Source of the DNA: a virus
Virus record (IMG/VR): IMGVR_UViG_3300029251_000054
Location: 1-31,398 of that record
Length of the DNA: 31,398 bases
Reading direction: 5' to 3' (one strand)
Shown: positions 1 to 31,398 of the stretch, one piece after another
Layout of the letters: every line of letters begins with the position of its first letter
Position numbering within the stretch: the first letter of the stretch is position 1
Program-made: the position numbers and the translations under genes
The notes under the pieces: generated by a model
The model's input: the letters and a program-made list of their open reading frames with translations, nothing else
What the model was told of the DNA's origin: nothing
Databases searched by the model: none

Positions 1-98
1 TGGATGGGATAATTTTGAACATATTATAATTAAAGATAATTTGCCAGAACCTTGTGCCAAGACTTTAGAAAAAATTCTTATTCATAAGTATAATACTA
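1..98. repeat. Terminal overlap, left copy. Identical to 31300-31397, which closes the genome as a 31,299-bp circle
   Basis: Base-by-base comparison: 1-98 equals 31300-31397. The first mismatch is 99 (t) versus 31398 (g). The repeat lies inside a coding gene. Confidence 0.95.
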
Positions 99-454
99 TA
101 AATCCAAAATATGGATATAATGCTACAGATGGAGGTGACGGCACCTTAGGTATTGTATTCACTCAGGAAAGAAAAGATAAGATTAGAGCCAAATGTATTG
201 GAAGACATCCATCAGAAGAAACTCGAAAAAAGATGAGTAATAGTCATAAAGGTAAAGATTTGAGTTATTTAAATAATTCTTTTGGAAATAATCCTAGAGC
301 TAAAAAAGTAGGTGCATATAAAGACGATGTTCTTATTAAAGAATATGATTGTGCTGTTAGTGCTTCTTTAGATGTTGGAGTTCATAAAAATTCTATTTCT
401 AAAGCAATTAGAGGAGGCTATAAAGTAAAAGGATATATTTGAAAATACGCTTAA
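2..454 (+). CDS. GIY-YIG homing endonuclease #1, 3' part. The gene starts at 31163 and crosses the circular junction (196 aa in total)
   Basis: The frame is continuous with 31163..31398 through the terminal overlap. It is a paralog of 28202..28801 (KYGWDNFEHIIIKDNLPE.CAKTLE.ILIHKY). Track ORF 41..442 stops at TGA 440-442, but the frame stays open to TAA 452-454 and yields the C-terminal motif GYI-W-KYA. Confidence 0.85.
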
Positions 455-462
455 ACAGAAAT

Positions 463-487
463 AGGAGGGCAAATAACCCTCCTTTTT
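463..487. terminator. Rho-independent-type hairpin between convergent transcription units (probably bidirectional)
   Basis: The stem aggaggg (463-469) pairs with ccctcct (477-483). The loop is caaataa and a T-run extends to 487. It sits between the plus-strand stop at 454 and the minus-strand stop at 490. Confidence 0.7.
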
Positions 488-489
488 GT

Positions 490-630
490 TTATTCCATTA
501 TCTCAAATAATTTCTCATCTTTAGGTATTAATTCTCCAGTTTGTAAATCTACTAAGAATTTACTATTTTCGGGAATTACATAAACGTAATTTACTCCATT
601 TAAGCATAATTTATATGTAAAGTACTTCAT
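490..630 (-). CDS. Hypothetical small protein (46 aa)
   Basis: Minus-strand ATG at 630 and TAA at 492-490. Translation begins MKYFTYKLCLNGVNYVYVIPENSKFLVDLQTGELIPKDEKLFEIME. It starts 1 nt after the upstream gene's stop. It is below the track length cutoff. Confidence 0.5.
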   Translation of the reverse strand: MKYFTYKLCLNGVNYVYVIPENSKFLVDLQTGELIPKDEKLFEIME

Positions 631-631
631 A

Positions 632-766
632 TTAGTCAATATATGTTGCGTTAGGAATCTCTGGTTTTTCTTCTACTTCTTCCCAAACTAACCCTTTGTT
701 TTGGTTCTCTAATTGAACTATTCTATATTCTAGTTCTTCAAGCTTTTTAAATAAAAAATCATCCAT
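632..766 (-). CDS. Hypothetical small protein (44 aa)
   Basis: Minus-strand ATG at 766 and TAA at 634-632. Translation is MDDFLFKKLEELEYRIVQLENQNKGLVWEEVEEKPEIPNATYID. It is tightly packed in the operon. Confidence 0.5.
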   Translation of the reverse strand: MDDFLFKKLEELEYRIVQLENQNKGLVWEEVEEKPEIPNATYID

Positions 767-768
767 AA

Positions 769-981
769 TTAATCAAATTTTGAAATAAATGTAAAATCTC
801 TTTGTGCTAATACTCTATCTATAATATCTCCTAATTTCTTAGAATTCTCTTTAAATTCATTCATTCACTTATCAAACTCCTTAATAGTATCTTCTGACTT
901 TTTAAGAGTTTCTTTAATATCCGCAATTCTATTTAAATATGAATCTTGGTCTAATAATAATGTATCCTTTGCTTCTAACAT
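769..981 (-). CDS. Hypothetical coiled-coil protein (70 aa, code 4)
   Basis: Minus-strand ATG at 981 is preceded by aaaagg. The frame is open to TAA 771-769 if TGA 867-865 is read as Trp (..EFDK-W-MNEFKEN..). It overlaps the helicase 3' end by 53 nt. An alternative short start is the ATG at 864. Confidence 0.5.
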
Positions 982-2647
982 CCTTTTCAGTTTTAGTTGA
1001 TTTTCTAACTTCAAAATAGTGTTCAATATCTGTTGCCTTTGCAGTTTTCTTTATACCTAAAGTCTTATATACATCAGCAATCTTATTCTTCAATAAAGCT
1101 AAATTGTAGAACATACCATTCTGAATATCTCTTGTAAGTAATTTGGCAACCTTATTTGGCATATTTTTATCTGATATTTTAACAAGCTCCTCTTTAATAT
1201 CTTTAATGCAATAACCCAAAGTTGCCATTCTTTCAAATCCCAGTTTATTAATTGCATCATTTAACCAAGGATATTTAATTAGAGCTTCATTTAATATAGG
1301 AGTTCCAACTTTAAATTTAGTTTCCCATTCAGCTCTTACATCTTTAATAAGCTCCTGAAATGACTTACTAGGAGCTTCAAGGTCTATCTTAATAGATTTA
1401 TCTTCACATTCAGCAACCTTTATAAAGCCATTCTTTAGATATTCATTAGTAAGATTAACTCTTACAGAGTATAAACCTCTTGCAACCTTAAAATTGAATA
1501 TATCTACTTTAGCCATATTTGGGTCAAATTCAAAGGTATAATCCTCATTAATTTGAATATATGTGTCACTTGTAAAGTCTGTAATCTTCTTACGAGCTAC
1601 TTCTGGAAGCTGATTATATGATTCAACTGCAATCTTTGTTTCTTCAATATTCTTTAATGTATTATTTTTAAATGTATCATAATCTATCTCTGCATATCTT
1701 GTGGCTGAATAAAGATGAGTAATCCAATTTAAATATTTACTATTTCTAATTCTACCAGCAATCTGTTGAATTGAAGTAGATATATCTAAAAGAGTCTGAG
1801 CTTTAGAGGAATCACTAACTACAATAATTCTTCCATTTTCATCATAAATATCAGAACCTTCAAATACAGTAGAAGTCAACAAATTAATCTTCTTAGGTTC
1901 ATCATTTACTGAAGAATTCTGAATTGGCAGTTTAGTTCTATTATTCTTAGAATATACTACTCTTGTGTTATCTGCTGTAAGTTTAGCCTTTAAAATAAGA
2001 TTCTTTATAAAGTCAACAGAGTTAACAAATATATAAGCATTACCTTCAACATTTCCACTTAAAAATCCATTTATAAGCTTAATTGTGGAAGCTTCTACAT
2101 TCTTGCATTTGACAGTCTGAACTTTAGTCTCGATAACATCATCCCATTCTTGTCTTACTAATGGCAGTTTAGACAATTCATCTAAAACAAATTCATCTTC
2201 TAATGGAGTTGCAGTCATAAATGTATATTCTTTAAATAGACTATATGTCTTTAATACATCTTTAATTGCATCTCTTCTAAGACTATATTGATTAAATAGT
2301 ATATGATATTCATCAATTAATAAGCTATAATCTTTAGGATTTACTGCTTCTATTACTTTATAAAGAGAATTATAAGTAACAATGATTTTAGGGCATTTAA
2401 CTGAAGATACATAAGCTTCAATGTCTGTCTTAGTAATACCTTGATAAACTCCAAAAATAGGCTCTTTACGTCTTTCATTAGGATATTGAGCAAGTTTATT
2501 CTCAACTAAGCTTACAAATGGAATACATATAACATAAGGCTTATCACACTCTAAAGCCATTGAAGTTCCACCACATCCTACTTTACCTTTGTCAAATAAG
2601 CAGTTAGTAGGTAATTCATTGATTAAATTATTTAAATAAGTTTTCAT
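929..2647 (-). CDS. SF2 (DExH-type) helicase, 572 aa
   Basis: Intact track ORF. It has a P-loop-like GKVGCGGTS, motif II LLIDEYH, motif III MTATP, motif V-like TSTVFEGSDI and motif VI QQIAGRIRN. It ends in TAG. It has no TGA, and all 4 Trp codons are TGG. Confidence 0.8.
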   Translation of the reverse strand: MKTYLNNLINELPTNCLFDKGKVGCGGTSMALECDKPYVICIPFVSLVENKLAQYPNERRKEPIFGVYQGITKTDIEAYVSSVKCPKIIVTYNSLYKVIEAVNPKDYSLLIDEYHILFNQYSLRRDAIKDVLKTYSLFKEYTFMTATPLEDEFVLDELSKLPLVRQEWDDVIETKVQTVKCKNVEASTIKLINGFLSGNVEGNAYIFVNSVDFIKNLILKAKLTADNTRVVYSKNNRTKLPIQNSSVNDEPKKINLLTSTVFEGSDIYDENGRIIVVSDSSKAQTLLDISTSIQQIAGRIRNSKYLNWITHLYSATRYAEIDYDTFKNNTLKNIEETKIAVESYNQLPEVARKKITDFTSDTYIQINEDYTFEFDPNMAKVDIFNFKVARGLYSVRVNLTNEYLKNGFIKVAECEDKSIKIDLEAPSKSFQELIKDVRAEWETKFKVGTPILNEALIKYPWLNDAINKLGFERMATLGYCIKDIKEELVKISDKNMPNKVAKLLTRDIQNGMFYNLALLKNKIADVYKTLGIKKTAKATDIEHYFEVRKSTKTEKDVRSKGYIIIRPRFIFK

Positions 2648-2681
2648 AATAGTAATTTTTAATAAGTTAATAAATTTTATA

Positions 2682-2731
2682 TGTAACTTTTTTTATTTAT
2701 CTTACTACAAAATATTAGTAAAAAAGTTACA
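2682..2731 (-). repeat. 50-nt dyad-symmetric intergenic element, copy A. It may be a promoter or operator. Sense orientation is on the minus strand, 34 nt upstream of the helicase ATG
   Basis: The reverse complement tgtaacttttttactaatattttgtagtaagataaataaaaaaagttaca matches copy B (8391-8440) at 43 of 50 positions. The arms are TGTAAC(Y)TTTTTA / TAAAAA(A)GTTACA. Copy B shares the same downstream flank TATAAAAT. Confidence 0.6.
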
Positions 2732-2854
2732 GTAAAGGTTAAAATTAAACTGGGAATTAATCCCAGCTCAATTTTCAATATGGAAGTAGTTTTAGTTTGA
2801 TAGTACAAATATACAACAATTTTTCTCAATCTCCAAATAATTTAAGTATTATTT

Positions 2855-2888
2855 TTCTTGCATAATTAAAAATTTATTCATATATTTG
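2855..2888 (+). promoter_or_regulatory. Candidate Bacteroidota-type promoter for the plus-strand early operon (-33 cTTG, -7 TAtaTTTG)
   Basis: TATATTTG at 2881-2888 fits the TAnnTTTG -7 consensus exactly. ttcttg ends at 2860, 20 nt upstream. The site is 47 nt upstream of ATG 2935. It is a single occurrence, so the support is weak. Confidence 0.3.
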
Positions 2889-2934
2889 CACTATGAAAGT
2901 AAGACATAATATTAACAATTAAACTTTATAAATT

Positions 2935-3114
2935 ATGAAAACTAAACAAATTGAAGCACTTGAATATTTTCTTGATATATTAGATGGTAAGATTACTGAA
3001 GATGGTTCTATTGAGAAAGCTCAAGAATTATGTAATGAGGCATTAAAGGAGATTGAAACCAATGAAAAGGTAAAGAAATCCTCTTGGTTTTTTGGTTTAG
3101 GTATTTCTTTCTAA
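2935..3114 (+). CDS. Hypothetical early protein (59 aa)
   Basis: ATG 2935 to TAA 3112-3114. Translation begins MKTKQIEALEYFLDILDGKITEDGSIEKAQELCNEALKEIETNEK. It is not in the track because it is under 60 aa. It is the first plus-strand ORF after the divergent region. Confidence 0.55.
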   Translation: MKTKQIEALEYFLDILDGKITEDGSIEKAQELCNEALKEIETNEKVKKSSWFFGLGISF

Positions 3115-3125
3115 TATATTTAATT

Positions 3126-3365
3126 ATGAAAAAGATAAATAAAATATTAGCTGGATTATTAGTACTTAGCTTTATTATAGCTGGTATTAGAGTATATAAT
3201 GCTTATGAAGACTACCAAACTAAAACATTTGAGCTTAGATTAGAACAGGCAGAACTCCAGCATAAATTAGACTCTGTAATGTGGTATAATCCTGGAAGTT
3301 CAGAAGTATCTGAATTATATGAACAGTATTGTGATGTAACCTTAAAAATTCATAATGTAAGATAA
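3126..3365 (+). CDS. Small membrane protein (79 aa)
   Basis: In-frame ATG at 3126 within track ORF 3084..3365. The N-terminal hydrophobic helix is KILAGLLVLSFIIAGIRVY. The track start at 3084 is non-ATG and overlaps the preceding ORF. Confidence 0.6.
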   Translation: MKKINKILAGLLVLSFIIAGIRVYNAYEDYQTKTFELRLEQAELQHKLDSVMWYNPGSSEVSELYEQYCDVTLKIHNVR

Positions 3366-3802
3366 TGAAAACAGATATAAGAAGTTTAGTCTTTATAAAG
3401 AATCTATTTAAAGATAAATATAATATAGAAATAGAATGATGTAAAGACGATTATTCCAGATATGATGGAACATTTACTTGGAATAATATAGATTATATAA
3501 TTGAAGTTAAAAGGAGAAAATTTAAATCAGATAAATATCCAACTACAATTATAAACAGGGATAAGTTTGATATACTTAGTAAATGTAACTCTATATTAGT
3601 CATTATATTTGAGGATGGAGTTTATATTTATAAAGATGTAAAAAGAGCTTTTATTAAAGATTCAATGAAATATGGAAGAAGTACAACTGATTTTGGAGGA
3701 GAATATAAATACTCTTTAAAAACAGAGTTATCTTTAAAGAAAGCAATTAAATTAGAAATAGACACAACTTTTAGTAATTATATAAGAAATGACGACATAT
3801 AA
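3365..3802 (+). CDS. PD-(D/E)XK-like nuclease-fold protein (145 aa, code 4)
   Basis: The ATG overlaps the upstream TAA (taATG). It is missing from the track because of TGA 3437-3439 (..NIEIE-W-CKDD..). It has a D..(D/E)xK-like signature, YDG...DYIIEVKRRK. It ends in TAA at 3800-3802. Confidence 0.55.
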
Positions 3803-4280
3803 GGCAATACCTGGATATGAAAACTATTTAATAGGAACTGACGGTTCGGTCTTGAGTACTAGAACCTCAGTTCCGAAAAATATCAAACCTCAACTTCAAA
3901 ATAGTGGATACTATTATGTTACTTTATATAATCCGTTTGGGCCAAAGAAATACCTATTACATAGACTAATGGCAGAAGTTTTCATAGGTAAAAATGACTT
4001 ATGTATTAATCATAAGGACGAAAATAAGCTAAATAATAACTTAGATAATTTAGAGTACTGTACTTATGAGTATAACAATAATTATGGCAGTCATAACATT
4101 AAAATGGGAATTTCTCATAAGAAAGCAATTAAACAGCTATCCTTAGATAGAAGTTTTATTAAGAGATGAGATTCCGCAATAGATGCTGAACGGGAGCTTA
4201 ATATACAATCCAGAAACATTGTAAAGGTTCTTAAAGGTCAGCGAAAAACAGCTGGAGGATTTATTTGGGAATATGAATAA
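3789..4280 (+). CDS. HNH homing endonuclease #1 (163 aa, code 4)
   Basis: NUMOD4-like N-terminus (IPGYENYLIGTDGSV) and HNH_3-like INHKDENKLNNNLDNLEYCT. Track ORF 3789..4169 ends at TGA 4167-4169, but the frame continues to TAA 4278-4280. This adds the DNA-binding tail ..KTAGGFIWEYE. Confidence 0.85.
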
Positions 4281-4581
4281 CAATGAAATAATAGAAAAAT
4301 ACTATCCATTTATTATGGAGTTAAAAGAAAAATTTGGTGCAGATGATGATTGCACACAAATGGTATGTATCGCACTTCTGGAAACATCTAATTCCAAGCT
4401 TCAGTCATTAGATAGTAAGAATGAGCTGAAGTATTGGATTACAAGAGTATTTAAGAATAATTGGTTTTCTAAGAATAGTAGATACTATTACCAATATAAA
4501 AAGTACTATGAAATATTTAAAGAGCCATTAGAACAACAAACGGATAATTTAGAGGATTGGTTAAATGAAGCAGAAGATTAA
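4273..4581 (+). CDS. Sigma-70 family region-2-like protein (102 aa), N-terminal half of a split sigma-like factor
   Basis: The pattern ..GADDDCTQMVCIALLE..(n)..LKYWITRVFKNNWFSKNSR resembles ECF sigma regions 2.1-2.4. No region 4 is present in this ORF. It ends in TAA at 4579-4581. Confidence 0.5.
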   Translation: MNNNEIIEKYYPFIMELKEKFGADDDCTQMVCIALLETSNSKLQSLDSKNELKYWITRVFKNNWFSKNSRYYYQYKKYYEIFKEPLEQQTDNLEDWLNEAED

Positions 4582-4831
4582 TATTGATGATTTATTAATT
4601 GAGTATAACTTTGAAATAGATACCTTTACAGAGATGGATGATAGATTACTTGCAATTTATCCGAAATGAGAGGCATTAAATAGAGCATATAAGACCATAA
4701 TTATCTTATATGCTGAATATCGAAGTTATAGAGAAGTTGGGAAGATTCTGGGAATTAGTCATACTACCATAGCAAGGACAATAACTAACATTAGAAACAA
4801 AATATGTTATGGAAGTTTGGAAGAAGTATAA
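4565..4831 (+). CDS. Sigma-70 region-4-like HTH protein (88 aa, code 4), C-terminal half of a split sigma-like factor
   Basis: ATG 4565 lies 17 nt before the stop of the upstream ORF and is in a different frame. It has one in-frame TGA at 4667-4669 (YPK-W-EAL). LNRAYKTIIILYAEYRSYREVGKILGISHTTIARTITNIRNKI looks like a region 4.2 HTH. It is absent from the track. Confidence 0.55.
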
Positions 4832-5357
4832 AGATTATAACATTGAAGTAAGTAATACAGGAAAAGTTAGGACTACAGAAAGAGATGTATTATATAAAGA
4901 TGGAAGAAGACATCATTATGATAGTAAAGAGTTAAAACAACACATTATTAGGCAATACTATTATGTAACTTTAAGTATTGATGGCAAATCAAAGAATTTT
5001 AGAGTTAATAGGTTAGTTGCAGAATGTTTTATAGAAAATCCATATAATTTACCTATAGTGAATCACAAAGATGAAAACAAGTTAAATAACTCTGCAGACA
5101 ATTTAGAATGATGTACTGCCAGTTATAATAATACATATAATGATTCTCATTTAAAAAGAGGTGTTAACTTACAAAACAAACGAAGTAAAAAAGTTTACCA
5201 ATATAGTTTAGATGGAACTCTTATTAAGATATGGCCTTCTATAAGAGAGATACGTAGAGTAAAAGGATATGATAATGGTCAGATAAGTAAGTGTTGCAAT
5301 AATAAATTAAAAAATAATATTAGCTATGGGTATATTTGGAAGTATTCTATTGATTAA
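4809..5357 (+). CDS. HNH homing endonuclease #2 (182 aa, code 4)
   Basis: The track ORF ends at TGA 5109-5111, inside the canonical motif NHKDENKLNNSADNLE-W-CT. The frame continues to TAA 5355-5357 and has the C-terminal motif GYIWKY. Confidence 0.85.
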
Positions 5358-5379
5358 TTTTATAGTAATAATATATGTA

Positions 5380-5658
5380 ATGTCTGGTATAGATGTTCTA
5401 ATTAGAAAGAAGATATGGGAGCGTTTATATGGTAAAATGCCTTTTAATGAGAATTGGATGTCTAAACCTTGAGGATGTGAGTGGTGCTTAGGAACTTGAA
5501 TAGGTCTTATAAGCTTATTTTGGTTGGGATTTACTCAGATAAATATATTCTTAGTGCTAGTTATTGCTTTTTATAATTTTATTATAAAGGATTGTATGAT
5601 TCTAATTAAAGATATGATTACCAAACTAATAGATATAGTTTATAAATACTTGGATTAA
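5380..5658 (+). CDS. DUF1360-like small membrane protein (92 aa, code 4)
   Basis: ATG 5380. An in-frame TTG at 5350 would add a hydrophobic N-terminus. Two in-frame TGAs lie at 5470 and 5497 (KP-W-GCEWCLGT-W-IGLISLFWLG). The Cys/Trp motif plus TM helices are typical of DUF1360. It ends in TAA at 5656-5658. Confidence 0.6.
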
Positions 5659-5680
5659 AAATAATATATTTTAAATAAAA

Positions 5681-6013
5681 ATGAAAGAATTAACAAAAGA
5701 ACAGTATGAATATTTAAGTAAATTCGATAATAGGTTTAAATGTGCTGTTAGAGCTAACTATTGTCGTAACATCCAAAAAGAAGATACTGAAAGGATGAGA
5801 GCTATTTATGAGGAACTAATAGAGCAGCCATATAAAATGAATATAAACTGCGGAACTTGTGTTCTTAACCTTATAAAGAGACTTGGAGTTTATTACTTTG
5901 AATATGTTGAAAAACTAAAAACTATTGAGGATGAAGGAGCAAATAAAGAAGAAAGTAGGGAGACCGAAAAAGGCAGAGGTAGAAAAGGAACAAATAGACG
6001 AAGTAAAGACTAA
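5681..6013 (+). CDS. Cys-rich hypothetical protein (110 aa)
   Basis: Intact track ORF with four Cys arranged as C-x6-C ... C-x2-C (CAVRANYC, CGTC). Its 3' ~85 nt overlap the TerS frame, so its true end or its expression is uncertain. Confidence 0.5.
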   Translation: MKELTKEQYEYLSKFDNRFKCAVRANYCRNIQKEDTERMRAIYEELIEQPYKMNINCGTCVLNLIKRLGVYYFEYVEKLKTIEDEGANKEESRETEKGRGRKGTNRRSKD

Positions 6014-6374
6014 ATATCTTTATGCTGCAAGGTTATTTAACAAAGGATGGTCAAGGAATAAAGTAAGTGAAGAACTTCAAAGTAAATATAATGTAAGCCA
6101 ATCAACGGCTGCAAGATATATTGGAGAAGCTTATAAGATAATTGCTGAAAAGAATGATAACCTTATAAAAAATCTTAGACATATACAATTATCAAGATTG
6201 GAATCATTACTGGATACTGCTATTAGTAAGGGAGATATTAGAGCTGCAAATGAGATTATTAAGACTATAAATAGTATGTTTGGATTAAATCAACCTGAGA
6301 CTATTGTAGCTATTCAGAATAATGAAGTCCAGTTTAAATTTGGAGATCCAATTAACAATGACAAAAATATATAA
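5931..6374 (+). CDS. Terminase small subunit (putative, 147 aa)
   Basis: First ATG in track ORF 5925..6374. It has a basic N-terminus (KKKVGRPKK), an HTH-like NVSQSTAARYIGEAY and a helical C-terminus. It sits directly upstream of TerL and overlaps it. Confidence 0.6.
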   Translation: MKEQIKKKVGRPKKAEVEKEQIDEVKTKYLYAARLFNKGWSRNKVSEELQSKYNVSQSTAARYIGEAYKIIAEKNDNLIKNLRHIQLSRLESLLDTAISKGDIRAANEIIKTINSMFGLNQPETIVAIQNNEVQFKFGDPINNDKNI

Positions 6375-7605
6375 AGGATATAGCCCATTTATCTATCAAT
6401 TAAAGGTACATACTGCTTTAGAGCACTCTTATAGGTCTGGAAAAATATTTACTGTAAAAGCAAAGAGACAATGTGGTAAATCCTTTATGGCAGAAAATGA
6501 ACTATTACGATTTTCAATTAACTATCCTGGAAGTATTAGCTGTATTGTTGAACCAACTCTTACTAACTCCAGAAAGATATTTAAAGAGTTAGTAAAGGCA
6601 TTAGATGGCACAGATATTATTAAGAAAAAGAATGAATCTTTGCTTGAGATTGAATTTACTAATGGGAGTGAAATACTATTTAAATCTGCTGAGCAAAAAG
6701 ATTCATTACGAGGATTTACAGTTAGTGGAATATTAGTAATTGACGAAGCAGCTTATATATCAGATGAAGTATACGAAATTTTAACACCTATAGCTGATGT
6801 ATGAAATGCTCCAATACTTATAATTAGTACTCCAAGGTTTAGAGAAGGATTCTTTTATGAATGCTTTAAAAAAGGCTTTGATGGTAATTTTAGTAAATAT
6901 TATCAATCCTTTGATTGAGCATTAGAAGATACTTCTATGCTGTTAAGTGAGGATAAACTTGAAATGTATCGCCTTACAACCTCCAAAAATAAATTTAGAA
7001 CTGAATATCTTGGAGAGTTTGCAGATGATGATGGTTGCCTATTTAATAATATAGCTAACTGTATAATTGATAAAAAACCTGAATATCATAATCTCTATAT
7101 TGGAGTTGACTGGGCTACTGGTTCTGGTAAAGACTATACTTGTATTACAGCTTTAAATGAAAATGGGCAGATGGTCTTTATAAAGTATTTTAACAACAAA
7201 ACTCCAACAGAACAAGTTGATTTACTGACAAATATATTTACTGAGTATCAGGGATTTATAAAGATAGTTCAAGTTGAACAAAACTCAATAGGTTCAGTGT
7301 TTTATGATATTCTTGTAAAAAGGAATCCTAAATTACGGATAGTTAAGTTTTTAACTACTAATAAGTCTAAAGCAGCTATTGTAAATAAGCTACAAGCGGC
7401 ATTAGAAAATGAAAAGATTGGTATTTTAAAGGATGATAAACTATTAAATGAATTAAGACTATATGAAGCCAGTTATAATCCAAAGACTGGAAATGTATCA
7501 TATAATGCTCCATCTGGATTTAATGATGATACTTGTATATCTTTAATGTTAGCTTATGATGCTTTAAATACAAATAAAGGAACTTATAATATTGCAATTA
7601 AATAA
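6358..7605 (+). CDS. Terminase large subunit (415 aa, code 4)
   Basis: Track ORFs 6322..6804 and 6937..7605 share one frame and are joined through TGA 6802-6804 and TGA 6916-6918, with no TAA or TAG between. Walker A is KAKRQCGKSF and Walker B is ILVIDEAAY. The C-terminal half is RNaseH-like (IGVDWATGSGKDYT ... NDDTCISL). Confidence 0.85.
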
Positions 7606-8389
7606 TGATAAAGAATTGGAATGAAATGGATTTATCTCATTATAAAAGACTGTTTGAGATAATACGAAAAGACTGGGAAAATGAATTAGATATGAATTTA
7701 GCTATGGTATCTGTACTTAGTGATATACCTATAGAAGATATAACTAATATGGAAGTAAACAAGCTACAAGAGTTTATAAATAATCTTAAATTTATAGAGA
7801 CTCCATATAAGCCAAAAACCCCAGAAACTACTTATAATATTGGTAATAAAGAATATAAAGTCTTTTTTAATGTTAATAAGATGACGGCCAGTCAATATAT
7901 TGACTTTCAGAATTTTTATAAGCAGTATGATGATTTTATGCCTAATCTGGCAGCTTGTTTCTTACTACCTAATGGAAAGAAGTATGGAGAAGATTATGAC
8001 CCTATTGATGAGGCAGAATTCTTAAATACCCATCTAACAATAGATATATTTTCAGACATAATGTTTTTTTTTGTAAACTTATTGCAAGTATCAACGCTGA
8101 GTACCCTACACTCTTCGGAAAGGGAGATGAAGAAGAGACTAAGGAAAACAAGGGACAAACTGGAAAGGAGGAAACTTCTGAAGAGCTTAATACAGACGAG
8201 ACGATTAATCCTTTTACTCAAAAATGAAGCTGAATTATCTGAATAGATAAGGTAAGTGAAGTTACCAGATTTAATTGGCACCAGATATATGATATGCAGA
8301 TTAAAGAGTTTCTTAACATTATATGCTATGTTATAGATAAAGCTAATGAAGAAAATAGACAGATTGAAGAATGAAAAAGAAAACATTAA
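7605..8389 (+). CDS. Conserved phage protein that needs a -1 shift at a T9 run (about 261 aa). It may be assembly/chaperone-like
   Basis: Frame 0 runs from 7605 to the T9 run at 8064-8072. The -1 frame then runs to TAA 8387-8389 and gives a plausible sequence: ..FFFCKLIASINAEYPTLFGKGDEEE...PFTQK-W-S-W-II-W-IDKVSEVTRFNWHQIYDMQIKEFLN.. (4 TGA codons). The frame-0 continuation to 8246 is basic and low-complexity. Confidence 0.55.
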
Positions 8390-8390
8390 C

Positions 8391-8440
8391 TGTAACCTTT
8401 TTACTCATATTTGGTACTAAGATAATATAAAAAAGTTACA
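8391..8440 (+). repeat. 50-nt dyad-symmetric intergenic element, copy B (sense on the plus strand)
   Basis: Sequence tgtaacctttttactcatatttggtactaagataatataaaaaagttaca starts 2 nt after the stop at 8389. It is followed by TATAAAAT, as is copy A. It matches copy A(rc) at 43 of 50 positions and copy C(rc) at 42 of 50. Confidence 0.6.
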
Positions 8441-8447
8441 TATAAAA

Positions 8448-8470
8448 TAGGGAGTAAACCTCCCTATTTT
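8448..8470 (+). terminator. Rho-independent-type hairpin
   Basis: The stem tagggag (8448-8454) pairs with ctcccta (8460-8466). The loop is taaac and TTTT follows at 8467-8470. Confidence 0.6.
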
Positions 8471-8510
8471 CATTAACTACTAATATATAAAATAATATAT
8501 TTTAACAAAA

Positions 8511-8996
8511 ATGAATATTCAAGAATTAAAGTTCTCAAATTTAAGTGAGCTATTAAGGAAGTGAGGAGATCTTATAATTTCTCTTTATAGACAGGAATTA
8601 GTTAAAACCAGATCTGATGACACTGGAGCATTAGGTAATAGTTTAAACTATATAGTTGAGACTCAAGATGGAGACTATGAGGTTAATTTTAGCTTATTAG
8701 ATTATTGAGAATATGTTGAAGAAGGCAGAGCTGCTGGTAAATTTCCTCCATTATCTGATATAAAGAGTTGGATTAAAACTAAGCCAGTAATTCCAAGACC
8801 TTATAATGGCAAGTTACCTACTGTAGATCAACTTGCATATTTAATTGGAAGAAAGATACATCTTCAAGGAACTCAAGGTAAACATCCATTATCAAATACT
8901 ATAGAATATATAGAAAATAACTATATGGAACTTCTTGATGATGCAATTACAAAAGATTTAGAAACACAAGTTGATAATGTATTTAAAAACTTTTAA
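8511..8996 (+). CDS. Virion neck/tail-completion-like protein (161 aa, code 4), similar to the HK97 gp10 family
   Basis: ATG 8511 to TAA 8994-8996, through TGA 8562-8564 and 8706-8708. Motifs are TGALGNSLNY..., LLDY-W-EYVEEGRAAGKFPP and IKSWIKTK. It is entirely absent from the track. Confidence 0.6.
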
Positions 8997-8998
8997 AA

Positions 8999-11179
8999 AT
9001 GGCATTTATACCAAGTAAATTAGGAATATATAATGCATCAAGGAGTTTTCCTGTTAAATGGAATAATCCTGGATGGGGAATTACTGGAGAATATGATTAT
9101 TGGACTTGGGGAGATGATTATACTGAAGAAGGGCCTTTAGAGGTAACTATACAAGAGCCTAGTACTTCTGGATGTACAATACAATTTTTATCTCCTACAA
9201 CAATAACTACTGATTCTTCTACTGTATTTCATTTTTATCCTAGAGGTATTACTACTGCTTTATTAGGGGAAGATTTACCAATTAATTTACATAGTAAAGC
9301 TCCTGGATATTATCCTGCTAATGGCACCATTAAAGTACCAAATACTGGTGGAGAATATACAGTAGAGTATATATTAAATAGATCAGATATTATTAAATGA
9401 GATGCAGCAGTTGTTAATGCTACAGCTTTAGTTAATATGGAAGTTCTGGATTGAGATTCTTGCTCTATTAAGTTTAAAGTTACAGTAAGAGCTAATACTC
9501 AATGAAATACTGATTTAACTGCAACTATCCAATTAGGGGCTTATTATGATACTAATAAACTTATTAGTTATAGTTATGGCTTTAAGATTGAAAAGAGTAA
9601 TACTCCTGAAGATTTAAAGTTAGTAGTAACTCCTTCTTCTGGAACTTATGGAGCAGCAGCTTTTGTTACTGAAGAATTTCATTTAAGTACAACTAAAACA
9701 GAAGAAACTATTACTTCATTTAATGTTACCTGTCCACAAGCTAGTAATATTAAAAAGGATATTATTGATAACTACTTTGTATTAACTGTTCCAGAGAATA
9801 AAACTACTAATAATTTGGAGTTTAGTGCAATGGTTACTGCAACAACTTCTGGAGGTTATAATCTTGAAGCTACAGTTCCAATTAAACAAGCTGCAACGTA
9901 TTTAGTGATTCCTAATACTAATTATGAAGTAAGTTGGACTGCATCTACATTAAATATTATGGGAACAGGTTCTAATAACTTAGATGATGTTGTATTTAGT
10001 ATTCCTGTAGGTTGGATTAGTGGACAGAAGATAACTGTAAATTCTCAAGGTGTAGCAACTATTAGTTTGAACATTGCAGAAAATTCAGGATTATCTTCAA
10101 GAAAAGCAACCATTGGAGTATCTGTTATAAAGAATAGTTCAAGTATTATTAATTTATCTATTAATATTACACAATCTGTTAAATCTGATATATCTCCTAT
10201 TTGGAAAGATTATGTTTGGGAAGAAATTATCAGTTCTGATTTTATTGAATATCATCTAGATTATGCAGGAGAAATGGTGTATGCAGGTAAAGCTTATAAA
10301 TATCCTGAAACTGATAGAGTAGAGTTTTTATTAAATAATGTTGCTGAAAATTATCTATCTAACGGTATTATATTTAATACTTCTAAAACTATAATATCTC
10401 CAGAATATTTGAAACCATTTACATTAATAACTTCATCTGGAAATGAAAAACCAATTACTTTTTTCAATGATTGGAGTTATAAAGATAGAGATTTGACTAA
10501 AGGTACTATGTTAAGTGATCCTATTACTGGTTTAGTTGATCCAAGACAATATTTAGTAGCAAGTTGAATTTTACCAACTGGAACGGGAGTTGTTAATAGA
10601 TTTTTTTATGTAGATGGAACATCAACTGCTATAGATATTAGTTTAAATTCTGGAATTAATGGATATACATATACAGAAGATTTAAGCAATAAACTATGGC
10701 CTTGTGGGAGCTATTTAATAGTAGGATTTGTAGAAGACGGAAATATTAGTGATAGACAGATTAGATATGATATAGATACTACAGGTAAAGATTATGTGTT
10801 ATATTATACTAATTCAGCAGGAGGGTGGGATTCATTACTTGTTGAGGGTAATGTTAAAAAGAATGATGAGATTAAATCTGAAACATATACTCGCAAGGTA
10901 TTAAATACATCTCAAGAATTTGCAAGGAATAAGTATTTAAATACTATAACTTCAAGCTGGATTCTTTATACTGGTTATTTAAATGATATTCAAGCTTCTA
11001 AGATGTTTAATCTAATTGAGAGTACCAAAGTATATTTGCATAATCTTAAAGATAATACTATTACTCCAGTATTAATTACAGATACAAATTGTGAATATAA
11101 AACTTATACTAATCAAGGTAAGAATAAGTTCTACTATACAATTAATGTAGAAGCTTCTCAAGCTACTTATCGTAAATAA
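8999..11179 (+). CDS. Large tail/virion protein with Ig-like (BACON-like) repeats (726 aa, code 4)
   Basis: Track ORFs 8999..9400, 9815..10567 and 10796..11179 share one frame. I checked the gaps codon by codon and they contain only TGA (9398, 9452, 9503, 10565), with no TAA or TAG. The repeated signature ..N(I/T)..N.....R.A.I.V (AENSGLSSRKATIGVSV) is present. Confidence 0.8.
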
Positions 11180-11181
11180 TT

Positions 11182-14100
11182 ATGAGAAAGAATATTAAAT
11201 TATTTATTGCAGGAAAAGAAGTACATTGTTCTGAAGGCATATCATTATCAATGACTTATACTGTAGAAGATTTTCAGAATCCAACAATAGTAAAAAATTC
11301 ATTCAGTAAGACTATAAGCATTCCAGGAGACAAAAATAATAATAAGATATTTGGAGAGATTTATAAGTTAGATAGATTTCTTCATATAAAAGAAGGTAAT
11401 TTCTCTGGAGTATATTTTGATCCTTCAAAAAGAGTTGACTTTGGAATCTATAATAATGGATATTTAGTTGAATCAGGATATATGCAGTTAAATAGCATCT
11501 CTATAAAGCAAGCAGTTATTACTTATAATATTACTTTATATGGAGGATTGGGAGATTTCTTTTATGGACTTAAATATAAAGAAGATGGCACTATTAGAAC
11601 TCTAGCTGATTTACAATACTTTGTAACTGGTGAAGATGGTAATGTACTTCCTACCGATACTGAAATGAATTTCTACATTAATAAAGATTTTGTAAATACT
11701 TGTTTTAATTGGAGTAAAGTAAATGACGGAAGTCAAATTTATGATTTTTTAACATTTATTCCTGCATATAACGGTTTATATGAAAACTTTGATAATGAAA
11801 CTTGTTTAATAAATACTAATGGAGATAATTTATTTCCTACTAGTAAGACCGATTCAGGAACTACATACACACCTTATAATGGATATGGATTAGCTAAATT
11901 AAATAGAGCATATACAGAATGGGAGATGAGAGACCTTAGAAGTTATATGCAAAGGCCAGCATTAAAATTAAGTAAGTTAATTGAAACTATATGTAGAAAA
12001 GAGAATTCTGGATACGATGTTATAATGGATCAAGATTTCTTTAATTATTCAAATCCATATTGAAATAAAGCGTTTGTTGCATTACCTTTACTAGGATCTA
12101 CTGAAGATGAAGAATCAGATAATATTACAGAGAATGCTAAACTTACTAAATATAATGATTTGTTTTGGTGTGGATTAAAACCTGGAGGAACAACTACTTC
12201 AGTAAACTGAGGAAGATTTAGTGTTACAGGGAGTGATGTAATAGTACCTGGTGAAGGACAAGTAATTGATTTATCTGCAACTCCAGCTAATACTCTTGTT
12301 AATATTAATGTTGATTTTCAGTTATTCTATAATGCAAATGTTTCTGCAGGTAATGATTTATACCTATCCTATGTATTAAATGGAAGATATGGAAATGCAG
12401 ATTATACAAATCATCCTTATAGAACCTCAGTAACAGCCCAAATATTAATATATGATGCTGAGGATACTGGAAGTAAACCTATTGCATATTCTCCTTTATA
12501 TAACTTTACAAATAAAATAAATACTCAAGTTCAATCTGGGCCTGGCACTTGGTTTAATTATTATCCATTAACTGATGCACCTGTAGAAGCTATTTATGGG
12601 CATTTTGTAAAAGATAGTGGAAATAGGTATTATTTCAAAAGTGATAATAATACTAATACTTTCAGATTTACTGTAAAAGATATGCCTAAAGTTAATAAGA
12701 TTTTAGTAAATATACAAATTGCAAGAAGAACTGAAAATTTATATAACCAAGATGCTGTATGACAGTCAGATAATATGCATCCTAATAATGTCACAGCAAA
12801 TAGAGTTGCTGGATGGTCAGAATTTTTATATGATGAAGATCAATATACGCTAAAAGCGTCTTGGCCTTCAGCAGTTACTTCTGATGCTTTAATTACTAAG
12901 CAGAAATTATTAAAGACAGAACAATCTCCTGCTGATTACTTATTAAGTTATGCAAAACTATTTGGATTATATTTTACAAAAGATATTGATAGTAAAACAA
13001 TTAGAATATATACTAGAAATAATTTCTTTAAGAATATAATCTCTGATTGGAGTAAAAGGATTGATTATTCTAAAGACTTCAATGTAAATCCAATATTATT
13101 TGATAAGAAGTGATACACTATGTCATTAGAAACTCCAGAAACATATTATGCCAAGAAATATGATAGACAATATGATATAGATTATGGTCAGCAAAGATTA
13201 AACACTGGATATAATTTTAATAGTGATAATACTGATTTATATTCTGGAAATATATTTCAAAATGTAGTATCAGCAAGAGATGCAGATAAGTATTTTAGAA
13301 ATTTCTTTAATTCTGGAAATACTTATGTACCTGCATTTATGAATGATAATATTACATATAGTTTATTTAATAGAACTTCTACAGAAGTAAAGACTAATGA
13401 TCAGGATTTATATGGAGCTAATTTTATAGACCAAGGTAAGACTACAGAATGGTGGGATGTTCCTGGAAATGATATATTTGCAAAAACTTGTTTTTATACA
13501 TTAGATAATAATGAACAAAGTCTTGAAGAGATAAAAAGTACTTTATTATTTTATAATGATGATGTTAATATGAAAGATATAAATGGTAATCCTATTTATT
13601 ATTGGATTACTGATGATGTTACAGAAATGTCAGTTCTTAATGATGGAGAACCTTGTTATATCTATACTAATAGTGAAAATAATTCTGCAGGACAAAAAAT
13701 AGCTATTAGAAGAAACATATTACCACAATTTATAAGATACACTATTTCTAGTAATTTTATATCTTCATCTTGAGATTTTGGGGTTCCAAGAGAAATATAC
13801 ATTGATAAAGTTAGTTATTTAGAACAATCTACTTTATATAGTAGATTCTGGAATGAGTTTTATAATGATCAATTTGATGTAAATACTAAAAAAGTTACCT
13901 GCTTTGTAAGATTGGATGATTTAGATGTTAAGTATGATTTACTTAGACAGTTCTATTATTTTGAAGATTCTTACTGAATACTTAATAAGATTGATGCTTA
14001 TGATATTAATTCAGATTCTACAGTTAGATGTGAATTTATTAAAGTTCAAGATATTAATAGTTATTTAGCTGGAGTTCAAAATTTAGGTGAGTATATATCA

Positions 14101-14616
14101 TTTGACGATTCAGATCCAATAGTAGATTATAAAGCTGGGACTAAAAAGATTACAGTTACTTCTAATATTCCTTGAGAATTAGGATGATATAGTCCAAATG
14201 AAATTGTAAGCATTACACCTGAATCTGGGCAACCTGGAGAAACAGAATTAACAGTTACTTATAATGAGAATACTAAATATGACCAAAGAAGTTTCTACTT
14301 TAGTCTTTATAAACAAGGAGGCGTAGGTAGTCCTAAATGTATGTTTACTCAAACTCCAGACCCAAATAAAGCTATTCTTATTACAGGCAAATTAGAAACT
14401 CCAAGTGGCACTATACCAACTGGGGTAAATCAGATACTTACAGAAAACGATAACTTCTTGAATGTGGCTTATATGCAGGATAATGGAAATTATAGAATAT
14501 ATGCTCAAAAAGGTGTTCAGTTTAAATTTGAAGTGACTGATGAACCTACAGGAACAGTTAAATATACAGAGAATTTAACACTAACAGAAGATACTGTTAA
14601 AAATATTACAATCTAA
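11182..14616 (+). CDS. Large tail-tip/baseplate or fibre protein (1144 aa, code 4) with a C-terminal BACON-like domain
   Basis: Track ORFs 11182..12063, 12775..13113, 13120..13773 and 14341..14616 share one frame. Checked codon by codon, the gaps contain only TGA (12061, 12208, 12760, 13111, 13771, 13975, 14173, 14185). The sequence ..ITVTSNIP-W-ELG-W-YSPNEIVSITPESGQPGETELTVTYNENTKYDQRSFYF has the BACON pattern. Confidence 0.8.
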
Positions 14617-17375
14617 TGGCACAAACAGAAATTAAAAAAGTAATTAGTATTGATACTAAGTCAAGTAATAAGTCAATAAACTCTTTAAAGAAAGATATTG
14701 ACGCATTATCTAATTCGCTGAATGATTTAGAGATTGGTACTAAGGAATATAATGAAACTCTTTCATTACTTGGTAAGAGACAATCAGAATTCAATAAAAT
14801 TAATGAGCAGATAGCAAGATCTTCAAGAACTACTGCTCAAAGGTTTGAAAGTGTAGCTAAAATATCCACTGGTTTGGCCAGTGGATATGGAGCTGCAACA
14901 GCTGCCATTACTTTATTTGGGAAAGAATCTGAAGATTTAACTAAAGTAATGGTTAAGTTACAGTCATCTATTGCATTAGTACAAGGTATTGGAGGTATAA
15001 AAGATTTATTAGAAGAATTGCCTACTTTAGGTAATTGGTTTAAGAAATTAACTGATTTTATCTCTCCATTTAATACAGGGTTGAATAATGCTGCCAAAAA
15101 TCTTAATCAGATTGATGCATCTAAGCTTAATGGCATTGGCACATCTGTTGGTAATGTTGGAACTGAATTAGGTAATATCTCTAAAGTAGTCAAGGATTTA
15201 GAAGGCACCAATATTAATTTTAAAGGAGGTATGATTCAAGGAGTAATGGGCACTCCTGCTGAAATATCTGCTACTAATAAGAGTGTATCTAATACGATTC
15301 CGATTATAGGTAAATTAGGAGAAACTGCAAAAAAGTCCTTTGAAGAAGTAAAACCTACATTTACTACAGTTGCTGAATTTTTAAAGGAAGCAGCAAAAGA
15401 GACTGGAACTCCAGCAGAGAGAATGCAGAAAGCTGCTAAACGTTTAGGTGTAGATCTTGCTGAATTAAAGGAAAATGTAGAAAAAGGCATTCCAACTTTG
15501 CGAAAAGGGGCAGAGGCTCAGAAAGCAATGGCTGAAGCTTCAGAACAAGCTGCTTCTGGAGTAGGTAAAGTTAAAACTGCACTTAAAACTATTGGTAATG
15601 TAACTGTATGAATTGCATTAGCTACAGCTATTGGATTAGCTATTAATAAGATAATAGAGTATATATCCTCAATAAAATCAGCTGAAAAGGAGGCTGCTGA
15701 ATTTAGAAAGTCTATTACAGATACTACTAATCAGATTGCTTCTAAATCTATAGCTATCTTTAGAGAGTTACAAATAGCTTACGAAAGGGTTGGAGATTCT
15801 GCAGATGCTAAGCGTAAGTTTATAGAGCAATATTCCGATAAGATTAAAGAGACTGGTTTAAATATCACTGATGTAAAGACTGCAGAAGATGCGTTTGTAA
15901 ATAATACTGGTAATTATGTAGAAGCATTAACTGCAAGAGCAAAAGCTCAGGCTATTGAACAGGCTGCAATTAAGCTTTATGAGGAGTATTTAAATAAACG
16001 TACTGAACTGGAGAATCAAATTTCTGATACAAGTTTTGGAGAGGCATCTGCTTGGCAGGCTTTTAAAGCTACAGCAATGTTCTGAAAAGATTATTCAAAT
16101 ACAATTTATGAGTATACAAAGCAAAATAAAGAGAATACTTATAAACAGTTGGATGATTTAAATAAAGACATTGAGAAAAGGATTAAAAAGCTATTTGAGG
16201 ATGTAGCAGATACTAATAAAAAGTATGGTGGGTTCTTTAATATTCCAACTATTACAAAGAACACTACTGAAGCTAAGAAGGTAATAAATGAATTTGATGA
16301 ATGGCTTCAAAAGAGATTAGAGGATAAAGACCCAGTAGATGAACTTGAAGATGAATATATTAGACTATTAGCATTAGCTATTAAGTATAATAGGGGAATT
16401 GAAGAGGTAGAAGCTTGGCATCAAGAAGAGCTGAAGAAAATTAGAGATAAGGCTAGAGAAGATGAAGAAAATGCAAGAAAAAGTGCTGCGGATAAAGCTT
16501 GAGATGATCTGCAGACTGAGTTAAAAAGAATGCGCGAGGCAAGGTATGATGTAAAAGATACATCTTTAGAAATTCCTAAAACTCAATATACACAAGGATT
16601 TGCCAAAATATTTGGATTAAGTGGTGAGTTCTCTTATTCAAGCAAAAAAGACATAGAGGGATATAAAGATCGTTTATTAGGAACAGATACTGAAGAAGGT
16701 TCTATAGATAAATATCATAATCAAATAAAAACAAGATTGGAGGAGCAGAAGTCTTTTCTATTAAAACAATTAGAAAATGAGACTTTAACAGCTGATCAGA
16801 GAAAACTTATTAAACTAGAATTAGATTCTATTGATGAGCAATTAACTGAAAATGAAATAGACAGAGAAAATAAGAAAAACAAAGTTAGAGAAAATGTTAA
16901 TAAGCAATATCAAGAATCTATAAAAGCTCGCCTTGATCTAGCATCAAAGGTTGCAGGAAGTATGGCAACTATATGAGGAGAGGAAAGTAAAGTAGGTAAA
17001 GGATTCGCAACAGCTCAAGCTTTAATTGATACATATAGTGCAGCTAACAGTGCTTATTCTGCAATGGCTGGTATTCCAGTTGTAGGTCCAGCTTTAGGTG
17101 CTGCCGCCGCTGCCGCAGCAATTGCAGCTGGTATAGCTAATGTTAAAAAGATCTGGGAAGTAGACGAAACTAGTGGAGCATCTGCATCTTCTGCTTCTGC
17201 ATCTATTGCAGCACCTGCTGCTTTAAATACTGCTCCTGTAGAATATACTCGAAACTTACTTGGAGATAAAGAAACTGACCTTTTAAATGAACCTGTTAAG
17301 TGTTATGTTGTTGAATCTGACATTACTTCAGCTCAAACTAAAGTTGCAGTTACTGAATCTAATGCTTCATTCTAG
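14616..17375 (+). CDS. Tail tape measure protein (919 aa, code 4)
   Basis: Track ORFs 14616..15611, 16149..16502, 16530..16976 and 17064..17375 share one frame, joined through TGA 15609, 16083, 16500 and 16974. The protein is long, alpha-helical and Ala/Gln/Lys/Glu-rich. It has Gly/Ala-rich hydrophobic segments (GLASGYGAATAAITLFG, GIPVVGPALGAAAAAAAIAAGIA). It ends in TAG at 17373-17375. Confidence 0.8.
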
Positions 17376-17385
17376 AAATGTTTAA

Positions 17386-17435
17386 TGTAACTTTTTTATT
17401 CTTATTAACTACAAAATATGAGTAAAAAGGTTACA
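17386..17435 (-). repeat. 50-nt dyad-symmetric intergenic element, copy C (inverted relative to copy B)
   Basis: The reverse complement tgtaacctttttactcatattttgtagttaataagaataaaaaagttaca matches copy B exactly over the first 22 nt. It lies between the TMP stop (17375) and the protease ATG (17488). Confidence 0.6.
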
Positions 17436-17487
17436 TTAGATATTCTAAAAATATTACAAATTTATAAAGTGCTATATATTAATAAAA

Positions 17488-18081
17488 ATGGAAATTACTT
17501 ATAATGATCTTCCATTATTTCAGGCAGTGATTACTGATGATTGTGATGGAATAGAATATGTTGCTTTAACAAGTAAACCAGCTACACAAGTTAACTGGGT
17601 TGCTTTTAGTAATTCTCAGAAGTTCTCAATGGATGAAGATAAGCATTTAGTAACATCTTGCTTAATGTTAAGTGATACTCCAATTTTCAGACGAGATGAG
17701 AAACTCGGAGAATACTACATACAGTATGATAAGGAAACTCTTCGTAAAATGGCAGAGAAGATGCTGTATGATAAGAGAACTACAGATGTAAATATTGAAC
17801 ATTTAGAAGATTCTGATTTAAATGGAATTACTCTACAAGAAATCTATGTAAAGGATATTAATAGAGGAATATCTCCAGTTGAATTCCAGGATGTTCCTGA
17901 TGGTTCTTTATTTGCCACTTATAAAGTAGATAATCAAGTTATTTGGGATGCAATTAAAGCTGGTAAGTTTAAAGGGTTCTCAATTGAAGGTTTATTTACT
18001 TTAGAGAGAAAGTCTGATGAATATGACGAAATAAAAGAGATCCTTAATATGATTAAGAAGATAAAAAGAGTTAAACATTAA
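17488..18081 (+). CDS. XkdF-like prohead (maturation) protease, 197 aa
   Basis: Family-typical motifs are VALTSKPATQVNWVAF, VNIEH and PDGSLFATYKVDNQVIWDAIKAGKFKGFSIEG. It lies upstream of the scaffold and capsid genes. It has no TGA. Confidence 0.7.
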   Translation: MEITYNDLPLFQAVITDDCDGIEYVALTSKPATQVNWVAFSNSQKFSMDEDKHLVTSCLMLSDTPIFRRDEKLGEYYIQYDKETLRKMAEKMLYDKRTTDVNIEHLEDSDLNGITLQEIYVKDINRGISPVEFQDVPDGSLFATYKVDNQVIWDAIKAGKFKGFSIEGLFTLERKSDEYDEIKEILNMIKKIKRVKH

Positions 18082-18094
18082 AATTATTAATTAA

Positions 18095-18697
18095 ATGAGC
18101 AAATTCACAAGAATCAAGCTTGAATTGGCTAAAATGCTTGCAAAGTTCAGTGATATTAAAACTGATAAGGCAGTACTTACTTGGGATTCAGATGAAGACT
18201 TACGCGCTGGTATGGATGTATATGTTCAGGATGAGAACGGAGAATACAAACCTGCTGAGGATGGTGAGTATGTAACTGAGGATGGAAAGACAATTGTTGT
18301 TAAAGACGGTAAAGTAGAGTCTGTAACTGATCCTAAAGCTGAGGTTGATCCAGAAGAAGCAGCTAAAGCAGAAGTTGATGCTGCTTGTGGAAAACGCAAG
18401 GTAGAAACTGCTGAAGAGCCAGTTGATCCTGAAGTAGCTACTGATGGTGACAAAGAAACTGTAATTGATGCAATTCATCGCGAAATTAATGAGCTTTATG
18501 ACATTGTTGATAAGCTTGTTAAGAAAGTAGCTGAATTAGAGGGTAAATCTGAAGCTACAGAAAAGACGGTTGAAAAGATGAGCAAAATGAGTGCTGCATT
18601 TTCAGCTGAGGAACAGATAGAAGGTAAAGCTTCAATAATGACTGGCAATCCTGTTATTGATAAAAAGCTTAAAAATATCCAAGGAATGTTTGAGTAA
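18095..18697 (+). CDS. Scaffolding protein (200 aa)
   Basis: Acidic, helical and low-complexity (..EDGEYVTEDGKTIVVKDGKVESVTDPKAEVDPEEAAKAEVD..). It lies between the protease and the capsid gene. It has no TGA. Confidence 0.65.
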   Translation: MSKFTRIKLELAKMLAKFSDIKTDKAVLTWDSDEDLRAGMDVYVQDENGEYKPAEDGEYVTEDGKTIVVKDGKVESVTDPKAEVDPEEAAKAEVDAACGKRKVETAEEPVDPEVATDGDKETVIDAIHREINELYDIVDKLVKKVAELEGKSEATEKTVEKMSKMSAAFSAEEQIEGKASIMTGNPVIDKKLKNIQGMFE

Positions 18698-19335
18698 TGT
18701 ACCATTATATTTATGAAATTCAGCCTTTAATGCCTGGATGGGAAAACACTTACTATATAGGCAAGCATAGTACTGATGAAGATCCATTTAATAATAGCTA
18801 TGCAGGAAGTGGCACTATTCTTACTAATTACTATAGTAAATATGGCAAGATTAAAGATGTTACTTACAGAAAAGTTATAATTGAATTTAATGATTCTTCA
18901 AAAGATAATGCTTTAAGAGAAGCTGATATTATAGGCGATTGTTATAACACCGATAAGAGATGTTTAAATCTTAAACCAGGAGGTTATGGAGGAATGACTC
19001 CAGAAATAGCTATTAAAATATCAGAATCTTGCAAAGGTCGTAATCCCTGAAATAAACACAAAACGGGAGTATATAATGCTGAAACTACAGAAAGACTTAA
19101 AAATATAGCTATAAATAGAGAGTTTACTTCAGAGACAAGAAAAAGGATGTCTGAATCTCATATAAATAAAGGTACTAAATCAATCATTATGCTAGATTTA
19201 GAAGGAAATATAATTAAAACTTATCCTTCAATTAAAAATGCTGTTTTAGATGGATACTGTAAAAGCTCTATTCTTAGAGTATTAAACGGAAAATATAAAC
19301 AGCATAAAGGTAAAATATTTAAGTATAACAATTAA
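18697..19335 (+). CDS. GIY-YIG homing endonuclease #3 (212 aa, code 4), inserted between the scaffold and capsid genes
   Basis: Its ATG overlaps the scaffold TAA. The N-terminus is YIYEI...YYIGKH. Track ORFs 18697..19050 and 19147..19335 share one frame, joined through TGA 19048-19050. NUMOD3-like repeats are present (SESCKGRNP-W-NKHKTG, SESHINKG). Confidence 0.8.
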
Positions 19336-19349
19336 AAAAATTTTTAAGT

Positions 19350-20252
19350 ATGGCAAACCCCGTAATGACGAGTTTAACTAGTTACGTAGAACAGCGCAGG
19401 CTTCCATTGATAAAAGAGGCTGTATTAAAGGCTAAGAGTGCTTCGTTGTTCAATCTTCAAACTGACATCAAAACTAGTGCTGCTCTTAACCTGTTATCAA
19501 CTGCTATTCAGTTTGGCGATGGCCTAGCTTGTGGTTGGGATGAAGCTGGAACTCAGACTCTTTCTCAGAGAATTCTGGCTACTGGTAATATTAAGATCAA
19601 TATGGCATATTGTGATAAAGAGATGCTTAAATACTGGACTCAGTATCAAGTACGAGTAGCTGCTGGTCAGAAGACTCTTCCTTTTGAAGAGGATTTCGTA
19701 AATGCAGTAGTTGAGAACGTTAAGGCTGCTATCGAGACTGCTATTTGGCAGGGTGATACTACTTCTGAAACAAATAACCTGAAGTATTTTGATGGTCTGT
19801 TAAAGATCTTAAAAAATGCTGAAGGTACAGTTGATGTAGTAATTACTGGAGCATCTGTTTATAATGACATTATGGCTGTTTATAACGCTATTCCTGAGAA
19901 GGTTCTGGATGGTGCTTCTATCTTAGTTGGTAGTGATACTTTCCGTAAATTTATCCAGGAGTTAGTTGCTAAGAACTACTACCACTATAGTGGTGAGAAT
20001 CTTAATGGTGAGATTATGCTTCCTGGTTCGCAGGTTAAAGTAATCGCTGTTAATGGTCTTAATGGAACTGATAAGATTGTTGCTGGTCAGTTAGATAAGA
20101 ACTTCTTCTATGGTTGCGATATGATGAACGATGAAGAGAAGTTTGAATTGTGGTATTCACAAGATTTCCGCGAATTTAGATTAGCTATTGAATTTAACGC
20201 TGGCGTACAGGTTGCATTCCCTGATGAGGTAGTTCTTGGTGCCAAAGCCTAA
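19350..20252 (+). CDS. Major capsid protein (300 aa)
   Basis: The call rests on position after the protease and scaffold, on size, and on capsid-like sequence features. The gene is visibly richer in G/C than its neighbours and uses different codons. It has no TGA, and all 4 Trp codons are TGG. Confidence 0.75.
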   Translation: MANPVMTSLTSYVEQRRLPLIKEAVLKAKSASLFNLQTDIKTSAALNLLSTAIQFGDGLACGWDEAGTQTLSQRILATGNIKINMAYCDKEMLKYWTQYQVRVAAGQKTLPFEEDFVNAVVENVKAAIETAIWQGDTTSETNNLKYFDGLLKILKNAEGTVDVVITGASVYNDIMAVYNAIPEKVLDGASILVGSDTFRKFIQELVAKNYYHYSGENLNGEIMLPGSQVKVIAVNGLNGTDKIVAGQLDKNFFYGCDMMNDEEKFELWYSQDFREFRLAIEFNAGVQVAFPDEVVLGAKA

Positions 20253-20290
20253 TTTCAATAGAGTTTAACTTTAAATAAGATTGAAATTAT

Positions 20291-20815
20291 ATGGCTTGTT
20301 TAATAACTATCGCTGGTATTACCCTGGATTGCGAATCTTCGCTTGGTGGTATCAAACAGGTATGGATTACTCAGTACGATAATGTTAAGAGTGTAACTGT
20401 AGATGATGAGACTAATCAAATCTCAGCTATTACTCTTGAGGCAGATGCTAAATGGTATAATTACCAATTCCGCAAAGGTACTGGTTCTCTAACCTCAACA
20501 TTGAACGTTGACGAAACTGCAGGAACCAACTATGTAAGTAATGAGCTTGCTCTTGTATTTACAAAGATGGAGACTAAGAAAAGAATCGAGATTGCTGCTC
20601 TTTCTATTGGACAACTTGTAGTTGTTGTAGAAGATTCTAATGGCAAATACTGGTTCTTAGGAAAAGATGACTATGTAAGCGCTTCCGCTGGTACGGGTGT
20701 TACTGGTACTGCAAAAGGTGATCAGAACGCTTATACGCTGACTTTAGCTACTGACTCTGAATCATATCCTTATGAGTTGAGTGCTGAAGCTATTCAAAGT
20801 GTTGTAGGTGCTTAA
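20291..20815 (+). CDS. Putative major tail (tube) protein, 174 aa
   Basis: It is a short, beta-rich, Gly/Thr-rich protein (..VVVVEDSNGKYWFLGKDDYVSASAGTGVTGTAKGDQNAYTLTLATDSE..). Its composition resembles the high-expression capsid gene. A strong terminator follows. A head decoration protein is the alternative. Confidence 0.5.
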   Translation: MACLITIAGITLDCESSLGGIKQVWITQYDNVKSVTVDDETNQISAITLEADAKWYNYQFRKGTGSLTSTLNVDETAGTNYVSNELALVFTKMETKKRIEIAALSIGQLVVVVEDSNGKYWFLGKDDYVSASAGTGVTGTAKGDQNAYTLTLATDSESYPYELSAEAIQSVVGA

Positions 20816-20824
20816 CAACAGAAG

Positions 20825-20858
20825 AGGGGCGAGTATTAATTTACTTGCCCCTTATTTT
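20825..20858 (+). terminator. Strong rho-independent terminator after the capsid/tail-tube genes
   Basis: The stem aggggcgagta (20825-20835) pairs with tacttgcccct (20842-20852), including one G:U pair. The loop is ttaatt and tattttg follows. Confidence 0.75.
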
Positions 20859-20898
20859 GTTTATGGACAGATAATTAACTATTTATATTTTATAGAAA

Positions 20899-20988
20899 AT
20901 GGCTATTAAATATACAACACCAGAAGTGGCAAAATTATCAGAAGAACAGAAAGCAATAGCTACTAATAAAAACTGAGTATTAGCGTAA
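20899..20988 (+). CDS. 29-aa remnant homologous to the C-terminal tail of the LRR proteins
   Basis: MAIKYTTPEVAKLSEEQKAIATNKN-W-VLA aligns with the last ~25 aa of 23447..24307 (..SLTEEQKSQITSKGWSITY) and 25666..26634 (..ALTEEQKALATSKNWTLASA). A TAG lies immediately upstream in frame. TGA is at 20974-20976. Confidence 0.45.
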
Positions 20989-21209
20989 TGGAACATTTAC
21001 ATATTGAAACTAGCATATTTATAAAGTTATACTCTGATGAAGGATATTTTATCACTTCATATAAAGAAGGTGATGATATTAAAGAGTATAGTGCATCAAC
21101 TATTTTATATTGCCCTTTAACCTTTGATATATCTATTTATAGGGTTATTGATGCAGAAACAAATGAAAGATATTTAAAAGAACAAGAGGAATCTTATAAA
21201 AATAAATAA
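20988..21209 (+). CDS. Small conserved protein (73 aa), paralog of 24309..24545
   Basis: The shared core is EGY(F/V)(I/L)T(S/N)YKEG.DIK.YS......CPL. Both copies sit immediately upstream of a fibre gene. It may be a fibre assembly factor. Confidence 0.6.
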   Translation: MEHLHIETSIFIKLYSDEGYFITSYKEGDDIKEYSASTILYCPLTFDISIYRVIDAETNERYLKEQEESYKNK

Positions 21210-21210
21210 T

Positions 21211-23445
21211 ATGGCAAACGAAACTGAAAAGACAATTCTTCCTTATCTTAATGTCCTTGAAGTCGAAACAATAGATAAGTCAAATGTGACTAAAGTTATT
21301 GTTATTGACAAGGATGATGAAGTTAAGGTTATGGATGGTTCTCAGTTAGCTACTAATAGCTATTTTGATCTTCAGGATAAACCTGAGATCAATGGTATTG
21401 AGTTAAATGGTAATATGACTTCAGAAGAGTTGGGATTAGCGTCATCTGAAGATATTGTTACTATTAATTCTGAGTTAGAGCAAATAAAGAGTACTATTCC
21501 AAGTGCTGAAAATATTGATAATCAGATAACTGAACGATTAGCTGATTATCCAACTAAAGAAGAGGTTACAACTGAAATTTCAGATGCAGTTGCCAATAAA
21601 GCCGATAAATCTGAGATACCAACAAAAACTTCACAATTAACTAATGATAGTGGGTTTATTAGTAGCTTAGATGGATATGCTACTGAAAAATGAGTTGAAG
21701 ATAATTATCTTACAAAAGAAGCTACTGAAAGTGCATTAAATTCTAAACAGAATAAATTAAACCAAGGTGATGGTATAGTAATTGAAGAGAATACTATTTC
21801 TGCAGATTATAATACTATTCGTAACATACCATCTTTAAATGGAACTGAATTATCTGGAGCAGCTTCAATCGTACCTGCCATTAATATTCAATCAGTCCCA
21901 TCTAAAGTTACTTTAGCTCCTGTATTTGGTAATCAAACTGGAGAAGCAGTTGAACTTCCAATATATAATACAGAGACTAACCAAGCTGGTATTGTTAATG
22001 GTCCTCTATATGCACAATTAGCAGATAAATATACCAAAGCTGAAATTGATGCTTTAAATACAGCTATTAATAAAGAGATAGCTTCAAAACAGGAAACGCT
22101 TACAGCAGGAAAGAATATATCTATTATAGATAATGTAATCTCTGCTTTTGAGAATCATTTCTTACTTAATTTAGATGAGAATGATCCTGTAAGACAGAAA
22201 CATATCTATGACTTTATTAGAACTAATCTGGACTTCTATTTATTCTGCCAGATTACATATAAAGGTGATATTATAGTTATTCCTGTTGCAACTATTGAGC
22301 ATCCCGAAACTATTGATTTATATGGCTATTATTTCCAAGATAATGATGTATTAGTAGTTATTAATGCAATCTTAGTAAATAATGGTAATATGACTGTTAA
22401 AGTTACTGAGGTTGATCTTACTAATAAAGGATATACTAAAGAAGAAGTAGATGCCAAACTTGAGGAAAAACAAGGAGTATTTGCTCCTCAAGCTCCATTA
22501 GCTTTTAATGGAGATAAGACTCAGTTATCTGTAGATTTATCTGGATACCAACCAGTTGGTGATTATGCAACTAACGATTCAGTTAATGAGGAAATTGAGA
22601 CTCTAAGATCTTCTTTACAAAGTAAGATTGATGCAAAACAAGATAAAGGAGATTATGCTTTAAAGAGTGATATTCCAACTAAAGTTAGTGAGCTTACTAA
22701 TGATTCTAACTTTGTAACTGAAACAGAGGTTTCTGGAGATTTAGCAGGTAAAGCAGATAAGACTTATGTTGATGAGCAGCTTGCTACTAAACAGCCTGTA
22801 GGAGATTATGCAACAAAAACAGAACTTGCTAACAAAGCAGATTCTTCTGTAGTAGAATCTCTATCTACTCAAGTAGCAACTAATACTTCAGATATATCAA
22901 TTATTAAAACAAAACAAGAAGAAGATGGAGATAAGATAGATGCTCTTGATAAAGAGATGGCTACTAAGCAAGATTTACTTGTAAGTGGTACTAATATTAA
23001 AACAATCAATAGTCAGTCTTTACTTGGAGAAGGTAATATATTAATCAATAGGGGTTCTGATATTCCTTTCTTATTCATAAATTCTTCGACTCATATTTCT
23101 GGAAATTTTTCTGCTGTTAAGAATGCTATTGCTCATAAAAGACCATTTGAGCTTTATTATGTAAATATTCTAGGTTATGATGATATAGCAGCTCCAGAAG
23201 TATGTTTTGTTTCAGGAGAAACTATTCAAGCTACTTTCCATTTTGAAAGTACTACAGCTAATCATACTATAGCGCAGACTACTATTACTCCTACTGGTGT
23301 AACTGCTGCAACTAGTTTTCACAGTTATGTTGGTTCTGGAACTGGAACTCAGCCTCAAATAAATACTATTACAGTTCTAACTCAAGCAGAGTATGATAGA
23401 TTATCTACTAAAGATCCTAATACCCAATATTTAATAATAGAATAA
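21211..23445 (+). CDS. Tail fibre protein 1 (744 aa, code 4)
   Basis: Track ORFs 21211..21693 and 22390..23445 share one frame. The 696-nt gap, checked codon by codon, contains only TGA 21691-21693. Repeated fibre-shaft motifs are present (IPTK(T/V)S(Q/E)LTNDS(G/N)F, (P/K)(V/G)GDYA(T/L)K, KADKS). Confidence 0.8.
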
Positions 23446-23446
23446 T

Positions 23447-24307
23447 ATGAATATTAGAGATGATTTAAAAGCATTTTATGTAGGTGACAGACGAGGTACT
23501 GCTATTTATGTTGGCAGTACCAAAGTCTGGCCTACCAGTATTTGCTCCCCTATAGTATTTAAAAGTAATGATTTTAAGCAATTAGTTATAGATAATATAT
23601 TTCCAGGACAGGCTGAAATTACTGATTGTGATGCAAATACTGTAGATACTTGATATGTTAAAGGTAGTGGTAGTGGTATATTTTACAGTTTATTTGAAAG
23701 TATTCTTATTGAAGATGCATCTGATATGGTGTATTTTCCAAACGCAAATAAAGGAGCAGCAAATGGTTTATTTTATGGGTGTACAAATTTAAAAATAATT
23801 CCTAATATACTATCGAATTTCGCACATTTTGGACAAACATTTCAATTATGCTCATCGTTAGTATCTGTACCAGATATTAATAATACACAAGCTATTAATT
23901 ATTATAATATGTTTGACGGATGTTCATCTTTAAAAACTGCTCCTAATATAAATATGGATAATGCCATAGATGTTGAGTATATGTTTAGGGGATGTATCAG
24001 TTTAGAATCCGTTCCATTGTATAATGCAGAAAACTGGCAAAATTACCGAAATATATTTGATTCTGGGCCTTTTTCTTATTTGACAGATTTAGGAGGGTTT
24101 ACTAATATAGGTAAGAGTACCAAAGTGGACATATTAAATTTATCAAATTTACCTGCATTAACAAATCAATCAATAAATAATGTTATAGATGGATTATATG
24201 CTACAGATGAAAATTTGATTATTAAATTTCATCAAACTGTGTATAACTCATTAACAGAAGAGCAAAAATCACAAATCACCAGTAAAGGCTGGTCAATAAC
24301 ATATTAG
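23447..24307 (+). CDS. BspA/DUF285-type leucine-rich-repeat protein 1 (286 aa, code 4), a candidate receptor-binding protein
   Basis: Track ORFs 23447..23653 and 23726..24307 are joined through TGA 23651-23653. It has tandem F.GC.SL repeats (LFYGCTNLKIIP, FQLCSSLVSVP, MFDGCSSLKTAP, MFRGCISLESVP). Confidence 0.75.
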
Positions 24308-24308
24308 T

Positions 24309-24545
24309 ATGAAAATTGAAATTAAAGAAAAATATAAAGTAGTTAGTCCAGAAGAAGGTTATGTACTTACTAACTATAAAGAAGGAATGGATATTAAAAC
24401 ATATAGTTCATTTACTGAATGCATCTGTCCTTTAAGTTGTAATTTAGAGCATCTATCAGAAATCTCTTTAGATAAGGATGCTGAATACAAAGAATTAGCT
24501 ATTAAAGCTTCTAAAGAGTATGAGGAATCAATAAAAGTTAGATAA
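24309..24545 (+). CDS. Small conserved protein (78 aa), paralog of 20988..21209
   Basis: Intact track ORF. EGYVLTNYKEGMDIKTYSSFTECICPL aligns with EGYFITSYKEGDDIKEYSASTILYCPL. Confidence 0.6.
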   Translation: MKIEIKEKYKVVSPEEGYVLTNYKEGMDIKTYSSFTECICPLSCNLEHLSEISLDKDAEYKELAIKASKEYEESIKVR

Positions 24546-24547
24546 TT

Positions 24548-25150
24548 ATGATTATACTTAAAAATACTAAAAACACACAAACTTTCTATGTAAGTAAGAA
24601 ATGTGGAATTGAATCTGGACAACTTCCTGTTGGTTCTTATACTAAGATTGAATCAGATGAAAGATTCCAGCCTAAAGGTAATTACATTTCCGAAGAGAAA
24701 GCAGAAGAGTTAATTAATACTAAAGTAACAGAAAGTATTGAAGATCAAGTTCCTCCTTTAGTAGATCAATCTATAGATGCTAAGCTTGTGCCAATTAATA
24801 CTGAGATTACTAATCTTAAAGGGGAAGTTGAGGAGTTAGAAACTTCTAAAATGGAAGTATTTCAAGCAAATCAACCTCTATCTTTACATAGAAATGGAGA
24901 AGGTCTGCAATTATCTGTAGATTTAAGTAACTATGCAACTAAAGCAGAAATTCCTGATATTAGTGATTTTGCTACTAAAGAAGAAGTTGCACTTAAAGCA
25001 GATAAAAGTGAGTTATCTAATTATGTAACTACAGAGGCATATAATACAAAGATGACAGAGTTAGATGGAGAAATCTCAGCAATTAAAGCTCAGATTGGTA
25101 ATATTTCAACTACTCTTGATACAATTAATGGTGAAATTCCAAATGAATAG
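24548..25150 (+). CDS. Tail fibre protein 2 (200 aa), a short paralog of fibre 1
   Basis: It shares ..[40 protein letters not shown].. with fibre 1 (..TQLSVDLSGYQPVGDYATN.., KADKSEIPTK). It ends in TAG, 8 nt into the HNH gene. Confidence 0.7.
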
Positions 25151-25664
25151 AGTATTAACAAATTATCCTAACTATAGTGTATCTTCTACAGGAGATGTAT
25201 ATAGTAACCCATTGACTTTTAAAGATTCTATTGGAAGAACCAGAAAACAAATACATAAAAAGCTAAAACAGCATATAGATAAATATGGCTATAATTATGT
25301 AATTCTAGTATCTGGCTTAGATAAACCTAAAGCTATTAAAGTTCACAGACTAGTAGCAGAAGCATTTATTCCAAATCCTGACAATCTACCATATGTTAAC
25401 CATATAAATGAAAATAAGACAGATAATAGGGTAGAAAATTTAGAATGATGTGATGCAAAGTATAATAATACATATGGAACTAGAATAAATAGATGTATTG
25501 ATAAAATTAGTAAACCTGTAGGGCTATTTATTAATGATTTACTAGTTAAAACATATAAAAATGCAATTGAAACATCAATAGATGGGTATACTCATAGTAG
25601 AGTTATAGATTGTCTTAAAGGAAGAACAGACACTTATAAAGGGGTAAAATTTAAATATATCTAA
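25143..25664 (+). CDS. HNH homing endonuclease #3 (173 aa, code 4)
   Basis: ATG 25143 lies within track ORF 25065..25448. The motif [20 protein letters not shown] carries TGA at 25446-25448. The frame continues to TAA 25662-25664. Confidence 0.85.
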
Positions 25665-25665
25665 T

Positions 25666-26634
25666 ATGGCAAATACAATTTCTGATAAATTAGAGTATCT
25701 TGAAGGCACTAAGAGTGCTATTAAAGATGCTATTATAGCTAAAGGTGTAGCTGTTGAGGATACTGCAACCTTTAGAAGTTATGCAGAAAAGATTGGGGAA
25801 ATATCTGGAGGTGGAGGAGGTAAAATTGATTTATCTAAATTTCCTTTATCAATAGGATATAGTGATATCACTAAGTTTAGAGATGGTGGTGAAGCTAAAT
25901 TAGGGGATTTGTTTGTACTAAATAAGTCAAGCTGAGAGTCTTTTTTTAATGGATGTTATGCTACTAGAGATGCTGAATTCACTTTTGATTGCCAAGGTAA
26001 AACCGCTGATTATTTGTTTGCTGCAAACCGAGATCCTAGTTATATAACAAAAATAACATTATTAAATGTGGGGGATCAGGGCATTAGTCTATTTGAAAAT
26101 CAAACGCAATTAGTCGAAATAGATGCCGATTTACATTTAATTAATTACTCTAATGTATTTAAATATTGTAGAAGCCTAAAAGTTCTACCTAGACTTGATT
26201 TCTTTAATTCTGTACAAAATGAATTTACTTTTTCAAACTGTAGTAGCTTAGAAGAAATTCCTGATATAACTTGTAAAAGTGCTCCTAATAGTTCATTGAT
26301 GTTTGAAAATTGTACATCATTAAAACGTTTAGGTAAAATTACAATAAGTGATTTACAGCCATTCTCACAATCTGCGTTTGGTTATACTTGATCTAGCTCT
26401 TATTATTTAAATAACTTAACAGATTTTGGTGGTGTAACTACACCACATAACTTGTATTTGAATAATCTTCCTGCACTTACATCTCAGTCGGTCGATAATG
26501 TTCTAGAAGCAGTATCAGATTTAACTGGAACTTCTACCCAAACTATTACATTTAATTCTACGGTTTATGCAGCTCTTACAGAAGAGCAAAAAGCTTTAGC
26601 TACATCCAAGAACTGGACATTAGCTTCTGCATAG
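25666..26634 (+). CDS. BspA/DUF285-type leucine-rich-repeat protein 2 (322 aa, code 4)
   Basis: Track ORFs 25666..25935, 26014..26391 and 26452..26634 share one frame, joined through TGA 25933 and 26389. It has F.(N/G)C.SL repeats (FFNGCYAT, FKYCRSLKVLP, FSNCSSLEEIP, FENCTSLKRLG). The C-terminal tail is shared with LRR protein 1. Confidence 0.75.
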
Positions 26635-26640
26635 TAAATT

Positions 26641-26667
26641 TAGGGAGATTTTATTCTCCCTATTTTT
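26641..26667 (+). terminator. Rho-independent terminator after the fibre/LRR module
   Basis: The stem tagggaga (26641-26648) pairs with tctcccta (26655-26662). The loop is ttttat and TTTTT follows at 26663-26667. Confidence 0.7.
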
Positions 26668-26741
26668 ATGTTAATACATATACATAGTCTTTTATATTTT
26701 AAGAAAAAGATATGTAAATTAATGTAAAACTATTGCAAAAT

Positions 26742-27134
26742 ATGAATTATTCAATATTAATGCAGAATACTATTACTAAAGAAGTTTATGTATATAACTT
26801 AGAAAATCAGAATTATGCTGAAAATATCTACTATAAGTTTGATATTACATTATCTGATGATATGCCTGATGGTGAATATCAGTATATTCTGTTTAGTAAC
26901 CCAAATAAACTTGAAGTAATTGTAGATGTAAATAATCCTATGCAGTCAGAGCTATATGGTAATCCAGTTATTCTGGTAACTTATGAAAATACTCTTACTA
27001 CAGGAACACAGATATTAGTTGCTGGTAAACCTATACCTGTATTGAGTTCAGGACTAATAAGAGTTGGAGATTATCAGAATAATAAATACCAATACGATAA
27101 ACAAAACAAATATATGGCTTATGAGCGAAAATAA
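26742..27134 (+). CDS. Hypothetical protein (130 aa) upstream of the portal gene
   Basis: First ATG in track ORF 26733..27134 (the track start is TTG). It has no TGA and overlaps the portal start by 14 nt. Confidence 0.55.
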   Translation: MNYSILMQNTITKEVYVYNLENQNYAENIYYKFDITLSDDMPDGEYQYILFSNPNKLEVIVDVNNPMQSELYGNPVILVTYENTLTTGTQILVAGKPIPVLSSGLIRVGDYQNNKYQYDKQNKYMAYERK

Positions 27135-28212
27135 AACAAAAGTACAATTAAGTGCAATTGATCCTGTTGTAGTGTCAAATTTAGTACTTCCTGTAGAATC
27201 GAGAAAAAGGGGTTCTGATTGGATTTCTTGGGGTGAAGATAATCGCTATCCATTATATCTATGGGATTTATACTTAAATGTAGCTACTCTTCAATCTATC
27301 ATTAATGGGACTGCTGACTTTATTGTTGGTAATGATGTTAAATGCAATGCTCCAGGATTTGAAGTAACTGTAAATAAGAAAGGTGAAACTATTATGGATA
27401 TTATGCGTAAAGTATCTAAAGATAAGATGATTTTTGGAGGATATGCTTTACAAATAATTAGAGATATGTTAGGTAGAGTTTCAGAGATCTATTATCTTGA
27501 CTTTATGAAGATTCGTTCTGATGAAAAGAATGAAGTATTCTATTATGCCGATGATTGGTCTGCTTGGTCTATTAAAGCTATCAAATATCCAAAATTTAAT
27601 TATTCAGATGATAATCCTACAAGTGTTGTTTATAATAAGGGCTATATAACAAGAAAAGTATATCCAGTTCCTGTTTATGGTGCAGCTATCCTATCTTGCG
27701 AAACTGAGAAGAATATTAATGAGTTCCATCTAAATTCTCTTCATAACGGATTTATGGGCAATCTTATCATTAACTTTAATAATGGACAGCCTACAGACGA
27801 AGTTAAAGAAGAGATTGAGATGAATATTAATGAGAAATTCTCAGGATTTCAAAATGCTGGTAGAGTTCTTATTTCATATAATGATGATGAGACAAATAAG
27901 ACTACTATTGAGCGTTTAGACTCTGATGATTTTGATGAGAAATATAGTGCTTTATCTGAAAGAACAAGAGAACAGATATTCTGCGCATTTAGAGCTAATA
28001 GTGTACTTTTTGGCCTTAACTACTCAAGTGGATTCAACGAACAAGAATTTAATGAAGCTTTTAAACTTTATAATCGTACAGTAGTTAGACCAATTCAGGT
28101 CGAAATAGTAGATACATTTGATAAGATATTTGGAATGAAAGGTTCAATAACTATAACTCCTTTTAGCTTAACTCCAAATGGACAAGAAGATAGCAAACAA
28201 AATGTTGAATAA
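27121..28212 (+). CDS. Portal protein (363 aa)
   Basis: ATG 27121 (MSENKTKVQ..) lies within track ORF 27064..28212. The size and sequence character fit small siphovirus portals (..FGGYALQIIRD..VSEIYYLDFMKIR.., ..NGFMGNLIINFNNG..). It has no TGA and all Trp codons are TGG. Confidence 0.65.
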   Translation: MSENKTKVQLSAIDPVVVSNLVLPVESRKRGSDWISWGEDNRYPLYLWDLYLNVATLQSIINGTADFIVGNDVKCNAPGFEVTVNKKGETIMDIMRKVSKDKMIFGGYALQIIRDMLGRVSEIYYLDFMKIRSDEKNEVFYYADDWSAWSIKAIKYPKFNYSDDNPTSVVYNKGYITRKVYPVPVYGAAILSCETEKNINEFHLNSLHNGFMGNLIINFNNGQPTDEVKEEIEMNINEKFSGFQNAGRVLISYNDDETNKTTIERLDSDDFDEKYSALSERTREQIFCAFRANSVLFGLNYSSGFNEQEFNEAFKLYNRTVVRPIQVEIVDTFDKIFGMKGSITITPFSLTPNGQEDSKQNVE

Positions 28213-28801
28213 TTATACTGTTTATTGCCATATAAATAAGTATAACAATAAGCTATATTTTGGCATTACTGGACAAAGTGTGCAAGATAGGTGAAAAAAT
28301 GGATATGGATACTCTACTCAAGCTTACTTTTATAAAGCGATACAAAAATATAGCTGAGATGGATTTGAACATATCATAATTAAAGATAATTTACCAGAAA
28401 CTTGTGCTAAGACATTAGAAAGGATATTGATACATAAATATAAAACAAATACTCCTGAAAATGGTTACAATATAACATCAGGAGGAGAAGGTACATACGG
28501 GTATTCTTTTTCTAATGAGAGTAGAGCAAAAATGTCAAATTCTAAAAAAGGTAAAACACCCTGGAATAAAGGAATCTATACTTTGGAAACACTTATTAAA
28601 ATTGGAAATGCTTCCAAAGGACGAATTACTAGAGTTAAGCCTATATTAAGATTTGATATGAATGGGAATTTTATTGCAAGATATAATTCAATGAAAGAAG
28701 CTGTTAAATCAGTTAATGGAGAACGTTCTGGATTATATTTAGCTTTAAAAGAAAATAGACCTTATAAAAACAATAAATTTATTTATGATGGAACAACTTA
28801 A
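28202..28801 (+). CDS. GIY-YIG homing endonuclease #2 (199 aa, code 4), inserted after the portal gene
   Basis: ATG 28202 overlaps the portal 3' end by 11 nt. The N-terminus is YTVYCHINKYNNKLYFGITG. In-frame TGAs lie at 28292 (DR-W-KNGYGY) and 28355 (KYS-W-DGFEH). Only the last 124 aa appear in the track. Confidence 0.85.
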
Positions 28802-29474
28802 CTATAGAAATGTACTGCTTATTTCAGAAGACTATATAAAGTCAAATTCTACATTAGATAACAATATATCGGGTAAATATTTACAAGCAGCCATCACAAG
28901 TGCTCAGGATGTAGAACTTCAGTCAACTATTGGTACTAAGCTATTGGAAGCATTACAAAAGAAATGTATTAATTGGATTGATCCTCATACCCCAGTTCAT
29001 CCAATAGAACCTCCTGAGCCACTTCCAAGTGATTCTATTGATGATTCTGATAACTACAGATATAAAGAGCTATTAGACTATTATGTTCAGCCTTATTTAC
29101 TTTATCAAGTACTTAGCGAGATAGTAATTCCTATATCTTATAAGCTTGGTAATTTTGGAGTTATGAGAACTGATGATGAGAAGGATATTGCTGCTGAAGC
29201 AAGTCAAGTAAATCAAATTAAGAAGTATTATAGAGATAAAGCGGATTTCTTTAAGACTCGTTTACAGGACTTTATAATTACATATTATAATGAATTCCCT
29301 GAGCTTTATACATATAAGCCATTAAAGGATATGTTTCCCAATCTTTACTCTAGCTCATCTTGCAATATTTGGCTTGGTGGAGCAAGAGGTAAAGGATGGA
29401 GCGTTAAACCTGGAGAGGGGCCTCTTCAAAGAGCTTATGATTTCCCTTCAAGTAATAATAAAAAGAGTAAGTAA
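28785..29474 (+). CDS. Putative head-tail connector/head-completion protein (229 aa)
   Basis: Intact track ORF. The N-terminal pattern ..EDYIKSNSTLDNNISGKYLQAAITSAQDVELQSTIGTKLLEAL resembles gp6-like connector families. The position after the portal gene fits. Confidence 0.4.
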   Translation: MMEQLNYRNVLLISEDYIKSNSTLDNNISGKYLQAAITSAQDVELQSTIGTKLLEALQKKCINWIDPHTPVHPIEPPEPLPSDSIDDSDNYRYKELLDYYVQPYLLYQVLSEIVIPISYKLGNFGVMRTDDEKDIAAEASQVNQIKKYYRDKADFFKTRLQDFIITYYNEFPELYTYKPLKDMFPNLYSSSSCNIWLGGARGKGWSVKPGEGPLQRAYDFPSSNNKKSK

Positions 29475-29476
29475 TT

Positions 29477-29902
29477 ATGACCTACTATGAGATAATTAGC
29501 AATTTAAAAGCTTGTGCATTAGAAGAGCCAAACATCAATTTTGTAGGAAGTAAAGATATTTATGAGTTAAATAGCTTACCAACTATTGAGTATAATGTGT
29601 TCTATATAACACCTAATACTTTTAGTGTAGATGAAGATACTATTACTTACTCTTTAAACCTATACTTCGTATCAAGATGGGATGAGACTGATAACAACCA
29701 ATTGGAGGAACAGTCAGCAGGTATGCTTGCACTGCAAAATATAATTAATCGTTTTAATAACCTATATCCAGAAGTTGAAATAGCTTATCCTTTAATTTAT
29801 ACTCCATTCTATCAAAAGTTCAAAGATATTACCTGCGGAGTGTTTGTTAGAGCTGATTTCCAAGTTGACAACACACTGGGTACTTGCACTGATGATATGT
29901 AA
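29477..29902 (+). CDS. Hypothetical structural (neck?) protein, 141 aa
   Basis: Intact track ORF, tightly coupled to its neighbours. The function is inferred from position only. Confidence 0.5.
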   Translation: MTYYEIISNLKACALEEPNINFVGSKDIYELNSLPTIEYNVFYITPNTFSVDEDTITYSLNLYFVSRWDETDNNQLEEQSAGMLALQNIINRFNNLYPEVEIAYPLIYTPFYQKFKDITCGVFVRADFQVDNTLGTCTDDM

Positions 29903-30558
29903 TGGAAAATAAATTAAATTGGTTTGGTAAAGTATTAGAATGGGTTGATAAATATGGATTACTAAAGATATTTAAAGCAGGGATTGGATTAATATTTATA
30001 TCCTATGTAATGGTTATTACACTTAATCCCTCTATTGTTTATAATAAGGTTGTAACCTATATTGAACAAACTCACAATTCTAAAACTATTGCAAGAAATG
30101 AAGCAACTTTGAAGATTAAATATAAACTTAAAGAATTGCTTCAAAGCACAAATGCTGATAGAGCTTGGGTTATTGAATATCATAATGGAACTACTGGATT
30201 AGGAGGACTTCCGTTTACTTATGGAGTAATGAATGCCGAGGAAGTAAAACCAGGAATAAGATCTGTAAGTAGCCATTATAAAGATTTCCTGTTATCTGAC
30301 TATACTTCAATTATAGAGTTTTCTAAGAATGATGGATGGTTTGGTAATATAGATAGTTTAGAAGCAGATGATCCAAGATTATATTATGCATTTAAATCCA
30401 ACAGAGTGAATGAAATAGCAGTATTTTATTTAAAGACTGAGGATAAAGATATTGGCATTTTAGGTTTGTCATTCTGTGATACACCTATGCCTTATGATAC
30501 TTGAGTACATCTAAGAAGAGCTGGAATACAGATAAGTGTAATTTTAAATAAAATATAA
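29902..30558 (+). CDS. N-terminally membrane-anchored protein (218 aa, code 4), first gene of the lysis cluster
   Basis: The track ORF ends at TGA 30502-30504, and the frame continues to TAA 30556-30558. The TM helix is IFKAGIGLIFISYVMVITL. It is followed by a ~150-aa soluble domain (ADRAWVIEYHNGTTGLGGLPFTYG..). Confidence 0.6.
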
Positions 30559-30559
30559 T

Positions 30560-30721
30560 ATGAAATATTGGTTAAAATATGTAATTGCAGTAGTTATTAT
30601 TCTGCTGATATGTTTACTAATCAAAGTAATTCCTTTTTGGATTACTGTAGTATTACTTGTAATAGGTGTGGCTTCACATCTATTTTATAGATATGTTATG
30701 ATTAAAGATATACTTAAATAA
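30560..30721 (+). CDS. Putative holin (53 aa, two TM helices)
   Basis: Translation is MKYWLKYVIAVVIILLICLLIKVIPFWITVVLLVIGVASHLFYRYVMIKDILK. Its TAA overlaps the endolysin ATG (taATG). It is below the track cutoff. Confidence 0.6.
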   Translation: MKYWLKYVIAVVIILLICLLIKVIPFWITVVLLVIGVASHLFYRYVMIKDILK

Positions 30722-31170
30722 TGAAGTATTTCACACTCGAAGAATTAACAAGATCTGATACTGCTTCAATTAAGCATATAAATAACACTCCAGATGAGAG
30801 TATAACAGAGCACCTGATAGAGTTGGTCGAGAAGCTTTTAGACCCAATAAGAGAGAGATGGGCAAAGTATTGTGATGACAATCAGCTTGGCAATGCAGGC
30901 ATCAGGATTTCCTCTGGTTTTAGGAATAAGGAGCTTAATAAAGCAGTAGGAGGATCTTTAACATCTGCACATCTAACAGGGTATGCAGCAGACCTTCAAA
31001 ATGTCTCTGGAAGTAGAGAAGAGTTTTATCAATTCCTATTAAACTTTTTGAAGGATAGAAATTTCGATGAATGTTTTATAGAAAAAAGTAGTACATCTCA
31101 GTGAGTGCATATTGCTTTATATAGTATTAAAGGATTACAACGAAGAAAAGTAGGTAAATTATATGTATAG
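30721..31170 (+). CDS. Endolysin, peptidase M15 (VanY/L-Ala-D-Glu peptidase-like), 149 aa, code 4
   Basis: The motif is SGFR...LN...GG..TSAH-x6-D (SAHLTGYAAD). The track ORF stops at TGA 31102-31104, and the frame continues ..SQ-W-VHIAL.. to TAG 31168-31170. This restores the distal His of the Zn site. Confidence 0.8.
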
Positions 31171-31398
31171 TATATATGTTCATTTAAACAAGATTAACGG
31201 TAAGAAATATATTGGTATTACTTGTAAGAAGCCAGAAATACGATGAGCAAATGGTCTGGGTTATAAAAAACAGCCGTTTTGAAACGCTATAACAAAATAT
31301 GGATGGGATAATTTTGAACATATTATAATTAAAGATAATTTGCCAGAACCTTGTGCCAAGACTTTAGAAAAAATTCTTATTCATAAGTATAATACTAG
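31163..31398 (+). CDS. GIY-YIG homing endonuclease #1, 5' part (continues at position 2 through the circular junction)
   Basis: ATG 31163 overlaps the endolysin 3' end by 8 nt. Translation is MYSIYVHLNKINGKKYIGITCKKPEIR-W-ANGLGYKKQPF-W-NAITKYGWDNFEH.., with TGA at 31244 and 31280. Confidence 0.85.
31300..31397. repeat. Terminal overlap, right copy (identical to 1-98)
   Basis: See the left copy. Confidence 0.95.

Follow-up and report, generated by a model that had tools for sequence, protein, structure and literature searches.

A complete gut phage genome of about 31 kb uses TGA as a tryptophan codon, encodes no tRNA and probably has a standard-code Bacteroidota host

TGA recoding in phages is already known, and small recoded gut phages have been described by Borges et al. 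(2021/2022; preprint 10.1101/2021.08.26.457843) and Cook et al. 2024 (PMC11210395). The former include Garnet and Amethyst (~34 kb) and Topaz (~22 kb), for which a Bacteroidota host is likely. Their clades mix codes 11, 15 and 4, their GC lies below that of the host, and recoded stops are kept out of an early or lysogeny gene that lies divergently; for phages of standard-code hosts, the genes with in-frame recoded stops range from 26 to 71%. The described representatives of the three groups are TAG-recoded, and those of Garnet and Amethyst are drawn with a suppressor tRNA. TGA means Trp in crAss-like and Jade/Agate-type code-4 phages, too, although their gut hosts use the standard code (Yutin et al. 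2021; Borges et al.). Their genomes of 100-200 kb keep a clear standard-code early block and usually carry Sup-TCA tRNAs, in some cases with TrpRS and RF1, within a 'code-change' operon written in the standard code. Mycoplasma and Spiroplasma phages such as MAV1 and P1 also read TGA as Trp, with low GC, no TGA stops, no phage suppressor tRNA and wall-less hosts. Code-25 phages, which infect Absconditabacteria and Gracilibacteria (Liu et al. 2023, PMC10746230), use TGA as sense genome-wide and lack a suppressor tRNA, but there it means Gly, matches the host code and occurs in ~90% of genes.

The genome studied here, the window (the whole stretch of 31,398 nucleotides that was analysed), resembles the small gut phages, compared by description, in its size of ~31 kb, gut habitat, likely host, divergent gene without recoded stops and share of recoded genes (about half). 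Its TerL family likewise mixes standard, TGA-recoded and TAG-recoded members, and GC is again below that of the host (32% versus 39% for L176). It differs in being TGA-recoded and in having neither suppressor tRNA nor integrase. As in the crAss-like and Jade/Agate-type phages, structural and lysis genes bear the bulk of the recoding, but the genome is far smaller, has none of their code-change genes and carries TGA in all modules save a few genes. No sequence relationship was found between it and Mycoplasma or Spiroplasma phages. Positions 1-99 repeat 31300-31398 with 98 matches, and this 99-nt overlap of the ends indicates a circular assembly; GC is 30.1%. An identical contig, Ga0495776_010948, exists in JGI metagenome 3300045988, near-identical copies are present in human gut samples, and the habitat of the phage is animal and human gut metagenomes. 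With fair confidence, we read the window as the complete, circularly assembled genome of a siphovirus-like gut phage in which TGA means Trp, with a standard-code Bacteroidota host and a decoder other than a phage tRNA.

A curated gene set was assembled, with start sites taken from code-4 gene calls on the identical contig. It holds 42 genes and 42 in-frame TGA codons, the latter spread over 22 genes; 35 genes end in TAA and 7 in TAG, and the coding fraction under code 4 is 0.967. An earlier, sequence-only reading had counted 45 TGA codons in 22 of ~44 genes, with 37 TAA and 7 TAG stops; the 22 genes and the 7 TAG stops stand, and the other counts give way to the curated ones. The likely ATG start at 29902 leaves TGA 29890 and 29893 outside the gene, upstream of it. 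The features are as follows.

1..31398, no strand: tailed-phage genome, complete, circularly assembled, ~31.3 kb unique
769..981, minus: 70-aa ORF downstream of the helicase; TGA 867 is its sole Trp codon
929..2647, minus (divergently transcribed strand): SF2-helicase-like replication protein, 572 aa
2935-3114 and 3126-3365, plus: first two genes after the divergent intergenic region, TGA-free in all relatives
3365..3802, plus: early-region protein, 145 aa; TGA 3437
3789..4280, plus: HNH homing endonuclease (Pfam HNH_3, NUMOD4, I-HmuI_NUMOD-like); TGA 4167, and TGG 4266 within motif GFIWEYE
4565..4831, plus: HTH (sigma-70 region 4-like) protein, 88 aa (Pfam HTH_50, E=3e-8); TGA 4667
4809..5357, plus: HNH homing endonuclease; TGA 5109 in motif NLEWC
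5326..5658, plus: membrane protein, 110 aa, without Pfam family; TGA 5470 and 5497
6322..7605, plus: large terminase, TerL (Pfam Terminase_6N, Terminase_6C); TGA 6802 and 6916
8294..8389, plus: conserved 31-aa ORF in the apparent gap 8246-8511; TGA 8372
8511..8996, plus: structural-module protein, 161 aa; TGA 8562 and 8706
8999..11179, plus: tail or baseplate protein, 726 aa; TGA 9398, 9452, 9503 and 10565
11182..14616, plus: tail protein, 1144 aa, weak BACON_2 match; eight TGAs (12061, 12208, 12760, 13111, 13771, 13975, 14173, 14185)
14616..17375, plus: tape-measure-like protein, as suggested by size, composition and position, 919 aa; TGA 15609, 16083, 16500 and 16974
18697..19335, plus: GIY-YIG/NUMOD-type homing endonuclease; TGA 19048
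19350..20252, plus: major capsid protein candidate (PHROG major-head and virion structural matches); no TGA, four TGG
20899..20988, plus: 29-aa ORF repeating the C-terminal motif of both LRR proteins; TGA 20974
21211..23445, plus: tail fibre, 744 aa (Pfam Phage_tail_C); TGA 21691
23447..24307, plus: BspA-type LRR protein (Pfam LRR_5, E=1.4e-4, 22.2 bits, under the 27.7-bit cut-off); TGA 23651, and TGG 24290 in the tail motif
25143..25664, plus: HNH homing endonuclease; TGA 25446
25666..26634, plus: second BspA-type LRR protein; TGA 25933 and 26389
27121..28212, plus: portal protein (Pfam Phage_portal)
28178..28801, plus: GIY-YIG homing endonuclease; TGA 28292 and 28355
29902..30558, plus: membrane-anchored protein, 218 aa; TGA 30502
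30560..31170, plus: lysis cassette, a 53-aa holin-like membrane protein (30560-30721) and an endolysin (30721-31170; Peptidase_M15_3, Pfam M15_3, E=5e-13; TGA 31102)
31163..31398, plus: 5' part of a GIY-YIG homing endonuclease, 196 aa, which crosses the circular junction and ends at position 454; TGA 31244, 31280 and 440; L003 has the equivalent 196-aa gene

Treating TGA as sense raised greedy ORF coverage from 0.78 (code 11) to 0.94 and mean ORF length from 141 to 246 aa, the rise in coding density and gene length that recoding had been expected to bring; making TAG or TAA sense instead gave more and shorter ORFs. After an in-frame TGA the frame stayed open for a median of 203 codons, as compared with 8 for the other 1075 TGA trinucleotides. 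The shortest such frame was 17 codons, leaving out TGA 440, which lies 4 codons ahead of a TAA within a conserved motif. The claims that the frame is open after every in-frame TGA and that no gene ends in TGA were borne out, as was the occurrence of TGA in early-region and late genes alike. The +4 context of the in-frame TGAs is sense-codon-like, with no lean toward leaky termination contexts. In tblastn and PDB comparisons, TerL matched standard-code phage terminases over residues 13-422, crossing both of its TGAs. The signal for TGA as a sense codon is far beyond chance, and the reading frames and alignments show only TAA and TAG to end genes here. The JGI gene calls for the identical contig use code 11 and give many short genes, as would be expected if the TGAs were real stops, whether in a degraded or pseudogenised element, through assembly errors, or with selenocysteine or programmed readthrough at a few sites. 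This standard-code explanation has next to no chance of being right: identical TGA positions are kept in independent assemblies from many samples, homology runs on across the TGAs, frames remain open for hundreds of codons beyond them, and 42 sites in 22 genes are involved. It was rejected on the comparative data.

Four independent lines of evidence, the TerL homology among them, show that TGA is a sense codon and that the amino acid is Trp, as the sequence-only reading had proposed. In 9 to 11 relatives from other samples, the TGA codons of the window face almost only TGA or TGG (27 TGA, 7 TGG and 3 other in L004), and the TGG codons of the window often face TGA, 8 to 19 per locus. Codons 4167 and 4266 switch between TGA and TGG among relatives; TGA 4667 is fixed in all recoded relatives and TGA 8372 in all relatives. 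Opposite codon 5497 the standard-code relatives L010 and L011 have TGG; W stands opposite TGA 8706 in 13 of 15 and opposite TGA 13975 in 9 of 11 standard-code relatives, and the TerL family columns at 6802 and 6916 hold W/H/K/Y and W/F. In a masked test, TGA was translated as X and searched against 16 standard-code relatives, giving 133 aligned residues at 19 positions. The columns held 40 W, 22 Y, 15 F, 9 L, 8 H and, among the rest, 2 G, and the likelihood was highest for W (-336.6, as against -389.5 for Y). In the solved structure of the HNH endonuclease I-HmuI (1u3e), the residue aligned with TGA 25446 is W. Counting the TGA codons brings the Trp content from 0.9% to 1.3%.

The paralogous columns within the genome pointed out in the sequence-only reading agree, each cited codon being found in its place and peptide context. 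TGA 440, in GYIWKYA directly before the stop codon, corresponds to TGG 5337 and 4266; TGA 5109 and 25446 both lie in NLEWC; and TGA 20974, in NKNWVLA at the end of its ORF, corresponds to TGG 26614 and 24290. TGA 28355 (KYSWDGFE) does face TGG 31304, but TGG 5-7, listed as separate evidence, is the same codon as 31304 in the 99-nt overlap and so counts once with it. Of the two domains said to have conserved Trp positions at TGA, DUF1360 found no Pfam match in gene 5326-5658 even at E<=1, and the BACON-like motif came down to a lone BACON_2 match below threshold (E=0.0066; 16.8 bits, the cut-off being 25). Code 25, with TGA read as Gly in an Absconditabacteria or Gracilibacteria host, was also weighed, since code-25 phages matching code-25 hosts exist in human-associated samples and a distant TerL relative (L067, 29% identity) sits in a Gracilibacteria genome. 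The scarcity of G in the masked columns, the exchange of TGA with TGG and not with GGN, and the W of I-HmuI exclude this code; its probability is negligible, and it was rejected on the alignments.

Codes 11, 4 and 15 are all represented in the TerL family. The clade of the window came out as monophyletic in an NJ tree, sister to standard-code lineages that match it in GC and gene order and likewise lack a Shine-Dalgarno (SD) signal. Besides this recoded clade, the family holds relatives with the standard code and two further recoded lineages, one for TGA and one for TAG.

TGA makes up 32-33% of the Trp codons, against 64-95% A-ending codons in the other NNA/NNG pairs, and 52% of the genes (22/42) bear it. 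In MAV1, TGA supplies 77% of the Trp codons and occurs in 14/15 genes; for P1 the values are 95% and 9/11. The helicase, its neighbours (632-766, 2935-3365) and the portal have no TGA. The four Trp codons of the helicase are TGG in every relative, and the portal is TGA-free in all relatives, the TGA-rich L008 lineage included. Of the Trp columns, 7/7 are fixed as TGG in the helicase-flank genes, 8/10 on the portal side and 15/72 elsewhere (Fisher p = 6e-5 for the helicase flank and 4e-4 for the portal side, with a post hoc grouping and related, non-independent genomes). TGA may be decoded less well than TGG, or may still be spreading; either would account both for its low share despite the strong A-ending bias and for the TGG-only state of the portal and of the genes by the divergent promoter region. 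The TGG-only genes would be those open to translation as soon as the phage enters a standard-code cell.

The host is probably a cell-walled, standard-code Bacteroidota bacterium, as suggested by the absence of an SD signal, endolysin kinship, the integrases of relatives and the helicase homologs. SD-like motifs are at background in the window (3/30 genes, 0.10 expected) and across the whole TerL family, as compared with 33% versus 5-9% in Mycoplasma phages. Of the best endolysin matches, 58 records are from Bacteroides phages and 15 from Prevotella phages, with crAss-like phages also represented; the top ones by tblastn are Bacteroides fragilis phage endolysins at ~45% identity. Integrases of the standard-code relatives carry the Bacteroidota-type Arm-DNA-bind_5, and TerL relatives sit within Bacteroides MAG contigs of 189-587 kb. 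Homologs of the helicase are present in the chromosome of a Hymenobacter and in a TAG-recoded prophage whose own integrase and helicase are free of recoded stops; the contig into which this prophage is integrated is Lentimicrobium-like and uses the standard code. With such a host, the phage is recoded relative to it, like the gut phages of Borges et al. Against a Bacteroidota host, family members L013, L020 and L089 were binned with Clostridia MAGs. No CRISPR spacer match to a host and no integrated copy of the recoded clade were found, all clade contigs being <50 kb, and the GTDB species genomes held no close relative (best TerL identity 52%).

TGA is also present in early-region genes and in one helicase-operon gene (TGA 867, fixed in all relatives). 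With TGA in 22 of 42 genes, a standard-code cell needs an efficient decoder from the start to express most of the genome, and this early need is more readily understood with a host that has UGA as Trp in its own code, be it of the Mycoplasmatales type or an unrecognised recoded gut lineage. The phage would then share the host code and need no suppressor, consistent with a complete genome without tRNA, release factor or TrpRS, with TGA in early and late genes but never as a stop, with the low GC of 30%, and with the many code-4 phages that are Mycoplasma or Spiroplasma phages matching their hosts (Cook et al. 2024, PMC11210395). We regard such a host as unlikely, though deserving serious consideration. 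The holin-like gene and the M15 peptidoglycan peptidase imply a walled host, and the closest endolysin kin are those named above. Mycoplasma phages of similar GC have TGA at 77-95% of Trp codons and in 82-93% of genes; the sister lineages use the standard code; and the top organisms named for the TerL and endolysin matches include no Mycoplasma phage. The known bacteria with UGA as Trp are Mycoplasmatales, insect or protist endosymbionts and one Patescibacteriota family, with no walled gut bacterium among them (PMC13092985).

For the preferred standard-code Bacteroidota host, the question is what reads UGA. The genome encodes no tRNA (ARAGORN default, whole genome) and no release factor or TrpRS among its Pfam and PHROG matches, and no suppressor tRNA was found in the parts of relatives' genomes that were examined. 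The reader of UGA would then be something other than a phage-encoded tRNA. Of two candidates, the first is a tRNA able to read UGA that the host or a co-resident element supplies: a suppressor with a UCA anticodon, or else tRNA-Trp(CCA) in a variant form, of the 4-bp anticodon-stem or the Hirsh type; tRNA-Trp variants able to read UGA occur in some standard-code bacteria (PMC13092985). The other is ordinary tRNA-Trp, which might read UGA after phage interference with RF2. A detectable Sup-TCA tRNA is present in only 35% (Borges preprint, 10.1101/2021.08.26.457843) or 15% (Cook 2024, PMC11210395) of code-4 phage genomes. Borges et al. propose for this low detection that phages encode their own decoder in a form that tRNA searches miss, and here a non-canonical, split, intron-containing or ribozyme-processed tRNA could have escaped ARAGORN and Rfam; theta-ribozyme-linked tRNAs exist in recoded gut phages (PMC10879173). 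We consider a hidden tRNA very improbable in a genome that is 96.7% coding under code 4. Its largest apparent gap, 8246-8511, is occupied by the conserved 31-aa ORF, a hairpin of terminator type and an AT-rich stretch resembling a promoter, with no conserved structured RNA; relaxed ARAGORN gave low-score calls only, all inside coding sequence, and none of the 4227 Rfam families matched at E<=1.

The sequence-only reading had called a recoded genome this compact noteworthy. The recoding is real, but the novelty was overstated, small recoded gut phages having been described before; what is notable is the lack of an own tRNA for decoding together with a probably standard-code Bacteroidota host. 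IMG/VR already holds this lineage, and in public gene calls its relatives are already translated with TGA as Trp. The window helicase itself had no Pfam, PHROG or PDB match, and one of its homologs carries PF13307. GenBank already contains the helicase of a relative of this lineage (from the 90% cluster of P0123), 73% identical to that of the window and annotated 'ATP-dependent RNA helicase [Bacteriophage sp.]'.

When TGA was read as a sense codon, greedy ORF coverage of the window rose from 0.78 under the standard code (code 11) to 0.94, the number of ORFs fell from 58 to 40 and their mean length grew from 141 to 246 aa. Controls in which TAG or TAA was made sense were worse, giving more and shorter ORFs. 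The gain exceeds the rise in coding density of more than 10% over code 11 by which Borges et al. (10.1101/2021.08.26.457843) assign code 4, in which TGA is read as Trp, to contigs of 5-100 kb. The median open frame after an in-frame TGA is 203 codons, as compared with 8 for the other 1075 TGA trinucleotides of the window, and together with the gain in coverage this places the result far from chance. With start sites taken from gene calls that had been made with code 4 on an identical contig, we curated a set of 42 genes that makes up 96.7% coding sequence and carries 42 in-frame TGA codons in 22 genes. Each gene of this set closes with TAA (35) or TAG (7), and none needs an implausible overlap or extension to do so; judged from the sequence, TGA may still now and then serve as a stop as well. 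The counts of the sequence-only reading (45 TGA codons in 22 of about 44 genes, with 37 TAA and 7 TAG stops) come close to these, and each codon that it cited was found at its coordinate and in its peptide context. Three details have to be amended. TGG 5-7 and TGG 31304, listed as two codons, are a single codon counted twice via the terminal overlap; the DUF1360 assignment of gene 5326-5658 found no Pfam support; and the BACON-like motif had as its sole basis one sub-threshold BACON_2 match. The nucleotide at +4 is T in 20% of the in-frame TGAs, a sense-like value, versus 48-53% at true stops, and no signature of leaky termination was seen in the +4 context of the in-frame TGAs.

The assignment of TGA to Trp throughout the genome, as first proposed from the sequence, is supported by four agreeing lines of evidence. 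The large terminase TerL (6322-7605) aligns with standard-code phage terminases over residues 13-422, across the TGAs at residues 161 and 199, and the residues seen at these two positions in 120 members of the TerL family are W/H/K/Y/F and W/F/L. When the window proteins were aligned codon by codon with 11 contigs that are related but come from other samples, TGA codons of the window stood almost exclusively opposite TGA or TGG (27 TGA, 7 TGG and 3 other codons in the relative L004), and window TGG stood opposite TGA at 8-19 codons per locus. This exchange across relatives indicates that the two codons drift into each other like synonyms. As a guard against search bias, TGA was masked as X and the proteins were aligned to 16 standard-code relatives; among 133 aligned residues at 19 positions, X lay opposite W 40 times, Y 22, F 15, L 9, H 8 and G 2. 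The log-likelihood from the masked alignments was best for W (-336.6), followed by Y (-389.5). In the solved HNH endonuclease I-HmuI (1u3e), a W lies opposite TGA 25446, and the alignment crosses the TGA. A Gly assignment (code 25) is excluded by the 2 Gly among 133 aligned residues, and the four lines for Trp exclude Cys and a real stop.

It is established that gut phages can recode TGA to Trp. Published work and databases already include both this phenomenon and the lineage of the window, so that the window is one further well-documented case. The TerL search returned more than 100 close relatives, on contigs of 29-34 kb. Table 11 gives no translation of the genes of these relatives, and the public gene calls therefore already read TGA as W. 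Two close relatives of the same metagenome are in IMG/VR, and GenBank holds the helicase of a relative in the window lineage, filed as 'Bacteriophage sp.'. The window's own JGI record (contig Ga0495776_010948, metagenome 3300045988), recognized by exact protein matches and equal to the window in length, has standard-code gene calls in which TerL, tail and tape-measure genes are split into many short 'genes'. This public annotation is thus wrong, and the JGI calls, fragmented under code 11, need re-annotation.

Sorting of the related loci by coding density gave three code classes. Code 4 comprises the window clade (L001-L009, L091 and L092) and a separate lineage, the IMG/VR contig L093; code 15, in which TAG is recoded, comprises the IMG/VR contigs L099 and L105; and code 11 comprises L010, L011, L013, L096-L098 and L104. 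In a neighbour-joining tree of TerL, the window clade forms a monophyletic group whose sisters are standard-code lineages, and L093 and L099/L105 are placed elsewhere. The placement of the three recoded lineages indicates that recoding arose at least three times in this TerL family. Borges et al. (10.1101/2021.08.26.457843) describe the small clades Garnet, Amethyst and Topaz, a report that likewise matches repeated recoding; by their descriptions, size, habitat, likely host phylum and code mixture agree with those of the window and its TerL family.

The window measures 31,398 bp with a GC content of 30.1%. Its first 99 bases are repeated as the last 99 with 98 matches, which points to a circularly assembled genome of ~31.3 kb. 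The single mismatch is the last base (G at 31398 versus T at 99) and is probably an assembly-end artefact. Near-identical contigs of ~31.4 kb are present in the human gut metagenomes of PRJEB6997. Pfam matches in the window include a large terminase, a portal, an S78-type prohead protease, a tail-tip domain and an M15 endolysin, with the tailed-phage families Terminase_6N/6C, Phage_portal, Peptidase_S78_2 and Phage_tail_C. The capsid protein is supported by PHROGs head-protein matches, and from its size and position we infer that a 919-aa protein is tape-measure-like. With terminase, portal, prohead protease, capsid, tape-measure and fibre present, the window is a tailed dsDNA phage (Caudoviricetes) of siphovirus-like type. 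No sheath protein was detected in the window, a lack of match that is weak evidence. Neither megablast with 25 kb of the window nor tblastn with the capsid protein matched a cultured phage. For the 572-aa helicase-like protein, the PDB sequence search was empty and the single-sequence AlphaFold model (pLDDT 32) was unusable.

The recoded-clade contigs are all below 50 kb and gave no direct host link, and among GTDB species genomes nothing exceeded 52% TerL identity. The indirect evidence converges on Bacteroidota. The best matches of the endolysin are Bacteroides fragilis phages (~45% identity), crAss-like phages and Prevotella phages; the standard-code sister lineage has an integrase with an Arm-DNA-bind_5 domain; and more distant TerL relatives are embedded in Bacteroides MAG contigs that measure 189-587 kb. 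The 572-aa helicase-like protein has homologs (44-47% identity) in a Hymenobacter chromosome as well as beside Bacteroidota-type integrases and BACON proteins. Upstream of genes, Shine-Dalgarno-like motifs are no more frequent than background, both in the window and in each member of the family; in Mycoplasma phages, they are clearly in excess. The Peptidase_M15_3 endolysin adjoins a holin-like gene, a pairing that argues for a walled host and counts against Mycoplasma, whose species have no cell wall and hence no need for a peptidoglycan-degrading lysis system. Hosts suggested by MAG bins of small contigs (Acutalibacteraceae, Clostridia and 'Azospirillum CAG:239') were judged unreliable; a Shine-Dalgarno signal is missing from these loci as it is from the other family members. 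A search for the promoter motif of Bacteroides type, TTTG...TAnnTTTG, was uninformative overall, with 2 matches in the window versus 1.97 expected, and a sigma-70 promoter scan gave fewer matches than in shuffled sequence. One match of the Bacteroides-type motif lies at 2806-2837 on the minus strand, upstream of the helicase gene.

What, then, decodes UGA? ARAGORN with default settings found no tRNA gene in the whole window, and relaxed runs (thresholds of 80% and 60%, intron mode and mitochondrial mode) returned low-score calls inside coding sequence, none of them credible. An Rfam scan of the window at E<=1 gave no match, and no Pfam or PHROG family of a release factor or tryptophanyl-tRNA synthetase was found among the proteins scanned. 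The window is thus without a phage-encoded suppressor tRNA with a UCA anticodon, RF or TrpRS. No suppressor tRNA was found in its relatives either, including L093, L099 and L105 within the stretches examined. These results place the decoding outside the phage genome or in a non-tRNA phage function. The 265-nt gap at 8246-8511 was considered as a hidden RNA gene and rejected, as it contains a terminator hairpin (~8450-8470) preceded by a conserved small ORF:

8294-8389, conserved ORF of 31 aa, with TGA 8372 fixed in all relatives

Conservation at the amino acid level reaches upstream of the ATG of this ORF, in the -1 frame of gene 7605-8246; either an alternative start or an extension by frameshift could account for this. 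A complete tRNA-Ser(GCT) was seen in the divergent intergenic region of the relative L009 (6154-6241); it was rejected as a suppressor, being an accessory insertion of ~100 nt that is missing from the sister locus L008.

The lack of a suppressor tRNA is common among code-4 phages, in which one was detected in only 35% (Borges et al., 10.1101/2021.08.26.457843) or 15% (Cook 2024, PMC11210395), so that 65-85% of such genomes in the two surveys are without a detectable one. A 2026 study (PMC13092985) found variants of tRNA-Trp(CCA), with either Hirsh-type changes or an anticodon stem of 4 bp, in bacteria that use the standard code. It names Bacteroides oleiciplenus among the species in which 4-bp and 5-bp forms occur together, and it shows that UGA readthrough in E. 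coli is promoted by a 4-bp variant made by engineering.

The main rival to a standard-code host is a host whose own code has UGA as Trp, and the decoder search, in placing the decoding possibly outside the phage, is compatible with it. The use of TGA in the window differs from that of phages native to code-4 hosts. TGA makes up 32-33% of the Trp codons of the window, where all other A/G-ending codon pairs are 64-95% A-ending; in the Mycoplasma phages MAV1 and P1, which are of similar GC, the share is 77% and 95%, respectively. TGA occurs in 22 of 42 window genes (52%), as compared with 14 of 15 in MAV1 and 9 of 11 in P1 (82-93%). Unlike in these phages, TGA in the window is neither the predominant Trp codon nor present in nearly all genes, and a further difference is the peptidoglycan-degrading lysis system. 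We regard a host with UGA as Trp as unlikely. The low share and uneven use of TGA suggest that it is a second-class codon in the window.

In several gene regions of the window, Trp is encoded by TGG:

929-2647, minus strand, all-TGG gene of the 572-aa helicase-like protein
632-766, minus strand, all-TGG gene region
2935-3365, plus strand, all-TGG gene region
27121-28212, all-TGG portal gene
28785-29902, portal-side gene region with TGG as Trp codon

Trp columns are fixed as TGG clade-wide at 7 of 7 positions in the helicase and small genes round the divergent intergenic region and at 8 of 10 in the portal-side genes, as against 15 of 72 elsewhere, the gene groups on which the Fisher tests were run having been chosen after the data were seen. 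This pattern suggests that TGA is selected against in both groups, the genes beside the divergent promoter region and those on the portal side. In the neighbouring genes, TGG and TGA flip freely. The TGG-only genes on the helicase side would be what a standard-code cell could translate on entry. TGA is carried by early-region genes and by one gene of the helicase operon, which argues against a simple early/late switch.

A parallel to the TGG-only helicase group was seen in a TAG-recoded prophage:

L176, positions 5900-21740 of ENA ERZ28598220 scaffold_71 (132 kb), prophage with a homolog of the window's 572-aa helicase

This prophage has a Bacteroidota-type integrase and is integrated next to tRNA-Thr(CGT). 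The flanking genes use the standard code, with a glutamine synthetase 92% identical to that of Lentimicrobium, and the GC content is 39% for the host and 32% for the prophage. Coverage of the prophage is 0.914 under code 15 versus 0.743 under code 11. Its integrase and helicase homolog have no in-frame TAG, and no suppressor tRNA was found within the 16 kb examined. The integrases of Borges et al. (10.1101/2021.08.26.457843) offer the same parallel.

We prefer a reading in which the phage infects a standard-code Bacteroidota host and the decoder would either come from the host or from a co-resident element, or else be unlocked through phage interference with RF2. In a specific form of the latter, the phage would switch such a host to UGA as Trp without a suppressor tRNA. 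One strictly TGA-free gene would disable or out-compete RF2, the candidates being the helicase-like protein and the small proteins encoded on either side of the divergent promoter region, and the host tRNA-Trp(CCA), or its 4-bp anticodon-stem or Hirsh-type variant, would then read UGA. We hold this specific form to be a long shot; if true, it would be a protein-triggered, tRNA-independent change of the genetic code. As a complete genome of 31 kb with 97% coding that is common in public gut metagenomes, the window is a minimal test case. The standard code would permit translation of only a handful of its genes, and with no tRNA, RF or synthetase this leaves a short list of candidate mechanisms and genes. 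A phage that is small, complete and abundant and has no recognizable decoding machinery is therefore a convenient system for studying how tRNA-less recoded phages are translated.

The 31-kb genome also carries six homing-endonuclease genes:

3789-4280, HNH homing endonuclease (Pfam)
4809-5357, HNH homing endonuclease (Pfam)
25143-25664, HNH homing endonuclease (Pfam)
18697-19335, GIY-YIG/NUMOD homing endonuclease
28178-28801, GIY-YIG/NUMOD homing endonuclease
31163..454, GIY-YIG/NUMOD homing endonuclease spanning the circular junction

Their presence and position differ between close relatives, and the relative L005 carries an extra HNH gene that separates the two giant tail genes. The six rank among the most TGA-rich genes in the window and therefore seem to circulate inside the recoded clade. 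A 29-aa ORF at 20899-20988 repeats the C-terminal motif EEQKA.ATNKNW of the BspA-type LRR proteins at 23447-24307 and 25666-26634, and is possibly either a small paralogue or a remnant. At 463-483, the perfect hairpin of a bidirectional terminator (AGGAGGG...CCCTCCT) separates the GIY-YIG gene from the minus-strand module with which it converges.

Follow-up and report, generated by a model that had tools for sequence, protein, structure and literature searches.

A complete 31-kb human-gut phage genome with TGA reassigned to tryptophan and no detectable decoding genes

The window analysed here, the whole 31,398 nucleotides of IMG/VR record IMGVR_UViG_3300029251_000054, is the genome of a tailed phage from the human gut that reads TGA as tryptophan and encodes no recognisable machinery for doing so. 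Positions 1-98 are an exact copy (100% identity) of 31300-31397, and the genome is therefore complete and circular, with nothing missing; it is low in GC (30%), and no integrase was found in its 31.3 kb. Our leading, though tentative, reading is that the phage infects a standard-code member of the Bacteroidota in which UGA is decoded in trans, mainly by a near-cognate tRNA-Trp assisted by a phage factor. The phage is thus a clean, small case of a known and unsolved puzzle, and neither a novel type of host nor a novel code.

Treating TGA as sense raises the coverage of the genome by stop-to-stop open reading frames from 0.81 under code 11 to 0.93, and treating TAG in the same way brings no gain (0.81). 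The 40 in-frame TGA codons are spread over 21 of the 41 genes; genes terminate with TAA or TAG throughout, never with TGA. Where the window has TGA, close relatives carry TGG 166 times, and standard-code relatives carry TGG in 25 of 69 cases, followed by aromatic codons, with glycine rare. TGA is tryptophan in this phage, not glycine, and the recoding proposed in the preliminary description stands. The reassignment is nevertheless partial. TGA makes up 32% of tryptophan codons, despite a strong bias that leaves other NNA/NNG pairs 64-92% A-ending, and its share reaches 87% in phiMFV1, which infects a host with genuine code 4 (Mycoplasma). Across the clade the share falls to about 0-1% in the helicase, capsid, next structural protein, scaffold and holin genes: one TGA against 130 TGG in the helicase gene of 28 genomes, 1/155 tryptophan codons in the capsid gene, 1/114 in the next structural gene, 0/58 in the holin candidate and, in the first two plus-strand genes, 0/7 and 0/20, counts drawn from related genomes with few tryptophan positions (about five in the helicase) and of limited statistical weight.

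Elsewhere TGA is a fixture. At least one is present in all 20 large terminase and all 29 endolysin orthologues and always in the nuclease-like third plus-strand gene, where that at 3437 encodes an invariant tryptophan; in the second half of the sigma-like pair, which has one at 4667, TGA accounts for 85% of tryptophan codons clade-wide, and the GIY-YIG gene holds three (31244, 31280 and 440). The codons at 3437 and 4667 had been singled out earlier, and both are confirmed. After an in-frame TGA the +4 base is T in 16% of cases against 25%, and A in 46% against 35% (p=0.006); this depletion of T suggests that RF2 is present in the host. In the TAG-recoded sister phage L097, the recoded codon occurs in frame 11 times in TerL and not once in the helicase or capsid gene. 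Given the low TGA share, the TGA-free key genes, the +4 bias and this parallel, TGA decoding looks, as far as sequence can indicate, costly and in competition with termination.

Table 1. Features of the phage genome discussed in the text (positions are those of the window).
Feature	Position	Strand	Basis or remark
Complete circular phage genome, ~31.3 kb	1..31398	.	Assembly overlap 1-98/31300-31397
Three small conserved genes 3' of helicase (769-930, 632-766, 490-639)	490..930	-	
SF2 helicase-like early gene, 572 aa, 0 TGA	929..2647	-	AF2 + Foldseek
Bacteroidota-type promoter, exact consensus TTTG-N20-TATATTTG, facing helicase gene	2806..2837	-	
Near-consensus Bacteroidota-type promoter cTTG-N20-TATATTTG, facing plus-strand early operon	2857..2888	+	Read from sequence
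First two plus-strand genes (2935-3114, 3126-3365), TGA-free	2935..3365	+	
Clade-specific 145-aa protein, PD-(D/E)xK-like	3365..3802	+	Invariant D34..E47-x-K49
Split sigma-like pair (4273-4581, 4565-4831)	4273..4831	+	Second half matches Sigma70_r4/HTH
Large terminase, TGA at 6802 and 6916	6322..7605	+	
Three large tail genes (726/1144/919 aa), in-frame TGA 4/8/4	8999..17375	+	
Major capsid protein (19350-20252) and next abundant structural protein (20291-20815), both TGA-free	19350..20815	+	
Putative holin, 53 aa, TGA-free	30560..30721	+	Two hydrophobic segments
Peptidase_M15_3 endolysin	30721..31170	+	Pfam E 5e-13, above Pfam cutoff
GIY-YIG homing endonuclease gene across circular junction	31154..31398	+	Continues 99-454

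Default ARAGORN and Rfam at its gathering threshold found no tRNA anywhere in the genome, Rfam at E<=10 still gave nothing tRNA-like, and Pfam scans of all proteins returned no RF1, RF2 or TrpRS, in agreement with the earlier impression that decoding machinery is not visible here. A sister phage, used as a positive control, yielded its tRNA(CTA) to these tools at 54 bits. Relaxed and mitochondrial-mode ARAGORN yielded only AT-rich noise within coding sequence. The search was carried end to end through about 45 related genomes, none of which holds a tRNA, RF1/RF2 or TrpRS; since these genomes are complete, incompleteness does not explain the absence. The five intergenic gaps first described are essentially right, save that two have different boundaries (8247-8510 and 20816-20987), and they are indeed free of tRNAs, containing promoters, intrinsic terminators and a hairpin repeat confined to the nearest relatives. 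With no tRNA, release factor or TrpRS of the phage's own, decoding must therefore come in trans within the infected cell.

The genome itself carries signals of the probable host. The strict motif TTTG-N19-21-TAnnTTTG upstream of the helicase gene is conserved across the clade, the promoter being kept in nearly all members with a variable spacer sequence, and strict copies of the divergent promoter are present in relatives; the single Bacteroidota-type match noticed at first is thus confirmed and extended. The helicase-like product itself was modelled by AF2 at pLDDT 80, and Foldseek matches it to DEAD-box helicases, Mfd, RecQ, UL9 and UvsW (E ~1e-8). None of 38 genes has a Shine-Dalgarno site, and such sites are also few in some mycoplasmas. 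The M15 peptidoglycan peptidase of the preliminary description is upheld, its H-D-H zinc ligands being intact in the sequence, and its best cultured matches are phages of Bacteroides fragilis (44-46% identity), followed by crAss-like and Prevotella phages. Read-through of a TGA at 31102 (codon 128) is needed to reach the last zinc-ligand histidine, two codons further on; database entries for the protein are truncated 127-aa calls. The 53-aa product encoded just before it is a putative holin, a name that its size, hydrophobic segments and position fit and to which a profile search added no family match. The 'nuclease' at 3437 likewise keeps its invariant D..ExK motif, which is the whole basis of that name, and the BACON-like domains reported at the C-termini of the tail proteins fall below threshold (BACON_2 scores 19.9 bits where the cutoff is 25).

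Relatives mostly extend these signals. Distant capsid relatives (39-41% identity) occur in Bacteroidales MAG bins; the closest ones in MAG bins (49-60%), however, are labelled Clostridia, Lachnospiraceae or Faecalimonas, which counts against such a host. Cultured phage records gave no capsid match. A Hymenobacter chromosome carries a helicase homologue, and a TAG-recoded prophage relative adjoins a Phage_int_SAM_5 integrase on a standard-code contig whose GlnA groups with Lentimicrobium. No direct link to a host emerged: CRISPR spacers gave no match, and the TGA-recoded clade itself has no integrated copy. The host is most likely a walled, standard-code human-gut member of the Bacteroidota, probably of the Bacteroidales, and we infer that it keeps RF2.

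In such a cell the host tRNA-Trp(CCA) could read UGA as a near-cognate, by C-A wobble pairing at codon position three and in competition with RF2, and a putative early product of the phage would tilt that competition towards reading. A UGA-permissive variant of the host tRNA-Trp, such as one whose anticodon stem has 4 bp or that carries a Hirsh-type change, could add to the effect; UGA-reading variants are a documented route to tryptophan without a UCA anticodon, are found in some standard-code Bacteroidales, and might hypothetically be at work here. The form with the 4-bp stem is the sole tRNA-Trp in 24 Bacteroidales species and coexists with the 5-bp form in Bacteroides oleiciplenus, and the survey of that tRNA reports that standard-code bacteria with the variant still stop at UGA. 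A need for the product before, or without, efficient suppression may keep TGA out of the helicase gene, the first two early genes and the genes for the most abundant virion proteins, and read-through would be required for the C-terminal sigma half, the terminase, the tail genes, the endolysin and the selfish endonucleases. Both the identity of the UGA-reading tRNA and the involvement of a phage factor are inferred. Against such a factor, none of the phage's proteins looks like one known to target RF2, tRNA or the ribosome, and Pfam and PHROG gave no matches for the early proteins.

The early operons are not strictly TGA-free, for besides the nuclease-like third gene the small gene at 769-930 carries a TGA (865-867), and at the same position 26 of 28 relatives also have TGA, the other two TGG. 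As a counterpoint to near-cognate reading, one gene contains eight TGA codons, each of which must therefore be read efficiently. We know of no Bacteroidota in which near-cognate UGA reading of such efficiency has been shown.

A rather doubtful, though serious, alternative keeps the standard-code Bacteroidota host and supplies a suppressor tRNA(UCA) from its chromosome, a prophage, a plasmid or a co-infecting recoded phage, for example a crAss-like one. Such a cognate tRNA would account for the efficient reading of genes with up to eight TGA; TGA-recoded crAss-like phages of Bacteroidetes encode suppressor tRNAs, the sister clade of the same family relies on a tRNA to read TAG, Yutin et al. invoke a 'host-encoded suppressor' for genomes that have none, and Borges et al. 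suggest that recoding may sense co-infecting phages. However, about 45 genomes of many samples lack the tRNA, which would make the dependence both stable and widespread. If the UCA suppressor were constitutive, the host would read through TGA stops in its own genes. TGA avoidance and the +4 bias suit inefficient or competing decoding equally well, and this analysis linked no tRNA(UCA) to the host.

That the phage simply shares the code of a walled host natively reading UGA as tryptophan, without RF2, was the reading favoured in the preliminary description; it is not supported here and is improbable, and of the three explanations first offered it is now the least likely, leaving a suppressor in trans or an unrecognised mechanism. 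The lack of decoding genes throughout the clade and the presence of TGA in about half of the genes, some of them early in operons, accord with it, as do the code-4 lineages known beyond Mollicutes (Patescibacteriota JAKLIH01, some Verrucomicrobiota) and the sister phage L038, which fits either code because both its TGA stops are backed up. The argument that decoding is available from the start of infection, and hence that the host natively reads UGA, is weakened by the helicase gene and the first two genes after the promoters, TGA-free clade-wide (those two genes are missing from the standard-code L038). Against this explanation also stand the under-use of TGA relative to phiMFV1, its near absence from the helicase, capsid, scaffold and holin genes, the +4 signal of RF2, and related phages that stop at TGA, one of them integrated in a standard-code genome. 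The promoters and leaders are of Bacteroidota type, and Codetta, over 42,109 genomes, places UGA=Trp lineages in four phyla, Bacteroidota not among them. phiMFV1 likewise needs no suppressor tRNA in its genome to read TGA as tryptophan, but it has TGA in every gene class, and the annotated stretch of it that was examined shows no peptidoglycan hydrolase.

About equally improbable is a decoder RNA of the phage that tRNA models miss, whether truncated, embedded in a coding region or antisense to one, a possibility raised by both Borges et al. and Yutin et al. Relaxed ARAGORN does offer candidates with anticodon TCA (10061-10158, 26198-26261 and 30273-30336), one of them called in nine of nine near-identical relatives. 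All three lie within coding sequence and have AT-only stems and no T-loop, and we regard them as AT-rich noise; of 19 relatives at 93-97% identity, 15 no longer have that at 10061-10158, and in that at 30273-30336 the universal U33 becomes C in L062 through a synonymous change. Neither the permissive Rfam search nor the occupied gaps favour such an RNA, and the sister clade's tRNA is plain to the same tools. Barely credible is a wall-less Mollicute host with a structural or non-lytic M15 domain, which the low GC, TGA=Trp and lack of Shine-Dalgarno sites would suit, against an intact M15_3 of Bacteroides-phage affinity directly 3' of a holin-like gene, the modest TGA share and the Bacteroidota-type promoters.

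Decoding in trans in a standard-code host would not set this phage apart. The preliminary description held that recoded phages of such hosts usually carry a suppressor, which is weaker than stated: Borges et al. detected a suppressor for TGA in no more than ~35% of phage genomes with code 4, and published surveys already report recoded phages without one, explicitly including Bacteroidetes phages. Like the Jade and Agate code-4 gut phages (Borges et al. 2021/2022; Ivanova et al. 2014), this phage combines low GC, in-frame TGA=Trp and no TGA stops with a close standard-code relative whose TGA stops are rare and backed up, and concentrates recoding in structural, lysis and selfish genes, with a standard replication gene; as in many of those genomes, no suppressor is detected. 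It differs in size from Agate (31 kb against ~127 kb), in lacking the RF1 or TrpRS operon of Jade, and in belonging to an entire clade, some 45 complete genomes, without any tRNA; and whereas lysis genes are enriched in the recoded codon in published code-4 clades, here the holin and capsid genes avoid it.

The TAG-recoded sister clade (L097-L100 and prophage L096) belongs to the same family, with an SF2 helicase at 45-50% identity and a shared capsid, portal, DUF6712, LRR_5 tail protein, M15 endolysin and Bacteroidota-type promoters, and in both clades the helicase and capsid genes are free of the recoded codon. There, however, TGA is a normal stop, ending 9 of the 23 genes of L097, and the suppressor tRNA(CTA), carried by L097, adjoins the helicase gene. 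The TGA-recoded crAss-like phages of Yutin et al., in which recoding and suppressor tRNAs match imperfectly, are three to six times larger, and unlike them this phage lacks both crAss signature genes and tRNAs of every kind; it shares with them the probable host phylum, TGA=Trp mostly in late genes, code switches across short phylogenetic distances and many homing endonucleases.

Reading TGA as a sense codon raises the stop-to-stop ORF coverage of the window from 0.81 under code 11 to 0.93 (TAG as sense leaves it at 0.81) and lengthens the longest ORF from 588 to 1147 codons. Of the 41 curated gene models, 21 contain in-frame TGA, 40 codons in all, and termination is by TAA (30) or TAG (8), never by TGA. 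Counted over these TGA sites, close relatives show 369 TGA and 166 TGG codons; in standard-code relatives 25 of 69 positions are TGG, Tyr and Phe codons come next, and Gly codons are rare. This alignment with TGG and aromatic codons assigns TGA to Trp (code 4) and not to Gly, and the terminase, tail, sigma and endolysin genes need UGA to be read as Trp in order to work.

The window comprises 31,398 nt at a GC content of ~30%. As positions 1-98 are identical to 31300-31397, the assembly is circular and represents a complete genome of ~31.3 kb, with one GIY-YIG gene spanning the junction. An identical capsid protein occurs in human-gut metagenome contigs of 31.35-31.43 kb, which are the same phage. 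IMG/VR yielded ~45 close relatives (capsid identity 87-98%) plus two loci at 68% (L036 and L037), all TGA-recoded. Neither the capsid protein nor the whole genome found a match among 50,697 phage records, and TerL had only distant matches (25-28%) among cultured phage records. Gene content is summarised in the table below. The six homing-endonuclease-type genes make up about one tenth of the genome and have TGA shares among the highest of any gene class, although the assignment of 18697-19335 has as its sole basis a weak NUMOD-like match. The sigma-like factor is split into two overlapping ORFs in different frames, the Pfam match being limited to the second. L038, the standard-code sister, has the same split, at 6565-6873 and 6866-7186 of its full contig, and the two ORFs could represent two subunits or a programmed frameshift.

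Features of the window and of the TAG-recoded sister clade, with TGA as a share of Trp codons across the TGA-recoded clade (per-gene counts are from related genomes with few Trp positions)
Feature	Position	Basis or context	TGA share of Trp codons
SF2 helicase-like gene, 572 aa	929-2647 (-)		1/131
gp2935, first plus-strand gene			0/7
gp3126, second plus-strand gene			0/20
Capsid			1/155
Structural gene after capsid			1/114
Scaffold			0/25
Holin (putative)			0/58
Large terminase (TerL)		Pfam	48%; TGA in all 20 genomes
Endolysin, Peptidase_M15_3		Pfam	42%; TGA in all 29 genomes
Tail fibre genes			79-96%
Sigma-like factor, first ORF	4273-4581		
Sigma-like factor, second ORF (r4 half)	4565-4831	Pfam, Sigma70_r4/HTH	85%
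Homing endonucleases, three HNH and three GIY-YIG/NUMOD		Pfam	64-80%
HNH genes	3789-4280, 4809-5357, 25143-25664		
GIY-YIG/NUMOD genes	18697-19335, 28178-28801, 31154-31398 joined with 99-454		
Portal		Pfam	
XkdF-type protease		Pfam	
Tail-tip domain		Pfam	
DUF6712 and weak BspA-type LRR		Pfam	
Intrinsic terminators	461-488, 8449-8475, 20817-20861, 26641-26662		
AT-rich hairpin element, three copies, 67-90 nt	2672-2745 (+), 8382-8448 (inverted), 17376-17445 (+)		
Motif AAAATAATATATTTTAA (repeat D5)	5655-5680, 8485-8510	Just 5' of the starts of genes 5681 and 8511	
tRNA(CTA), TAG-recoded sister clade	8781-8867 of L097; also in L098-L100	Beside helicase gene	

No recognisable machinery with which a phage might decode its own TGA codons was found. 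ARAGORN at default settings detected no tRNA or tmRNA in the window. Rfam returned no match at the gathering threshold, and relaxing it to E<=10 still brought up nothing that resembled a tRNA. At lowered thresholds or in mitochondrial mode, ARAGORN made only AT-rich calls within coding sequence. Three of these had the anticodon TCA and were rejected, as all lie within coding sequence, have AT-only stems and lack a T-loop; one is absent from 15 of 19 relatives at 93-97% identity, and in a related locus (L062) a synonymous substitution removes the universal U33 of another. Pfam scans of all window proteins found no RF1, RF2 or TrpRS. Across the ~45 relatives, whose capsid and helicase loci with 10-kb flanks jointly span the genomes end to end, there was likewise no tRNA(UCA), nor any other tRNA. 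These searches bear out the impression of the preliminary description that the genome lacks visible decoding machinery: the window phage supplies no tRNA, release factor or TrpRS. As a positive control, the tRNA(CTA) of the sister phages was detected by ARAGORN and also by Rfam, at 54.4 bits (gathering score 29). A suppressor tRNA was detected in only ~35% of code-4 phage genomes (Borges et al.), and is therefore common in such phages without strictly defining them, while RF1 and TrpRS accessory genes for code change are rare even among known recoded phages.

The nearest standard-code relative, L038 (capsid identity 66%, GC 28%), was completed to 30,128 nt with L101 (IMGVR_UViG_3300029905_000019) and terminates its genes with 29 TAA, three TAG and two TGA codons. 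As both TGA stops are backed up by TAA or TAG within 0-2 codons, switching between code 11 and code 4 would not alter how the genome is read, a TGA-depleted condition of the kind that Borges et al. describe as a precursor. Its early module differs, being without the helicase, gp2935, gp3126 and the nuclease-like gene. Homologues of the helicase-like protein led to a second sister lineage, four 22-kb phages (L097-L100) that have the helicase, capsid, portal and M15 genes in common with the window phage. Treating TAG as sense lifts their ORF coverage from 0.68 (code 11) to 0.93. All four carry a tRNA(CTA), which has a 17-nt insertion at the variable-arm position. In L097 TGA is a real stop in nine of 23 genes; its helicase, capsid and tail-tube-like genes contain no TAG, and its TerL contains 11. 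A TAG-recoded phage whose dependence on its own suppressor is certain keeps its recoded codon out of the same genes as does the TGA-recoded clade.

In the window TGA provides 32% of Trp codons (40 TGA vs 86 TGG), compared with 64-92% for the A-ending member of the other A/G codon pairs. Across the clade the recoded codon is concentrated in late and lysis genes and nearly absent from the replication gene; holin and capsid genes likewise have almost none (~0-1%). The base following an in-frame TGA is T in 16% of cases vs 25% after TGG, and A in 46% vs 35% (p=0.006). A U at this +4 position strengthens bacterial termination, and its depletion after TGA therefore suggests competition with RF2, with TGA acting as a costly codon. 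A model in which immediate-early genes are strictly TGA-free holds only in part: the small gene following the helicase has a conserved TGA, and early operons are accordingly not strictly TGA-free.

Several lines of evidence, all indirect, suggest a walled host with the standard code, belonging to the Bacteroidota and probably to the Bacteroidales: promoters, the lack of Shine-Dalgarno motifs, endolysin similarity, a recoded relative in a standard-code contig and the signs of RF2 competition. In the divergent region 2648-2934 an exact TTTG-N20-TATATTTG lies at 2806-2837 (-), facing the helicase, and a cTTG-N20-TATATTTG faces the plus-strand operon. Nearly every clade member has TTTG-N19-21-TA(TA/TC)TTTG in one or two strict copies 5' of its helicase, including those whose helicases are only 70-73% identical and whose spacers differ, and a motif of the type TTTG-N19-21-TAnnTTTG also precedes the tRNA in L097. 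This -33/-7 pair is the Bacteroidota primary-sigma consensus, and the single Bacteroidota-type promoter match noticed from the sequence alone belongs to a motif conserved across the clade. None of 38 genes has GGAG, GAGG or AGGA at -17 to -4, leaders being A/T-rich instead. Matches to BACON_2 (E 7e-4, 19.9 bits against a cutoff of 25) and BACON (E 0.003-0.013) in virion proteins are all sub-threshold. A homologue of the helicase resides in a Hymenobacter chromosome. Phages integrated in host DNA or placed in MAG bins come only from relatives more distant than the clade itself. The TAG-recoded prophage L096 (5902-21740) adjoins a Phage_int_SAM_5 integrase and a tRNA-Thr(CGT); its flanking DNA is standard-code with a GC content of 38.6%, and the 90% cluster that contains the GlnA from this flank consists mostly of entries named Lentimicrobium (Bacteroidota). 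MAG-bin labels cut weakly against a Bacteroidota assignment. A GTDB scan with a capsid profile recovered only phage-sized contigs in mixed MAGs (Clostridia, Lachnospiraceae, Bacteroidales and one Methanosphaera), the closer relatives (49-60%) being binned with Clostridia, Faecalimonas and Lachnospiraceae and the Bacteroidales bins lying farther (39-41%). The 148,631-nt record IMGVR_UViG_3300045988_175865 (loci L018 and L080) was rejected as a host contig: it is a head-to-tail concatemer of a ~29.8-kb phage containing no host DNA, with ~116.5-118.8 kb identical to its final 2.26 kb.

The lysis genes agree with a walled host. The predicted M15 peptidoglycan peptidase is confirmed by a match to Peptidase_M15_3 (PF08291) of 49.6 bits against a curated cutoff of 23.2, with visible H-x6-D...H zinc ligands in the motifs SAHLTGYAAD and VHIA. 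Annotated endolysins of Bacteroides phages share 44-46% identity with it; the best cultured matches are Bacteroides fragilis siphophages, followed by crAss-like and Prevotella phages. An endolysin with intact ligands adjoins a putative holin gene here, and phages of Mollicute hosts would need no peptidoglycan-degrading enzyme. The single TGA of the endolysin gene, codon 128 (31102-31104), sits two codons ahead of the final His of the zinc site, and a stop at this codon would yield an inactive protein of 127 aa. Many 127-aa endolysin calls are present in public protein sets, made under code 11.

We infer that UGA decoding would be supplied in trans inside a standard-code cell, and favour near-cognate reading of UGA by the host tRNA-Trp(CCA), which might be helped by an early phage product or by a permissive host tRNA-Trp. 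In 24 Bacteroidales species the only tRNA-Trp has a 4-bp anticodon stem, and in Bacteroides oleiciplenus such a tRNA exists alongside the canonical form. As the main rival explanation, a tRNA(UCA) could come from the host or from another element resident in the cell; for crAss-like phages of Bacteroidetes, in which recoding and suppressors are mismatched, Yutin et al. suggest host-encoded or very divergent suppressors. The proposal in the preliminary description of a host that natively reads UGA as Trp fares worse. A phage of a native code-4 (Mollicute-type) host should have TGA dominant in all gene classes, as does the Mycoplasma phage phiMFV1, where TGA makes up 87% of Trp codons, in line with its other A/G pairs, and is found in the helicase and structural genes; the window phage, at only 32% and with Bacteroidota-type signals, is unlike this. 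In the Codetta survey of 42,109 genomes, moreover, UGA=Trp lineages occur only in Bacillota, Patescibacteriota, Pseudomonadota and Verrucomicrobiota. The reading of UGA as Gly (code 25, used by CPR hosts) was rejected, given the TGG and aromatic codons aligned with TGA sites.

If near-cognate reading is aided by a code-switch factor of the phage, the search for it narrows to the TGA-free early genes, at 490-639, 632-766, 929-2647, 2935-3114 and 3126-3365. The largest product, the 572-aa TGA-free protein, was rejected as a decoding factor since its fold is that of a generic SF2 helicase; it has no sequence matches in Pfam, PHROG or PDB. The other TGA-free early proteins are tiny and lack homologues of known function. 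That one of these small, unrecognisable proteins disables or out-competes RF2, or alters the host tRNA-Trp or ribosome, such that tRNA-Trp(CCA) reads UGA efficiently in a standard-code Bacteroidota cell without a suppressor tRNA, we consider a rather unlikely possibility. If true, it would constitute a protein-driven, tRNA-independent change of code by a 31-kb phage.

Recoded phages of standard-code hosts are well described, and missing suppressor tRNAs have been reported repeatedly. Of the host/code paradox put forward earlier, the recoding, the lack of a visible decoder and the endolysin stand; the paradox itself is an open problem already known from other recoded phages. Nor does the finding call for a new host lineage or genetic code. 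How suppressor-less recoded phages get their stop codon read is an acknowledged question, noted in 2014, 2021 and 2022, for which incomplete genomes or overlooked tRNAs in very large phages offered an escape. Dozens of complete, circular ~31-kb genomes with no tRNA, almost no non-coding space and a tRNA-bearing sister clade remove these excuses, and the clade therefore adds a minimal, complete and tRNA-free case. Its interest lies mainly in making an open question testable: with so small an early gene set as the possible source of a code switch, the problem becomes experimentally tractable, given a Bacteroidales host.

The little intergenic space that exists is occupied by the divergent promoter region, intrinsic terminators and a hairpin repeat. 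The terminator at 461-488 is a GC-rich hairpin (AGGAGGG...CCCTCCT) flanked by A and T runs, with convergent genes on either side, and looks like a bidirectional intrinsic terminator; a 'tRNA-Ser' called over it by relaxed ARAGORN is an artefact. The AT-rich element, present in three intergenic gaps, forms a long hairpin (TGTAACTTTTTT...AAAAAAGTTACA) with z-scores down to -7. As it is a long AT hairpin, is confined to the closest relatives and is not tRNA-like, it was rejected as a decoding RNA, and may be a small mobile or regulatory element. Finally, the motif AAAATAATATATTTTAA shared by two gene starts may serve as a promoter for the phage sigma or as a translation signal.

Follow-up and report, generated by a model that had tools for sequence, protein, structure and literature searches.

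What is the function of a palindromic 50-nt element that occurs three times in one small phage genome, at boundaries between gene modules? The window, that is, the whole stretch of 31,398 nt analysed here, is a complete circular phage genome of ~31.3 kb, and almost the entire genome is transcribed in one direction. Its open reading frames are sensible only with TGA as a sense codon. The first-pass annotation had considered three candidate functions: a phage-specific promoter, an operator for a dimeric regulator and a hairpin for RNA processing or termination. The hairpin gained support from covarying arms, better folding of the gene strand and sites just after stop codons; the promoter found little support and the operator was weakened. 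Judged from sequence, the element most likely marks where gene blocks end, a form of punctuation well known from phage genomes. The more specific reading is a lineage-specific repeated imperfect palindrome that would act as an mRNA-strand hairpin and shape mRNA 3' ends; we give it a probability of about 50%.

The pattern TGTAACNTTTTT-N(18-32)-AAAAANGTTACA matches the window exactly three times and never in 100 dinucleotide shuffles. Copy A lies at 2682-2731, copy B at 8391-8440 and copy C at 17386-17435, precisely where they had first been described. An identity of about 84-86% had been reported; the upper end was correct and the measured range is 82-86% (ungapped, in the orientation first used: A-B 43/50, A-C 41/50, B-C 42/50). 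The first 22 nt of copy B and of the reverse complement of copy C are the same, and the 13-nt inverted arms and the core ACT(A/C)ATATTT(T/G)GTA were also described correctly. An additional TATAAAAT after copies A and B is present in the window, but in one sub-lineage, which has an identical copy B between different flanks, TATAAAAT is not conserved.

Copy A is located in a divergent region between a helicase-like gene on the minus strand and early genes on the plus strand. The covariance model matched it on the plus strand at 2680-2733 with 24.9 bits. It precedes the ATG of the helicase-like gene (929-2647, minus strand) by 34 nt; this gene is downstream of copy A in the sense first assigned. 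The gene had no Pfam or PHROG match; the SF2 motifs GCGGTS, DEYH, TAT and QxxGRxxR were recognised by eye. Copy B, matched on the minus strand at 8389-8442 with 29.4 bits, is inverted relative to the surrounding plus-strand genes and flanked by a stop codon at 8387-8389 and a gene at 8511. Copy C (plus strand, 46.2 bits) was said to follow the stop of the tape-measure gene, and indeed begins 10 nt after it and ends 52 nt before the ATG of a protease-like gene at 17488. The tape-measure-like gene (14616-17375, plus strand) matches phrog_3336, tail length tape measure, with an E-value of 4.9e-9 and requires TGA as a sense codon.

Relatives were retrieved using the helicase-like gene. A motif search in related phages had been proposed as a check, and it found the element conserved: an nhmmer profile detected 122 sites in 44 sequences, and the family spans about 45 related human-gut phage genomes in IMG/VR, with 3-5 sites per genome. 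The sites fall at six fixed position classes, all of them module boundaries. Presence varies. Class F occurs in one group only. At position D, most relatives carry the element, whereas the window has a plus-strand GC hairpin at 26643-26669 (GGGAGA-TTTTAT-TCTCCC and a T-run, after the stop at 26632-26634) without the 50-nt element. In L114, a more distant relative, the site of copy C is taken by an ordinary GC terminator. No true match was found in 185,579 species genomes. Rfam gave no matches at gathering thresholds, and permissive E-values returned weak miRNA-precursor-like hairpins far below threshold. The element is restricted to one narrow phage clade.

The orientation of the element follows the genes. 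Among the relatives, 115 of the 122 copies, which represent about six position classes and not 122 independent events, are opposite to the sense first assigned. The polarity of 108 copies is that of the bulk genes; seven class-F copies stand after an oppositely oriented helicase gene and follow the polarity of that gene. Inverted copies are limited to 7 of the 122, all at position B. Copy C had been called the inverted one, and this has to be reversed: A and C carry the usual orientation of the family and B is the inverted copy. Inversion of copy B extends to at least 16 contigs of the window's own clade; 12 relatives have the forward form between homologous flanks. The element usually starts 0-9 nt past the stop codon of a module's last gene, mostly at 0, 3 or 9 nt. 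Copy A has no plus-strand gene upstream. Read in gene direction, the consensus is (A/T)TGTCAG-TTTTTATTTaTTtTA-[loop nCTACn]-aaaGTGAGTAAAAAaC-TTGACA, in short form TGTCAG-TTTTTATTT...TGAGTAAAAAAC-TTGACA.

The outer 6 bp of the arms covary as AAC/GTT, CAA/TTG and CTA/TAG. In paired columns, 92.7% of the cells pair, compared with 84.7% in shuffles (0/500 reach the observed value), in an alignment that a covariance model had fitted to the structure and that holds 10 distinct paired-column combinations with few independent changes. The covariation score was 0.185 versus 0.053, and slid controls gave at most 54.6% pairing. Compensatory changes in the arms, another check proposed at the outset, were seen as double changes at four pairs, in only 10 distinct rows. 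Some arm changes are unpaired; TGTCTA stands opposite TTGACA in 7/41 variants. A palindromic DNA site would keep both arms complementary, too. Conservation of the loop and of the 3' arm (TGAGTAAAAA) exceeds what a simple hairpin requires, which suggests sequence-specific recognition by some factor.

RNA of the mRNA strand is predicted to fold into a hairpin whose stem consists of 15-21 A-U and G-U pairs. Of 39 distinct variants, 35 fold more stably on the forward strand, and the mean energies are -11.5 versus -7.5 kcal/mol (difference 4.0). The strand in gene direction folds better because of G-U pairs, on average 2.8 in the forward strand versus 0.85 in the complement. Three U-G pairs (TTTAT opposite GTGAG) are conserved and now and then replaced by C-G. 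The four exceptions are copy A of the window, one copy B variant (L055) and two variants with a TTTAAA 5' arm (L092, L076). Within the window, copy C folds best: its plus strand forms a 21-bp hairpin of -19.7 kcal/mol (z -7.26; 0/200 shuffles as low), compared with -11.9 for the minus strand. The strands of copy A are about equal (-10.4 and -11.5 kcal/mol, z about -2.8). Copy B as transcribed, on the plus strand, is no better than shuffles (-8.4 kcal/mol, z -1.5), and its minus strand reaches -12.0 kcal/mol (z -2.9). Across the variants, the A-U-rich stems have a modest stability of -5 to -19 kcal/mol. Predicted stems are 19-21 bp long in classes C-G1, E, E2 and E3 and only 11-16 bp or interrupted in A-G3, A-G4, D2 and C3. 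Group 1 copies are without a bulge, and a bulge is not conserved in the family.

The element was rejected as an intrinsic terminator. Its stem is rich in A-U and G-U, not in GC, and the terminator scan leaves it unflagged. Classes A, D and E lack a U-run past the 3' arm; in F and part of the C copies, the sequence there is no more than U-rich. The GC hairpins next to the element do match an intrinsic (Rho-independent) terminator. Short GC-rich hairpins of this type follow 5-15 nt after the element at three of five usual positions (A, B/E and D), and in 67/108 cases the 48 nt that come next have a folding energy of -8 kcal/mol or lower. In the window, the hairpin CTGGGA-ATTAA-TCCCAG (2750-2766) lies 18 nt past copy A on the plus strand. 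It has T-runs on both strands, with TTTAATTTT next on the minus strand, and the terminator scan flags it on the plus strand; relatives have GGCAGG..CCTGCC in the same place. Copy B is followed after 9 nt by a terminator-like plus-strand hairpin, (ATA)GGGAG-TAAAC-CTCCC(TAT) and then TTTTC (8447-8471), which was read directly. It is kept beside the element in both element orientations. The terminator scan omits it; our guess is that the A and T runs pair and consume the T-tail.

As a hairpin at mRNA ends, the element would contribute to making or protecting the 3' end of the upstream module's mRNA, perhaps by blocking 3' exonucleases or as the target of an RNase III-type double-strand-specific nuclease whose cut would leave a 3' hairpin as protection. 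At copy C, and at class F in relatives, which have no GC terminator behind them, it may be a weak attenuator. The early/packaging, tail, head and fibre/portal modules would thereby be separated in expression. The inverted copy B of the window's clade would retain only the 13-bp arms as RNA structure and so may be weakened.

The RNase III sites of phage T7 (R0.3, R1.1 and others) are several paralogous intergenic hairpins of ~50 nt, read along transcription. Their stems are near two helical turns with a bulge or internal loop, and after cleavage a 3' hairpin remains and stabilises the mRNA upstream. The element resembles them as a set of ~50-nt paralogous hairpins between genes that are mostly read along transcription. 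In contrast to the T7 sites, with which it has no sequence similarity, its stems contain hardly any pairs other than A-U and G-U, many variants fall short of 20 bp, a bulge is not a constant feature and one position is inverted in half of the genomes. An idealised E. coli RNase III substrate has 22 bp, and in bulged substrates cleavage may be confined to one strand, which leaves 3' hairpins that stabilise (PMC3867540).

Variable presence and the two orientations at position B between homologous flanks also fit a selfish or recombination-linker repeat (REP-, MITE- or PeSL-like) that is copied among intergenic sites in either orientation by gene conversion or recombination, with RNA effects being secondary. 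Copies in the same genome are more alike than positional orthologues, and group 1 copies A, B and C all have TGTAAC. The genomes are strongly mosaic, and the unpaired TGTCTA change has spread without its pairing partner. This origin is unlikely. Genes for a transposase, recombinase or integrase were not found in the genome, the 3-5 copies always occupy the same few module boundaries and no target-site duplication is visible at the class F insertion. Mosaic breakpoints are not clearly at elements; contig 134784 switches near 2856-2881 and not at copy A. Selection on the RNA is indicated by the biased orientation and by the G-U asymmetry.

REP and BIME sequences of enterobacteria are repeated imperfect palindromes after stop codons that occur in either orientation, protect upstream mRNA as 3' hairpins and evolve in concert within a genome. 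REPs are chromosomal, GC-rich and ~35 nt long, have hundreds of copies and are linked to RAYT transposases. The element is likewise a repeated imperfect palindrome after stop codons, intergenic and in either orientation, but it is confined to phages, AT-rich and limited to 3-5 copies without an accompanying transposase. PeSLs of T4-type phages, a precedent for conserved terminator/promoter cassettes as recombination linkers, combine a strong sigma-70-like early promoter with a G/C-rich stem-loop that attenuates transcription; about 50 occur per genome and recur at the boundaries of variable modules in mosaic genomes (PMC2839356, PMC4122927). Like them, the element has a stem-loop and recurs at module boundaries of mosaic genomes; a GC hairpin is its neighbour. 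Its conserved part is the A-U hairpin itself, unlike in PeSLs, a promoter was not detected within it and promoter-like boxes lie outside.

A combined origin is still less likely: a self-propagating palindrome borne by phages, the viral counterpart of REP or MITE, may have been copied to module boundaries in either orientation via gene conversion or template switching and then co-opted as RNA punctuation. The inverted copy B and the forward copy C are 84% complementary on one strand. If such a palindrome were at work, these two copies could pair over ~50 nt in a read-through transcript of the window's clade and flank the 9-kb tail module, which a double-strand-specific nuclease could then excise.

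Dyad symmetry and the joint change of both arms between groups would also suit an operator, in which a dimeric DNA-binding protein occupies both 13-bp arms to regulate neighbouring modules or insulate them. An operator would explain similar copies in one genome, such as TGTAAC in A, B and C of the window, and would tolerate the inversion at B. The HTH product of 4565-4831 is a candidate regulator. Its gene overlaps with 4273-4581 in a pair of small plus-strand genes (4273-4831), which resemble sigma region 2 (by eye) and sigma region 4 or an HTH. The product of 4565-4831 scored 23.4 bits against Sigma70_r4_2, under the cut-off of 25.7, and 33.6 bits against HTH_50, and weakly matched phrog_1740, a sigma factor family. 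The operator is improbable. Single genomes mix arm types, and the half-site sequence is not uniform: contig 134784 has TGTCAA/TTGACA at A and TGTAAC/GTTACA at B, contig 094921 has TGTCTA/TAGACA at F beside TGTCAG/TTGACA at D, and group 1 genomes with a D copy mix them as well. The coexistence of arm types in one genome, while each copy stays self-complementary, weakens a dimeric operator. The half-sites are 37 bp apart centre to centre, and the middle is conserved and asymmetric. Three conserved T-G oppositions and a strand asymmetry in folding are unexpected in a duplex DNA site, and a symmetric site needs no strong orientation bias. The candidate HTH protein does not vary with arm type; its recognition helix ISHTTI is identical across all arm types, and its C-terminal alleles have no correlation to them.

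About as improbable is an RNA site for an antitermination factor, or a self-acting put-like RNA, which would let the polymerase pass the GC terminators once a phage factor is made and so create a temporal cascade along the plus strand. The position of the element just upstream of terminator-like hairpins at A, B/E and D, the conserved loop and 3' arm as a specific recognition site, and the single transcription direction of nearly the whole genome agree with it. The nut sites of phage lambda and put sites of HK022 are transcribed hairpins ahead of terminators that alter the response of the polymerase to those terminators. They are located just downstream of promoters, one per operon, act processively and have a boxA/boxB or two-stem architecture. 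Unlike at nut and put, no terminator stands behind copies C and F, and the GC terminators at 463-483, 20823-20849 and 26643-26660 of the window are without an element. A recognisable antiterminator gene was not found in the genome. The element cannot compete with the terminator stem because it does not overlap with it.

The promoter first proposed is very improbable. TGTAAC would be an AAC-type -35 box with (T/G)GTA as -10 box ~16 nt on, served by the split sigma-like factor 4273/4565, with copy A driving the helicase operon and copy B the tail operon. The sigma-like genes are present, every group has copy A 25-34 nt ahead of the helicase ATG, copy B in the clade of the window faces the gene at 8511 and the TGTAAC-N16-xGTA geometry presumably resembles ECF promoters such as TGAAAC-N16-CGTA. 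However, AAC is not conserved, as TGTAAC becomes TGTCAA, TGTCAG, TGTCTA or TTTAAA in relatives, and the spacing to the GTA core varies from 16 to 18 nt. In the sense first assigned, 115/122 copies aim into the 3' end of the preceding gene and away from the next; only class A and inverted B copies face a gene start. At B, the terminator-like hairpin would immediately follow the supposed promoter. A promoter would have no use for a covarying 3' arm or for G-U asymmetry, and the region-4-like recognition helix is invariant, with C-terminal alleles independent of arm type. The promoter and operator readings are therefore poorly supported, given the orientation, folding, covariation, mixed arm types and invariant recognition helix.

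A DNA hairpin or cruciform for replication, packaging or nicking is hardly credible: the palindrome, its fixed polarity along the genome in most copies and the many DNA endonucleases of the phage would suit it, but class F polarity follows its own gene and not the genome, copies are placed precisely after stop codons, G-T oppositions weaken DNA hairpins and 3-5 dispersed sites are unlike pac, cos or ori.

Integron attC sites are imperfect palindromes at the 3' ends of cassettes with the termini RYYYAAC ... GTTRRRY, used as folded single strands. Group 1 copies of the element read ATGTAAC ... GTTACAT and are alike in this respect. In contrast to attC, AAC/GTT is not conserved in other groups (CAA/TTG or CTA/TAG), and the genome has neither an integrase nor a cassette structure.

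Promoter-like TATATTT(T/G) boxes, similar to the group 1 core (C/A)ATATTT(T/G), are located upstream of several genes. They lie downstream of the element, outside its conserved part, and others sit between the GC hairpins and the next ATG, which counts against the element as a promoter. Two back-to-back promoter-like sites, read by likeness to a consensus, occur at 2806-2888: TTG-N20-TATATTTG at 2858-2888 on the plus strand and TTTG-N20-TATATTTG at 2837-2806 on the minus strand. They are candidate early promoters distinct from the element.

The arm pattern TGTAACNTTTTT-N(18-32)-AAAAANGTTACA matches the window only at 2682-2731 (copy A), 8391-8440 (copy B) and 17386-17435 (copy C), where the first-pass annotation had placed three copies of a roughly 50-nt imperfect palindrome. 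None of 100 dinucleotide shuffles had a match. Read in the orientation assigned there (TGTAAC...GTTACA, here the original sense), the copies are 82-86% identical, close to the 84-86% first given. B and the reverse complement of C do have their first 22 nt in common, and TATAAAAT directly follows both A and B. Rfam provided no family match for the element. The motif is present in many IMG/VR contigs, nearly all from one data set, described in a preprint as co-assembled from human faecal samples. Relatives were fetched with the helicase-like and capsid proteins and their loci stitched together; a profile search of these detected 122 copies in 44 sequences, with 3-5 per genome. The element is a real, conserved, lineage-specific repeat. 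From its sequence, it is best read as a transcribed RNA hairpin at module ends, of a known general kind, and not as a promoter.

The first and last 98 nt of the window (1-98 and 31300-31397) are identical, and the window is therefore a complete genome of about 31.3 kb, circular or terminally redundant. Long open reading frames, in early and late genes alike, appear only with TGA as a sense codon; 38 in-frame TGA codons are present, and no gene uses TGA as its stop. It probably encodes tryptophan (code 4), because one homing-endonuclease paralogue has TGA where five others have tyrosine or tryptophan. No tRNA genes or Rfam families were found in the window. Among 50,697 phage records, searched by megablast with 25 kb and by tblastn with the capsid protein, no sequenced relative was found. 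Genes lie on the plus strand almost throughout, and the minus strand is limited to the helicase-like gene (929-2647) and the few small genes that follow it. The first plus-strand block holds early genes, including the sigma-like pair and several HNH and GIY-YIG endonucleases, and is followed by the large terminase (6322-7605). The tail block (8511-17375) has the tape-measure-like gene (14616-17375) last, and the head block starts at 17488 with a protease-like gene. Fibre-like genes, the portal and the endolysin follow in that order, all on the plus strand. The endolysin is an M15 peptidase (30721-31170), which implies a walled host.

The copies in the relatives sort into six position classes (A, B/E, C, D and F). 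Class A lies in the divergent region beside the helicase gene, class B/E after the gene ending at 8389, class C after the tape-measure-like gene and class D after the homologue of 25666-26634. Class F is located immediately 3' of the helicase stop and occurs in one group only. The D position of the window has a GC hairpin without the element. Mostly, the element starts 0-9 nt 3' of a stop codon. Classes A, B/E and D also have a short GC-rich hairpin plus T-run 5-15 nt downstream of the element; C and F have none there. Strong GC-rich terminator-like hairpins also occur without the element beside them, at 463-483, 20823-20849 and 26643-26660; the first is flagged on both strands, at the convergence of plus- and minus-strand genes.

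The original sense opposes the bulk gene direction in 108 of the 122 copies and likewise opposes the adjoining helicase gene in the 7 class F copies. The resulting 115/122 overstates the evidence, because the independent positions number only about six. The opposite orientation is limited to position B in the window's clade, with 7 copies here and more in the IMG/VR motif search. The flanks of position B are homologous whichever way the element points: a shared stop-codon context lies to the left and a shared GGGAG..CTCCC hairpin to the right. The element was therefore inverted or replaced in situ. In gene direction, the element reads TGTCAG-TTTTTATTT...TGAGTAAAAAAC-TTGACA. Next to copy B, a second plus-strand frame is open from 7973 to a TAA at 8387-8389 that abuts the copy. 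It overlaps the end of gene 7605-8246, which it may extend by a frameshift, or it may be a small gene of its own whose start is unusual. A minus-strand open reading frame at 7994-8386 has the appearance of low-complexity antisense.

Strand-biased folding and arm covariation favour the RNA hairpin among the candidates of the first-pass annotation; its promoter and operator candidates find little support. The RNA strand in gene direction forms a stem of up to 21 bp, much longer than the 13-nt arms, because TTTAT lies opposite GTGAG with three U-G pairs. Of 39 distinct variants, 35 are stabler on this strand than on the complementary one; the mean folding energy is -11.5 versus -7.5 kcal/mol and the mean number of G-U pairs 2.8 versus 0.85. 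Copy C folds best on the plus strand (-19.7 kcal/mol, z -7.3, 0/200 shuffles; minus strand -11.9, z -3.8). Copy A is about equal on both strands (plus -10.4 kcal/mol, z -2.7; minus -11.5, z -2.9). For copy B, the transcribed plus strand does not rise above shuffles (-8.4 kcal/mol, z -1.5), and the minus strand reaches -12.0 kcal/mol (z -2.9).

The arms were checked for compensatory changes, and the outer arms covary. Upstream of the helicase gene, TGTAAC/GTTACA becomes TGTCAA/TTGACA, and class F has TGTCTA/TAGACA, with complementarity retained. In a plain MAFFT alignment, indels put the 3' arm out of register, so that RNAalifold found no structure. A covariance-model alignment was used instead; the model was built from five class D/E copies and recovered all classes. 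The alignment included the two strands of each palindrome, so reverse-strand hits were removed by script and the paired columns re-entered. The outer 6 bp then alternate between CG/AT, AT/TA and AT/CG/GU, and the middle helix is near-invariant. In the paired columns, 92.7% of cells pair versus 84.7% in shuffles, none of 500 shuffles being as high, and the covariation score is 0.185 versus 0.053. Slid controls reach 54.6% pairing at most. Four pairs have changed on both sides. This covariation backs an RNA structure and is supportive rather than conclusive, because it comes from 10 distinct rows in an alignment made to the structure. Conservation of the loop and the 3' arm suggests that some factor reads the sequence of the element besides its shape.

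T7 RNase III sites and REP elements are hairpins that shape or guard mRNA 3' ends. By analogy with both and with published work on RNase III (PMC3867540), the hairpin would either form or protect the upstream mRNA's 3' end or attenuate read-through. A GC terminator, where present, would work in tandem with it.

A repeat that spreads through gene conversion, the route suggested for PeSL cassettes (PMC2839356, PMC4122927), would also fit the presence/absence differences of copies, the inversion at B and the similarity of copies within a genome; mosaic breakpoints show no clear coincidence with element positions. An operator for a dimeric regulator had been suggested, which is at odds with arm types that are mixed within single genomes while each copy remains self-complementary. 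Against a phage-specific promoter, AAC in the supposed -35 varies among relatives. The recognition helix ISHTTI of the sigma-region-4-like protein is unchanged in all groups, and the two C-terminal alleles of this protein do not track the arm type. With either arm as -35, a -10-like hexamer at 16-17 nt occurs in class C only, and a sigma-70-type promoter is therefore rejected as a general reading. The Bacteroidetes-type -7 box TAnnTTTG has only a near-match within the element in group 1, the group of the window, and is absent elsewhere, and the attC-like AAC/GTT ends are not conserved across relatives.

Promoter-like boxes TATATTT(T/G) are found outside the element, back to back at 2806-2813 (minus) and 2881-2888 (plus), and at about 5664, 8494, 17474, 20884 and 26692. 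Those at about 5664, 8494, 20884 and 26692 lie between GC hairpins and the next ATG. The 8-mer shows no clear overall enrichment. In several blocks, boxes of this type lie 10-55 nt upstream of the first gene. The two divergent boxes have TTG or TTTG 20 nt upstream and so resemble Bacteroidetes promoters of the -33/-7 type. The gene after the helicase gene has this box immediately 5' of its ATG in relatives, a hint of leaderless mRNAs. A 38-nt direct repeat (5643-5680 and 8474-8511, 79% identity) abuts the ATGs at 5681 and 8511, includes AATAATATATTTTAA and may be a promoter or translation-start region common to both genes. The overlapping genes 4273-4581 and 4565-4831, kept in all relatives, have the appearance of a split sigma factor. 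The first resembles sigma region 2 by eye, the second region 4 or an HTH just under the Pfam threshold, and the two might be joined by a frameshift.

Relatives with a capsid identity of ≤68% have no element detectable by the covariance model; in one of them, position C is occupied by an ordinary GC terminator. When 185,579 bacterial and archaeal species genomes were scanned for the pattern, the only hits were 4 attributable to chance, which leaves no host clue and no cellular copies. Unrelated IMG/VR phages that matched the arm pattern with any loop were set aside as a different thing. Four of them from other samples (loci L039, L040, L041 and L047) have 3-5 TGTAAC/GTTACA repeats clustered in short intergenic stretches, which look like an operator array of another kind.

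If the hairpin reading is true, this uncultivated human-gut phage clade with TGA as tryptophan marks its gene-module ends by a conserved RNA hairpin of its own. This would offer a concrete starting point for studying how such phages keep early, tail and head expression apart, and the clade would gain a simple sequence marker. The family comparison corrects the promoter annotation suggested by the three window copies alone. T7 RNase III sites, REP elements and PeSLs have made this kind of element familiar, so its value lies in annotation and as a testable example rather than in any new principle.

Six free-standing homing-endonuclease-like genes, three HNH/NUMOD and three GIY-YIG-like, are present in the 31-kb genome (3789-4280, 4809-5357, 18697-19335, 25065-25664, 28178-28801 and 2-454, which wraps the origin), and several vary among close relatives. 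A 29-codon open reading frame at 20899-20987 terminates in EEQKAIATNKNWVLA. It may be the leftover of a swapped cassette, because its C-terminus resembles those of two fibre-like proteins, which end at 24307 and 26634. One relative (loci L075, L096 and L034) lies at the end of the 148,631-bp contig IMGVR_UViG_3300045988_175865, whose other 115 kb could be host DNA, with the phage as a prophage, or chained co-assembled phage genomes. A distant capsid relative (L131; 33% identity) has a higher GC content and the standard code. It carries a 73-nt repeat at 11558-11630 and 19169-19241 with the 3' end TTGTATATTTGCATACG, by its sequence a textbook promoter of the Bacteroidetes type, which places Bacteroidota phages within the broader capsid lineage.
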